DNA of 58,963 bases, filler included, from 4 parts of 4 records of this genome joined end to end with filler, not necessarily neighbours in it; one strand, 5' to 3'; numbered from the whole stretch's first letter, positions 1-58,963 are shown. Notes: a model not told the origin generated them from the letters alone. Made by a program: numbers and translations.

Positions 1-3000
1 GTGTGCAGCAGCGCCACGGGAGGGAACATGCGCTCGAGCTGCGTCTCGGCCATGTGGCACAGTGCCCGCGCCGCGGCGCCGTCCCACCCGACCTTGACGT
101 ACTGCTCGTACGCGGCGCGAAACGCTGCCACAGCGGCGCGCACAAGGTCGCCGGCCGCGGCAAACGACGCCGCGCCCACGCCGCCGCTGTCGGGCGCATC
201 GAGTCCGCGAGCGCCCGCGCGCCGCGGCGATGCGGTGCCCGCTCCTATCGCAGCGTCAGCGTCGCGAAGCGCACTCGCTGAGGGTCGCGCAGTCTCCGAC
301 GACTCGCTCCAGCGCGATGCGCCGCCGCCGCCGCCGAGCACGGCAGACATCGCCGGGCCGGCGTCCGGGAGCTCGAGGGGGAACGCGTACAAGTGCGATA
401 TGCGCACCATCGCCTGCAGCACGCGCCCGCGCAGGAGATACATGTCGCCTAGACGACTAATACGAGAGGGCCCGCATTCGCGAACGGCAGCGTCGGTCCA
501 TACGAGCGCCTCGGCGAGACGGCCCGCGCGCAGGAGGTTGCGGGCGGCGAGACTCAGGTACTCGAGAGCGCGCGCGCTGTCGGCCTCGTGCAGCACGGCG
601 CTCCCGTTCAGACTGCCGTGCATCGACGCGGAAGACACCGACGACGATGTGGAGCTCGTACGCGGCCGGCTGTTCCGCCACGACGCAGCGGTCCCCGCTG
701 AGCTCGCTGCGTCGCAATCGCCGCCGACACTCCACCCGCCGCCGCTACCGCGCGCGTGTGTCGGCGTCGACGGCGTCGCGACGCTGCTCACGAGCGACGC
801 GCGACGCGCCCACCCGCCGCCGAGATCTTCAGCGACGAGCTCCATGAGCGCGTCTACGCACTCCGCGTGGGATCGCTTCCGCAGCATTGCGCGTGCGAGC
901 ATGTGCAAGACGTGGCCGCGCTGGCCGTGTGGGAGACGCGAAGCCCGCAGCGCCTCGAGGAGCGCGATGCCGCGGTCGAGGAACCCCGCGCGCAGCATCA
1001 CGTCCGCGATCCGGAGCTCCAGGTGCAGCACCGCCGAGTCGACGCGCTCTGACGGGAGCGGGAGCGCAAAGCCGGGCAGCGCGAGCAGCGACGCGCGGAA
1101 ATGCGCCAGGGCATTCCTGAAATCCCCACGCTCCGCGTACAATTCAGCGACCTTGGTGCTGACAAACCGCAGCTCGCTGGTACGCCCGGCAGAGCGACAG
1201 TGCTCGAGCACTTTGGAGTAGTACAGCACCGCGCGGCGCCAGTCGTGGTGCTCGGAGCATATCTCCGCCAGGCGCCGGTTCAGCTGGTGATAGTCATGCT
1301 TTCGCCGCACCTTGTACAACGCCGCCGCGGCCTCAAACGCAGCAATGGCGTAGCGGTACTTATTGTTCGATAAGAGCACGTCCGCGTACGAGAGCAGCGC
1401 GTGTACGCCAATCTCTGACACGATGACGCAGTCTTGCGGCGACGAGGCCCGATCAAGCACGTACACGCTCTCAAAGAGCAGGCGTTCCGCGTTGGCAAGT
1501 CCGGCAGCGCCGCGCTCCCAGTGCATGAGACCCAATACAAACGCAGTCTTGGCACGAAGAAAGTGGCCTTCTGGAAGCTCTTCGTACACTTCCAGTAGTA
1601 TTTCGAGACGTGCGTCCGCGCTGTGAATCAAGGAGCGGTGCGCGTCATTTGCAATCGAAGGCTCGTAAATACGCGCCATGTCATCGTCGGACCGATCGGG
1701 AGCCTCGTCATCGCTGCCGCGTTCGTCCAGCGTCCCCGTGGTGAGCGGAGACAGCTCGATCAGGAACAAGTGAATATCACACACCGCGGCAGCGATCACC
1801 ATGGGGCCGCTTGCCTCACGCATAGCATTCACCTGGGTGCTACGGGACCGGCCGTTTGCATATACAGACACCAGGCGTGGCAGCACCGACGCAGCCTCAC
1901 CGGTGCGCAACGAATGGACATGATGCCCCAAGCTCTCAAGATACACCAAATCCACGAGCACGCCTTCCATATGCGGCTTTAACGCAATGGAACGCGTGAC
2001 CTGGAAGCGAATTGCATCAACGAGGAAGAAGATGCATCTGTAAGGTGGGAAATTGAGGAACGCAGCTCCCGTGCCGTGCACACGAGGCTCGGCCAATCAT
2101 CACACAGAGGTATCCCACCGCGCACGCACGCAAATATAATGCCGGTGCATGCGCGGCGTATCTGAGTGACAATCACACATCTCCTCGTGAAAGGGGAAAT
2201 ACGTTTTTGCATTGTACAACTGGACTGCGACCCGTACAGCACAAGCCCCAGTAACGGATCGCAGTAGCCACGAGAATACTCGATAATGAGCAAACAAACA
2301 CGTACACGCGCAGATACGCCCGAGCAGCTCACATCGATTGTCGTCACAACTACGTGTAAGTGCCAAAGAGGGAAACCCCCTAACATCGAATGGGCGCGCA
2401 CTCTACTCGTGCGTCTCGCAAATTCCAGCTACGCACCAACAAAGAAAATCCAATGCAGCGCCTGAACGTGCACAGAAGCCCCTGACCAGCATGCTGAACG
2501 CACCTCGGCCATATCCGCCAAGGGACCTGCGCGCACATTAACTGGACGCGCGTTCTTGCCAGCCATGCGCAGCATCTGCAACGTGACAAGAAATACACTA
2601 GTTCGATCGCTTTGTTCCTCGCGGTCGTACTCGCGTCGACGCTGGCTTCCCATTTCTGACAGCTCCGTGAAGTATGTGACCAAAAGCTTCCACAACTCGC
2701 TTCCCAGTCCGCCGCGCGAGAGCTGTCGACACCGCTCTAAGAAGGCGCGTGCCCACGCCGGAGAGAACTGCACCACAAATCAGAGCGCAGTACAGTGAGC
2801 GATAAGCGTACAACGGGCACTGATCTATACTGCGCCATCCGATGCGTCGACGAATACAGGGGAAAGTGGCTGGGAAAGGGAGCGAACCTGACGTACAACA
2901 AGACAGACAGGACTGCACCTCCAAACAAATAAAATTCGGCGAGGCGCGCGGCCAAGGATGTTTGGGTGCGCACACGGAAGGAAATAGAGAGGCACTGTAC

Positions 3001-6000
3001 TAACGTAAGCGTCTCAGCGCTGTGCGAGTGCAGCAGAAAAAGAGCTGTACACGTTCACACGCTAGCACTCTGCCATCGCGAACCCGTTACACCGTTTTTC
3101 CCCGCTGTCCCTTCAACCAAGAAAGAACGCACATCGCCATCGCGCCGGTAACCCGCACGTACGATCATTTCTACTCTAGTGCGATGCGGTAGCTACCATC
3201 GACCGGCGCTAATAAAAATACAGCCAATGAGCTCTGCAGTGCTGCAATCGCGGCCTTGAGCGCGTACCCGCCACTATCTCACATTCCTACACCCACACTA
3301 TCTGCCGCCACATTGGTACACATTGACCGCGCTCCACAGTACCAACTGCGAGTGATGAACCCCTCGTTCGATTGCAGGGGGGTTGATATTCACATAACGG
3401 GTCATGGAGCGTATCAACAATCCTAAAAAAAATTCTTTGCCGCACTGGTGCCTTGCGAGCACTGTGCACAGAGGTACGAGGTACACACGGGTGCGAAGCG
3501 TAGTACAAAACGAGCACGGGCACCCCCCCCTCTGGCCATTCTGACACAATGACTCCAATGCTCCACACTCGCTGGCAAACGCACCCGCTCAAGGTACTGC
3601 AGTTTGGCGTGAAAATCTAACCGCTCCGTGATCTGCGCCTCCGACACCACATAGTCGCGCAAGTGAAGTCGAACCATTGACCCTTCCGAGCAACCCAGCC
3701 AACTCTCCAGCGCTTGCTCCGACAGATATTTGTACCTACAGTACAAACAACAGGTAAACACGCAAAAGCGGTGAAAGCGCCAAGGTCCCTACAATAATGA
3801 GCGTTGGTCCTGCGCGTCGTAAGAAAAAGTGCAGACACGCTACCACGGCGTGCAGTGACCATAGGACAGGAGAGGGCGATACAAGAGGGAACGCGAGCTT
3901 CCTTTTCCCCTCTAGGAGCGCAGCGATGAGCGTCCCGGTACGAAGCCCCATGACAACCTTCCCACTACCACGCCGCCAATATTACAACTTACGAAGAGTC
4001 ACACAAACGGAACTACTACAAAGCTTCATTCTGTACCCATGCTTTCTTACTTGTATACACATGTGTCGTTCCTTCATACTGCGTCTACTGAACCGCGAGC
4101 GCGCGGAACGGACGGGGACATCAACTTCGCATCGCGCCACCGCACCCACGTTACAAACAGCGAACAGACATAAAAAACAATGGTTTCGCGCATACAACCC
4201 TATTCGCCGGATTCTACGGATAGGCTATTTGCGTGTACTTGGGACGTACCCTCCACTGGTGCGCAGCGAGAACAGCTGCGACGGCTTCGGATAGCGAACG
4301 ATGCGCGACGGGTGACTCGAGTCCTCCAACGAAGCAAGAATGCGATAGCCCTTGGGAATCCGCTCGGAGCGCTCCACTTCCGCACGCGCAATGTCTGCCT
4401 CAGTGGTATCCTGAAAAGGCAACAAGTACACGAAACAACAAAGAACCGACACATCAGTTCCTGGAATATAGATAGTAGTCGCGCCGCGCTGCGATTGCAC
4501 AGCACTTCCTCACCAGTCACGTGATCGCAGCGGACACGACAGAGCGCACGAAACGGTAGCAATCGGGCGCACCCACGCAAAACAGTGCAAGAAAGAAAAA
4601 GACCGCGCGCCACAACAAGCCGAATTCCGACACTCATCCGCGCTGCATCCGCTACGCGGCGTGTCCTGTGTAACACTTCTCTCGTCCATCACGGCTTGTT
4701 GCGTCCTATCCCGCAGCTCGATCCGGCAATGTGTACGGTGTGCAGTGCAGAGAGCCTTCGTTCGCAGAAGGCGAGGTCGCGCATCGCCCAACCACAAGCG
4801 CTACCCACACATCCACAGTACACACATAGCACACAGCTACCACACACATACACACATACCGATTCTTTGATGAGCGCTAGTAGCTGCACGCTCGGGAGAG
4901 AGCGATGCGGTGGACGCGTAGAGGACTCTTCCATCGCGAATTCCGCGTCCCAGTCCTCGCCTTCGTCGTCGTCGGCGTCGGCGCCCGATCCGCCGGCGGT
5001 CCGCGCCTCCGCGCCGCTTCGACCAGGCGAAACCGACGCGCCGCCTTTCCCGCCCGCGACCCCGCTGCCCACAGCACCAGCACCATCTGCACCATCCTCT
5101 TCAGCGGCAGCTGCTGCTTTAGCGCGACAGTGAAGCTCTACCGCGCGTGTGAGAATCTCGTAGTCTGTATCTTGGTTGAGTGATACCATGGAAAACCGCA
5201 GGTACCGCTCAGCCAACGCCGGAGCACCATCCAGAAGAGCAAGGCCGATGTAGAAACACGCGCGGCCAATATCTTTCCAGGGGATCTGCCAACAACAGAG
5301 AAAGAGGGAGGATACCGAGTACGCGCAATCGCAACGATGCAAAAATACCGCGTCAGCTACGCAACGAGGACGAGCGATGCCCTGACAGAAAAAGAATCGC
5401 GTGATGTGTCCAAAGGAGGAACTCGACTGCACAACTGCTATACTACAGGACACGAGGTTGCACAAACACTCTCAACATTTCCATTGAGACCAAGCGCCAC
5501 GCAGGAACCCGCGATGACTGGCAACAAAACAATGACTGAGACTGCTTGGAAGCCAAGAGGGACCGGGACTTGCGTATCTATCCACGATGCTCCGGGACAG
5601 AAGACACACGCAATTCCCTAGCACAGGTAGTAGGAAGAGAAACAAAAACTAAGAGAACGAGTCTACGTGTGGAACACACCTTGTCCGATCCATCCGGAAC
5701 AGCATCAAGAACGAGCTTCAGATGCTCGAGAAGGAACTGTAATGCTTCTTCATACTCGTTCGCCTCGCACGCAACCATTCCCAGCTCGTACAACACTTCG
5801 CAAAGAACCGATCCAACGGCAGCATTGCGCGCTCGCTCCAGCGCCCGTTCCAGAAACTCACGCGCAGAAGCCGCTGTATCCATTACAGTTGCCGTTCTAC
5901 CGAGCTCCAGCAGACACGCAGCCTCTTCTGCAGCAAATTCTGTTCAACAATAGTACAAAGGAACACGGGAGGACACGGACCGAGGAGGACCAGAATAGGG

Positions 6001-9000
6001 AAGAGAGCGAACGAGAGAAGAGATTAACACGGTACACAGGTGTCGCACAACAGGAGCCACACCAAGAGCATCATTATCGCATCCATACACACATAAAATA
6101 CACGCATTTAAAGAGGTACATACTCCGCAGTGTATCAAACGTGGAATACACATGCATAGGCCACCATCGCAGCTAGGAAAGGCTCGCGTCCACGATTCCA
6201 AACGACCCAGAAAGTGAGCGCCTCACGCAAACGCTATGCAAACCAGCCTTCAAGGGCAAAAAACGACACCAAAGACATGTACATGTACGAGCAGTGCGAT
6301 TTCTATCTCAATGGTCTTTCGGAACGGAAATGCTGAGCACTGGAGCTACCCGCTGGCTTTCTTGGCACATGACTGCGTGTACATGTACCCGCTGTGATCG
6401 TGTATGTGTGAGTGTGCGCACGTGTCAGGGCTGCGAGTGGTCGCGGAGCACACGACGGGACTTCTCGCACGCGCGCCCGGCTCGCTGCACACACTACTGA
6501 ACAATTACCCGCACTCGCATGCATACCGCACGTGCGCCATGCGCGCGCGAGTGCCACTTCACTCGCATAGGAAGGACTGCACTGCGCAAACCTGCTGTCC
6601 TGTCCCACCTCACTCTCCGTTCTCCCTTGTACAGTGCTGTAGCGTGGACGACGCGTACCTGCGCTCGATTCCGGGAGCGTCTCCGAGAGATCGGTCACCG
6701 AAGAACTGGGTCCGTGGATCGCTTTCCACGCGCTCTCCAGCTGCTCCATCGCGCCGCGGTACCGCTAAGAGAGAGAAAAAGAGAAGGCAAGCAAACCCAC
6801 CAGCACATCCCGGCGCACATACAAAAGTACACATCAACGAGAGCAGAAGGTTAGGGGCAGGTACGGTGACAAGGTGCGCGCAGAGGCGGTGCCGATGTGA
6901 GATCCTGCTCGCGAGCACTTCCTTTTGCTGCAATGCGACAAGCAGGCTATACGACGTTCCGCAGGCATCCCTACAGTATCCCTCTAGACCTCCCTTCCTC
7001 TATCAACTAGTAAACGAACACGTAGTAGATGTGGGGTTGACAGCAGTGTATCTGCGGAGAGCATCGCCCACGGGTTGCAGTGCCGTGGCAGCGGCTGGAG
7101 CGAGGAAAAGCGCGTCACAAGGTGGATTCCTCGCCCTTGAGACTGTACGCCTCCAGCCTTCTCCACGCAACGCACCACGACATGCCCACGAAACCCCAAA
7201 CTCAAGGAGAACAACAAATGCACTTCACCACCAGGAACATAGTATTAATAAGCATGATACCGTTCCGGAGCTATCTTGTAGTCATGTGAAAACGAAAGAG
7301 GTACCTTTGCACGCCGATACAATCGACCAAAGCAGACATGGGCTTGCGCGAGTTCGTGCGGATCGTCTTTTCCTTGGGCGAAGGCAAGCTTCCACTCTTG
7401 CAATTCAAGTTCTTTCTCCATCTGCATTCCAGCGAACCAATCGTTGTATATTTCGCCAAAACAAGAACAATGCATATTACTGCAAGAAACGAACGCCAAA
7501 CGAAGACGTGTTCCCAAAACCGGCAAACTGCATCCATGCGGGACGAAGAGAGAACGCAATCTGCAACAAACACGAGGATCCACCTTCAACAAAACAAAAC
7601 TTGTCTCTTCACCGAAACGCTATTATGGGTACCCAGCGCGCTTTTTCACTGAGTATGCAGTCATAGGGAACATTCACAGTTGTTTCGATTGGCACTTTGA
7701 AGTACATTCGAGCTGCAGATACACTGCATACCTGCTCAGCGGTATCCTCTTCGGCTTCGCGATACGCCTGCTCTCGCGCTCGAACAAGCGCCTCTGTATT
7801 CTGCAGCACCGATTCGCCAAGTGCTTCCACAATTACGCCTGTAATAAAATGAAGATTGAGTAATGTGCAACAGAAGCGAACCGCAAATGTGAAGAACTTG
7901 GAGGTACATTGCCAGCCCCTTGTCCGTGATAGCAGATCAACCGGCATCTATGTACGCGGATACTATCCGACTGCGCATTGCATCAACTCGGAAACAGAGC
8001 AGGACACGGCTGCCCGAGGATATGCACAGTCGATACGAACAGTAAAATGCCACCACTGTTGGAGCTGGATACGAGTTCAGCTCGACCAGAACACAGTCAA
8101 ACGCGCGTGGCGCTACTCATCGGCACTCACTTCCGTTCAACTGCTGTGGCGGCTGAACAATCGAAAGAAGACACCAAGTGCACAAATCAAGGTCCCCTCC
8201 CTCACTCCACGCACCGAAATAAAGATTGGGCGATAATATACATACGAGCCTGTGCACAGGAAAGGCGATATACGTGCTGCATCGTACCTTGCACTGTGGT
8301 CGCCAGCGCTGACGCGTGCGCCGGCGCTGCGGCAGCCGAGCTACCGCCACCAGAAGGAGCGCCGTATTTCCGCAATCGCTGGCGCGTAAGCAACACCGGC
8401 GGTGCTGTGGGAAACGTCAAGAACAGTATCGATTACCAAACGAATGGAGTAAGAGAGACAGAGAGCGCCCGTCGAAACGAGGAGGTACAGCAGAGAGCGG
8501 TAGACAGCGAGCGCGGCAAGCGGATGGAAGAAGCAGGGAAGGCACGAGCGGCGCCGCAGCTGCGGACCTGGGCGAATACGGAGCCCAAACTCGCAAATTC
8601 CGACGGCGCCAAAGGAGAGGGTCAGCATCTAGGCGATTCGTAGAATGATGAGAAGGAGCGTTGAGGAATTTTCCTTGTCCATAATACTGAGCGCTACCAG
8701 GGCTGCTGCAGTGCGCGTCGAGCTCGCGAATTCCGCGGCGCGCTGCAGCAGCACGGCCAACGCACACACGAGGTCTGCCACGCCCGATACACACAAGCGG
8801 TGAAGTTCTCGCTTACAAACGCCAGTTTTTTCTTCACGTTCTAAGCCACCGCAGTGGTAAGCAGAGATTGGAAATGACATTATACGAAGCAGTGATAGGT
8901 GCTACGAGGGTGTATGCGCTCTGCAGAAGCTGGGGGTTGCGCCTCCCCTTGGAGACAGACAAGCGCGAGGAACCGTGCGGGCAGCCGCGCCTCACGACGC

Positions 9001-9790
9001 CGCGCGAACCACGAGAACACGGCACCAACGACGCATATGTAGTGCGCCTGCGCTTAACCGTCCACCACGAACAATAGCATATTCTACTTTGTAGCACAAC
9101 GTAGAGGCTTGTGGCGTAGAAGCAACGGAATATCTCGTACCGTCGCGCTCTTCGAAGCCTTCGTCGAGGTCGAAGTCGTCCTCCCAGTTGTCGGCGCGCG
9201 CGTTCGGGTCCGCGGAGAGCCCGACCACAGGCGCCTGCGACACTGCACACCCGTACCAGCAGGAGCCACCGCAAGCCACGCGCGCCCGTACCCAACGGTC
9301 ATACACAGAAAATGGAAGGATTGGTATTATATATTTCATTGTACGCATAGCTACGCTTGGACAGTTTTCTCTGCAGGGCGCCCCTGGGTAGCGGCAACGC
9401 CGTCGGTGCCGCTCTGCGCGCTGGGAGGCAGCGCACGGCGGCGCGCACACACAGACCGAGCGGCAGAGCGCCGCGCCGCGCTGGTACGCGCCGCCACCAC
9501 CGGCCCATACGCGCGAATTCATGCGAAAGAAAGTATAATTGCACTATCATTATATTGTTTATAGTACTTGTCCTTGGTGAACTCCGTGGGAAACACACGC
9601 CAATCGCCTCGCTCCTTCGCGAGTAGGCACCCAAAGGCGAGACGGTGAGAGCGCCGCGCGGTGCAGCAGGGCGGGGTGGAGTGAGTGCCGCTCCCCATGG
9701 AACGACGCGGTGCCGTACGCGAAACGTGTACGTACACTGCGGAGTGTTCTCCGTTTCGTCGAGAGCAAAATCATCATCCCATTCCTCCAT
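1..9790 (-). CDS. Large multi-exon alpha-helical/TPR-like repeat protein, 3' end outside window
   Basis: Starts MEEWDDDFALDETENTPQ at 9790 followed by a GTACGT donor. About 10 exons with GT-AG borders. TPR-like helices include AREFLERALERA..EVLYELGMVACEANEYEEALQFLLEHL, IGRACFYIGLALL, and a long last-visible exon (~1620-1: KYRYAIAAFEAAAALY, DWRRAVLYYSKVLEH, VAELYAERGDFRNALAHFRASL). Some internal exon borders are unresolved. Confidence 0.7.
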
Positions 9791-11787
9791 ACTAATGTCT
9801 TCAATGCCAGACTTCGCTTTGCGCCTCCGTTGTGCTGCTCACCGGGCCGGGCCGATGGGAGGCCGCAGGAACTGCACGCCGCGGAGAGGGCTCGCGGCGC
9901 CTGGGGCGGGTGACGGAGCCAGGCGCGGACCGGAGCGGCCAACGATGAACGGTTATGTCAACAAGGGTTCATCACTCCCTCTTCCCCTTTGCTCGCTCGG
10001 TGCCGATCGCGCGCGTGTATAAAACCAACACTACGTGAGCTACACCGAGCTTCTTTGCTCCTTGCAACAGCGCGGCAACGCGTGGTTCATGTCTTCAAAT
10101 TTTCAGCAGAGCTAGTGTATTCGACACGGAGCAAGCGCGCACGGCGGCCGTGGCAAGTACGTACATGCAAATGTATTTACACAGCAAGTCCTGTAGATAG
10201 AGAATGGGAGCTGCAATACAGTGCGGCCGTCCGGCACTCGCAACGACACGCGGAAGGACGCGGCGTTGCGCGACAATCCGGCGCCCAGCGCTTACCACAC
10301 AAATACAATAGCACAATCACCAGCGAGGTCTCGGAGCGACACAGCAGCAACAACAACGACCGCTCGAGCAACGCTTCAGACGGGGCGCATTGACACAACG
10401 TCTGGACGTACCATTCCTCGCGCATAGAGGAGAAGAGCTACGCATACCGCAGAGATGAAGATAGAAAAAGCACGAAGCAATGCGACGCGAACCAGAAACG
10501 AGAGACTCCAAGCCATCCTTCGTACATGGAGGAGCGATAGGGAAAACTGTTCTTCTTGTGTGAGTAGCAATATATTCCAATTGCTTCCGCCATTACGTTA
10601 CCACAGAATGAGTGGATTGTGTACGGAAACGTCTCGCTGCCCCCATTTCCACAGCCAGAAACCACAGCATCGGCACATGCTTCCGTTACGCGACAACACA
10701 ATGGAGCAATAATCATAACCCAAAAAAAAGCGAGCGAGGAATCCAATTTCCGCGCACGAGAACCGGGAAAGCCTTCCGTTCTCCTGTTAACGGACTCCAC
10801 CCGATTGTTGGACCCCAGGATACCACAATATCGTAGTAGATCACCACCTACGAGCTCGTATGCTATTTTACGTATCGCTCCACGAGTGATTGAAGTGCCT
10901 ACACCACATAGAGAGAACGGAAGATATAGCGCATCAGCGACAACCTTTGCTAGAGAGGTGCGCGGTCAGTGAATATACCGCAAGAACATAGCTCACACGA
11001 ATCCAAGGGCACAACACGTACTCTGCGAAAAGATAACAACCTACAATGTCATCGAAACAGCAAACGATAAGCCCCCTCACAGGGGCAACTATCCTACCAT
11101 ATACGTCAGGAGAGAACACGATGATGACTCCGCAAACACGGATTTCTCCTGTGTAACACAACCAGCGGTCACAACAGGGCGCGCCGCAATCCTTCACAGG
11201 ATCTGAGCTGTACAAATACTCCGTGTTTCTTAATGCTATTGTTACCTACGTTGTGACAGCGACCTCCCTTTTCCCCCATCTATCGGTGCATGAGGAACGA
11301 AGAAATCACAGAGACCGAGACCTCATGAGCAACCGCGACGGAGAACACGCCGCTGGGAGTCTACGACTCGCACCTGCCGTTCCGTATCGAGATCCTGGCG
11401 GTATTTCTCCAACTCGCGCTTGAGATTGCTATTGTCAGCTTCGAGTGTGCGTACTTTATTCGCTAAAAACACACGTGCCTGTACAAAGAGGACACAGAGC
11501 AAGGGAAAAAGAGAAGATCATCCCTGGAAAGTGAGAATCAGGAAGGGGGAGAGAGTACACGCGATTTTCCAGTGTCCGTGTTGAGCAGCTCACGACACGT
11601 GAACAGCAAAACGTCGACGACGAGCAAGATACAGTACCAGGCATAGATCATGCGACATGAATGGAACTGTCTGCATGCAATCCCTTTCGACCATTCTGCA
11701 AATCAATATGTATGCTACAAAGAAAGGAAGCCCTCTTCGTGCTTCGTCACTCACCTTCTGGTGACAGGACGAGCATAGCACTATCGT

Positions 11788-11817
11788 TCTCACTCTCACT
11801 CTCACTCTCACTCTCAC
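11788..11817 (+). repeat. (TCTCAC)5 microsatellite at contig end
   Basis: Hexamer repeat running into the N gap. Confidence 0.95.
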
Positions 11818-11917
11818 NNNNNNNNNNNNNNNNNNNNNNNNNNNNNNNNNNNNNNNNNNNNTTAATTAATTAANNNNNNNNNNNNNNNNNNNNNNNNNNN
11901 NNNNNNNNNNNNNNNNN
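11818..11917. other. Artificial contig linker (44N-TTAATTAATTAA-44N)
   Basis: 100-bp spacer with stops in all six frames, identical at all three junctions. Confidence 0.97.
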
Positions 11918-12495
11918 GACAAATCTGACAAGGAGGAAAGCGCGGGCGGAATTCGATGCTATGGGGATTGTGGGCTACGGCTGCGGTGAACGACGTGCAG
12001 GGCGGCAGATTGCGTGGCACGGAGCTGTGCAAATATGTTGATTCTCCCGACCCGATTTGGCCGGTTGATCTCCCATCTTTGCACGAGGGACCTTTTGCAG
12101 CGAAGGTTTTGGTGATTTGGCCGCACTGAAGAGACCGGCGTCAGCGCAAGGAAGGGTTGGGTTTGCTCGTCTTATCATGCGGCGTCGTCCCATGGTGGGG
12201 CGCGGGATTTAGGTGTTTGGCCGCGTGTGAAGATCTCCATGATGATCATAGTGCCACCGCATTTGGGGCACGGCTGTGACTGGTCTCGTTCGTCGACATC
12301 GACGTCTTGATCCTCACTGGCTTTCGGATTGGCGTCCACTTCAACCTCCAGCAAGCACCTGATCTTTTCGATCCTATCGCGGCGAATGCCGTTCGCCAGG
12401 AAGCCTGCGTGGCGGATGCGATGGAAGCCGGAGGGCAGAACATGGATCAGGAAACGGCGGATGAACTCATCCGTGGTCATAGTGCTTCCGTCCAA
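11918..12495 (-). mobile_element. IS91-family element remnant (transposase C-terminus plus downstream end region)
   Basis: Transposase fragment at 12175-12495. Downstream CAATCCCCATAGC...TTCCTCCTTG resembles the ends of alphaproteobacterial IS91-like elements. The contig breaks here. Confidence 0.7.
12175..12495 (-). pseudogene. IS91-family (Y2/HUH) transposase, C-terminal fragment
   Basis: EFIRRFLIHVLPSGFHRIRHAGFLAN and terminal CPKCGGTM are typical of IS91/IS801 C-termini; the N-terminal catalytic part is absent. Confidence 0.85.
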
Positions 12496-12685
12496 GCTTG
12501 AACAAGGAACGCACGATCAAACCCAGGGATCAAAGCCGAGGCCATTTCAGCGCGATGTTGATGAACTTGCGGTTTTGTTTTGTGTTCGGTCTGAAGTTTG
12601 ACCACAAATAGCCCTGTAGAGCGATTGCCTGCCTGGACCGCTCACATACTACCGAACCGCCCCGCCTTTCCCTAAGGATCAGATC

Positions 12686-12967
12686 ATGACAGACTCAGCA
12701 CAGTCGACCGAGAAAATTCACTATATTTGCCAGACATATATTGAAAAGAAGACGGGGCGCGATGGTTTGGCTGGTCTGAAAATCGACAAGCAGTTCGAAT
12801 ATGCCACGGCGTCAGAGGCGCAAAACAGAGCCGAACGAGAAGCGCAGTCTGACACTTGCACGGGTGCGGATGCCTACATGATCAGTGAGGATCCAAGCAG
12901 TGGGGAAGTGGGAACGCCAGTCTTCCTCGTGCGGCTGGGGAATGTTCCGGATTTTGACGATTTCTAG
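12686..12967 (+). CDS. Hypothetical small acidic protein (93 aa)
   Basis: ATG with AAGGA RBS; globular-looking composition; no family recognised. Confidence 0.7.
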   Translation: MTDSAQSTEKIHYICQTYIEKKTGRDGLAGLKIDKQFEYATASEAQNRAEREAQSDTCTGADAYMISEDPSSGEVGTPVFLVRLGNVPDFDDF

Positions 12968-13520
12968 AACTCAGAGATTATGATCAGCCGCGCGAAGGCC
13001 CTGGTCCGCGCTGCGTGATGGTCGGCCCGAACGCCCGCCGGTCTTTCCGATGCGGCTATGCAATTCGGCCTGCCCATTGCCCGTCAGTGTATTGCGCTGC
13101 GATGCCCCGAAAGGGGATCAAAGTGTTGTTTAAACTTCCGTTGCAGCGACCCAACGGCCACCCGAGCCAAGCATCTGAAGCCGCACAGGTCTTTGGTTCC
13201 TGCGAAGGGGATTACTACGACACGGCAAGGTGCGATCTGCAAGCAGCCGAGTTTTTCAAGGCACCCGTGCGTCGCATTGGGCGCACATGGAGAGCATCAG
13301 CCTGCGCGGAGGCCTGCCAAGTGGGAAACGGTTCGCCAGACTCATTGAAAACAGGTGTGAACATCGCCGTGGAGAGGGGGCGGGTTTCGCGGTGTGCAAG
13401 CAACACCCCTTCAAAAACCTGCCCCCATCAATTGTGCGGACCGCTCAACGCAGCTGTCCGAGTTAAGTGGCGGGAATGTCGACACGATTTCGCCCGCGGC
13501 CGCTGAGCCGGAAAGAAGGC

Positions 13521-14837
13521 TCAGTGCGCCATCAACCCGGGTAGCCAGGTGCCGATGGCAGGTTGCCAGACGATCAATGCCAATACCGCGAGCTTGATGA
13601 CAAGGAATGGCGTCACTGCCGCATATATATGCTTCATGCCGATACCCTCGGGGGCGACGCCACGCATCACGAACAACAGCAGGCCAAACGGCGGGGTCAG
13701 CAGTCCAATCTCCATAGTCAAGAGATAGACGACGCCGAGAACCAGCTCGTTGATGCCCAGTTGAGCCGCCAGCGGTACAAACACTGGTACCGTGACCATC
13801 AGCATCGATACCTGATCCACGAAACATCCCAGGAACAGCAGGATCAGGATCATGCCCACCAGCACCATCGTCGGGGTCGGGTCCACCGCATTGATTGCGG
13901 CAATCAGACCATTGGTGGCGCCACTGAACGACAGAACCTGCGCAAATGTCTGGCTGGCCGCCATGATGAAGAGGATCATCACCGAGAGTTTGACCGTTTC
14001 CATCAATGCCTTTGCGATCTTGCTCAGCGACAGGGCGCGGTAGGCGGCCCCGATCACAAGTGCTGCGAGACAGCCGAGAGCGGCGGATTCGGTCGGGGTG
14101 GCAAACCCCATCAGCAGGCTTCCGATCACCACTGCGAACAACACGGACAGTGGCGCGACGTAGATCATGAAGGGACGCCAGCGCTCTGCCAGTGTCATCT
14201 CAGGCAGATCATCCGGCGGGGCAACGCTGGGGTCCAGGATGCTGCGACCGATGATGTAGACGACAAAGGCACCGGCCAGCATCAGTGCAGGGATCACGCC
14301 GGCGATCAACAGGCCCGAGATGGAGATGCCCGCAAGGCTGCCGACCAGAACGGCCAGGGCTGACGGGGGGATCAGCATCGCGATCGCGCCCGAGGCCATG
14401 ATCGGCCCCATGGCCATCGTCGGATGGTAGCCGCGTTGCAGCATGCCCGGCATCAATGTGGAGCCCAGCATGGCCGTATTGGCGATGGTAGAGCCGGACA
14501 GAGCGGCAAAGATCGTGCCGCCAAAGACGGTGACCACCGATAGGCGGCCAGGCACCCGGGTCACCACGCGTTCGATCGCATCTATGGCCCGGTGGGCAAT
14601 GCCGGTCTGAAACAGAATTTCCCCCATCAGGATGAACAGGGGTATCGGGGCCATCTGAAAATTGGCCACCGACTGGGTGGAGTTTCGGGCCAGTTGCAGC
14701 AGCCCACGATCTCCGCCCAACACCTCGAACGCGCCGATCATGGTGACGGTGATAAAGGCAAAGGCGACCGGAAGGCCGATCAGCAGCAGGACCGCCAGCC
14801 CCCCCAACATCAGCGAAAGCGTGAGAATCCAATCCAT
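13521..14837 (-). CDS. dctM: TRAP transporter large permease
   Basis: Multipass protein with APIPLFILMGEIL, FAALSGS, LIPPS and EIGLLTPPFGLLLFV motifs; start MDWIL with AAGGA RBS. Confidence 0.93.
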   Translation of the reverse strand: MDWILTLSLMLGGLAVLLLIGLPVAFAFITVTMIGAFEVLGGDRGLLQLARNSTQSVANFQMAPIPLFILMGEILFQTGIAHRAIDAIERVVTRVPGRLSVVTVFGGTIFAALSGSTIANTAMLGSTLMPGMLQRGYHPTMAMGPIMASGAIAMLIPPSALAVLVGSLAGISISGLLIAGVIPALMLAGAFVVYIIGRSILDPSVAPPDDLPEMTLAERWRPFMIYVAPLSVLFAVVIGSLLMGFATPTESAALGCLAALVIGAAYRALSLSKIAKALMETVKLSVMILFIMAASQTFAQVLSFSGATNGLIAAINAVDPTPTMVLVGMILILLFLGCFVDQVSMLMVTVPVFVPLAAQLGINELVLGVVYLLTMEIGLLTPPFGLLLFVMRGVAPEGIGMKHIYAAVTPFLVIKLAVLALIVWQPAIGTWLPGLMAH

Positions 14838-14848
14838 GGGAATTCCTT

Positions 14849-15349
14849 TCAGAGGCCGGTCAGCGGCGCAGAGTCTTCGGAGGGGCGGAAGATTTTGCGC
14901 AGGAATTCGATCATGCACAGAAGCATCGACAGCGGCAGGACGGTCAGTGTCCACCATTCAGGAAAGGTGAACGCGGTGCGCACCATGGAGCCGCGCGCGT
15001 AGGATTGCATCAGGGCCTGCAGCCCAGCCCAGCCAAGCGCGGCACAGGTGATGGCCCCCAGCAGGCAGGTCAGGATTGCGGCGACGCGGGCCCCACGCGG
15101 TGGCAGCCCGCGGGTCACGAGGTCGACCTGTACATGGGCGTCCAATCGCAGCACCCAGGGTGCGCCCAGAAAGGCGATGGCCATCAAACCGTACTCGATG
15201 ACGTCAAGCGCGCCGTAGATCACCGGCAGGCCCAGGTTGCGCAGAAACACATTTAACGGGATCACCAGCGTGATCGCCGCAAGGATGGCGGCGGCGAGCA
15301 CGGCAAGGCCAGTGGTCAGCGCGCCGAAGCAGCGGTTGAAGTTCATCAT
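14849..15349 (-). CDS. dctQ: TRAP transporter small permease
   Basis: Four TM helices, FLGAPWVLRLDAHVQVDL motif, located between dctP and dctM. Confidence 0.9.
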   Translation of the reverse strand: MMNFNRCFGALTTGLAVLAAAILAAITLVIPLNVFLRNLGLPVIYGALDVIEYGLMAIAFLGAPWVLRLDAHVQVDLVTRGLPPRGARVAAILTCLLGAITCAALGWAGLQALMQSYARGSMVRTAFTFPEWWTLTVLPLSMLLCMIEFLRKIFRPSEDSAPLTGL

Positions 15350-15389
15350 GGGAACAACGGCGGAGCGACCAGAGGCCGCCCCAGCCACT

Positions 15390-16358
15390 TCACTTTGTCA
15401 GACAGGATTGCAGTTGCTGGCCAAGCTCAGCGTCGATCTCCATCACCTCGCCCCAGCCTTCGGATTGGGCGGTCTCAGCCCATAGCTCCTTGTCGGCGCC
15501 GTCAAAGGTGACGGTTTCAATGCCAGCTTCCGCCTGTGCTTCTGCTTCGGCCTGATTGCGCGCGATGTTTTCGGCGTTCTGCGTCTCGATCCAGGTGGCG
15601 GCCTGTTCCAGCAGCGCCTGTTGATCGGCGCTCAGGTCGTTCCAGCGATCCATGTTCACCAGGAAATTCACATCCACCTGATAAAAACCAGGGTCGACCC
15701 GGTAGGCTGTCTGCTCGTGCCAACCAAGATCAAGAACCCCCTGGCTGGGCCAGCCATAGCCATCAATCGCACCGCGTTCGAGGGCGGTGTAGACCTCGCC
15801 CGGAGCGGTGCGCACAAGGGTTGCCCCCAATTTTTCAAACATGGCGCGATAGACTGGCGTGGTGCGAATGGTCAGACCGGTCAGGTCCGGACCCTCCAGC
15901 GGTTTCGCCAGATATAGGTGATAGTTCATGTTGTCGCCCACGCGGGCGAGGTATTTCACATTCATCTGCTGCTGATGAATGCTGTCGATCAGCTCATAAC
16001 ACCCATTGGCGCGTTGGTCCTGAATGGTGTTTTGCGCCAGATGCAGCGCATCACCGGTGGGCAGCAGGTTGGGATAATAGGCGGTGGTGTTGTTCGCGAT
16101 ATCGACGATGCCAGCCTGAACCGCGTTGCCCAGTTCAAAGGGCGGCACCGCCTCGGGCCCGCCCAGCAGGTCGATCTGAACCAGACCTGTGCCGTTTTCA
16201 TTGACCCAGTCGACAAAGGCTTCGAAGTCGCGGGAGAAAGTTGTGCCGGTGGCAAAGGCCGTGACAGCCTTTAGCGTCACCTCTTCGGCTTGAACGCCGG
16301 CTGCGGTGAAGGTTGAGGCGCCAAAAAACGCGGCAGTGGCGAGTGAGCGGATGGTCAT
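15390..16358 (-). CDS. dctP: TRAP transporter substrate-binding protein
   Basis: Signal peptide MTIRSLATAAFFGAS..VQA; DLTGLTIR and GEVYTALERGAIDG motifs; GGGAGA RBS. Confidence 0.92.
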   Translation of the reverse strand: MTIRSLATAAFFGASTFTAAGVQAEEVTLKAVTAFATGTTFSRDFEAFVDWVNENGTGLVQIDLLGGPEAVPPFELGNAVQAGIVDIANNTTAYYPNLLPTGDALHLAQNTIQDQRANGCYELIDSIHQQQMNVKYLARVGDNMNYHLYLAKPLEGPDLTGLTIRTTPVYRAMFEKLGATLVRTAPGEVYTALERGAIDGYGWPSQGVLDLGWHEQTAYRVDPGFYQVDVNFLVNMDRWNDLSADQQALLEQAATWIETQNAENIARNQAEAEAQAEAGIETVTFDGADKELWAETAQSEGWGEVMEIDAELGQQLQSCLTK

Positions 16359-16436
16359 AGTCGGTCTCCCTGGGTGAGTGTGCTGGCGCGGAGCGGGCGC
16401 TTCTGAGCCTCTTGGTGTTCCGTATCCATATCGAAA

Positions 16437-16487
16437 AGCGTAGAGCCTCATTCTCAATTCTTCAAGCATGAAGCTTTAAGTCTGAAA
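16437..16487 (-). promoter_or_regulatory. Putative sigma70 promoter of the TRAP operon with overlapping operator palindromes
   Basis: -35 TTGAAG (16465-16460), 17-bp spacer, -10 TACGCT (16442-16437). Imperfect palindromes CTTCAAGCATGAAG (16460-16473) and CTTTAAGTCTGAAA (16474-16487). Confidence 0.55.
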
Positions 16488-16674
16488 TAAAAATGCGACG
16501 GATCTTGGGGTGTGGTGATTGTTGCAACCTCAATGCGCCAAGTCGCGCAAGAATGTGTATATTTCGCCCGCGCAGCGCACTAGCGCGACGGGGCGATATT
16601 TTGATTGTCTCCGTTGGTCCAAGCTGGATCTCGCTGCGCCAGCGCGGACTGTGGCGTTGTCTTGCGTTACATGG

Positions 16675-17541
16675 TCAGTCGAACCATCTGTCGTCCAGCT
16701 CTGGCAGTGGAATGGCATCGAGCAGCAGGCGCGTGATCTCGGATTGCGGGGCGGCAAAGACCTGCTCCACGGGGCCGTTTTCCAGAATTTCACCACGGTT
16801 CAATACAATGACATTGTCGCATAGGTGTCGGATCACGCTCAGGTCATGGCTGATGAAGGCGATGGTCAGGTTCATCTCCTGCGCCAGCGATTTGAGCAGC
16901 GACAGCACTTGCGCCTGGCTGGAGACATCAAGGCCCGAAACGATCTCGTCGGCCAGAATGAACTCCGGCTCTAGTGCGATCGCGCGGGCGATGCCGACGC
17001 GCTGGCGCTGCCCGCCGGAAAGCTCATGCGGATACCGCTCGCCAAAGCTGGGATCGAGGCCGACACGTTCCAGCGCCCGCAGGGCCTGATCCCGACGCGC
17101 TGCACTTGCGTTGCGGGTGGACGTGTCATTCGCGTAGCGCGCCAGTGGGGCTGCAACAATGCGCCAGATCTTGTGGCGCGGATTGAGGGACGACATCGGA
17201 TCCTGAAAGATCATCTGCAAGTTTCGCCGCAGGGGACGCAACGCCGCCTCGTCCAGCGTGGCGATATCTTGTCCATTGAGCAGAACCTGACCGGCATCCG
17301 GGCGCAGCAGACGCACCAGAACCCGCCCCAAGGTCGATTTGCCAGAGCCGCTCTCGCCAACGATGCCGGTGATCTGGCCCCGCGGCAGATCAAGGTCGAG
17401 ACCTTTCAGAACTTCGATCCGGGGTGCGGGGGCAAACAGCGGCTTATGGGCGGTATCGGGAAAGGACAGGCGCAGGGCGCGCACCGAAAACAACGCCGGA
17501 GCGGGAGCAGTCTGTGGGCAGATCAAGGGAGCGGCCATCAC
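16675..17541 (-). CDS. Peptide/nickel-type ABC transporter ATP-binding protein (DppF/OppF-like)
   Basis: Walker A GESGSGKS, QMIFQDP, signature LSGGQRQR, Walker B ILADE. Confidence 0.93.
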   Translation of the reverse strand: MMAAPLICPQTAPAPALFSVRALRLSFPDTAHKPLFAPAPRIEVLKGLDLDLPRGQITGIVGESGSGKSTLGRVLVRLLRPDAGQVLLNGQDIATLDEAALRPLRRNLQMIFQDPMSSLNPRHKIWRIVAAPLARYANDTSTRNASAARRDQALRALERVGLDPSFGERYPHELSGGQRQRVGIARAIALEPEFILADEIVSGLDVSSQAQVLSLLKSLAQEMNLTIAFISHDLSVIRHLCDNVIVLNRGEILENGPVEQVFAAPQSEITRLLLDAIPLPELDDRWFD

Positions 17542-18404
17542 CAGATCTCCTCCTGTGCGATCTTTGATTTCATCTGTGCGATCAGCTCGGGCGGCACCGG
17601 AGAGAAGCTGCGAGCGGGGTCGGCATAGCTGGGCGTGGCGGCAATCAGCGCGCGCGTATAGGGATGCGTCGGACTGGAGAAGATCGCCTCGGTGGTTGAA
17701 TCCTCCATGACGCGGCCTTGAAACAGCACGGATACTTTCTGGCTGATCTTGGCCACGACCCCCATGTCGTGGGTGACAAACAGCACTGCGGTGCCAACTT
17801 CCTTTTGCAACTCTCTGATAAGTTTCAGAATCTGCTTCTGTACGGTGACGTCCAGCGCAGTGGTCGGCTCGTCCGCCACAATCAGGGGCGGCGAGGGTGC
17901 AAAGGCTGCGGCGATCAGAATGCGTTGACGCATGCCGCCGGACAGTTCATGCGGGTAGCTGCGCATGACACGCGCCGGATCACGAATTTCGACCCGATCC
18001 AGCAATTCCAGTGCCCGCGTCTGCGCACGTTCAGCAGACCAGCCATGGATGCGGGTCAGCGGGTCGGTGATCTGCGGCGCGATCCGGCGTACCGGGTTTA
18101 GTGCGGTGAGCGGGTCCTGCGGGATCAGGGCGGCGCTCTGGGCAACGCAATGGCGTCTCTGGGCGGCGTTGAGATGATCCAGTGCCTGACCCCTGAGGAA
18201 TATCTGACCGCCGGTCACCCGCGTCGCCGGGGGCAGGGTGCCCAGAACGGCCTTGCCGATCATCGACTTGCCAGCGCCACTTTCTCCGACAAGCGCGCGC
18301 ACCTCTCCGGGCTCTAGCGTCAGGTTGACCTGTCTCAGAAGCGGTAAGCCGCTGCGCAGGGACACGGTCAGATTCTGGATGTTCAGCGTCGAGGACATGG
18401 TCAT
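17538..18404 (-). CDS. Peptide/nickel-type ABC transporter ATP-binding protein (DppD/OppD-like)
   Basis: GESGAGKS, YPHELSGGMRQR, DEPTTALDV, HPYTRALI. Confidence 0.93.
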   Translation of the reverse strand: MTMSSTLNIQNLTVSLRSGLPLLRQVNLTLEPGEVRALVGESGAGKSMIGKAVLGTLPPATRVTGGQIFLRGQALDHLNAAQRRHCVAQSAALIPQDPLTALNPVRRIAPQITDPLTRIHGWSAERAQTRALELLDRVEIRDPARVMRSYPHELSGGMRQRILIAAAFAPSPPLIVADEPTTALDVTVQKQILKLIRELQKEVGTAVLFVTHDMGVVAKISQKVSVLFQGRVMEDSTTEAIFSSPTHPYTRALIAATPSYADPARSFSPVPPELIAQMKSKIAQEEIW

Positions 18405-19267
18405 TGCAGCACCGGATCAAAGCGTTGTTTCAGCCCTTCGCCGAGCTGCGAGAAGCTCAGCACCGTAAGGAACAGGGCGATCAGCGGGAACAGCAGCACC
18501 CACCAGGCAAAGTGGATGGCGTTGCGTCCCTCGGCAATCATGCTGCCCCAGGTCGCCACATCCGACGACAGAGACAGGTTCACGAAGCTGAGGATCGCCT
18601 CGACGATCACCGCGATGCCCATCTCCAGCATCAGCAGGGCGACAATCGACGGCAGCACGTTTGGCAGGATTTCCGAAACCAGGGTGGTCAGTCGCCGGGC
18701 GCCGCCGATCTGGGCGCTGTCCACATAATCCATCTGCGCCTGCACCATTGTCTCGGCGCGGATCACGCGGGCAAAGCGGGTCCAGTCAATCAGGGCGATG
18801 GCCACGATGACCGAGGTCAGACCGGTGCCCATGACTGCCACCAGCAACACCGCGAACAGCACCGGAGGAAAGGCCATCCAGATCTCGATGAGGCGAGAGA
18901 TCACCCGGTCCCACCAGCCGCCGAAGTACCCGGCCAGCAACCCAAGGGTCGAGCCCACCAGACAGGTTGCCGTTGCCGCGATCAGGCTGACACACAGCGC
19001 GATGCGGGTGCCGTAGATGACCCGCGACAGAACATCCCGGCCCAGACTGTCGGTGCCGAGCCAATAGCCCGGTTCCGTGCCGGACATGAAGAACGGGGGA
19101 AGGCGTTCGAGGAACAGATCCTGATAAAGTGGATCATGAGGCGCGATCAGCGGTGCAAAGAGGGCCGCCAGACCCAGCGTGGTGATCCAGGCCAATGGCA
19201 ACCACAGACGCAGGTTGCGGCGCCCTGAGCGGGCACGGGGCGTGGTTTGCAGGGAGACATCAGCCAT
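18401..19267 (-). CDS. ABC transporter permease (DppC/OppC-like)
   Basis: WLGTDSLGRDVLSRVIYG motif, EAA-like loop, multiple TM helices. Confidence 0.93.
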   Translation of the reverse strand: MADVSLQTTPRARSGRRNLRLWLPLAWITTLGLAALFAPLIAPHDPLYQDLFLERLPPFFMSGTEPGYWLGTDSLGRDVLSRVIYGTRIALCVSLIAATATCLVGSTLGLLAGYFGGWWDRVISRLIEIWMAFPPVLFAVLLVAVMGTGLTSVIVAIALIDWTRFARVIRAETMVQAQMDYVDSAQIGGARRLTTLVSEILPNVLPSIVALLMLEMGIAVIVEAILSFVNLSLSSDVATWGSMIAEGRNAIHFAWWVLLFPLIALFLTVLSFSQLGEGLKQRFDPVLQ

Positions 19268-20270
19268 GACGCAACCTCGGGTTCAAAAGGGTGTAGGACA
19301 GATCCACTAGAAGGTTGATGGCCACAAACAGGGCGGCAAACAGCAGCACGATGCCTTGGATCAGCGGCAGATCACGATTGATAACCGCATCAATGGCCAT
19401 GTTCCCAAGGCCGCCGTAAGCAAAAAGGCGCTCCACGATCACCGTGCCACCGATGAGAAAGGTGAACTGCACCCCAACCAGCGTCAGCGTCGGCAGGGCG
19501 GCATTGCGCATGGCGTCCCGCAGGATCACTTGCGTTTCAGAGAACCCGCGCACCCGCGACAAGGTGGTGTAGTCTTGGATCAGAACCTCCTTGAGGTTCT
19601 GCTTCAGCAATTGTGCAATCAACGCCGCCAACGGCAACGCCAGCGACAGCGCCGGCATCAGCATATGTGAAAACGCGCTGCCTGCGACGTCGAAACGCCC
19701 CCGCAAAAGCCCTTCGATAGCCACGAAGTTGGTGAGGAAATCGAATTCCAGCCTCGGATCCAGACGCCCGGAAATAGACAGGACGGGCCAGAGCACACCA
19801 AACAGCAGGACAAACAGCAGCCCCCAGAGGAAATCGGGGATTGAGAGCACAGCGCCACTGGTCAGGTCGACAGCGGCCTCCGTCGGACTGCCCCGTCGAC
19901 GCGCCCCGATCACGGCAGCCACACCGCCGATGGCGACCGCGATCAGCAAGGCAAAGAATGACAGCTCAAGCGTCGCCGGAAGGCGGGCCAAGACCAGATC
20001 GGCGACCGGCTGGCGCAGGGTGATGGAGGTGCCGAAATCGCCCTGAACCACCCCGCCAATCCAGATGACGAACTGTTCGACCAGGCTCTTGTCGAACCCG
20101 TAGAGGGCCGTCAGCTGGGCGATGTCATCCTCGCTCGCACCCGGCGGCAGCATCATGGCGATCGGATTGCCTGGTGCCACTCGCACCAGAACAAAGACAA
20201 CAACCGCAACGCCGAACAGCGTGACGAGGGTCGTCAACAGACGGGACAGCACTGTCCTGAGAAACATCAA
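19260..20270 (-). CDS. ABC transporter permease (DppB/OppB-like)
   Basis: GDFGTS, RLPATLEL, GGTVIVERLF, RDLPLIQG, LLNPRLR. Confidence 0.93.
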   Translation of the reverse strand: MMFLRTVLSRLLTTLVTLFGVAVVVFVLVRVAPGNPIAMMLPPGASEDDIAQLTALYGFDKSLVEQFVIWIGGVVQGDFGTSITLRQPVADLVLARLPATLELSFFALLIAVAIGGVAAVIGARRRGSPTEAAVDLTSGAVLSIPDFLWGLLFVLLFGVLWPVLSISGRLDPRLEFDFLTNFVAIEGLLRGRFDVAGSAFSHMLMPALSLALPLAALIAQLLKQNLKEVLIQDYTTLSRVRGFSETQVILRDAMRNAALPTLTLVGVQFTFLIGGTVIVERLFAYGGLGNMAIDAVINRDLPLIQGIVLLFAALFVAINLLVDLSYTLLNPRLRHG

Positions 20271-20327
20271 AGGTACTCCGCTTCGATGCCGCCGACCGCA
20301 ACGGGCCGGCAGCAGGAGATTGACAGA

Positions 20328-21857
20328 TCAGACGGATGTCACGGCCTGGGGCAGCAGGTCGCCAGAGGTATAGGCCGCGACGTTCAGATCCGAGCGGTAG
20401 ACGATGGGCATCACATATTGCAGGAGCGGGATCACATAGCCCTCTTCAGCAATATAGCGGGACACGTCTTTGTAGCCCTGAATGCGCTTTTCTTCGTCGG
20501 CTTCCACGAACAGCGGGCCGATCTTTTCCACCAGATCCGGCGTGTCCCAGACCGCGTGTGGCGAGGGGCCGAACATCGAAAATCCCGTCGATGTCGACGG
20601 GTCACCGATCGAATTGCCCCAGTTGTAGAAGGCCGCAGGCGCCAGCTGGTCGGTGGCACGCAGCTCGTAGTGTTTGGCGATCTCGTAAACTTCGATTTCG
20701 GCTTCGATGCCGACACGACGCCACAGTCCGACGATGGCCTGCACCATTTCATAATCCTTGGGCTTAAAGCCCTTGGTCGTCTGAATGGTGAATTTGACCG
20801 GGTTGTCCGTGGAGTAGCCGGACTCTGCCAGCAACGCCTTGGCGCGCTCCGGGTCGTAAGGCACCGTGATGCTGTCGTCGAAGGCCGCATAGCCGGGCAC
20901 TTCGAGGGTGGAGAGCGGCACGCCATAGCCTTTCAGCAGCCGGTCGATAATCAGCTCCTTGTCGATGGCGTGATGGGCCGCGAGGCGTACATTCTTGTCG
21001 AGCATCGGCCCGATGTCGTTGAGGAAGATCATGCCGATATCGGTGATCGGAACCGCCTGACCGGACAGGCCGTCCTTGGCGATCAGGCGGTCGTAATCTT
21101 CGTAGGGCATATTGGTGGTAATATCCGCGTTGCCGGATTCCACCTCGGCCACGCGCGAGGTCGCATCGGTCACGAATTTGATCGTCACGGTGGAGAACTC
21201 CGGAGCCGCACCCCAATAGCCGTCGTAGGCTTTCAGGCGAACGTAGGCGCCGGGTTCGAATGTATCCACCATATAGGGGCCAGATCCGATCGGTGCTTTC
21301 TCAAACCCTTCGGAGCCGACGCTTTCGTAATAGTCCTTGGGCAGAACAAAGGCCGTCAGGAACGCCATCCATTTGAACAAGGCCGGTTCGAACTCGATCA
21401 CATCTGCGGTGATGCGCTGCCCATCGATCTGGAAATTGCCGATCTTGGACCAGACGAACTGCATCGGGTTTCCGGTTTCGGACTGGGCGGCACGGGTCAG
21501 CGACCAGACGATGTCATCCGGGGTCAGCGGATCCCCGTTCTGCCAGGTCACCCCTTCGCGGACGGTCATGTGGATCTGGGATTTGTCCTCGCTGAACCCC
21601 CAGTCGGTCAGCAGGCCAGCGTCAAAGCTGAGATCCGGGTTCTGGCCGACAAAGCGGTCGAACACCGCCAGGTAGATGGATTGCAACACCGGGTTGACCG
21701 CAGCCGGGCCGGTGGTCGGATCCCAGCTTTGCACAGGCACGTTATAGGCAATGGTCAGGTCGCCCCCGTTCTGGGCGATCACCGGCAGGCCCGAGGCCGC
21801 AAGAGCGGTGGCAAAGGCTGAGGTGCCTAGGAAACCACGACGGTTCATAGTGTTCAT
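20328..21857 (-). CDS. Family-5 ABC substrate-binding protein with Tat signal
   Basis: MNRRGFLG twin-arginine signal; REGVTWQNGDPLTPDDIVWS and PIGSGPY; AGGAGAG RBS. Confidence 0.92.
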   Translation of the reverse strand: MNTMNRRGFLGTSAFATALAASGLPVIAQNGGDLTIAYNVPVQSWDPTTGPAAVNPVLQSIYLAVFDRFVGQNPDLSFDAGLLTDWGFSEDKSQIHMTVREGVTWQNGDPLTPDDIVWSLTRAAQSETGNPMQFVWSKIGNFQIDGQRITADVIEFEPALFKWMAFLTAFVLPKDYYESVGSEGFEKAPIGSGPYMVDTFEPGAYVRLKAYDGYWGAAPEFSTVTIKFVTDATSRVAEVESGNADITTNMPYEDYDRLIAKDGLSGQAVPITDIGMIFLNDIGPMLDKNVRLAAHHAIDKELIIDRLLKGYGVPLSTLEVPGYAAFDDSITVPYDPERAKALLAESGYSTDNPVKFTIQTTKGFKPKDYEMVQAIVGLWRRVGIEAEIEVYEIAKHYELRATDQLAPAAFYNWGNSIGDPSTSTGFSMFGPSPHAVWDTPDLVEKIGPLFVEADEEKRIQGYKDVSRYIAEEGYVIPLLQYVMPIVYRSDLNVAAYTSGDLLPQAVTSV

Positions 21858-21943
21858 GTCTTCTCTCTCCTGTTGGCGGGCCTGTTTCGACCCAATTTAT
21901 TTTTTGTGTTTTGCCCATGCGGGCAGGGGCGACCGCAGGGCGG

Positions 21944-23485
21944 TCAAAGGTCTTGTGCCTTGAAAAACCCCGAACCGGCGCCGGTGCCGGCGCCTGGCCA
22001 GACCGCTGCTCCGATCATGTGCAACCCCTTGATGGGGGTCGTGCCATCGGCGAACCCACGCACCGGGCGGAACAGAAAGTTCTGCCGCAGATGATGCGAG
22101 CCGCAGAGCTGGTCGCCGCCCACGAGGTTGGGGTTGCCAGCTTCCAGATCTCTCGGTGACACTAAGGTCTGGGCGAGAATGCGGTCCCGCACTCCCGGTG
22201 CCTGCTCCTCCAGCTGATCAATCACGCGGGCTGCAAATGGCGCTTTGGCCTGATCCCAGTCCCGTGCGGAGATCTTGCCCTTGGCGTCCCCTGCGATATC
22301 CGCAGGCAGGACGCGAACCTGCACCCAGAGCGTCTGTTTGCCCTCCGGCGCGCGTGTCGGATCAAAGACCGAAGGTTGCCCAACCACCAACACCGGGCTG
22401 TCCGGCAGCAAACCGGCCATCGCCTGTTGATAGGTCTGCGCCGTGGCGTCGATGGACTGGCCGACATGCACATAGGCAAAGCGACCCAATTCGGGGGCGG
22501 CCCACGGCACCGGCCCATCCAGTGCAAGGTGGATCATCATCGTGCCAGGTGCGTGACGGAAGGCGTCAAGCCCGGCATCAAAACGGGCGTGGCCGCTATC
22601 GCCAATCAGCTTGGACAGATGACGCGGCGCCAGTCCGGCCAGCACCGTCTTGGCGGCGATGTCTTCGCCATTGACGCTCAGGCCCGTGACGGTTCCGTGC
22701 GAGTGGGAAATGGCGTGGACATCGGCATCGCAGGTGACGTTGCCGCCATGGGCTTCGATCATCCGCACAAGCGCGTTCGTGACAGTCGCGGCACCGCCCT
22801 TGCCGATGACCATGCCCTGTGCCTGTCCGCCGAGGGCCTCGAGGAACGGGAAGATGGCCCCGCCTGCAACATCCGGCGCAAAGTCCAGATGCAACCCCCA
22901 GGTGGAAAAGGCGCAATGCAACCGGGGATCTTCGAACGTATCCTGCAGCCAGTCGCGCGGTGAGGTCATCAGCAGGCGGGCGATATCGGTCATCTTGCCG
23001 AGCCCCAGGCTGCGCCACTGTCGCCAAACGAACTTCAGCAGCGCTGTTCGCGTCATTGGCGTCCCCAGAAGCCCACCGATTACCGCAGCCTTCTCTGGGA
23101 ACTCGCGCATCAATGACTGCCAGGTGTCTTTGTCCTGCTCACTGTGAAAGCTCGCCAGCGTTTCGTTGATATCTGTCGACACGCCGACAAAATCGCCCGG
23201 CGTCATCGCCTGGGCAAAGGGACGATCAACGGACACCAGCTCCAGCCCATGACGGGCCATCTCCTCGCCATGGCGCGCCATGAAGCCGGAGCCTGCGAAC
23301 ATCGAGAGGTTCATCGCGGCCACGTCATGGTGAAAGCCGGGCAGTGTCAGCGCCTTGGTCTGTACCGCCCCGCCGGGGGTGGGGCCGCGCTCCCAAACCT
23401 GAACCTTGCGCCCGCGTGCGGCCAGATCCGCGGCGGCCACAAGACCGTTGATTCCGGCGCCAATGATGTGAATGGGGCCGCTCAT
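21944..23485 (-). CDS. Phytoene-desaturase-family (COG1233) FAD oxidoreductase, copy 2
   Basis: IIGAGINGL dinucleotide fold; C-terminal TPIKGLHMIGAAVWPGAGTGAGSG. Confidence 0.88.
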   Translation of the reverse strand: MSGPIHIIGAGINGLVAAADLAARGRKVQVWERGPTPGGAVQTKALTLPGFHHDVAAMNLSMFAGSGFMARHGEEMARHGLELVSVDRPFAQAMTPGDFVGVSTDINETLASFHSEQDKDTWQSLMREFPEKAAVIGGLLGTPMTRTALLKFVWRQWRSLGLGKMTDIARLLMTSPRDWLQDTFEDPRLHCAFSTWGLHLDFAPDVAGGAIFPFLEALGGQAQGMVIGKGGAATVTNALVRMIEAHGGNVTCDADVHAISHSHGTVTGLSVNGEDIAAKTVLAGLAPRHLSKLIGDSGHARFDAGLDAFRHAPGTMMIHLALDGPVPWAAPELGRFAYVHVGQSIDATAQTYQQAMAGLLPDSPVLVVGQPSVFDPTRAPEGKQTLWVQVRVLPADIAGDAKGKISARDWDQAKAPFAARVIDQLEEQAPGVRDRILAQTLVSPRDLEAGNPNLVGGDQLCGSHHLRQNFLFRPVRGFADGTTPIKGLHMIGAAVWPGAGTGAGSGFFKAQDL

Positions 23486-25038
23486 GCAGCGTCTCCGGCG
23501 AAGCTCTGGACCGTGGCCAGCGCGCCCTCCAGTTGCGCCCCGGACTCATCGGCCAAGGCGGCAGTGCGCAGTCGTCGCATCCAGTCCGCTGCGTCGGGCC
23601 GTCCCTGCAGAATGGGCAGCGCCTGCATGATGCGGGCGAATTTCGAATGGCCGCGCACATGTGTGTCTGAGTAGCCCTTGATCAGCCGGTAGTTGGCCAA
23701 AAGCTCCGTCGCCAGAGCACGGTCACGTTGGGCCACATCTGTCACCGTGGCAAACCACTGGTCGATATGGGCCATCTCTGTTTCATGCCGCAGCAAAGAC
23801 CGGCGCCAGGGCCGCAGCGCCGACACCGCCCAGAGCATCAGGAACCCACGCAGCCGGTCGGTTCGGATCCGGCGCCCCTTGTCTAGATAGCGCGCGTAGA
23901 AAGCTTCGAGACGGGATGAATTGCGCAGCCGTTTGCCAAGCCAGCCGGGCAGTGTCGTGGTGAATTCTTCAAAGCGCGGATGGAAATACTCGGTCACCAT
24001 CAACACCTGGTCATCACCCACCACGACCTCGTCGCGCACACGGGTCATCCGGCTGGCGCGAGTTTTGATGTCAGCGACGCGCAGAATGTCATCGTAGCAC
24101 AGCGCGCGGGCGCAGTATTTCGCCCCTGCAATGGTCATCTCGAACGGAGCGCTGTCCGTCACGGCCAGAGTTTCGACCATGTCCATATACTGCTCGCCGT
24201 AGGCAAGGTCCTGATAATCCACGACTTTGGTCAGCCCCAACCCTGTCATCTCTTGGGCCGCGGCGGGCAAGGCATTAAGGCGCGATTGCAATTGCGCCCA
24301 TTTGTCCTGATGGCGGGATGGCACATGCAGCGTTTCGATCTGCTTCGTTACCGCTTCGGGCTGTGGCGGTTGCTGTTTACCCGTGGCGCAGTCAAACGCA
24401 TCATTGAAAGCCCGCAGCGAGGCCTCGACGCCACGGCCTGAGGCGCGGATCACGTCCTCATAGCTCTCCTTGGGAAAGGGCAGGGCGCCAGATCCGGCCA
24501 GCCCGCCCAGCAGCGAGGACGAGATCATCGACCCGGCAGATTTTGCAAGCGCCTCCATGTCGAAGGCCACCGTATGATCGGCGGCAATGCCCATGGCTTC
24601 GATCACCTTTTGACCATCGGCACGCCCATCTCCGGGAACCGTTTTTTCCGCAACCGCAGGAATGCGATGGGTCGAAGCGATCAGGGTGGTGCGCCCCGGC
24701 GTCACAAAGCCACGCATGATCGCGCGGCCCCCTTCCATCAGTTCGGATGCGATCAGGATGTCGACGTCCCCTTCGGCGGGCGACAGGGCAAAGACCGGCA
24801 TACGGCCGGTGTCGCGACACATTTCGACATAGTAGATCGTGGCCCCCGTGCGCTGGGCCACACCGGCGACCGAGGTGGATTGCGCACGATAGCCATTGGC
24901 CTCGGCGACGGCGGTGATCCAGTTGGTCAGGACGCCACCGCCCTGGCCCCCAACGGCAAGTGCGGCCAGCGTGATGATCTTTTCACCTTCTGCGCTGGGC
25001 GAACGGCGGGCGGCAATCGAGGTGTTTTGAATGTTCAT
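23482..25038 (-). CDS. iorB: Indolepyruvate:ferredoxin oxidoreductase-family beta subunit (long form)
   Basis: AVGGQGGGVL, TSVAGVAQRTGAT, C-terminal extension RLIKGYSDTHVRG; start MNIQN with AAGGA RBS. Confidence 0.88.
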   Translation of the reverse strand: MNIQNTSIAARRSPSAEGEKIITLAALAVGGQGGGVLTNWITAVAEANGYRAQSTSVAGVAQRTGATIYYVEMCRDTGRMPVFALSPAEGDVDILIASELMEGGRAIMRGFVTPGRTTLIASTHRIPAVAEKTVPGDGRADGQKVIEAMGIAADHTVAFDMEALAKSAGSMISSSLLGGLAGSGALPFPKESYEDVIRASGRGVEASLRAFNDAFDCATGKQQPPQPEAVTKQIETLHVPSRHQDKWAQLQSRLNALPAAAQEMTGLGLTKVVDYQDLAYGEQYMDMVETLAVTDSAPFEMTIAGAKYCARALCYDDILRVADIKTRASRMTRVRDEVVVGDDQVLMVTEYFHPRFEEFTTTLPGWLGKRLRNSSRLEAFYARYLDKGRRIRTDRLRGFLMLWAVSALRPWRRSLLRHETEMAHIDQWFATVTDVAQRDRALATELLANYRLIKGYSDTHVRGHSKFARIMQALPILQGRPDAADWMRRLRTAALADESGAQLEGALATVQSFAGDAA

Positions 25039-25051
25039 GTCGTCAATTCCT

Positions 25052-27196
25052 TCAGGCGAAAACCACGCGTTTCGCGTCACGCCTGCGTTGTAGCCAATCG
25101 ATAATCTTCTGGGTCCTGCGCGCCTTGCGGCCTTCGCGCGGGGTGGGGTTTGATACGATATCGGCCTGATAGAAACTCGGGCAGAGCACGGCGGCATCGG
25201 CGACCTCGCCGCAATTGCCGCATCCGACGCAGGTCTGGTCGATGGCTGCGACCGGATCATCGCGCAGCGGATCGCCGGTATCCTTGACCGACAGGGACGG
25301 GCAGCCCGAAAGCCGCATGCAGGCGTGATCGCCGGTGCAGATGTCCTCATCGACGCCGAAACGTGGCCGCACGGTGCGCTTGCCTTCCTTGGTGGCCTTG
25401 GCCAGCAGTGGTTTCTCCCGGCGCTGTCGGTTCAGCATGCATTCTGAGGAGGCGACGATGACCTTCGGGCCTGCAACCTGTGTTGTCAGCGCCTCTTTCA
25501 GCGTGTCGCGGACCTTGGTGACGTCATAGGTTCTGTCGATCTGGCGGATCCATTTGACGCCCATGCCCTGGCAGGCCTCGACGATGGAGTTCTGCGTCTG
25601 CTTGGTCTTGTTGTCTGCGCGGGATGACAGAATGTCCTGCCCGCCGGTCGCCGCCGCATAAAAATTGTCGACGATCACGATCACATTGTCGGACTTGTTG
25701 AAGACGGCATTGCCCACCGACGACGTCAGACCATTGTGCCAGAACCCGCCATCCCCGACGAAAGAGATCGAGCGGCGGCCATGCGGGTCTTCGTTGTGAA
25801 ACGCCGCAGCCGAGGCCGGACCCAGACCATACCCCATCGTTGTTGCGCCAAGATCGAAGGGCGGCATGATCGAAAACAGATGGCAGCCGATGTCCGATGA
25901 AATGTGGTGCTCACCCAGTTCTTGCTCGACCAGTTTTGTCGCTGCAAAGATCGGCCGCTCCGGGCAGCCGGTGCAGAACCCGGGCGGGCGTGCCGGCAGA
26001 ACGTCGGACAGATCCGGGATCGGCGCCGGTGCTTCATTCTTGGTGACCGCGGCGGCTGGCATCAGGCCCGGCGCATATGCCGTCAGAAACTCCCCAAGCC
26101 CGTGCAGCATCACCTGTCCGGTATATTCGCCCCCCATCGGCAGCATGCCCTTGCCCTCAAGCGTGACGCGCTTGCCGGCCTTGTAGAGCATATGCCCGAT
26201 CTGCTGTTCGATGTAGTTGGGCTGGCCCTCCTCGACGATCAGAACGGCCTCCTTGTCCTCGCAAAAGTCGAGGATCTGGCTTTCGACCAGCGGGTAGACA
26301 CAGTTGAGGCAGAGAATATCAAGATCGGTATCGCCATAAAGATCGGCAAGCCCAAGACGGTTCAGCGCGCGGATCACCGTGTTGTAGGTCCCGCCCTGAA
26401 TGATCAGACCGACCTTTCCAGATGGCTGCCCGAACCGCTCGTTCAGGCCGCGTTCCAGAATGAAGCGTTCAGCCGCGGGTTTGCGTTTGGTCAGCTTCTC
26501 CGCCTCATGGAGATAGGTGGCAGGGGGCAGGACGATCCGCTCAAGATCCCGGCGGGGGCTTTCCAGAGCCTGGCTCACTGTCATGTCGGGGCGGCGATTG
26601 TCGGAGGCGGCGAAAGAGCCGTGCACATGGCAGGAGCGGATGCCCATCTGCAGCATAACCGGCGTGTTGCTGGCCTCCGACAGCTCAAAACCATCCCCAA
26701 CTGCGGCGACGATCGAGGGCAGGTTGGGGCGCGGGTCCAGCATCCAGACCTGGCTTTTCATGGCAAAGGCATAGGTGCGCTCCTGCATGATCGAAGAGCC
26801 TTCGCCGTAGTCTTCGCCGACGATGATGAGCGCGCCGCCGGTTACGCCGCCCGAGGCCAGATTGGACAGCGCATCGGAGGCGACATTGGTCCCGACAACG
26901 GATTTATAGGTGACCGCTCCGCGGATGGGGTAATGAACGGATGCCGCCAGCATCGCCGTTGCGGTGGCCTCGCTTGCGGAGGCTTCAAACCGGACGCCCA
27001 GCTCTCCGAGGATCTCCTGCGCATCTGCAAGAACATCCATCAGATGCGAAATCGGCGAGCCCTGATAGCCCCCGACATATCCAACGCCATTTTCCAGCAG
27101 CGCCTTGGTGATGGCGAGGATCCCTTCGCCCGAGAAGGTCTCTCCATCTCCCTGTTTCAGTTTTTGGACTTCCTTGGCAAAGGAACGTTCAGCCAT
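25052..27196 (-). CDS. iorA: Indolepyruvate:ferredoxin oxidoreductase-family alpha subunit
   Basis: GYQGSPIS, PPGFCTGCPERP, SDIGCH, TPP motif GDGGFWHNG, two C-terminal 4Fe-4S motifs (CTGDHAC..GCP, CVGCGNC..CP); start MAERSF with AAGGAG RBS. Confidence 0.92.
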   Translation of the reverse strand: MAERSFAKEVQKLKQGDGETFSGEGILAITKALLENGVGYVGGYQGSPISHLMDVLADAQEILGELGVRFEASASEATATAMLAASVHYPIRGAVTYKSVVGTNVASDALSNLASGGVTGGALIIVGEDYGEGSSIMQERTYAFAMKSQVWMLDPRPNLPSIVAAVGDGFELSEASNTPVMLQMGIRSCHVHGSFAASDNRRPDMTVSQALESPRRDLERIVLPPATYLHEAEKLTKRKPAAERFILERGLNERFGQPSGKVGLIIQGGTYNTVIRALNRLGLADLYGDTDLDILCLNCVYPLVESQILDFCEDKEAVLIVEEGQPNYIEQQIGHMLYKAGKRVTLEGKGMLPMGGEYTGQVMLHGLGEFLTAYAPGLMPAAAVTKNEAPAPIPDLSDVLPARPPGFCTGCPERPIFAATKLVEQELGEHHISSDIGCHLFSIMPPFDLGATTMGYGLGPASAAAFHNEDPHGRRSISFVGDGGFWHNGLTSSVGNAVFNKSDNVIVIVDNFYAAATGGQDILSSRADNKTKQTQNSIVEACQGMGVKWIRQIDRTYDVTKVRDTLKEALTTQVAGPKVIVASSECMLNRQRREKPLLAKATKEGKRTVRPRFGVDEDICTGDHACMRLSGCPSLSVKDTGDPLRDDPVAAIDQTCVGCGNCGEVADAAVLCPSFYQADIVSNPTPREGRKARRTQKIIDWLQRRRDAKRVVFA

Positions 27197-27340
27197 GGGT
27201 GGTCTCCTTGGGTCGTACCGACCGACATCTGAAGGGGACGACGCGCTGTCGCAGTGCCTCCATGTCGGAAAACTTGGCCACATGCGCGATGCAGGTGGCA
27301 TGGATCCGCCCCTTATGGGGACAGGGCCGCGGGGGGCCTT

Positions 27341-27787
27341 TTAAAAATCGTGCTGGCGGATGTTGTAGAACACGCGCAGCAGCAGATCGTTCATCATCTT
27401 TCTGTCGTCTGGGGAGAGCGCGGACAGCATGACCTCCTGCATCTGCAGCATGGCCGGCCAGGCGGTTTCGTGGACGTGCCGCCCCGTGTCTGTCAGCTGG
27501 ATGTGGCGGATGCGGCTGTCTTTGCTGTCGGCCTCGCGCCGGATCAGCCCGGCTGTTTCCATCGTGTCCAGCGTGCGTGATAGCGTTGATTGCTTGATCA
27601 CCGTCAGCACGGAGAGTGTATTGATGGTGCAGGGGCCGCTCTCGGTCAGCACCGCCAGCGCGCGCATCTGCGCCACCGTGATCCCAACCTCCTTCAGGGC
27701 CTCTTCAACACCCTTGTTGTAGCGCGCCATGATGCGGTTCATCAGATAGGGGGTGAACTCCTCCAGATGATCGGGGCCGGTGGTCAT
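27341..27787 (-). CDS. MarR-family transcriptional regulator
   Basis: PYLMNRIMARYN, KQSTLSRTLDTME..GLIRR, DSRIRHIQLTDTG; ATGA overlap with the upstream gene's stop. Confidence 0.92.
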   Translation of the reverse strand: MTTGPDHLEEFTPYLMNRIMARYNKGVEEALKEVGITVAQMRALAVLTESGPCTINTLSVLTVIKQSTLSRTLDTMETAGLIRREADSKDSRIRHIQLTDTGRHVHETAWPAMLQMQEVMLSALSPDDRKMMNDLLLRVFYNIRQHDF

Positions 27788-29355
27788 GCGCCAAGCTCCT
27801 TCGCCACGAGATAGCCCGAGCCACCTGACAGACCGGGGCCCGGATGGGTCGAGGCCCCGATGTGATAGAGGCCCTTTACCCCGGTGGTGTGCCGTTTGCT
27901 GTCCGTAAATGGGCGCCAGAGAAAGAACTGCTCCAGCGAGCAGGCGCCGCCATAGGGGTCGCCGCCCACAAGGTTGGCATTCATGCCAGCCAGATCTGCA
28001 GGTGATATGGCTCGTCGTGTCACGACCTTGGAGGCAAAGCCATCGATATGGCTGGCCAGGATTTGCTCGACACGGTCTGCAAATGCCTCGCGCAGCTCCA
28101 GCGTCCAGCTGCCGTCCTCGGGAACGGAGATTTCGCCCTTGGCATCGCCTTTGACGTGACGCGGGGCCTCTGGCATCTGCAGCCAAAGAACGGATTTTCC
28201 GTCCGGCGCGCGTGTCGGGTCTGCGGCACAGGGTTGGCCGACGCAGATTGTCGGCACCTCCGGCAGCAGCCCGCGCTCTGCCTCATTCCCGGCCTTGGAG
28301 ACCCCGTCCAATCCCGGTGTCAGATGCAACAGCTGCACGGTCTCAACACCCGGCGTGCGCCAGGTCACCGGCCCATCGAGGACGTAGTGCAGCTGGAAGT
28401 TTCCCTTGCCGTAACGATAGCGGCGCAGGTCATCCGCTTTGCTCTCTGTTTCCAGCAGCGTGCCGTAGAGCTGATGCGGCGTGACCGAGGCCAGTACGGA
28501 GGGCGCGGCGATATACTCCGCGTCAGCGAGGGTAACGCCGGTGACCGCCCCGCCGGCCTGTTCAATCCGGCTGACGTCGGCGTTGGTGCGCACCGTCCCG
28601 CCGTGTTCCTCGATGATCGCGCACAGGCCCTGCACCATGGACGCGATGCCGCCCTTGGCGATCGGCGCACCGGCGGCTTCGAGGGCAAAACCGATGATCT
28701 GTCCCATCTGCCCGGAAAAGGCAGCTTCCGGCCCGAGACCCGCATGCAGGCACCACGGCGCCCAGAGCGCCTGAGACAGTTCGGACTGGAATGAGGTTTC
28801 CAGCCAGCCCCGCATCGAGGTCAGCGATTCCCCCATGGTCGCGGCAAGCCCGTGGGGGCCACGTTTCCAGGCCTCCTTGCCGAGCAGCTTGGCAGTCGCG
28901 CGGGACCATGGATCGCCGCCCATCAGTCCGAACAGCAGATCAGCCTTGCCGCCGAACGCGTCCAGATCGGCAGAAAGCTGGTCGCCATCGCCCGCCGCTG
29001 CCGCGTTGAAGGCCGCAACATTGGCGGCACGATCCATCTGGTAGACCAGCGCCTGACCGTCGGGCAGGAGCACGCCAGTGGGCGTCTGGGTGGCGCAGAA
29101 TTCGACGCCGTGACGGGTCAGGTCGTCGCCAAGGGCGGCATGGGCAGCTCCGGTCACCCACAGGACCAATGTGGTCGCCAAAGGGTCATGGAGCACCCCG
29201 TCGCCAAGCGGTTCGGTGCGCATGCAGCCACCTGCCACGGATTCACGTTCCAACAGCACCACGCGCTTTCCCGCCTTGGCCAGCAGGGCGCCGGAGGTCA
29301 GCGCGTTGATGCCTGAACCTATGATGGCAACGTCGAATTCGGTGGCAGATGACAT
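27784..29355 (-). CDS. Phytoene-desaturase-family (COG1233) FAD oxidoreductase, copy 1
   Basis: IIGSGINAL dinucleotide fold; C-terminal TGVKGLYHIGASTHPGPGLSGGSG; clear paralogue of 21944-23485. Confidence 0.88.
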   Translation of the reverse strand: MSSATEFDVAIIGSGINALTSGALLAKAGKRVVLLERESVAGGCMRTEPLGDGVLHDPLATTLVLWVTGAAHAALGDDLTRHGVEFCATQTPTGVLLPDGQALVYQMDRAANVAAFNAAAAGDGDQLSADLDAFGGKADLLFGLMGGDPWSRATAKLLGKEAWKRGPHGLAATMGESLTSMRGWLETSFQSELSQALWAPWCLHAGLGPEAAFSGQMGQIIGFALEAAGAPIAKGGIASMVQGLCAIIEEHGGTVRTNADVSRIEQAGGAVTGVTLADAEYIAAPSVLASVTPHQLYGTLLETESKADDLRRYRYGKGNFQLHYVLDGPVTWRTPGVETVQLLHLTPGLDGVSKAGNEAERGLLPEVPTICVGQPCAADPTRAPDGKSVLWLQMPEAPRHVKGDAKGEISVPEDGSWTLELREAFADRVEQILASHIDGFASKVVTRRAISPADLAGMNANLVGGDPYGGACSLEQFFLWRPFTDSKRHTTGVKGLYHIGASTHPGPGLSGGSGYLVAKELGA

Positions 29356-29359
29356 AGCT

Positions 29360-30151
29360 TTAGGCCCCTGGAACCAGTGCGAGAACGCGCACCGGAGATC
29401 CTGTTCCGTTGACGATCTTCAGCGGCGCAGTGACCACGATCGCGCCTTTGGCGGGCAGCTCCTTGAGATTGGTCAGCGAGGCCAGACCATAGCGGTTTGC
29501 CTTGTGCAGTAGGTTATGGGCCGGGAAAGGCAGTTCAAAACTGGCCGCGAGTCCGGCGTCGGTCCCAATGCACTGAGACCCCCAACCAAGCGCATTTTTC
29601 TCCATCAGGTATTCGATGCAGTCTGCCGAGGGGCCGGGGGTGTGAGGGCCGTTCTCATCGGTGTTGAGAAACTTGTCCTCGTCGTGGTTGTACTGATCCC
29701 AGTCGGTGCGCATCAGGACCCATTCGCCGGCCTTGATCTCTCCGTGCTCGGCTTCCCAGTCCTGCACGCCCTGTTTGGTCAGCAGGAAATCATTGTCTTC
29801 GGCGGCCTGCGCCGAACAGTCGATGACATTTGCAGGGGCCATGAATTTTTGCGGATCGATCGTGTCCACGGACCCATCTGGATAGTCCTTGCCGGTGACC
29901 CAGTGGTGCGGCGCATCGTAATGCGTGCCCGAATGCTCACCAAGCTTGAGCCAGTTCCAGGCCCAGAACGGACCACGGTCGCCGTATCTCGAAATCTGAT
30001 GAATTTCGATCTGGGGCGTGTCGTCTGCGATCTCGGGCGGTAGCTTCAAAAGCGGGGTGTCCGGTCCCAACGGGGCGGAGCAATCGACGACCCTGATCCC
30101 CCCATCCAGAAGTCCCGAGGCAAGTGCGGCAAGCGTGTCTGTTTGGTTCAT
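29360..30151 (-). CDS. Cyclase-family metallohydrolase, isatin hydrolase-like
   Basis: Metal motif EHSGTHYDAPHHW (HxGTHxDxPxH). GPFWAWNW, GWGSQCIGTDAG, FPAHNLLH and GTGSPVRVLAL closely match my recollection of Labrenzia aggregata isatin hydrolase. Start MNQTD with GAGG RBS. Confidence 0.85.
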   Translation of the reverse strand: MNQTDTLAALASGLLDGGIRVVDCSAPLGPDTPLLKLPPEIADDTPQIEIHQISRYGDRGPFWAWNWLKLGEHSGTHYDAPHHWVTGKDYPDGSVDTIDPQKFMAPANVIDCSAQAAEDNDFLLTKQGVQDWEAEHGEIKAGEWVLMRTDWDQYNHDEDKFLNTDENGPHTPGPSADCIEYLMEKNALGWGSQCIGTDAGLAASFELPFPAHNLLHKANRYGLASLTNLKELPAKGAIVVTAPLKIVNGTGSPVRVLALVPGA

Positions 30152-30185
30152 TGACCTCATCCCTGTTGTTGTTCTCGCTTGGTAT

Positions 30186-30243
30186 ATATGCAGGTGGATA
30201 TTTCTCATTGTTTCAAGTATAAAGTTTCTATTCGCAGCGAATA
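30186..30243. promoter_or_regulatory. Operator-like palindromes upstream of the catabolic operon
   Basis: ATATGCA-gg-TGGATAT (30186-30201), TTTCAAGTATAAAG (30211-30224) and the perfect 7-1-7 palindrome TATTCGC-a-GCGAATA (30229-30243), in an AT-rich patch. Confidence 0.5.
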
Positions 30244-30505
30244 TTTTTCTGGACGCTGGTTTTTGGGCGAATTTTCAGGGGCTTTGTCGGGAGGGTGCCT
30301 GTTTTCTCTGCGCTGCAGCATCGACGAGCAGGCGTCGAGGCGTCGCGAATCCCACCGCGTCGGCATCTCGCACGGGCCCGCAGCGCGCCGAAATGCAGAT
30401 TTTTACTTTAGGTTCGAAGTAATTCAGTTAGAGCCAGATCCGCAGGTAAGCACACATGCCCGAGGCACGACCGGTTGTTCCTGCGTGTAATGCAAGGAGA
30501 CTGTT

Positions 30506-30570
30506 CATCTCGTCTGAGTGCAGAGATCATCCGCATCTCTGCATCTCCGCCTGTCTGATATGACGAGATG
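30506..30570 (-). terminator. Nested stem-loop immediately 3' of marR
   Basis: CATCTCGTC (30506-30514) pairs with GACGAGATG (30562-30570); TGCAGAGAT (30519-30527) pairs with ATCTCTGCA (30535-30543). No U-tract. Confidence 0.4.
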
Positions 30571-31047
30571 TCAGGTGCCGGACGATCTGTCAGGCTTTTG
30601 TCGGATATCCAGCATCACGGATATCGCCCGTGCAACATCCGGCTCTGAGACATTTGACATCAGGGAGTCGATCCAGGCTAGGTGTTCGCGCACCATCTGA
30701 TCCATCTTCTCGCGGCCCTCCGATGTGACGGAAACGACAAATGCTCGGCGGTCGTGCGGCGAGGGGGCCCGTTGCACCAGACCATCCTTGGCAAGCCGAT
30801 CCACAACACCAGTCACATTGCCGTTGGAGACCACTAGGTGCTGGGACAACTCGCTCATCTTCATGCCGTCAGGTGCGGCATGGAGGGCGGCCAGAACGTC
30901 AAACCGGGACAGGGTCATGTTGTGCCCCTCGCGCAGTCGTTCGCGCAGGACACCTTCGACGTGGCGCACTGATTTCAACATCTGCAGCCACAGTCTCAGC
31001 CGCTGACGGGCCATCGGTTCGTCTTCGAACAGAAGCTCCTCGGCCAT
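30571..31047 (-). CDS. MarR-family transcriptional regulator (RLRLWL.. subfamily)
   Basis: RLRLWLQML, TLSRFDVLAAL, MSELSQHLVVSNGNVTGVVDRL, DRRAFVVSVT; start MAEEL with GGAG/GAGG RBS (upstream ATG at 31098 also possible). Confidence 0.92.
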   Translation of the reverse strand: MAEELLFEDEPMARQRLRLWLQMLKSVRHVEGVLRERLREGHNMTLSRFDVLAALHAAPDGMKMSELSQHLVVSNGNVTGVVDRLAKDGLVQRAPSPHDRRAFVVSVTSEGREKMDQMVREHLAWIDSLMSNVSEPDVARAISVMLDIRQKPDRSSGT

Positions 31048-31220
31048 CCTCGGCTCCATTTCTGCTGGTTCGGCTTTCTCTACAGGCCCGACCTCCATGA
31101 TGGCAAGCCGATCTGGCGCTTGTCGGCCAGATGCCTGCCTTGCAAGGGAAGCATAGCGACCCGCCCGCAGCCCATTGTGCTGTCGAAACAGGCGTCAACT
31201 ACAGCGCCCTCATGGCCCTT

Positions 31221-31278
31221 CTAGCAGGACGCTGAAATAGTCCCTGATCCGGAACGCTGTCCCGTCATCAGGGCCGGG
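31221..31278. mobile_element. Probable IS end (IS5/IS1182-like inverted repeat) at contig edge
   Basis: CTAG|CAGGACGCTGAAATAGTCC resembles the CAGG-TGCTGAAAAA-type termini of CTAG-targeting IS elements; the contig breaks about 50 bp later. Confidence 0.5.
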
Positions 31279-31378
31279 NNNNNNNNNNNNNNNNNNNNNN
31301 NNNNNNNNNNNNNNNNNNNNNNTTAATTAATTAANNNNNNNNNNNNNNNNNNNNNNNNNNNNNNNNNNNNNNNNNNNN
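31279..31378. other. Artificial contig linker
   Basis: 44N-TTAATTAATTAA-44N. Confidence 0.97.
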
Positions 31379-31402
31379 CTCTCTCTCTCTCTCTCTCTCT
31401 CT
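31379..31402 (+). repeat. (CT)12 microsatellite at contig start
   Basis: Dinucleotide run adjoining the gap. Confidence 0.95.
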
Positions 31403-31621
31403 GTGGCATTGTTGCGGAATGCTTGACATCTTGTCCTATGTTGTGCGTAATTCATACTTTACGCACGGTATGCGTTGATCGAAATTTCTTTTCTACACGT
31501 GCTTTTTACAGCAACGCTCGTTTTGGCTCTTGCGCTCGTTGCCGGCTGCGCGGTTCGTCTAGCAAGCCCGGGCCGCTTACAATGCGTGTGTCGCGTTTCC
31601 TGCTCAATGATTCCTGTCAAG

Positions 31622-32541
31622 GTTGCGGAATTTTTGCAGAAAGTCCGCGATCTGACGCTTGATCTTTGGGATATCGACGAAAAATGCCTACTTGGGATCG
31701 GATTTATTACCCAAGCGGGTGCGGAAAAGCTTGTCAAGTACGTCGACCGACTGGCGTGTTGGGCAGCAAGCTACGTGCACTGCACCAACGCGCGCGCTTC
31801 ATCCTTATGGGCATTGCGATCCGTATTTTTGCTTTTGAGCCAATCGGCGGTTTACACATATCGCCACATCAAATCCAATCAAATTGTAGCGACAGTATAG
31901 ACAAATCAGAAGGGGCTTCTGCTGGCCGAACTGTTCTAACGAACAAGCATGTTGCGTCCGATTGGGTGGTGCCGTGGAGGCCGTCAGCATCGAGGTTGCA
32001 TCGCCGCTCATCGTAAGGAATGGCCTGCAATCTTTTTCGTCGCCCTAACGTACGGTACATTACGGTGGATTTACGCATGTCTGATCGGTGTCAGATATGT
32101 TCCTGCGGACGCGCTTCCGGAGAAGCCGGATGGCATGTTGCGGTCGCTTTTCTCGATGCGCGCGCAGTGGACGAAGGAGGTGCGCAAGGCGCTGTGCCCG
32201 CCTCCCCTTGTTGCACTGCCACCATCGATTATGCGCGAGAAGAAGACGTGCTCAGTCACTTTGTGCGTGTAAACCAAGTAGCGTGGAAGCTCTTTCTTTC
32301 TTGCATATAGCGAAGAGGCACGACAGGGTAGATATTGGCTCCTTTTTGCAAGCCGGACGAAGGGGCGTTGCGCTGACGCTCCGCGCGTTCGTTCTTGTGT
32401 ATATGCGCTGCGCAGGAGCTGCTCGCGTATCTTGCACGCGCTGAACTCACGGGAGAGACGATCGATGCAGTTATTCTGCGACTTTGTCGACCTGTATCGG
32501 GACCCGAAGGAAAAGAGTACCTTGTGTCGCGGACTGTGTAG
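31622..32541 (+). CDS. DCC1: Sister chromatid cohesion protein DCC1, last three exons (5' part missing)
   Basis: Phase-compatible exons 31622-31737, 32095-32179 and 32416-32541 give VAEFLQKVRDL..LLGIGFI..YVPADALPEKPDGMLRSLFSMRAQWTKEELLAYL..TIDAVILRLCR..YLVSRTV*, matching the DCC1 C-terminal pattern (LP..F..LF..R..WT..I.PY). Confidence 0.75.
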
Positions 32542-33709
32542 ATGAAAGCGAGTCTGTACTTGCTGCTGGGAGGGAAGAGCGGCAACGTACAGAATTGCGT
32601 GCTTGCTGTCATACGGCGGGAAGGGTGGCGCGCTTCCGTTCTAGGCTGGAAACGTACCTTGTATGCTCACTGACGTATGAGCAGGATTCAGACAGAGTAA
32701 GGGAAAAGCAAGGCTATGATGTTGCAGGACAGCTCCAGGGATCTGTAGCGGTAGCGCGTAGCGTGCGTGCCTTGGCACGGAGCCGCGCGCACTGTGGCCC
32801 GTCACCGGCGCGTGACTCGCGTAGCCTTTGCCAGCGCAACGCGTTTTGTGTCATTTATGAAACTTAAACCGCAACGCAACCGTTCCTCTTGTGGTCAAAT
32901 ATAATAAAGTGGGCTCGAAAGCCGCTCTGCGATGGACGGTCAACAAACAGTTGTGCTTTAGATCCTCATTTGGTACAGGAAGCGAAACGCACAGCCAGAT
33001 AAAGAAAAGAAACCGAACAGGAACACACAAACTGACAAGCATGGCGGCAATTCTGGTGTAGGGCTCTGAGCAGCGGCGATCCTGTTGCAGAATCGAGCGG
33101 AACTGAATCCTGCTATAGCATTCGCAGCTGCTCCTATGTGCAGAGCTGCAGTCGAAGCGCTGGCATCGATTTCTCTCGCTTAGTGTATCACTTTAACCCA
33201 TGCGCACCCGGCTACAAGTAGATATCGACCAGCTCGTTCAGGATACGAATGCACGTCGTGCACCCCCACGCTCCGCTCGCGCCTGTTCACTGGTTGGTGC
33301 GAATAAGGCGCCGTCCGCCCCCACCGCGAGGCCGTGGCCGCGAGAACGCAGCCTTACTCTGCAACCGGACGTCCCCACGCAGATGCACGCGCGTAGAAGA
33401 CCGATGAAATGGCGGTCAGCGCCTACAATAGAATGATCCACCTTTCACAACCATTTCATTCCCGCCATTTGCGGCGAAACTTCCTTATAGACGCAGACGG
33501 GGAACACATAATAATAATAATGACCGAAGTAGTATGCAGTGCACGCTACACAACGCAGGTTGGCATGGCCAAGTCTGGCAACGGAGACCAAGTGGCGATG
33601 ATGTGCACGCGCAAAGCAGCATGAACTGGACAAGCGATGCCTATCACGAACATGCATACTCGTGTACGGCATTCCAAACGTGTTAAGCGAATGTACGGGT
33701 GCATTCATG

Positions 33710-34533
33710 TCACCGTTGCACCGCACTAGCGCGTCTGTGCAAGTCATGCGCAGAGACATTGCAAACTCCTACTGACGCTGGAGGAAGGCGCTGCTTGCGA
33801 CGTACCGACGACACAGCCTCGGTAGTCTGGTCTTGGCCGCACGCAGAGGCATCATAGTTTGCTCCCGAAGCGATGCGCACGCGTTCAGCAAGCACTTTGT
33901 CATCGATATCATCTCGCGAAAGACACGCCATTTCCACACCGTACGGGCTGACGAGCTCTCTTGCTCGGGGTGCGGCTCCGTGCACGGCTGCGCGCTCCTG
34001 AGCTGGCAGCGTGTCCGGAGTCCAGCGAACCAGCGCCATTTTGCGTCGGCCAAGGTCGCCTTCTGTGGTGAGAGACCCCTTTTCCTCGGCCGCAAAAACT
34101 CGGATCACCACAAAGGCGGACTGTAGACGGAAATTCACGTGACCACCATGATTTGTAAGGGACGAATGCAAAGTTGGAAAAAGTTCCTGCAAGAAAATGG
34201 CGCCCTGGCAAAGCGCTGCGAGGAGACGCAAGAGCAACCGTCGCTGACGAGCGGCACCGAACGTACCTCGTCATCGCGGAGATGCTCACCGGCAGCCACA
34301 AGTGCACCATTGCCAGTATGCTACACCCGTAGAACGCATGAATACACCATTGGGTAAACGTAAATATGAGCAAGCAGTCTGGGGACAAACCACTTGGAGC
34401 CTCCGACGCGCTATACAAGCCGTACCTTGACAACGCCGTTGCCATTCGCATCCACCGTGAAGACTACGTACAACAGCGAGCTAGTCGGATCGCTGCGGAG
34501 GCGCAGCAGCGCGCTCTGCAAGTCTTCGGCCAT
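33710..34533 (-). CDS. Coactosin-like ADF-H actin-binding protein
   Basis: Exons 34533-34426, 34320-34267 and 34120 onward, all phase 0: AEDLQSALLRLRSD..YVVF..HTGNG..AFVVIRV..RRKMALVRWTP..RVRIASGANYDA (coactosin KAGGANYDA-like). Start and 3' end uncertain. Confidence 0.75.
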
Positions 34534-35279
34534 TGCTTCCTTGGTCAATAACTCGACTTCTACCGAGACAAGAAAAAGGGGAAAATCAGTGCATGCAGTA
34601 CATAATTTCAGATGTGTTTTTCTTTTGCTTGCACGGGATGTCATTATGCGGCGTGGGGAGTGATTCCAAGGAAGCTGCGAAACACACCGCGAGTAAATTT
34701 ATTCCGCAGCCACCGCTGCTGCGGTTCGGCGGCTATGCACTTTCCCGACGCGAACTTGCAGCGCTCACACACGCAGCGGCAACCAAGGCGGGACAAGCAT
34801 GTGACGTATAAATTATAATCACGTGTGTGGAGCGTGTGGTAAAAGGAATGTACCAGTTTCGATTGTTGGACAATGGGCGTATCGGGCGTTTCAGCGCGCA
34901 GGTGGCGCGCTCGCTTGAAAAAGGAAGCTGGCGAACTAGGCGCACAGCGACGATCCCCGAGCGACAGAGCGCGTGTCTGTTCTCTTTTACAAACCCCTAC
35001 TTCTCACATATGTAAAAGGAAACACAATTGATCCAACAACATCCACCAATATGTAACCCTATCTCCATCAGGCTGACAAAGATGCGACTGTACAACACCG
35101 CCTCTGCGTTCGCGCTGGTTGCAGTACGGGCTTTCCGATACGGAATACCGATTTTGAACACGAAGCTGCCAACCTCTCACTCCCCCAGGCCCCACGCAAG
35201 GAGACAATTTTTGGCGGCGTGCTCGCCGATATTTGCGTAAGCAGTCTCTAGCAGGACCCGCACGCGGCCACCTGCTGAC

Positions 35280-38103
35280 ATGTCTGCGCGCAAGGGTCTT
35301 CGCTTCGCTGCGCGAACGCTTGGGCAGAAGCGGCAGGTGCGCCTACACGCGGTTTCTCGACTTTGCCTGTTCTCCGCTGTCATCTCGGTGGCAAAGCAGG
35401 GAAGAATACGGCTCTGATTGCGCGTAGAAACACCGGTCGGTTTTCGATTTATTCTTGAGCGTTTTGTCCCCTTTTTATTTAGTCTGATCGGGTAGATGGG
35501 ATGGGACGGCGAGCAGCACGTGCGCTCGGTCTGTTTGCGTTATTTTGAGCGCGAGCAAGGTGTTGCTTGTGCGCCGCAGCAAATGCTGGCTTACTGTGGA
35601 GAGCAGCTGCCTTTTCCAGTCGGTGCTGCCCAAAAAAATTAATAAAAAAAGAAATACGATGTCCGTTTCATCCTGCTTCTCGACAACAAAATATTCCGCT
35701 CCTTTCTTGTTCTGCAGACGTCAGCGTCGCCAGCGGAAAGGCTGCATTCTCTGTTGCGCGGGAAGGAAGGCGAGGCTACCGCATGGCGGAAGGTACCTTG
35801 GGCGCGCGGCGTTGCTGTGCTACAGCTTGCGCGTTGGACTCCGACGTGCTCGTTGCGCGTGTGTGGAATTGCTGTGGATACTTTTGGTTGATGCTGCTAT
35901 GCGTGCGACATATGTTGACATGTGTATTGTCTGTTCACGTTTGTTTGTTTTTTCGGCCGCCATCTGTGAACGCCAATCTGTTTCCCTGTTTTTAAGTCTC
36001 CCTGCACGCTGATACCGCACCCGTTGCCGGTGTTTCATGCCGCTTGGTCAGCGATGGACACAAATTACGCACCAGCGTCAGATCTGGGCGACGCGATAAT
36101 CACGCACGAAAATCCGCCTACCGTATTTCTCAAAACGATTTTTTACATCCTTTTGCTGCGATGTGCTCTGTTTACGCAAGGCGTGGCTGGATGGAACCAC
36201 GCCTTGGGATGCTGGGTCGTCGCCGCCAGTCCTTGCGGACCTCGTGCGCAGCGGCAGCCTTCCGCGAGGGCGCGCTCTTGTTCCTGGCTGCGGTTCGGGT
36301 ACGTATCTCAACGCACGCACGCATCAAAGGCGCGAAGTTGGCCAAGTGAGGCTTTAATTGGCGTTTTTTTGATGCGTTGCGACACGGGATGTTCTGCTCC
36401 CCGGTAAACCCCTGACACTGGAATATCTCGCGCCCCTCCTTTGGCGCAGGATACGACGCGATCACGCTGGCGCAGCGCGACGGCGGAGACAAGGTTGTTG
36501 GGCTCGACATTGTGCCAGAGGCAGTTGCACAAGCGCAATCTCTCTTGCAGCGTGCAGAGGTATGTGTCTCGCGTTTGCACTAAATATGCATTTGTCGTTT
36601 CGTCTCCTGCCTCTGATGTTTGTCAGAAAAGTGCACGTACAATTATATATTCTGTCCTCGAAGAAATCCGCTCGGGCGGGGGGAGCGCCTTGTGGATTGT
36701 ATTACCAGCCGTTGTCTACGTTTTGGTTCTCCGTGCGATTGTTTTTCACCCGCTGGCTGCATCGTGTTCACCTAAAAAATTAGTGGAGTTCCGAGCTCAG
36801 AGGTTTCCTGAGAAAGAGCAGGTGTATTTGTTGAATTGTAGAGCTATGCCTCGTGCTGCTCGCAGAGAGAGTTTGCTGGGGTCATTGCTGCGTGCGCAAC
36901 GTGCTGCCTGGGAAGAATTGCTGTCGCGCACACAAACTGCAAACCAGGTTCGCGCCTGCGCATTCCATTGCTGGGATACATGTCTTGTGTTCACCATTTG
37001 GACGAACGCAACATATATAGGATAATTGTATGTTACACGTACGACAACAGGTTATTGCTGTCTCAGCATTTTTCACTCTATCGCTACACTGTATTCGTAC
37101 AGGATGCCGGGGCCGTTCGAGGCGGATCGGTGTCCTTTGTGTGTGACGACTTTTTTTGCTCGGAGGCATTTGGCTCAAACTTCGACCTCATCTTCGACTA
37201 CACATTTTTGTGGTATGAGAAGGAGCTACGTAATCATTTGAGCCTCGTATTAATTTACGTATTTTAATAGAGGATAGACGCTTTGCGTGTCATGTGGTTC
37301 GGGAGAAGACGCGGGAGATACGTGCAGCAGCTCCGGCTACGGCGTGTCGTGCTGCGACGTCGGCGTGCATTCTGCACTGCACTGCACGATCGCTCTCATT
37401 CGCCCGAGCCCAGTCTCGCATCCGTTTGTTCCTCTCCGCCACGCGAAGACCATGATCATTGCTAATAGAAGAAGACGTTCCATTGGGAACTATGCTGGAC
37501 TTTGCAGTGCCCTGTCGCCGACTATGCGCGCACAATGGGCGCGCCGCATGGTCGAGCTGCTTGCGCCTGGCGGGCAACTGGTCTGTGTTCTGTTCCCTGT
37601 CGACGCCGCCGCGAATCCGACGGTCGGTCCGCCTTACCCTCTTGATCCACCCACGTGCGTTGGCGTGTATGTGTGCTCTGACTTTCCATATGTATACAGT
37701 TGTAGTGATTGACTCTGTATATATGTGGTGATATTGTATGGCAGCGGCGGTGTTTGGCCGAGAACGAGTCACATTGGAATCGGCGGGTTTGTTCGTCTCA
37801 GTGCGCGCCTGCGCGTTGGGGCCACGACGTCGTCGCTCGATTTTTATATTTATTTGTTTATTTATTTTCGTTTTTGGTGTTGTGTTGTTCACCTCCAAAA
37901 GTTGCGTGCTCAGGATCTCTTAAAAACTAAACCAAACTTTATTCATCCATGTCAACCTCTATTTTCATTCTCTCAGCGTACAGGAGCTTTGTGAGAAAGT
38001 CGGGCTGCGTACCGTTGAGCTTTCGAAAGTCCAAGATAGCATTGGTCCACGCCGCGGGCGCGAGTGGCTCGGTCGGTGGGAGCGTCCTCCCGCCAAGTTG
38101 TAG
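35280..38103 (+). CDS. SAM-dependent halide/thiol methyltransferase (TPMT/HOL family), 247 aa
   Basis: Seven phase-compatible GT-AG exons: 35280-35336, 35718-35792, 36181-36298, 36450-36559, 37103-37212, 37508-37654, 37977-38103. Motifs [54 protein letters not shown] and [10 protein letters not shown] parallel plant HOL1. Confidence 0.88.
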
Positions 38104-38726
38104 GTGCACAGAGCACTGTACTGATATACAAAAATAGACGAATCCTCCCCGACGAGCGCGCGCGTTAGTATAGCGACGTGATTCATGCTACTTCTTTGCA
38201 AATGCGAGAGAGCTTCGTAGTGAAGAGCAACCAATGAATGACATGAAAAGCGAGGTCCATTCTCTGTATTCCCCGAGGATTCTCCGTTGTGGCGCGGGCT
38301 TTCGCTTCTTGAGCACGAAAATAATCAACCAGAAGCGACTCACATCGGAACATGTCGCAGCTGTGGTGCTGCAATGCTGTGAATGGAAGATCATCTTTCT
38401 GATGTCCAGTAGCATTGCGACGGCGTCGCGTGCCTTTCTGCAGCGCGTGTACAGGCGTCGAAGCTGCTATGCATGCACGAGTCGCAAAGCACTCCAGCGC
38501 AAAAGGTATGTATAGTATTTACGAAGAACATCGAAGCGATATTTATTATATGATGGTAATAACGAAAAAGGAAGCACTGCTGCTCGCGGCCTGCGTTTGG
38601 TTTCATCAGCTTGCAGAGTAGGAGAAGACAAACAGAAGTGCTCCAACTTGGCAGCGCAGCCCTAGAGAGAGACAACAGCGGAGATGGCACACTCGCGCAC
38701 TATTGCGCAGACTATGAATACATACG

Positions 38727-41700
38727 TTACACAGGATTTTCCTCTTCAGTTTCTGTGCGCAGCGGTTTCACAAGAATATAGTCTTCTTCTCGCACAATAG
38801 CGCCCGAGGTATCGGTCTCGAACTCGCACACGTTGACAATCGTCTCTCTGCATACAGGGCACTCGGTCGACGTTGCCCAGCAGCTCTGCGAGGAGAAATA
38901 CACAGCAGCGGCGATCGACAACAGGATCAGCCCTCGCATTTCCACGGAATCCGCAGCGCACACATAGCATTCGATGAACACACGAAGCAACAGACTCTTA
39001 TATATCCAAAAGTGACACGAAAGACATTTGCCATAAAATATGAGCGATTATACGCTGGTGCAAACTGCAACACGGTTCATCGACTGCGCCGCAGAACGCG
39101 CTCGGTTAGGCAGCAATGCAACGCCGAAAAAGTACGTTCTGCTCTACTGTCACAGTTTCACAGCTCTTAATCTCTTACGTACGATATTTACTTGGGCAAC
39201 CTAGCCATAGATCAAGCGTGGACGTTGCGCACCGTGCAAGGGTAGGCGCAAAAGCTAAAAGCCCAGTATGATCACACCCGGCGAATCGAACTACGCCAGA
39301 TGCATGACAGAGACTATCACAGCCTCTCCACAAGTATCTCTGTTAAAGCACTTTCATGGATATAATGATGTAGAAAACTTCAAATACAACGACAATGGCG
39401 TTTTTTTCTAATTCATCTGTTATACAAAAGAAACTGAGCGGCGGCGAGCATGATACACCGTACCTGGAGGCACTGCACGCACATCCCTCCGTGTCCGCAC
39501 TCGACCAAAACGCCGTTTGGCCGATCTGACCGGGACAGAAGGGCAGCGGAACAGCAGGAGCGCGCAGCGTATGTACGAAATTCACGATCAGAATGTACTG
39601 CCCCAAACAGATTTGGCCAACGCAATCTTGATGCAGGTGCGATGGTGAATGGCAAGGGCTACGCAAAAAAAAGAGTGTTTGCAGCCCTGTTCTACCGCCT
39701 GAGAACCCATGGTCTTACGGCACAGAGGTGCGCCGGCGCCCAACGTACTGTCGTAGCAGATAAAGCAGAGCTCGTCATCTTGACCGTCCGCTGGTGCAGC
39801 TTCCGCTGGTGCAGCGGATGCACTCGGATCGTCGTCTACAGCGCCACCTGCGCACGCGAGACGCTCGTCGCTCCCGGCCTGTGCCGCAGAATCGTCTTCA
39901 GGCGGCGCACCGCGCGCTCCCTCTGCGCTCGAGCTTGGCGCGGATGCATGGATGATGCTCCGGCGCGCAGCGGTACCCACTTCACTCTCTGCCAAGGCGC
40001 GCTCTGCATTCTGCACTTCCGTCAAATCGTCCGCATAGCGGCTTGCATACGATAACCCATCGTTCTCAGTTGCGGTTTCCAGGGTACCTGTCGCTGCGCC
40101 TGGCTGCTGCCAGGGAGGCTCGTCATTCTCAACCGTCCCGTTCTCCGTGTTGCCGCGCGACGATTCTCCACCCGCTAAACGAGAAGCAAACCGCCGCAAC
40201 CACAAAAAGGAAGGCCATAACATATGTCAGTATGAATCAAGGGATCATGATAACTGTCGTAGTGCTCGACGCGACCTTGCAGCGCACAACACTGCTTTGT
40301 ATGCGCCTGGAGCATAATCTGGTCAGCACAGCGAAACCAGCGTATGAGCTTTCCCATTGCGCCCCGCCCGCGCGCCAAAGGAATGACAGACCCTACGAGA
40401 ACCACACGTAACCAGCTTCCTCACGCAGGATATTTGCTCTCTCCTTGCGATGTCTTTCCTAAACGGAGAGTATCACTTCTTTAATTTACAGCTGCTGTGC
40501 ACACTATTTCGCACATGAAACGGCGAGTGCCGTTGGACTTTTATCCACCACGCAACTCGGTCCGACCCAAGAGTACGTCAACACGATGCTCGAATGTTGC
40601 CATGTGCAGGCAAAACTCCGTTCCAGCCCCGCATTTCGAACGCACCGTTTTCCTGTTGATCGCCTCCTGCACCGCGGTTTCGCAGTCGGCGCTTCCTGAA
40701 CCACGCGCGCAACCCGCGCGACCGCTTCTTCGACACTGCTGAAGCGCCACTTGTCGCTTTCGAAACGCGTGTGAATATTTCTGGAACACAAACCCCGCAG
40801 AAAAAAATCGTGAGGAACGACGCGAATCGAGGAAACCACATCATGAGAATGTCCGCATCGACGGATTCACTGGCTCTCTCTTGTCCACTCGAGAGCATCA
40901 CTCTACCGGTCGCTCAGCAAGCGCACCAACACATGCTGCGATCGCCAGCATACATTCGCACAGCGCAAGAGGTACTCTACGCACGACTACAGTAGATGCA
41001 GAGCGCTGCCCAACAACACAAAAGAAACAGAACAAGTACGTCGCTGTTGTTGTACGCTTCGGTGAGAAACGCACCGGTTTCGTCCTCGCCACTCTGCAGG
41101 CGCCGGAATCTCGTCTCCCCGATCTGTTTCAAGACGCGCGGATGCACATAGTTCGGTGGCAGCGCGGTCCTTCGCCGCGAGCGCAGCGTTGTGAGGGAAG
41201 CATCGCGCTCGCGGTCCGGTTGCCGCAGCGCCTTTGCGACTCTCCAGAGCAGCGACGCGCCCAGCGGTGCGGAGAAGAGCAGCCACATCCCCAGAGAAAC
41301 AAAGCCCAGCGCTGAGGCGGCAGATTCCGTCCTGTTCCCGTCGGCCACGCGCACGGTACGGACAGTCCCGACGAACAATACGACAGCGGCGGCGCAGCAC
41401 TGCGCTCCGAGCGCGCCCACGTATCCCTTCCACGACGCCATGGTGGGGATAAAACTCCCGTAAAAGTTTTCCGCGGTCGGCGGATACAGGAGGATGAGAG
41501 CACGGAGAATGCGCAGCGCCATATCGAGGACCACGAACCCAATGATGGCAAACACAAGCCAAAGCAGCCACAGGAGCTCCGCCCACGACTTGCCCGCAAA
41601 CGCGGACTTGTGGTCGAGCTTGAGCGCACCGGCCAGGATGGAAAAGTAAAACGCAAAGTATAACCACGGCTCGAAGCGACTGGTAGGAGCGCCGGCGCGC

Positions 41701-44369
41701 TCTTTTGCGAAAGCAAGCAGCGTGCGGATCCCCCACGCCGCCCAGAGCGGCGTGAGGAGCAAGCGCACATCGCCGCGCACGCCCTCGGCGCCTTTCTCAT
41801 CGAGCGCAATTGCCACCATCGGCACCGCCACCAGCAGCGACAACGATGCTGTCAGCTCCGATCCAATGTGCAGCCAACCGAGCCGCGAGATCCGTGGGCG
41901 CCACGTTTGCCGTACGAGGTACCCAATCCGGACACCGTAGCACAAAATTGTGAGTAAGTAGTACGCAAGCAACGGCGACGACACGTGTAGCCATGACTTG
42001 CTGCTGTCGCCATCGATCTTGTCGCCCACAAATTGCGCAAAAATTGCATAAAACATGCAAGATAGCCACAGCAGCACATAACCAATAACACGCGTAGGGC
42101 GGTCGGTTGTTCTTCGCTGCGGCTCAGGCGCGTCACCGTTTCCCCCGTCCGGTCGCTGCTGCGGAAGCGGGTCCATCCACGACGCCCAGCTGTCCAAACT
42201 CAATCGCGATGGTTGGCCCTCATTGTCGCTATTCGCGTCCGTGCGCGCAGCATTGGCAGCGCGCGTGATATCATTGCGTGCTGCGCGTGCTTCTGACAAG
42301 CGCTGCATTTCCGATAGCGTTGTTATCATGCTCAGAATGTCATCGATGGGCGGGGTGTCGTTCGCCTCAGCGCCCTCCGCCGCTCCCGCTGCACCCGAGA
42401 GACGCATAGCATGGCGCCGATTCCTGCGACGATGCGCATATACACGGCCGTGAATACAACCGATCGACGGTTGAGCAGAATGCACTTGGTAAAAATGCAA
42501 AAAAGCTTTTTCAGAATGGGAAGCTAGAACTTCAAACCACTCGATCGTGCTGAGGAACGACAGTCCCAATACGGTCACAGCTGTCTCTACGACCTGCAGA
42601 CTCGCGCGGAAGGATTTGGAGAACAAAAAGGCGATCAGTGCGACTGCAGCCGTAGGACAGAACGTAGGGTCTTTATCAATAAAGCACACCCAAATTTCGT
42701 GCATTCCCAGCCTCTCACCACATTGTATACTTGCGTGCGTTGGCAAGGAGCAGCTCCAGTGTACGGATTAGCAATCCATTTGGCAGGCACGCAACAACAC
42801 GACAAGGCTATCAAAAGCGCCGCTGTTCTGCCGAAAATCTAGAGATGCCAAGACCAATTTCCTCTCCAGCAACAATCCCTCTCCTTCCATCCAGCTGCTG
42901 TGTGTCACTATCAACAATTTCAGAAGATGCAGGTATGCTTGACCAGCATCCATATGTGTACTGTGACATACTTCGTGTGCAAAGCAGCGTAGCTGTACGC
43001 AGCCGAGTTTGCTCTCGACCGCTCTGAAGGCGTGCGCAGCACATACTCGGTCAAAACATAGAAAAGCAGATGATGATACATTTTTTCGCACATACTAACT
43101 TGAACTGCCGCTCACTTTTAGCGCAGCGCCAGACACAGGCGATGGGCATGGCAGCAGAGAAGACAGGCCGGCGCGGAAACGCAGCTCCACACCGCATGTG
43201 TCAACTCGACTACAACACAGTGCGCACTACTTCAAGCTAGCGCGCTATGCGTACAGGATTGCGGCGATTCGGAGCCCTTACATCTACGCGCACACACACA
43301 TAACGGCGCAGCAATTGCAAACGTACCCCGCGTGCTGCCAAGCAAGATCGTTGCGCCGGCTAAAATCATCTTGGCTGTGCTCAGCAGCAGCACCACCGTC
43401 TGGGCGGCTCGCCGCTTGCTGCGCGGTTCGGGCGCGGCTCAACAGCGAGCGAACAAACTCGCGAACAACGAGTTCCTGGTACTGCGCGTCATTTCTGCGC
43501 AGCTCCGACGCTACTGCCATTGTGGTATCGTGTGATTCTGCGCTCGCGTTGGATCGAGAGGACGGCGACAGGGCGCGCGATGACACCGCATCGTCGTCGC
43601 CCGGTGCGGAGCTCGTCAACACGCGCAGATCCGGAACCGAGTTACCCTCAGCCATGCCGAGGCTTGAACTCCCCGCCTCTGCCGAATACCGGGCTGGCTC
43701 GTCGGGCTGTCCAGGTAGAAGCGATCTACGTCGAATCAGTTCGTTTTCCAGACCTTCATCCAGTGACACGCCGACCCGTTCGCGCGACGACATTCGCCTA
43801 CGCCCCACGCTGGCGGGGGGCTGCGGAAGATCCACGATGCTGTCCGGCGGGACGGCAGATGCACCAGTGGCGTTCTCGCCGGCATTGCCGTCCAGTTCCA
43901 TCGACCGATCGCCAATTGCTTCACCATTCTCATCACGCGAAAATGATGGTGCTTCGATATCGGAGATATTGCCATTAGAGAGCGCGCGTGCGCCCTGTTC
44001 ATCCGTGCTCCGCGCCATAGAGGGTTCCACCTCGTTGCCTCTCTGGCGCAACGGCCGTCCCGGGTGTCGAACAGCGGTTTCTCCCCGAGCGGTGCGCCCT
44101 GCGTGGCCAGCAGAAGCCGAGAGCGGGGACAGAGACGCCTCGCCTGCTCGGCTACTCTCATGGGTGGTCGCATTTGCACTATGAAGCGATGATCCCGGCG
44201 AGGCTATGGTCGACAACGATTCGGCGGCGTGACGGCGCGCCTCGAGCTGCCCATGCGCGTTCACTATTGCCTGGATCTGCGTCTCTGTCAGCTGCTCGCG
44301 CTCCAGCCCGAGGTCAGCAAGAATGAGATTGACCGCAACGTCAAAATCGGAAGCGGTTTCGTCCGCCAT
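38727..44369 (-). CDS. Multipass membrane (TMEM185-like) protein with C-terminal C3HC4 RING, putative E3 ligase
   Basis: Spliced RING CFICYD/NRPNGVLVECGHGGMCVQCLQ/SCWATSTECPVC. TM exon ~42390-41040 has repeated KID/KLD...SW...PL(W) units. The disordered acidic exon 44369-43327 is probably the N-terminus, but the splice linkage is unresolved. Confidence 0.75.
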
Positions 44370-46252
44370 AACAACAAGCTACTACGTCCCACTTTCGCTG
44401 GGGGAGTATTATGCTTGGTGAAACAAGCAACGTATCGCCGCCGCTCCTGTCGACAGCTGTGCGCGTCGCAGCGGAATGTGCGCGACGACCTCTCGCCTGG
44501 TGTTCTGGGTGACCAAAATGGGCGAGGCGAGTACAGCCTGCTACAAAGCGCCACGCAATCGGAACGTAGAAGCGGCAATACCTATCCTTGTCGGCAAATA
44601 TGCGGCTTGAGCAAACCCATCCAATCGTGTTTACAAAGAAGTAGATGCGGAAACCGCCTCGTGTAGTGACTACTTAAGAAAAGACTGCAGCGGACAGGCG
44701 CGACCTTTTCTGCCACCAGGTGTCGCCGCCGAACACCAGCGTGGGCAGGGAAGCCGGGACGCGGGACGCTAGGCGACCTGCGGGAGCGGAGGCTCCAAAC
44801 ACGTCCAAGAGCTCGCACTGCCGCAGCCAAGGAGTGCGGAGAGAAGGAGGGAGAACGGGGCCCTTAACGAGGAAATTTCGCGAAAACGGCGATAGCAACT
44901 TTGAAGATTGGATCCGAGAAGATCACGCGATGTAGCGGTGCCTTGCACGTGCGTCGTTTCCGAGTCGCTTGCCACCACGCTGCAGGCTTGCAGAGCAAGT
45001 GGAGGAGCAGGTACCGAAGGCGCACCGCAGCGAAGCGTGTGAACAGAGTTCGAGGTGCTCTGCCAGACGTAGCGCTAGCAGATATAGAATTGTAGAGGGT
45101 TTTCCGACACTCCTGTGCTTTTTCAAAAGGAGATGCGATTTCGGGTAAGCTCGCGCGATAAAGAAAGAGAGTTTGCGAGCGCAGCAGCAGCAGATATGCA
45201 GAAGCGCCGAGGGTTGCAAAGGCGGCAGCAACGCAGGCCGCGCTGTGCTGCTCGTATGCGCACCTTCGCATTCAGCCCGGCCTGACCGACTCTGCCTTGC
45301 GCTTCCTAGTCCTACCGTACCTGGGATACGGTCTACCAAACCCCTCCAAGCGAACCGCCAGATATCTCGAGTGGCATTCTCTGCCATCTTCGTATCCAAC
45401 CATACACTCGGCCTGTCCGCACTTGGAGCGGACAGTGTCTGCGGCCAGCTGGACTAGGGGTAGATTGAGACTCCCCCTCTGTGGTTACTCTCGCACGTGG
45501 ACAGCGCCCGCCGGATAAAACGCGGTGTACAGGCGCGCATTGCACGCGCTTGACTTTGTCGCTGAGAAAGCCGCTGTCTCCGATTCTGCCGTATCGAGCG
45601 GAGCTGGGTACGGTCCTCGGTCGCGCTCTCCGCGCGCAACGCTGTGCCTGTGGATTGCGATTGCGTCGAATATTGCACGGCACTAGCTCACTTCAATCCA
45701 TCGTGGTTTCGAAGGAGGATACATGTTGCGAAAATTTGCGAGCGCGCGGGAAAGCTTTGCCTTTTCCTTGCAGAGCGCTGCGACCTTGCTAGGCGGTGCT
45801 GCTTTTCGAGGGTGTTGTCTCGCTTGCGAGCGCCGGCGTTTTCCCTCCGCGTACCTCGAATCATGGGGGGCAGGACGTTGTTAAGCGCTGGTTTCGCGAG
45901 CTATCTCCGAGAAATACACTCAATGCACGAGCAGTATATGAGGCACGCTCTCGCCACTTGCACCTAGTTAGGATTGTACCCGTGGCTTGGGCTGTCGTTA
46001 AACGTGTGCGTCGAAGTGTTGTTCCCTGCTTACTTCTGCTCCGCCAGCGGTTGTGTACGCCGTTGCGCGAGTACGGTGTGCTCGGCGGCAATCACCTTCC
46101 TACCTTGGACACTGCTTTGCCAACACGATGCTGTAGAATCTGGGCTCGTTCGAAATCGTGGGTCATTCATATAACTAGCTTCCTTACGGTGCGTGCGATT
46201 TCGGATGCTGTCTTGGTTTCGCTGTGGCGCTACAGAAAAGGCGACTGCAGCG

Positions 46253-49200
46253 ATGAAAGTCTTTGTGGCAGGAGTCGTTGTCGCTCTCGCCTTGCTGTCG
46301 CAACCGAGCCTGAGGTACGCGCCGCGGGGAGACGGCCCCTTGCCCGTGCTGCAGTATGCGTACTGCTTCTGCAGCCGCGAGAGGCACGTGCTCGCGAGAT
46401 GTACCCCTCCTGTAATGCGGCTACTTCATTGCGGCAACGGAACTATGATATATTCTTCCCTTAACTTCTTCGAGAGGTTACGGGTGCGGAGCTTGCGCGC
46501 GGGTGGCTCAGCGCGATCGGTTCGCGCTGAGGAGCCGGTCTGGCGTACCGTTGCGTGAGAAAGGTCGTTATCCCCTTGCGTATGCGAGGTCGGCGTTCTG
46601 TGGGACGCAGCGGCGCGCGTCGCACTATCGTATGCGCCCGTCGTTTCCTCTGGCGCTGCTCCCTATTTTCTCGCCACTACTGGTTTATGTTCATCGAAAT
46701 GAGTCGGATGCTTCCAAATTTGTACTTTGAAACCGTGCCTCATTACTTTGCTTTAGTTGCGTCGGCGAGTGCTGCTGCTGATGCCGTGTGTCGGAACTGG
46801 CTGCTTGTCGTCTGTCCGCATGCGCAGTACGGACCTTGCGCCGTATTCGTGCCCACGTTCTGGCGCATGTGCAGCCCTGTGCCGTGCGTATTTTTGCGTT
46901 GCTTTTTTTTTCTTCTCTCACGTCCTCGCACTGCATAGCTCTTCCCATGCAAGACAAATCGGTGACACATAAAAATTTGCGTGCGCCTGCGAACGTATTA
47001 GGAGCCACCTCTGTTGCCAGTCTCGTCTTGAGGCGTTACGCGGCGCTAATGCTCGTGAAACTCATCGCACTCCGGAGGTTGACTTCGGCAGTGTTGCAGC
47101 TCGCTCGTGCGAGTCTTTGGCATTTCCTCGCGTTCTTTGAACTCACGCCAAAACATGTATTGATGCTGATTTCCTCTCTCTGCAGCATTCCCACTTCGTT
47201 GCAATATGGCGGTGTAAACGGGACCTCGTTTGTCAATTTTGCGGACCGGACGTGCGCGACGAACGCTCATGTACGTCGGCACGAGCGAGATGAAGGGCAC
47301 TCGCTTGTAGCGTGCACGAACGTGGGTGCTGGTGTTCTTCCAATAACTTGTTAAACTATTAGCAACCGATATGTACTGCTTCTCGCGCATGCATTATTGA
47401 GTCTGCAATGAGAGTCCGTACTTGCCGCTGCGGGTTGACTGTGTATACGTCCCCCCTTTTTTTCTTTTTTGTGACCCTGCTCGTAGTGTAACGACCGAGG
47501 CACTTGCGGAGCGGACGGATTTTGCTCGTGCAATGCTGGCTACGCGGGTGCAACGTGTGCAAAGGTACGCCCGTCCTCCGAGATGAAGCAAATGGATTGA
47601 TCTTGTATGCGAGTCTCATATGCACATGAAAATAGGGATTGCTACCGCATTTGTGCTGGATCGAGGAAAAGACGACGCAAGAACGCCAGAACAAGCGCGT
47701 GTGTTCCTGCTGGGCGTTCGCGCGCACGGTGCATTGCGCAGCCCCATATACAGCAGATTTATGAAAATTCTCGTCGCATGGGTCCCCCATCCAACGGTCG
47801 GGTTTTCCTCTGTGTGCGCTTCTTGCCGGGTGGGCGTACAGACGTGTGCGGGAACCACGTTCTTTCAGAACGGGACGGTTCTCGTCTGCAGTGGGCACGG
47901 AGTCTGCCCCCAAGGCCTAGGTGGCCGCTGCCGTTGCGATACTGGATATTTCTCCGGTCGCTCGGGCTGCAACAACGAGTATCCCCGTACGTTTTGTTTT
48001 TCATCGGTATCCGATGCATGTGCGTGTGACTTGTGGAGCTGTGTTTCGCGGTTATTATTCCGCTGTAAAGCACAAGAGTCCGTGGTTTGTCACTCGGGCA
48101 ACTGTGCGTATGACCTTGGTATTAACATTTGCCGCCCCTGTCGCTCTGAAGGTCTTGCTCGTAGAGCGGTTCCGCTTTGCTTTTTATTGTTATTTCATCT
48201 CCGCCTGCACTATATGCAATGCAAAAGTGGATATGCCCAGGGGTTAGGTGCTTCAGCATCGCCTGGTTTCGTTCGCTGGCATTTCTCTAGGTGCTCATTT
48301 TATTCTTGCCGTCTCTGCGAATGCCGCGCCATGCCATGCCTTTCCTATTGCCGTAGAGCCGGAGCCACCGGCGAATGTCTCTGCGCAAGAGACTACCGAG
48401 ACATCGGTAACGCTCGCATGGCAAGCTCCTGCAAATGAGAACAGTGGCGGTGACGCCAATCTACAGGGTACTGAGGTGCGTTCTGGCAATGTGTGGTCCG
48501 TGCAGCATTGCGCTGCAGGCTGCGTTCTCAGCCCCGTACTCAATTCGCCAGCCCGTGTATCTGAGGTGATGAAGGTAATGGTCGGGTAATGCACTGTATT
48601 GTGTTGTTTGCTTCAGCCTAGCATAGCGGATGGATACATTTGGGGGGGGCGGGACACCGCAGCGTGCCATCGACCACCTGTGGCACGCTGAGATTCACCA
48701 TGGATGCGCGTGTTCGCGAATATGCTGATGCAGTACGTTGTGGAAGGGTGCGAAGAAGCGCTCGGGTGCGATGGCGCGGAAGTGCAGTCGGCGGATGGGA
48801 TGCGCCTGGCGGTGCCGGCAAGCACGAGAGCCCGCGAGCTGGAAGCTTCCGCAGACGCGATTACGACGTCTGCGACAAACTGGTTTGAGGCGTGCCGAAC
48901 CTCGTCGCCCGGGTGCACCATGGGCAGTCTCAAAGCAGGAACATCATACAACTTCTGTGTGCGAGCGCGCTTCCGCCGCTCCAAGCTGTCCAAGTGCCTG
49001 TCCACGTTCAAGCAGGCGACCAAAGCAGATCCTCCGCATTATGAAGGGAATACGCCGATCACGAACGGGAGTGTCGAAGCGACGTCGATTCGCGTGGATA
49101 TTGTCCCGCCGAAGGACATTGGCGGAGGGCCGCTGCATGCGCGAATTTCCGAGTACACCGTGCAGTACCGGCGCAGCGGGACGCAGACGTGGTCGGCTGT

Positions 49201-49561
49201 TAGCGTTTCGCCGAATGGCACTGAAGCTGTTAATGTGACACTTTCCAGCCTTCAAGTGTTTACGCAGTACGACATCCGCACGATTGCGGAGAACGTCGCT
49301 GGCGAAGGAAACGCGTCTTCGGTCGTGCAGCAGCGCACAAAGGGACTGTGCGGCAACAGCGTCGTCGAAAGTGGATCGCTCGGCAACGGCCTTTCGTACG
49401 CTGAGCAGTGCGATGGCGGCCACTGCTGCACGTCTGGCTGCGCGTTGAAGGCTGCCTCGTACTGCAGCAGCCATGGGAGTTGCACGGATGGGAACACGTG
49501 CACATGCGGGTCGGGCTATGCTGGCCAGACATGCCAGTACTCCGACGGCACGACGTGCAGC
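46253..49561 (+). CDS. Secreted/cell-surface EGF + fibronectin-III + Cys-rich protein, truncated by gap
   Basis: Signal peptide MKVFVAGVVVALALL; EGF CSGHGVC..CRCDTGY..C; FN3 PEPPANVSA..TSVTLAWQAP..LKAGTSYNFCVRA; second FN3 ..YTVQYR..LQVFTQYDIRTIAENVAGEG; CGNSVVE..EQCDGG; EGF CSSHGSC..CTCGSGYAGQTCQ. Confidence 0.82.
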
Positions 49562-49661
49562 NNNNNNNNNNNNNNNNNNNNNNNNNNNNNNNNNNNNNNN
49601 NNNNNTTAATTAATTAANNNNNNNNNNNNNNNNNNNNNNNNNNNNNNNNNNNNNNNNNNNN
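49562..49661. other. Artificial contig linker
   Basis: 44N-TTAATTAATTAA-44N. Confidence 0.97.
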
Positions 49662-49849
49662 CCATCGGGAAGGACCTGGCGGGCCGCGTGCAAGAGGCGG
49701 GGCGGTGGAGCTGCTCCCCCTTCGAGGTTCTGCTGCACCGCGTTTGTCGCGGCAGCCAAGTCGCGTTTCGCAGTACGATCTGAGTGCAGCTAACCGCCAG
49801 TCGCTGATGGTTATTTTTATGTGTATATTTGATGTTGTGCTGTGCGCAG

Positions 49850-50159
49850 CGACGGGAAACAGGAAGGAATCGGAGGCCCCCATAATGGGCCGTGGTACAT
49901 ATGGCCCATGTCGCAAGTCGTTCGAGCTCTGACCGCCGAAACGGACAAGGAGATTGCGGATAGTCTTGTGATGCTACGCGAAGGCGCGCGTGCGACTGGC
50001 CTCTTGCACGAGTCGTTTGCGAAGGACAGCACTGCTTCCTACACACGAGCCTGGTTCGCGTGGTGTAACTCGCTCTTTGGGGAACTCATACTCTCGTTGG
50101 CAGACTCGCATCCCCATCTGATTTTTAAAGACGGCGGCGTATCGCCACGCCTTTTGTAA
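49850..50159 (+). CDS. Glycoside hydrolase family 125 (alpha-1,6-mannosidase-like), last exon
   Basis: GIGGPH..WPMS..RALT..GLLHESF..YTRAWFAWCNSLFGELIL is the GH125 C-terminal signature; preceded by a CAG acceptor. Confidence 0.85.
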
Positions 50160-50766
50160 ATTACAGCGCAACAGAGTGTATGGAAACGCGGAATCGAGTC
50201 GCCGTATCGTCGCGTGCAGTCAGCGAAAGCAGCACATGATCCGCGCACTTGGGCAATGCTACACCTGCCGCCTTGCAATACATGTACATTCAGTAAGAGC
50301 GAACTCAATCACCACAGCGAATAGCTGGGCAAGCCTGAAGTTCCAACCAACATCTCATTTGTTTCATCTTGCGTGCTGTACAGGATGCCGCGCTCGCGCA
50401 CCAAGGCTACCTCGCGCGAGGCGATGGGCTAGGGTGGATGTTCTCTTGCCCCTTTGCTGCGACATACGTCACAGCATTCCGCGCGGCGCGTAGTTCCAGG
50501 CTAAACCTTACTCTCTTCTTCGTTTTTCAAAGGCACTGCTCGATCGCAGATATTGTCTACGCGTTTGTAGCCGATTCACGCACTGGGCTGTATACATACG
50601 CTGCAAAAAGACTGTATTTTTGAGCTTCATTTTCCCTGGTCGTGCGCAGAACCGCTGCTGCAGCGACGACAAGCCGCGCGAACGCGACCGCAAACGAGAG
50701 CTAGTAGCACTCGCTGTCGTAAGAGCCGGTGTTGCGTACCCCGCCGATCCTGCGGTCTGCGTTGAA

Positions 50767-53700
50767 ATGGCTGCCAAGACTCTCACTGTGTACCCGCTGC
50801 ATTCAGCAGCCAGTGCACTGTTTTGGAAGTCGCTTGCTGACATAAAACTCGAAACGCTGCGCACCGCAACCGATCCCATCGTCGCCGTTGGCCGGCTGGC
50901 GGAGCTCTCGCCTGCGGGCTCGGCAGCTCGAAATGGAAGCGCAGAGGGCGCCGCGGAGGCAGACGCAGCAGCTGCAGCCTACGCCGCGGCCGGCGTTGAG
51001 CTAGGCTACGACGCATTCCGCTGCGGAGAGAACCAAGATGTTTTCCGCATCCCATCGACTGATATCGATGAACAATCATCGTCTCCGTTCTCGAATGTGG
51101 ACTGGGTCGCCGTTGTGCGCAACGCTGCAGCACACCTGGAGCAGGATCGCCGTGGAGTACCGGTTGTGCTATGGAACGCAAACACGCTAGAAGAATTTCG
51201 CAAAGCAGACAAGAACGGTACGTTGCGCACACGAGCGGCATGATCCCATTGCCGGTGGCTCCCCTTTTTGAACCCGTAACGCGCTTCAAAAACGAGCAAT
51301 CAGTTGTTAGCCATTGTTTGTTGCAATGCAACGCTGCGGATACATGCGCGCAGGACGCAAGGCAGTCGCGACTGCCGTCCTGTGTAGTGTTTGGCTGCCG
51401 TGCTTCCTCTGCCAGAACTACGCGAGCCCAACTCTTTTTCTTGTGCAATTCGAGAGGCCTACTTTTTCTCCCCAGCACACGAGCGGCAACCTTGTGTAAA
51501 TCGCAACATCATCATTTTTACAGCAGTGCAATCCCCTTTTGTAGTTTCCTCTTGGTGGCCCTGATGATTATTGCTCGTGCTCAATGCACCTCTGCTATGC
51601 ACGACGCCGCGATGCTGCCGTGACTCTTGCAGCTATGCTCGCCAGAGTTGGCGAAGCTCTGCTCGAAACATGGCGGAATGCGAACGAGGCGGCAGGCACA
51701 CCGCCCTCTGATGCTCTTTTTACACCTGGCATTTGCGTAGCCTTTGCCGACTTGAAAGACTGGCAATTTTATCACTGGTTTGCGTTTCCGGCGGTCGTTC
51801 CTCGCACGGGTGCCCTTGGCCTAGACGGCGCCTCTGAGCGCGTGAATCCGAACTGGGCCGCGATTTTCGTCGAGGTTGCACGGTCGCTGCGCCCCGGGAC
51901 GCGCGCGTTTGTCGCCGACTTCCAAACGTCTATGGGCAAAGAAAGTATATGCAGTGAGGATTTCTCTCTTGAAGAACTGTCTGTGAAGACTTCCCCGGTC
52001 CTTTCCGAAATGGCGGACGCTATGCTGCGCGATGCGAGAGGTAAGGAAGTGCAGTACGCAAGGAGCTTGCTTTCCTCCACCCGTTCCAGCTTTGCCCTTT
52101 CCCTCTGGCCCTCACTTGACACTGCGACGCAGGAGCAAGGTAAGGGATTGCTTCCGTCGAGAGCATGGTATATGCGAAGTATATATCTAAGAATCTGCAG
52201 TTTTCGAACCAGTTGACTTGTTTCGCCGTCGGGATCTGTCCTTGTGCGCTAAACGCTCGCATTCGGTTTTTTTTTTTCGCCATCGGCCTGTTACAGGAAC
52301 ATCGGTTCTCGTTTACATGAATGCCAGCCAGGTGGACGAGGCCCCGTTGGCACCACTGCGCAATATATTGGCAGCAATATCTTCGCGTGGTCATAGCGGA
52401 GTCGTGCAGGTGGTAACCATGCCAGTGGAACCTACACACGACTCAGTCGCGAATATCAAAACCTTTGCCGTTACGCTGCCGGAGCAGCCACTGACTCCCG
52501 ATACCGCTAAAACGGTAGGGTGGGAGGTCGGCGACGACGGAAAGCGGCCGCGACCACGCGTGCTCAATATGGCCCCGGTGATGGACAATCGCGTTTTGGC
52601 ATCATCTGCCGCAGCTCTCAACCTGTCTCTCATGAAATGGCGCCTTGCTCCTGAACTTGATCTGGAACGAATGCGAAACACAAAGTGCTTGCTTCTCGGT
52701 GCTGGAACGCTCGGTGCGTGCAAACTGCTTTGTACTTGCACCTGGCGGGCAACCAGAGCGCTGTTAGCCCAGCAGAATTGTACGCGAGCGAGGTGGCTGC
52801 ACACGCACTGTAACCGTCGTCAGCATCGGATGGAAACTTGAAATTTCGTGGTATTGCATGATGCAGTACATCGGAGTGGCGAACAGGCCGTGCCCGTTTC
52901 GCGTGCTTGGCACTTGCGCCCAGAGTGCAGGCTTGCCGTATTGCGCTTTTCTCGGGGGTGGGGGAAGGTGAAGAAGCACTCGAAGCAGTAATTCCACTGC
53001 GAGTCTCCCTTTGCATCCTTCATCGTATCCATTGCCTTACGGAATATTCATTGTCTCATTTCTGATCGTGTTGATCGTGTATTGGCAGGCTGCAACGTGG
53101 CTCGTGGGCTGCTAGCGTGGGGTGTGCAGCGCATGACATTGGTTGACCAAGGGCGCGTCAGTTTCAGCAATCCGCCGAGACAGAGCCTGTTCGAGTATCA
53201 AGGTACAGTGCCGAGCGTCGCTGCTTTAATGCGCAGCATCGAAGTATTAGCATTAGAATCCTCATCTATGCGCACAAGACTGCATTCGCTGCTGCTGTTG
53301 GTTTGATTAAGTAGGGTTCCATGGGAAGCAGTTGCTCTTCACCTACTCCACAGTGAATCGCGCTGTCCCCCTACGCACAGGCGCGCTTGCCGGACCCCTG
53401 CCAAGTGCTGAGCGTGGGTGCTCATTGAATCCCGCGCCTGTTCTGGGTGCTGCGCTCTGATTACCAGATTGTACCGATGGAGGTCGATTCAAGGCAGAGC
53501 GCGCTGCCGAAAAGCTACGGGAGATTCTTCCGTCAGTCGAGGCAGAGGGCGTGGTGCTATCGATTCCCATGCCAGGCCACCCGGCATCGAACGTGGAGGC
53601 AACCACGAAGGCGTGTTCGGAGCTCGCTGGGCTGGTCGAGTCCCACGATGTCATCTTTTTGCTGACTGATTCACGGGAGTCCCGTTGGCTTCCGAGTCTA

Positions 53701-55013
53701 TTGGCTTCGGCGTATAAAAAACTATGCATCAATGCAGCCATGGGGTTCGACACGTTTCTGGTGATGCGCCACGGCGTTCCGGCCGGCGACGGGGAATCCA
53801 GCTGCTCAGCTGCTCTTGGGTGCTACTTCTGCAACGACGTTGTGGCGCCCGGAGACTCATCACAGGATCGTTCACTGGACCAGCAGTGCACTGTGACGCG
53901 CCCTGGACTCAGTGGCATCACATCTGCACTGGCGGTGGAGCTGGCAGCTGCTGTGTTGCAGGTAGGTAACCAAACTTTGGGTTAGCTCTTCCCATAAGGA
54001 GTGCACTGCCGGCGTGCGGAACTGTGTCGCACGGAACTGTGTACGCGTTCTGCCCTGTGCAGCTAGCTACGTACCGTATGCTCTCTGTGCTTTATGTTGT
54101 GCAATTTGCTTCCGCTTATCAATAACGCGTATCCGTGCGTTTGTGTGACTCGCAAGACAGGTTGGTGGCTGTATCATTTCGAGTACACTTGCGCCGTCTG
54201 GTCAGTGTACATCTCTGCTGCTGCGCCGCCTTTTGTCGTGTCCGTATGCTCCCGGGCGCATGCCCCGCAACGACAACGGGGTAGAGCTTGCGTTCAGGCA
54301 GGTGAAACGCAATGTTGAGAATGCTAGTGATTCCACTCAATGCTGGTGTTTTTCTCATTCAATATTTCTGGGTCGCAAACGTCATCGTGATGCGCTTGAT
54401 GCCTTACAGCATCCAGATGGGGCGCTCTGCACTGCCGAGGCCGAAGAGGACGGTAGTGCTGCTGCCTTGGGCACGCCGCCGCACCAGCTGCGCGGGTTCA
54501 TGCGCACATCGACACAGGTAAAGAAACGAATGCAGGTGTTAACACTGTAGCTCATTCTCGAAACGGCGCTACGGGATCACAGTGCGCTTTCGCTCTATGC
54601 CACGATCCGCTGCTAACGCCGCTCCGCACCCGTGCCCGCCGCCTACGCTGCCGTGGTAGATTGCCGTCACTGGCCCTGCCTTTGCGATGTGCACCGCGTG
54701 CTCTCCCGCAGTGCGCCGTGCGTATGCAGAGCGTGGCACAGATTTTTTGCTCGATGTATTCAACCGTCCGCCTTCCTTCTTGGAGGAGTTGACTGGGTTA
54801 AGCGAGCTGAAAGCAAATGCCGATGCGGCAGGTACGGGCGTAGCTAGCGCGCGCTGCTGCGACCTCCTTGGGCAGGTACGGGGGACGAAGCACGCGATAG
54901 CGCAACTATGCTCTTTGTAAATGATCCGTTGCTGCAAATGGTCAATGCGCTGTATTATGGCCGATGCAGAAGTCGACTGGGACAGTGATGACGAATCCAT
55001 GGAAGAGAACTAG
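50767..55013 (+). CDS. ATG7: Autophagy E1-like enzyme ATG7 (8 exons)
   Basis: [96 protein letters not shown], catalytic [17 protein letters not shown] and acidic tail [12 protein letters not shown]; splice phases consistent. Confidence 0.96.
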
Positions 55014-55274
55014 CCGTTGCGTAGCACAGCACTACGTTCCGACGGCCATTTTGACGATGTCCGCAGACGCCATCTCGAAAGCTTCGACAATCTACGATGT
55101 TAACCCCCGAGAACCACGCATCGCCCGTAAATACAATGAATCTCCGTGTTTGTGTGGCAAATTGGATTTCCGTGCGGTGCCCACGCGTATGCGAACCCTA
55201 TTTCCCGCAGTCTCTGCAAACGCTACTCATAAAACAAGGAGAATTACATTTCTTCTCTACTATCCATACGCACC

Positions 55275-58200
55275 ACCAAAGGTTATTCACCTGAGAGAGG
55301 TAGAAAGCTCTTAGCAGGGTCACAGATAGCAGTATTGCTTCATGTGCCTGTTGGTCAACGCTGCGCAGACAACGTGCCTTGCTTGATATGCCGAGCTGGT
55401 GCTGCGAAAAGTCGAGGATTGCGGTTCGAATGATGACACTACAATGCACCCAAACAAACGCGGCGACGGATCAGAGCGACGGGAAGTGCTGCCTCCGTGA
55501 GCACACGCACAGGGACTTTTTCGATGGTCTGATAGGTAACAGAACCAAGCGGTGTAATACAGCCTAAAACTACTGATTGGCGCGCTGATCGTGAGCATGA
55601 TGACGCACTTTAGCTCGAGTTTTGCGCGCCGCAGCTCCACCGGCAAGCTGCGCCGAACGCGCTCGTACGTCGCGCGCGCCGACTCGAGCGAGGTTGCGGT
55701 CTGCATGAGCAAACATGATGAAGGTCGAGCGTCAATTCGGAAGAGCTTCCCTGATACTTTGCCGCCAAGTGCGCGCAGACAACCTATGACACGACAGTCA
55801 CAGGCCGGGGGAGGCCCGAACGCAAGAAGACACGGCGTCGGTGCAGTTGACGCGATGGAGCCTGTATCAACCATCCGTCCGGCGCATCGTGCGTCTTTAT
55901 GCCATACAACTCAACATGTGCAATAAGCTTGCACCGGGTGCAGTCCCATACGCTGCTGTTTGTGAGCCAGCGATCCCTACTATTGTCGAGAACAACCAGC
56001 GAGCTGACGAAAAATGAAACGCTGGGAACGTGCTGCAGTTTCGCTGCTCCTAACGCGGCGACCCGATACTGCTTTTCCTTCGACATACCGCAGAGCGCTC
56101 CCGTGTTAGCTTCTGAAGAACTTTTTTCTGCTTCGCTGTCATGTCGTCATCTTCCATATCGGCTGTGATAGCGGGAAGAGTTCGGACGGCGGCAACCCGA
56201 GTCCGGTATACAAACAAGTCGCGTGAGTTTGATAAAGAGAACTGGAGTGCACGTTCCGCCTTCATCGTTCTCAGGCGCGCAGCGCTCGCGGCTGTGACAG
56301 CTTGTAACTACAGCTTGCGCTCGCCCGTCGCTCCAGTCGCTCCGATCCTACGCATCCAACATATTGATAATCAAGTAAGACATACCCTGTGCGATCTTGT
56401 TTTCCATGCTTTCGAGACGTTCTTGCTCAGCCTCGAACCCCGCCATGTAGTCGCGGATGCTCGTCAATGCTGCAATGATTCGTTCACAAAGCGCAATGTC
56501 ATCGCTGCTCCACGCGAATTTTTCATGGGACGGGACAGGATCGGACAGTGGTCAGTGGATCGGCACCCGAGACGAGATACGGCTCAGCCCGTTCACAACG
56601 CCCCTATTCCATGCAACGAGCAAACCTCAGCTTGACCACAATGGTCTCCGGACGCACACGTACGCTGACTAGCTCTCACAGCGCGATACTGGGACGTGCA
56701 GCTCCTACACGTACCGGAACCGTGACATAAGGTGCTCCACCGACGACTTGGAGAGAAGATCCGCTCTCAAGTTCACAGCATTGGAGAGGCCGTTGATAGC
56801 ATTGATGAATGTCATATTCTCGCTGGGCTCCTGCGCATCCACCCCGGCACACAGCGTGCCACAGCACAGGTCCACGAGTCAACGCCACCTTGCCGTAAGC
56901 CGTGTGCGTATCCTCTCAACGGACAAGTAACACCAGTGAGGAAATAAGAGAGAAAAAAATACACCTAAACAGAGAGAATAAGGACGGTCTACTTCGCCAC
57001 CTACACGCCAGCATGAAACCTTTCGTTCGCAGCGCGCATTTTCCCGAGCAGATACCATCATAGACGGAAGTAGCCAAGCTTCCATTTCTGTTTCGTACAT
57101 TGGCTAGCGTTTCGGCCGTGCTGTTACTCTCGTCCACCAATTTTTGCGAGAAGCGCCGGAGCACTTTGGCGACATCCCGCTCTCGGTTGTCCAGGTGAGT
57201 GAATATGCGTTTGGTCTCTTGGAGAAAGAGCAACGTCTTTTCCGAGGCACGAATCATTTCACTAACTTGGTCCATGATGTCAGAAGGCGCTGCATTGCAC
57301 CAATATGTTCAACAGAGACCACCGCAACGCCCATTGAGATCGAGAGCGGTCAGGTGAACAGCGAACGGCAACGCAGCACGAAGACGGAACAAGCCTACGC
57401 AGCAAGCACCGTACCACGTATGCCGCTACAGGAACCATAGATAACACGCGTCGCAGACCAGAAGATCCGACCTCGCATCCCGCCAAACTGGAGCTAAAAT
57501 TTTGAGTATCAATCAAGGAATTTTGCAAACTGTATGAGGTATCCCTGCCCATCTGCCACGCACTGTAGGACCACGCGACGCAACCCCGCCAGAGACAAGC
57601 GGCGCAGCGCGACCGCGTTCGCGCGACAATATGGAGTGAGTGAGAATGATACATACGTTCGTCAAAGAGGTCGATCCTGTCTGAGTGCTGCGCGCAAACC
57701 CAATCAGCATCTACAATCGTAGCCTCCGCGCGCGTAAACTCTTTCGACGCGCCGCCGCCCGACACCATGATCATAAAGGCGCGGAAAGAAATCGAAGACG
57801 CCAACAGCGGATTACGTAGCACCCGTGTCAAAAAGCGACTCAGGCTTCGCATTTCGTCCTCGCTATCGCGGGATGAGGGCGGGAGAGGGGGGATGATCGT
57901 CCCACGACATTCCCGCTGGAGCATATTGTGCAGCCATTCGAATTCCTTGTACGACCGATCGGTCTCGCCAAAGCCCTACACGCGTAGAAAACAGCGCCGA
58001 ACCAACACGCACGGCAACGAGTGCCCGAGAAGGTACCGCCACCGCGAGGTCAGAACACGCAGCATTCCGCACACAAAAATATACGCGCCAAACGAACCAT
58101 TCCCGAACACCAGCACTTGTTGTATGCAATGTAAACCAAAATGTCGCGAACAGTTGACGTAACGAATGCAGAGTACTGCGGCGATTCCTTCGGCTTGACA

Positions 58201-58760
58201 AGGTGGCAGACTGTGCAGCGCGCGACTCCGCGGCAATGCGGTACCATACCTCTGCTCGCACAGCAAACACGGTCCGCTTCGAAAACACGCCGCCCTTGAC
58301 GCGCGGATGGCTGACTTTTCCCACGACAATCTTCTTCGGCAGCAAATAGTCTTCAAGCACCGCTGGGCATTTGGCGCGCTACAACACGCGACGGCACAGC
58401 GGCGACCAGAGTAATGCAACAGCACCGGTGACATAAGAACACGTAAAAAAAATTTGTGCGGTGAGAGTGCCCACACCCATATCTATGTTCACAATGGGAT
58501 GCAATCAGATACACCGTATGAGTATATGTCTCTTCCGGGGAAAAACGGGCCAGTACAGAGAAAAAGAGCAAGAGCACGAGATGCAGGCAACAGAAACTGC
58601 GCCGCGTTGCAGAAACGGAACGGCCCAATACCTTGAAAGGAGTCAACTCCGCTTCGAACCACAATCGCGCTAGCATCGACTCGTTGACGTCAGATTCCAC
58701 ATACTGCGCTGCTTCTGTATGCAGCGCCTTGGGTGTGGATGAATCCTCGCGCTCCTGCAA
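55275..58760 (-). CDS. Sorting nexin (PX + BAR-like coiled coil); termini approximate
   Basis: PX motifs KGGVFSKRTVFAV, RSYKEFEWLHNML..GTIIPPLP, LSRFLTRVLRNPLLASS..FRAFM. Downstream helical exons end YERVRRSLPVELRR..ILDFSQHQLGISSK..W, typical of SNX-BAR C-termini. Confidence 0.82.
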
Positions 58761-58963
58761 GCGGCATGCCGATACAAATCAAGCGCACGCCGCGGCGCAC
58801 AGGAACGCGCCCATTTGTGATTGTGAAAATGGACGCAAACCATGAAGGGGACGCGACTGGCAATGCACGTAGAGCAACACCACAAGCGAGTTCTCGAACG
58901 AACATTTAGAATAAAGCACCTGTATTCGTTTGTTGCATTCCGCTCAGAAGAAAAAAAACATGT

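Follow-up and report, generated by a model that had tools for sequence, protein, structure and literature searches.

Among the systems closest to the locus analysed here are the iif (ind, ipo/dho) operon and the iad locus of Variovorax and Bradyrhizobium. In the canonical iif route, IifB forms 3-hydroxyindolin-2-one (dioxindole), which is the substrate of IifA, and IifA leads straight to anthranilate in what the accessible part of a 2018 review describes as a bypass of isatin (PMC6221969). The same part leaves open whether isatin is a true intermediate of indole degradation, since the iif cluster contains no gene that makes or uses isatin (PMC6221969). The iad route has isatin, isatinate and anthranilate as intermediates, and its Rieske oxygenase, IadDE, is necessary and sufficient for the attack on IAA. 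In Variovorax, the iadC-K2 region without iadA/B fully restored anthranilate, so that IorAB appears dispensable for free anthranilate in this organism, and the refined iad pathway, as far as the accessible part of its description goes, names no dioxindole dehydrogenase (PMC12633357).

The window, i.e. the whole stretch of DNA that was analysed (58,963 nucleotides), consists of concatenated contigs separated by N44-TTAATTAATTAA-N44 linkers at positions 11818-11917, 31279-31378 and 49562-49661. The linker positions delimit a bacterial contig at 11918-31278 (19.4 kb) that is separate from the rest of the window, and the contigs on either side of it are unrelated and gene-poor. Since the linkers at both contig ends are artificial, horizontal gene transfer into a eukaryote is without support and was dropped as an explanation. 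The cassette occupies 13521-31059 on the minus strand and contains 15 co-oriented genes without internal stops, in the order marR2, cyclase, COG1233 flavoprotein A, marR1, iorA, iorB, COG1233 flavoprotein B, oppABCDF and dctPQM. The overlapping start and stop codons described in the first-pass annotation are found at five junctions, with 4-bp overlaps at A/marR1, iorB/B, oppC/oppD and oppD/oppF, and an 8-bp overlap at oppB/oppC. Gaps of 419 bp before the cyclase gene, 144 bp before iorA and 316 bp before dctP leave space for internal promoters. A segment of 17.7 kb is shared with Tritonibacter scottomollicae DSM 25328 at 97.7% nucleotide identity; the match ends at 13466 and 31157, outside of which the flanking DNA differs. 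The cassette is adjoined by a fragment of an IS91-family transposase gene (12175-12495, minus strand), with partial matches to Y2_Tnp and NF033538, which resembles plasmid IS91 genes.

The lower half of the pathway is already known. IorAB, the cyclase and MarR are the counterparts of iadA/B, iadI and iadR in the published Variovorax iad locus, and the earlier description of the locus as an undescribed system therefore fails for the locus as a whole. The new part is the COG1233 flavoprotein pair. The window shares with the iad locus the MarR-iorA-iorB gene order, with the iadA/iadB markers placed beside a MarR gene, as well as a cyclase. In contrast, iadCDE, iadF, iadG, iadH and iadJ, and hence the IadDE Rieske oxygenase, are all missing, and where the iad locus has IadK2 there is a COG1233 gene pair with an Opp-type ABC transporter. 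No Rieske, monooxygenase or molybdoenzyme genes were detected among the 17 contig proteins scanned against Pfam and NCBIfam, in agreement with the claim that the contig lacks the upper-pathway enzymes of the iad, iac and iaa loci.

The cyclase (263 amino acids; 29360-30151, minus strand) has isatin hydrolase B from Labrenzia aggregata (4J0N) as its best PDB match (E-value 2.5e-119), to which residues 4-263 align without gaps. It carries every published motif of isatin hydrolase B. The HxG[T/A]HxDxPxH motif for Mn binding (PMC6117287) is represented by H73, H77, D79 and H83, and the Asp-His-His triad by D198, H212 and H83. The GLAS/GLQC signature is present as G222-L-A-S225, in contrast to KynB with its I(L/I)E, and the score against the KynB model TIGR03035 is 24 bits, compared to a cut-off of 223. 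The pocket motif WxW/FxW is W63-A-W65, whereas the Labrenzia enzyme has F-x-W. The cyclase is thus likely an isatin hydrolase of the B type that converts isatin to isatinate, for which the Km of homologues is 10-16 µM. The cyclases of the iad loci examined are instead paralogues, with only 45-48% identity to the window cyclase.

The IorA-like alpha subunit of a TPP/4Fe-4S 2-oxoacid:ferredoxin oxidoreductase (714 amino acids; 25052-27196, minus strand) is IadA-like, contains TPP_enzyme_C and Fer4 domains and is 70% identical to IorA of an Azospirillum iad-type locus. The IorB-like beta subunit (POR and DUF6537; 518 amino acids; 23482-25038, minus strand) is 51% identical to the iad-type IorB and passes only the subfamily model NF006179 (660 bits, cut-off 348), while the scores against the archaeal-type IorAB equivalogs are too low (TIGR03336, 291 versus 651 bits; TIGR03334, 45 versus 206). 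No iorA/B genes were found in the 15-20 kb read of ten iad-type loci from A-bearing genomes (L225-L234). AbmA, which we take to be the protein annotated as "bifunctional salicylyl-CoA 5-hydroxylase/oxidoreductase", is encoded within 10 kb in 42 of 80 related loci. Together with the isatin hydrolase B signature, this supports the previously suggested route from isatin via isatinate to anthraniloyl-CoA, as far as sequences can tell. The enzymes of the 2-aminobenzoyl-CoA (abm) pathway are missing from the cassette but encoded elsewhere in the closest genome, where an abm cluster includes a CoA ligase (L236).

MarR2 (30571-31059, minus strand; Pfam MarR) is an orthologue of an abm-linked MarR, with 72% identity to the protein encoded beside the Alloyangia abm genes, and the gene order in a sister locus (L011) is abmA-ridA-marR2-cyclase. 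MarR2 is likely to be a remnant of an anthraniloyl-CoA module. MarR1 (27341-27787, minus strand) has its gene immediately upstream of iorA, in the position that iadR takes relative to iadA, and its best PDB matches are 3CJN (5e-32) and 7KYM (1e-21), the latter of which we infer to be IadR from B. japonicum. None of the MarR1 residues F11, Y14, N17, N24 and R42 varies among the 70 orthologues, and the MarR of an iad-type locus has the same five. Of the seven residues in contact with IAA in the Variovorax IadR, only Arg46 is identical in MarR1 in the inferred alignment register; in the comparison of the IadR pocket, MarR1 matches 7KYM at four of the seven positions, and five positions match the MarR of the iad-type locus. 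A strict TGCA-NN-TGCA dyad, likely the MarR operator, was identified in 22 of 34 upstream regions, compared to 3-5 for the best dyad in 30 shuffles. The putative copy in the window, TCCA-CC-TGCA (30189-30198, minus strand; about 40 bp upstream of the cyclase gene), has one mismatch; it is degenerate and not among the 22 strict matches.

Flavoprotein A (523 amino acids; 27784-29355, minus strand) and flavoprotein B (513 amino acids; 21944-23485, minus strand) are 33% identical to each other and form separate clades with a support of 100, distinguished by 17 clade-specific conserved differences. They share FAD-binding motifs, and in the case of the model of A also the CrtI/amine-oxidase fold, with the CrtI/CrtO and PYROXD2-like flavoproteins of COG1233, and the ESM Atlas clusters bear the names PYROXD2-like or phytoene desaturase family. 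However, the Crt structures are only 16-17% identical, and both proteins are below all Crt cut-offs: A scores 130 and B 152 bits against CrtO (cut-off 1000), and 110 and 135 bits, respectively, against the CrtI-family model (cut-off 238). Among the listed PDB matches, identity to A is at most 18%, and the PDB sequence searches with A and B gave no close characterised relative. The best Foldseek matches to the model of A were 4REP and 4DGK, followed by amine oxidases, with no small-molecule dehydrogenase close to A in the fold search. A role in carotenoid biosynthesis was ruled out by the low Crt scores and the fold search with A, and no carotenoid genes were present among the neighbours identified.

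The position of A in other genomes is informative about its function. In Azospirillum, Ralstonia and Pseudaminobacter, relatives of A are located within iif operons that lack iifA, downstream of the indole oxygenase (IifCD) and IifB and under an AraC regulator, and the same arrangement is seen in FMO-type loci in Tsukamurella and Tropicimonas. The contig in the window contains neither iifCD, iifB nor iifA. The Tsukamurella locus encodes a complete route with A only, consisting of an SDR, an FMO, A, IorAB, the cyclase, AbmA and a CoA ligase; the first of its two supposed tandem COG1233 genes proved to be the FMO gene. In 86 loci selected by iifC alone, with a query biased toward Ralstonia-like loci, iifA was present in 37, A in 20 and both in none, while 27, many of them incomplete, contained neither A, B nor iifA. 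Eight of the 20 A-bearing loci had no cyclase gene in the fetched stretch, and iifA was present in only one of 50 A-bearing genomes. The Fisher p-value of 2.7e-6 for the mutual exclusion of iifA and A is strongly overstated, since on the IifC tree, which covers 68 loci, the exclusion amounts to only two changes of label, plus two FMO-type loci. The finding of A beside an indole oxygenase and IifB, in loci without IifA, suggests that A acts downstream of the oxygenases, likely as a predicted dioxindole (3-hydroxyindolin-2-one) dehydrogenase producing isatin. Such an enzyme is no substitute for the upper-pathway oxygenases, and these operons speak against the first-pass annotation, which had put the COG1233 genes in their place.

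Flavoprotein B is usually encoded next to oppA in the related loci. B-like genes also occur at sites that have no isatin genes. Its co-occurrence with the ABC importer suggests that it likely handles a second imported substrate of the oxindole type. The OppA-like family-5 solute-binding protein (SBP_bac_5, with an RR leader; 20328-21857, minus strand) is present in 61 of 80 loci, and no close solved relative was found in a PDB search. The permease and ATPase genes, identified with Pfam and NCBIfam, span 16675-20267 on the minus strand (oppB, 19260-20267; oppC, 18401-19267; oppD, 17538-18404; oppF, 16675-17541) and are joined by start/stop overlaps. The TRAP transporter (Pfam; 13521-16358, minus strand; dctP, 15390-16358; dctQ, 14849-15349; dctM, 13521-14837) is an accessory part of the cassette. 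Its genes are 99% identical in the T. scottomollicae type strain and have relatives beside L001, L022 and L131, and none follow oppF in L209 or L211. A conservation count of 3 in 80 loci was discarded, since, with the genes arranged as here, the TRAP genes fall outside the 10-kb flank.

Of 80 GTDB loci, 63 encode all five core enzymes (isatin hydrolase, IorAB and the two COG1233 proteins) together, a figure that becomes 58 of 62 when only loci of 20 kb or more are counted. The association, proposed earlier as a gene-neighbourhood check, is thereby upheld; it is far above chance and conserved in two gene orders. The cassette is common to many marine and root bacteria. The suggested link to a protist is unsupported, as the T. 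scottomollicae type strain has the cassette in another genomic context and Mesorhizobium accounts for 38 of the 80 related loci. The loci in other genomes contain various upper modules (iifBCD, FMO with IifB, an LLM monooxygenase, or iadCDE). In the closest genome, none of iifC, iifA, iad, FMO or LLM oxygenase genes was found, and its two Rieske alpha subunits are only 24-26% identical to the IadD query. Loss of the upper pathway at the contig end was ruled out for this strain, where a luxI-like gene, a histidine kinase gene and hemA (from translations) border the cassette on one side, and DUF2147/Mre11-like genes on the other. The lack of an upper oxygenase suggests that the cassette likely scavenges indoles that are already oxidised. 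Neighbouring nitrilase-family genes were discarded as evidence for indole-3-acetonitrile, since they also occur with cupin, FAH and Asp/Glu racemase genes without COG1233.

Taken together, the cassette represents a variation on a known pathway, the new element being a predicted enzyme step that can be tested. We consider it reasonably probable that it serves as a catabolic funnel. Oxidised indoles would be imported by the Opp-type ABC transporter, as its co-inheritance with B suggests, and dioxindole would be oxidised to isatin by the FAD-dependent A, as judged from its location within iif operons. A second imported substrate is likely oxidised by B into the same isatin pool; this is the weakest step, for which the other dioxindole enantiomer and oxindole are the leading candidates. 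The Mn-dependent hydrolase, with motifs as in close homologues active in vitro, would then open isatin to isatinate, and IorAB is expected from the family chemistry and the link to AbmA to convert isatinate and CoA to 2-aminobenzoyl-CoA and CO2. The CoA ester would be dearomatised by AbmA, and MarR1 likely represses the genes via the TGCA-NN-TGCA site. The upper modules of other genomes would plug in above the funnel, whereas this copy likely scavenges.

It has also been considered whether B and A work one after the other in an oxygen-independent manner, so that B adds a C3 hydroxyl group to oxindole from water and A completes the oxidation to isatin. This self-sufficient oxindole pathway is a specific version of the funnel. 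The accessible part of the review (PMC6221969) reports oxindole, dioxindole, isatin and anthranilate as intermediates under denitrifying conditions. The closest genome provided no upstream oxygenase, and xanthine-dehydrogenase-family genes, possible makers of oxindole from indole, adjoin the pair in L006 and L025, but molybdoenzyme neighbours were seen in only one of 80 GTDB loci and one plasmid locus. CrtO, which is the best NCBIfam match of both A and B, albeit far below the cut-off, performs CH2 to C=O chemistry. However, an LLM monooxygenase gene, for which the PDB sequence search gave no close characterised relative, often adjoins B (L097, L099 and L199/L200), suggesting an oxygenase step before B, and we regard the oxygen-independent series as rather doubtful. 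Less probable still is a reversed order, with ring opening of dioxindole to 2-aminomandelate by the cyclase first, and isatinate then formed by A and B acting as enantiomer-specific 2-hydroxyacid dehydrogenases. It would explain the build-up of C8H7NO2 in Variovorax without the iadI cyclase, for which the authors propose a broad amidase in the accessible part of their paper (PMC12633357). A charged acid would suit ABC or TRAP import, and the cyclase is missing from some A-bearing iif loci. However, the iad cyclases are paralogues, and the GLAS and aromatic pocket motifs of the window cyclase are the named isatin hydrolase signature, in line with the low Km of its homologues.

That the substrate is a non-indole or substituted lactam, such as halogenated or hydroxylated oxindoles or benzoxazinone-type compounds, with isatin merely one accepted substrate, seems very unlikely. 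The Novosphingobium locus L100 combines a B-like gene (46%) and a cyclase gene with LigB-family ring-cleavage dioxygenases, presumably 2-aminophenol dioxygenases, and the transporter has no close characterised relative in the PDB search. Conversely, a link between A and iif genes is seen in several classes, and the cassette is associated with AbmA as well as, in a single locus, with tryptophan dioxygenase and kynureninase. Finally, the trees of A and B mirror each other and B is present in 43 of 50 A-bearing genomes (in pieces in two), as expected for a heterodimeric enzyme, but A occurs alone in the complete-looking operons L003, L007 and L103 and B alone in L097-L099, and the two genes are mostly non-adjacent, making a heterodimer highly improbable.

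Under the funnel reading, A is a concrete candidate for a dioxindole dehydrogenase, and the cassette and its relatives serve as a genomic marker of an isatin branch, which would extend over Alpha- and Betaproteobacteria and Actinomycetota. Many "phytoene desaturase" annotations would, on this reading, refer to indole-catabolic genes. Oxidised auxin and indole products could be cleared by Mesorhizobium and roseobacters without known upper oxygenases, and screens keyed on iadDE or iacCD would overlook such bacteria. More speculatively, and with clear reservations, B and A may be flavoenzymes of a new class that oxidise oxindole via dioxindole to isatin independently of O2, as parts of a mobile funnel of roseobacters and rhizobia for indole and auxin oxidation products from hosts or neighbours. 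If so, they would supply the long-missing enzymes from oxindole via dioxindole to isatin, and a small-molecule substrate for the non-carotenoid COG1233/PYROXD2-like branch.

The window is a string of four concatenated contigs, separated by linkers of the form N44-TTAATTAATTAA-N44 at 11818-11917, 31279-31378 and 49562-49661, a kind of linker that comes from pseudo-chromosome builders. The bacterial contig spans 11918-31278 and is likely a contaminant within a non-bacterial assembly. The other contigs contain few long ORFs, and six of the seven long ORFs scanned outside the bacterial contig had no Pfam match above the cut-off. The cassette is real and conserved. As the first-pass annotation had proposed, it consists of 15 co-oriented genes. 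They lie at 13521-31059 (marR2, the isatin hydrolase-type cyclase gene, A, marR1, iorA, iorB, B, oppABCDF and dctPQM), all on the minus strand, with no internal stops and with five overlapping junctions.

A protein from Tritonibacter scottomollicae shares 99% identity with flavoprotein A, and positions 13466-31157 match a contig of that species' type strain (DSM 25328) at 97.7%, with the match ending at both ends of the operon. An IS91 fragment adjoins the cassette in the window, while the type strain carries other genes at that place, which suggests that the cassette is likely a movable unit; the match does not prove which species carries this contig. A plus-strand ORF of 93 amino acids (12686-12967) separates the IS91 fragment from the cassette and has no Pfam or NCBIfam match. 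In the type strain, a luxI-like gene, as read from its translation, is located directly beside the cassette (L009:7490-8125).

To assess conservation, an alignment of A was used to scan GTDB. The analysis covers the best 80 of the 592 matches that were confirmed; 38 of these 80 are from Mesorhizobium, so that the loci are not independent. Counting neighbors of at least 35% identity within 10 kb of A in these best 80 of 592 loci, we identified iorA in 71, marR1 in 70, the cyclase gene and iorB in 68 each, B in 66, oppA in 61, abmA (2-aminobenzoyl-CoA pathway) in 42 and iifC (indole operon) in 6. The association of cyclase, IorAB and the two COG1233 flavoproteins, for which a neighborhood search had been suggested, was kept: all five core enzymes occur together in 63 of the best 80 of 592 loci, and in 58 of the 62 that are at least 20 kb long. 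The genes are arranged either in a single run, as in the window, or divergently, with B and the ABC transporter genes on the opposite strand. In an even sample of 301 Alphaproteobacteria genomes, the A and B pair was found in three, the center included, with only four candidates scored per genome. A quick-method tree of 99 rows, leaving out 36 loci that were nearly all from Mesorhizobium, placed A and B in two clades with a support of 100 and largely mirrored branching. The two proteins have 75 nearly invariant positions in common and 17 clade-conserved differences. The cassette is accompanied at L006:8305-8904 and in 40 of the best 80 of 592 GTDB loci by a protein of the VOC/glyoxalase family that apparently carries a signal peptide; this protein is absent from the window.

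The cassette had been presented as a candidate undescribed system. This does not hold for its lower half, since iorA/B, the cyclase and a MarR regulator are already part of the iad auxin-degradation loci, making it a known module. In Variovorax, they correspond to iadA/iadB, iadI and iadR (PMC12852158). One study calls iorA/B markers of iad-like loci and reports dioxindole, isatin, isatinate and anthranilate (PMC9613470). According to a preprint, C8H7NO2 builds up without iadI, and a region without iadA/B restores anthranilate (PMC12633357), which counts against a required role of IorAB in making free anthranilate. Compared to an iad-type locus of Azospirillum, IorA and IorB in the window are 70% and 51% identical, respectively. 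The cyclase aligns without gaps to isatin hydrolase B of L. aggregata (E 2.5e-119), followed by RsIHA and LaIHA (1e-84 to 1e-85). All elements of the signature that sets isatin hydrolases apart from kynurenine formamidase (PMC6117287) are present, namely the metal-binding motif, an Asp-His-His triad, the motif of the aromatic pocket, and GLAS. The claim of novelty may stand for the COG1233 proteins, for which no description in indole or isatin catabolism was found in mostly open-access full text, although gene tables may hold an earlier mention; one strain study notes that genes of the isatin/anthranilate route were unassigned in its strain (PMC8383072). Overall, a known pathway takes a new form here, with a single new and well-motivated enzyme step, predicted for A.

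The gene for A is located within or right after iifBCD(E), with an AraC regulator over the operon, in Azospirillum, Ralstonia and Pseudaminobacter, and in Tsukamurella and Tropicimonas it occurs together with IifB and an FMO. The latter is a class B FMO in place of IifCD beside IifB and AraC (L103:10424-11995 and L019:6276-7808). The product of IifB is 3-hydroxyindolin-2-one (dioxindole), which IifA turns into anthranilate (PMC6221969, PMC12538310). Loci gathered by iifC alone, and hence not selected on A (79 metagenomic and seven from 401 Pseudomonadota genomes), contained iifA in 37 cases, A in 20 and B plus cyclase in two, but never iifA and A together; the remaining 27 of the 86, many of them truncated, had none of these. 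The cyclase was present in 12 and iorA in seven of the 20 loci with A. For the exclusion of iifA and A, Fisher's p is 2.7e-6, but in the IifC phylogeny of 68 labeled loci (57 of the 86 and 11 earlier), the label switches only twice, and the independent evidence therefore comes down to two A lineages and two FMO cases. Among the 50 A-bearing genomes searched, iifA was found in one. The simplest reading of these gene contexts, and a well-motivated one, is that A would oxidize dioxindole to isatin. The AlphaFold model of A (pLDDT 90.6) has a CrtI/amine-oxidase fold, with 4REP and 4DGK as top matches (16-17% identity), followed by nicotine and amine oxidases; the modeled fold fits a flavin dehydrogenase and names no substrate. 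Most of the iifA-type loci L106, L158, L174-L179, L186, L189 and L190 carry a tandem iifC pair. On plasmids of actinobacteria, TetR and SMR efflux genes accompany distant COG1233 genes (L102:11980-19300, L104:11992-14874).

Flavoprotein B mostly adjoins oppA and is present in 43 of the 50 A-bearing genomes. It is also seen without A, beside an LLM monooxygenase of the same family as that found beside iif genes or the cassette in several other genomes. These contexts suggest that B probably acts in a second route of entry, with the other dioxindole enantiomer and oxindole as the main candidate substrates. An LLM monooxygenase resembling RutA/SfnG recurs near iif genes, B and IorAB (L097:4585-5685, L199:18600-19900, L185, L216), often accompanied by a flavin reductase, and is a candidate new indole-derivative oxygenase. 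On a Novosphingobium humi plasmid (L100), genes for a B-like flavoprotein and a cyclase neighbor two pairs of LigB-family dioxygenases and an aldehyde dehydrogenase, a possible sign of a benzoxazinone or aminophenol route.

A search for the upper pathway in 50 of the A-bearing genomes (from the best 80 of 592) identified iifC in 14, LLM in 31 (13 of those at 68-79%) and matches to the IadD query in 21, some of which are paralogs at 36-46%. Ten iad-type regions of A-bearing genomes had no iorA/B in the 15-20 kb read, consistent with the cassette as the lower half for those genomes. These queries detected no iifC, FMO, LLM, IadD or iifA in the genome of the T. scottomollicae type strain, which does contain an abm cluster that includes a CoA ligase gene; this gene content favors scavenging of already oxidized indoles by the cassette. 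Natural sources include plant oxindole and dioxindole, and isatin from bacteria. On a plasmid from linuron-contaminated soil, an iorA-like gene is located beside an amidohydrolase in an IS1071-flanked segment (L111:13871-19101).

Of 34 regions preceding the cyclase gene, which are from related loci, 22 contain the motif TGCA-NN-TGCA, whereas in 30 shuffles the best dyad reached 3-5; in the window, a copy with one mismatch at 30189-30198 is a likely operator. Five positions in MarR1 are invariant in all 70 orthologs and common to the MarR of an iad-type locus, yet MarR1 matches only one of the seven IAA contacts of Variovorax IadR; its ligand is likely indolic. MarR2 is an ortholog of the abm-linked MarR (72%).
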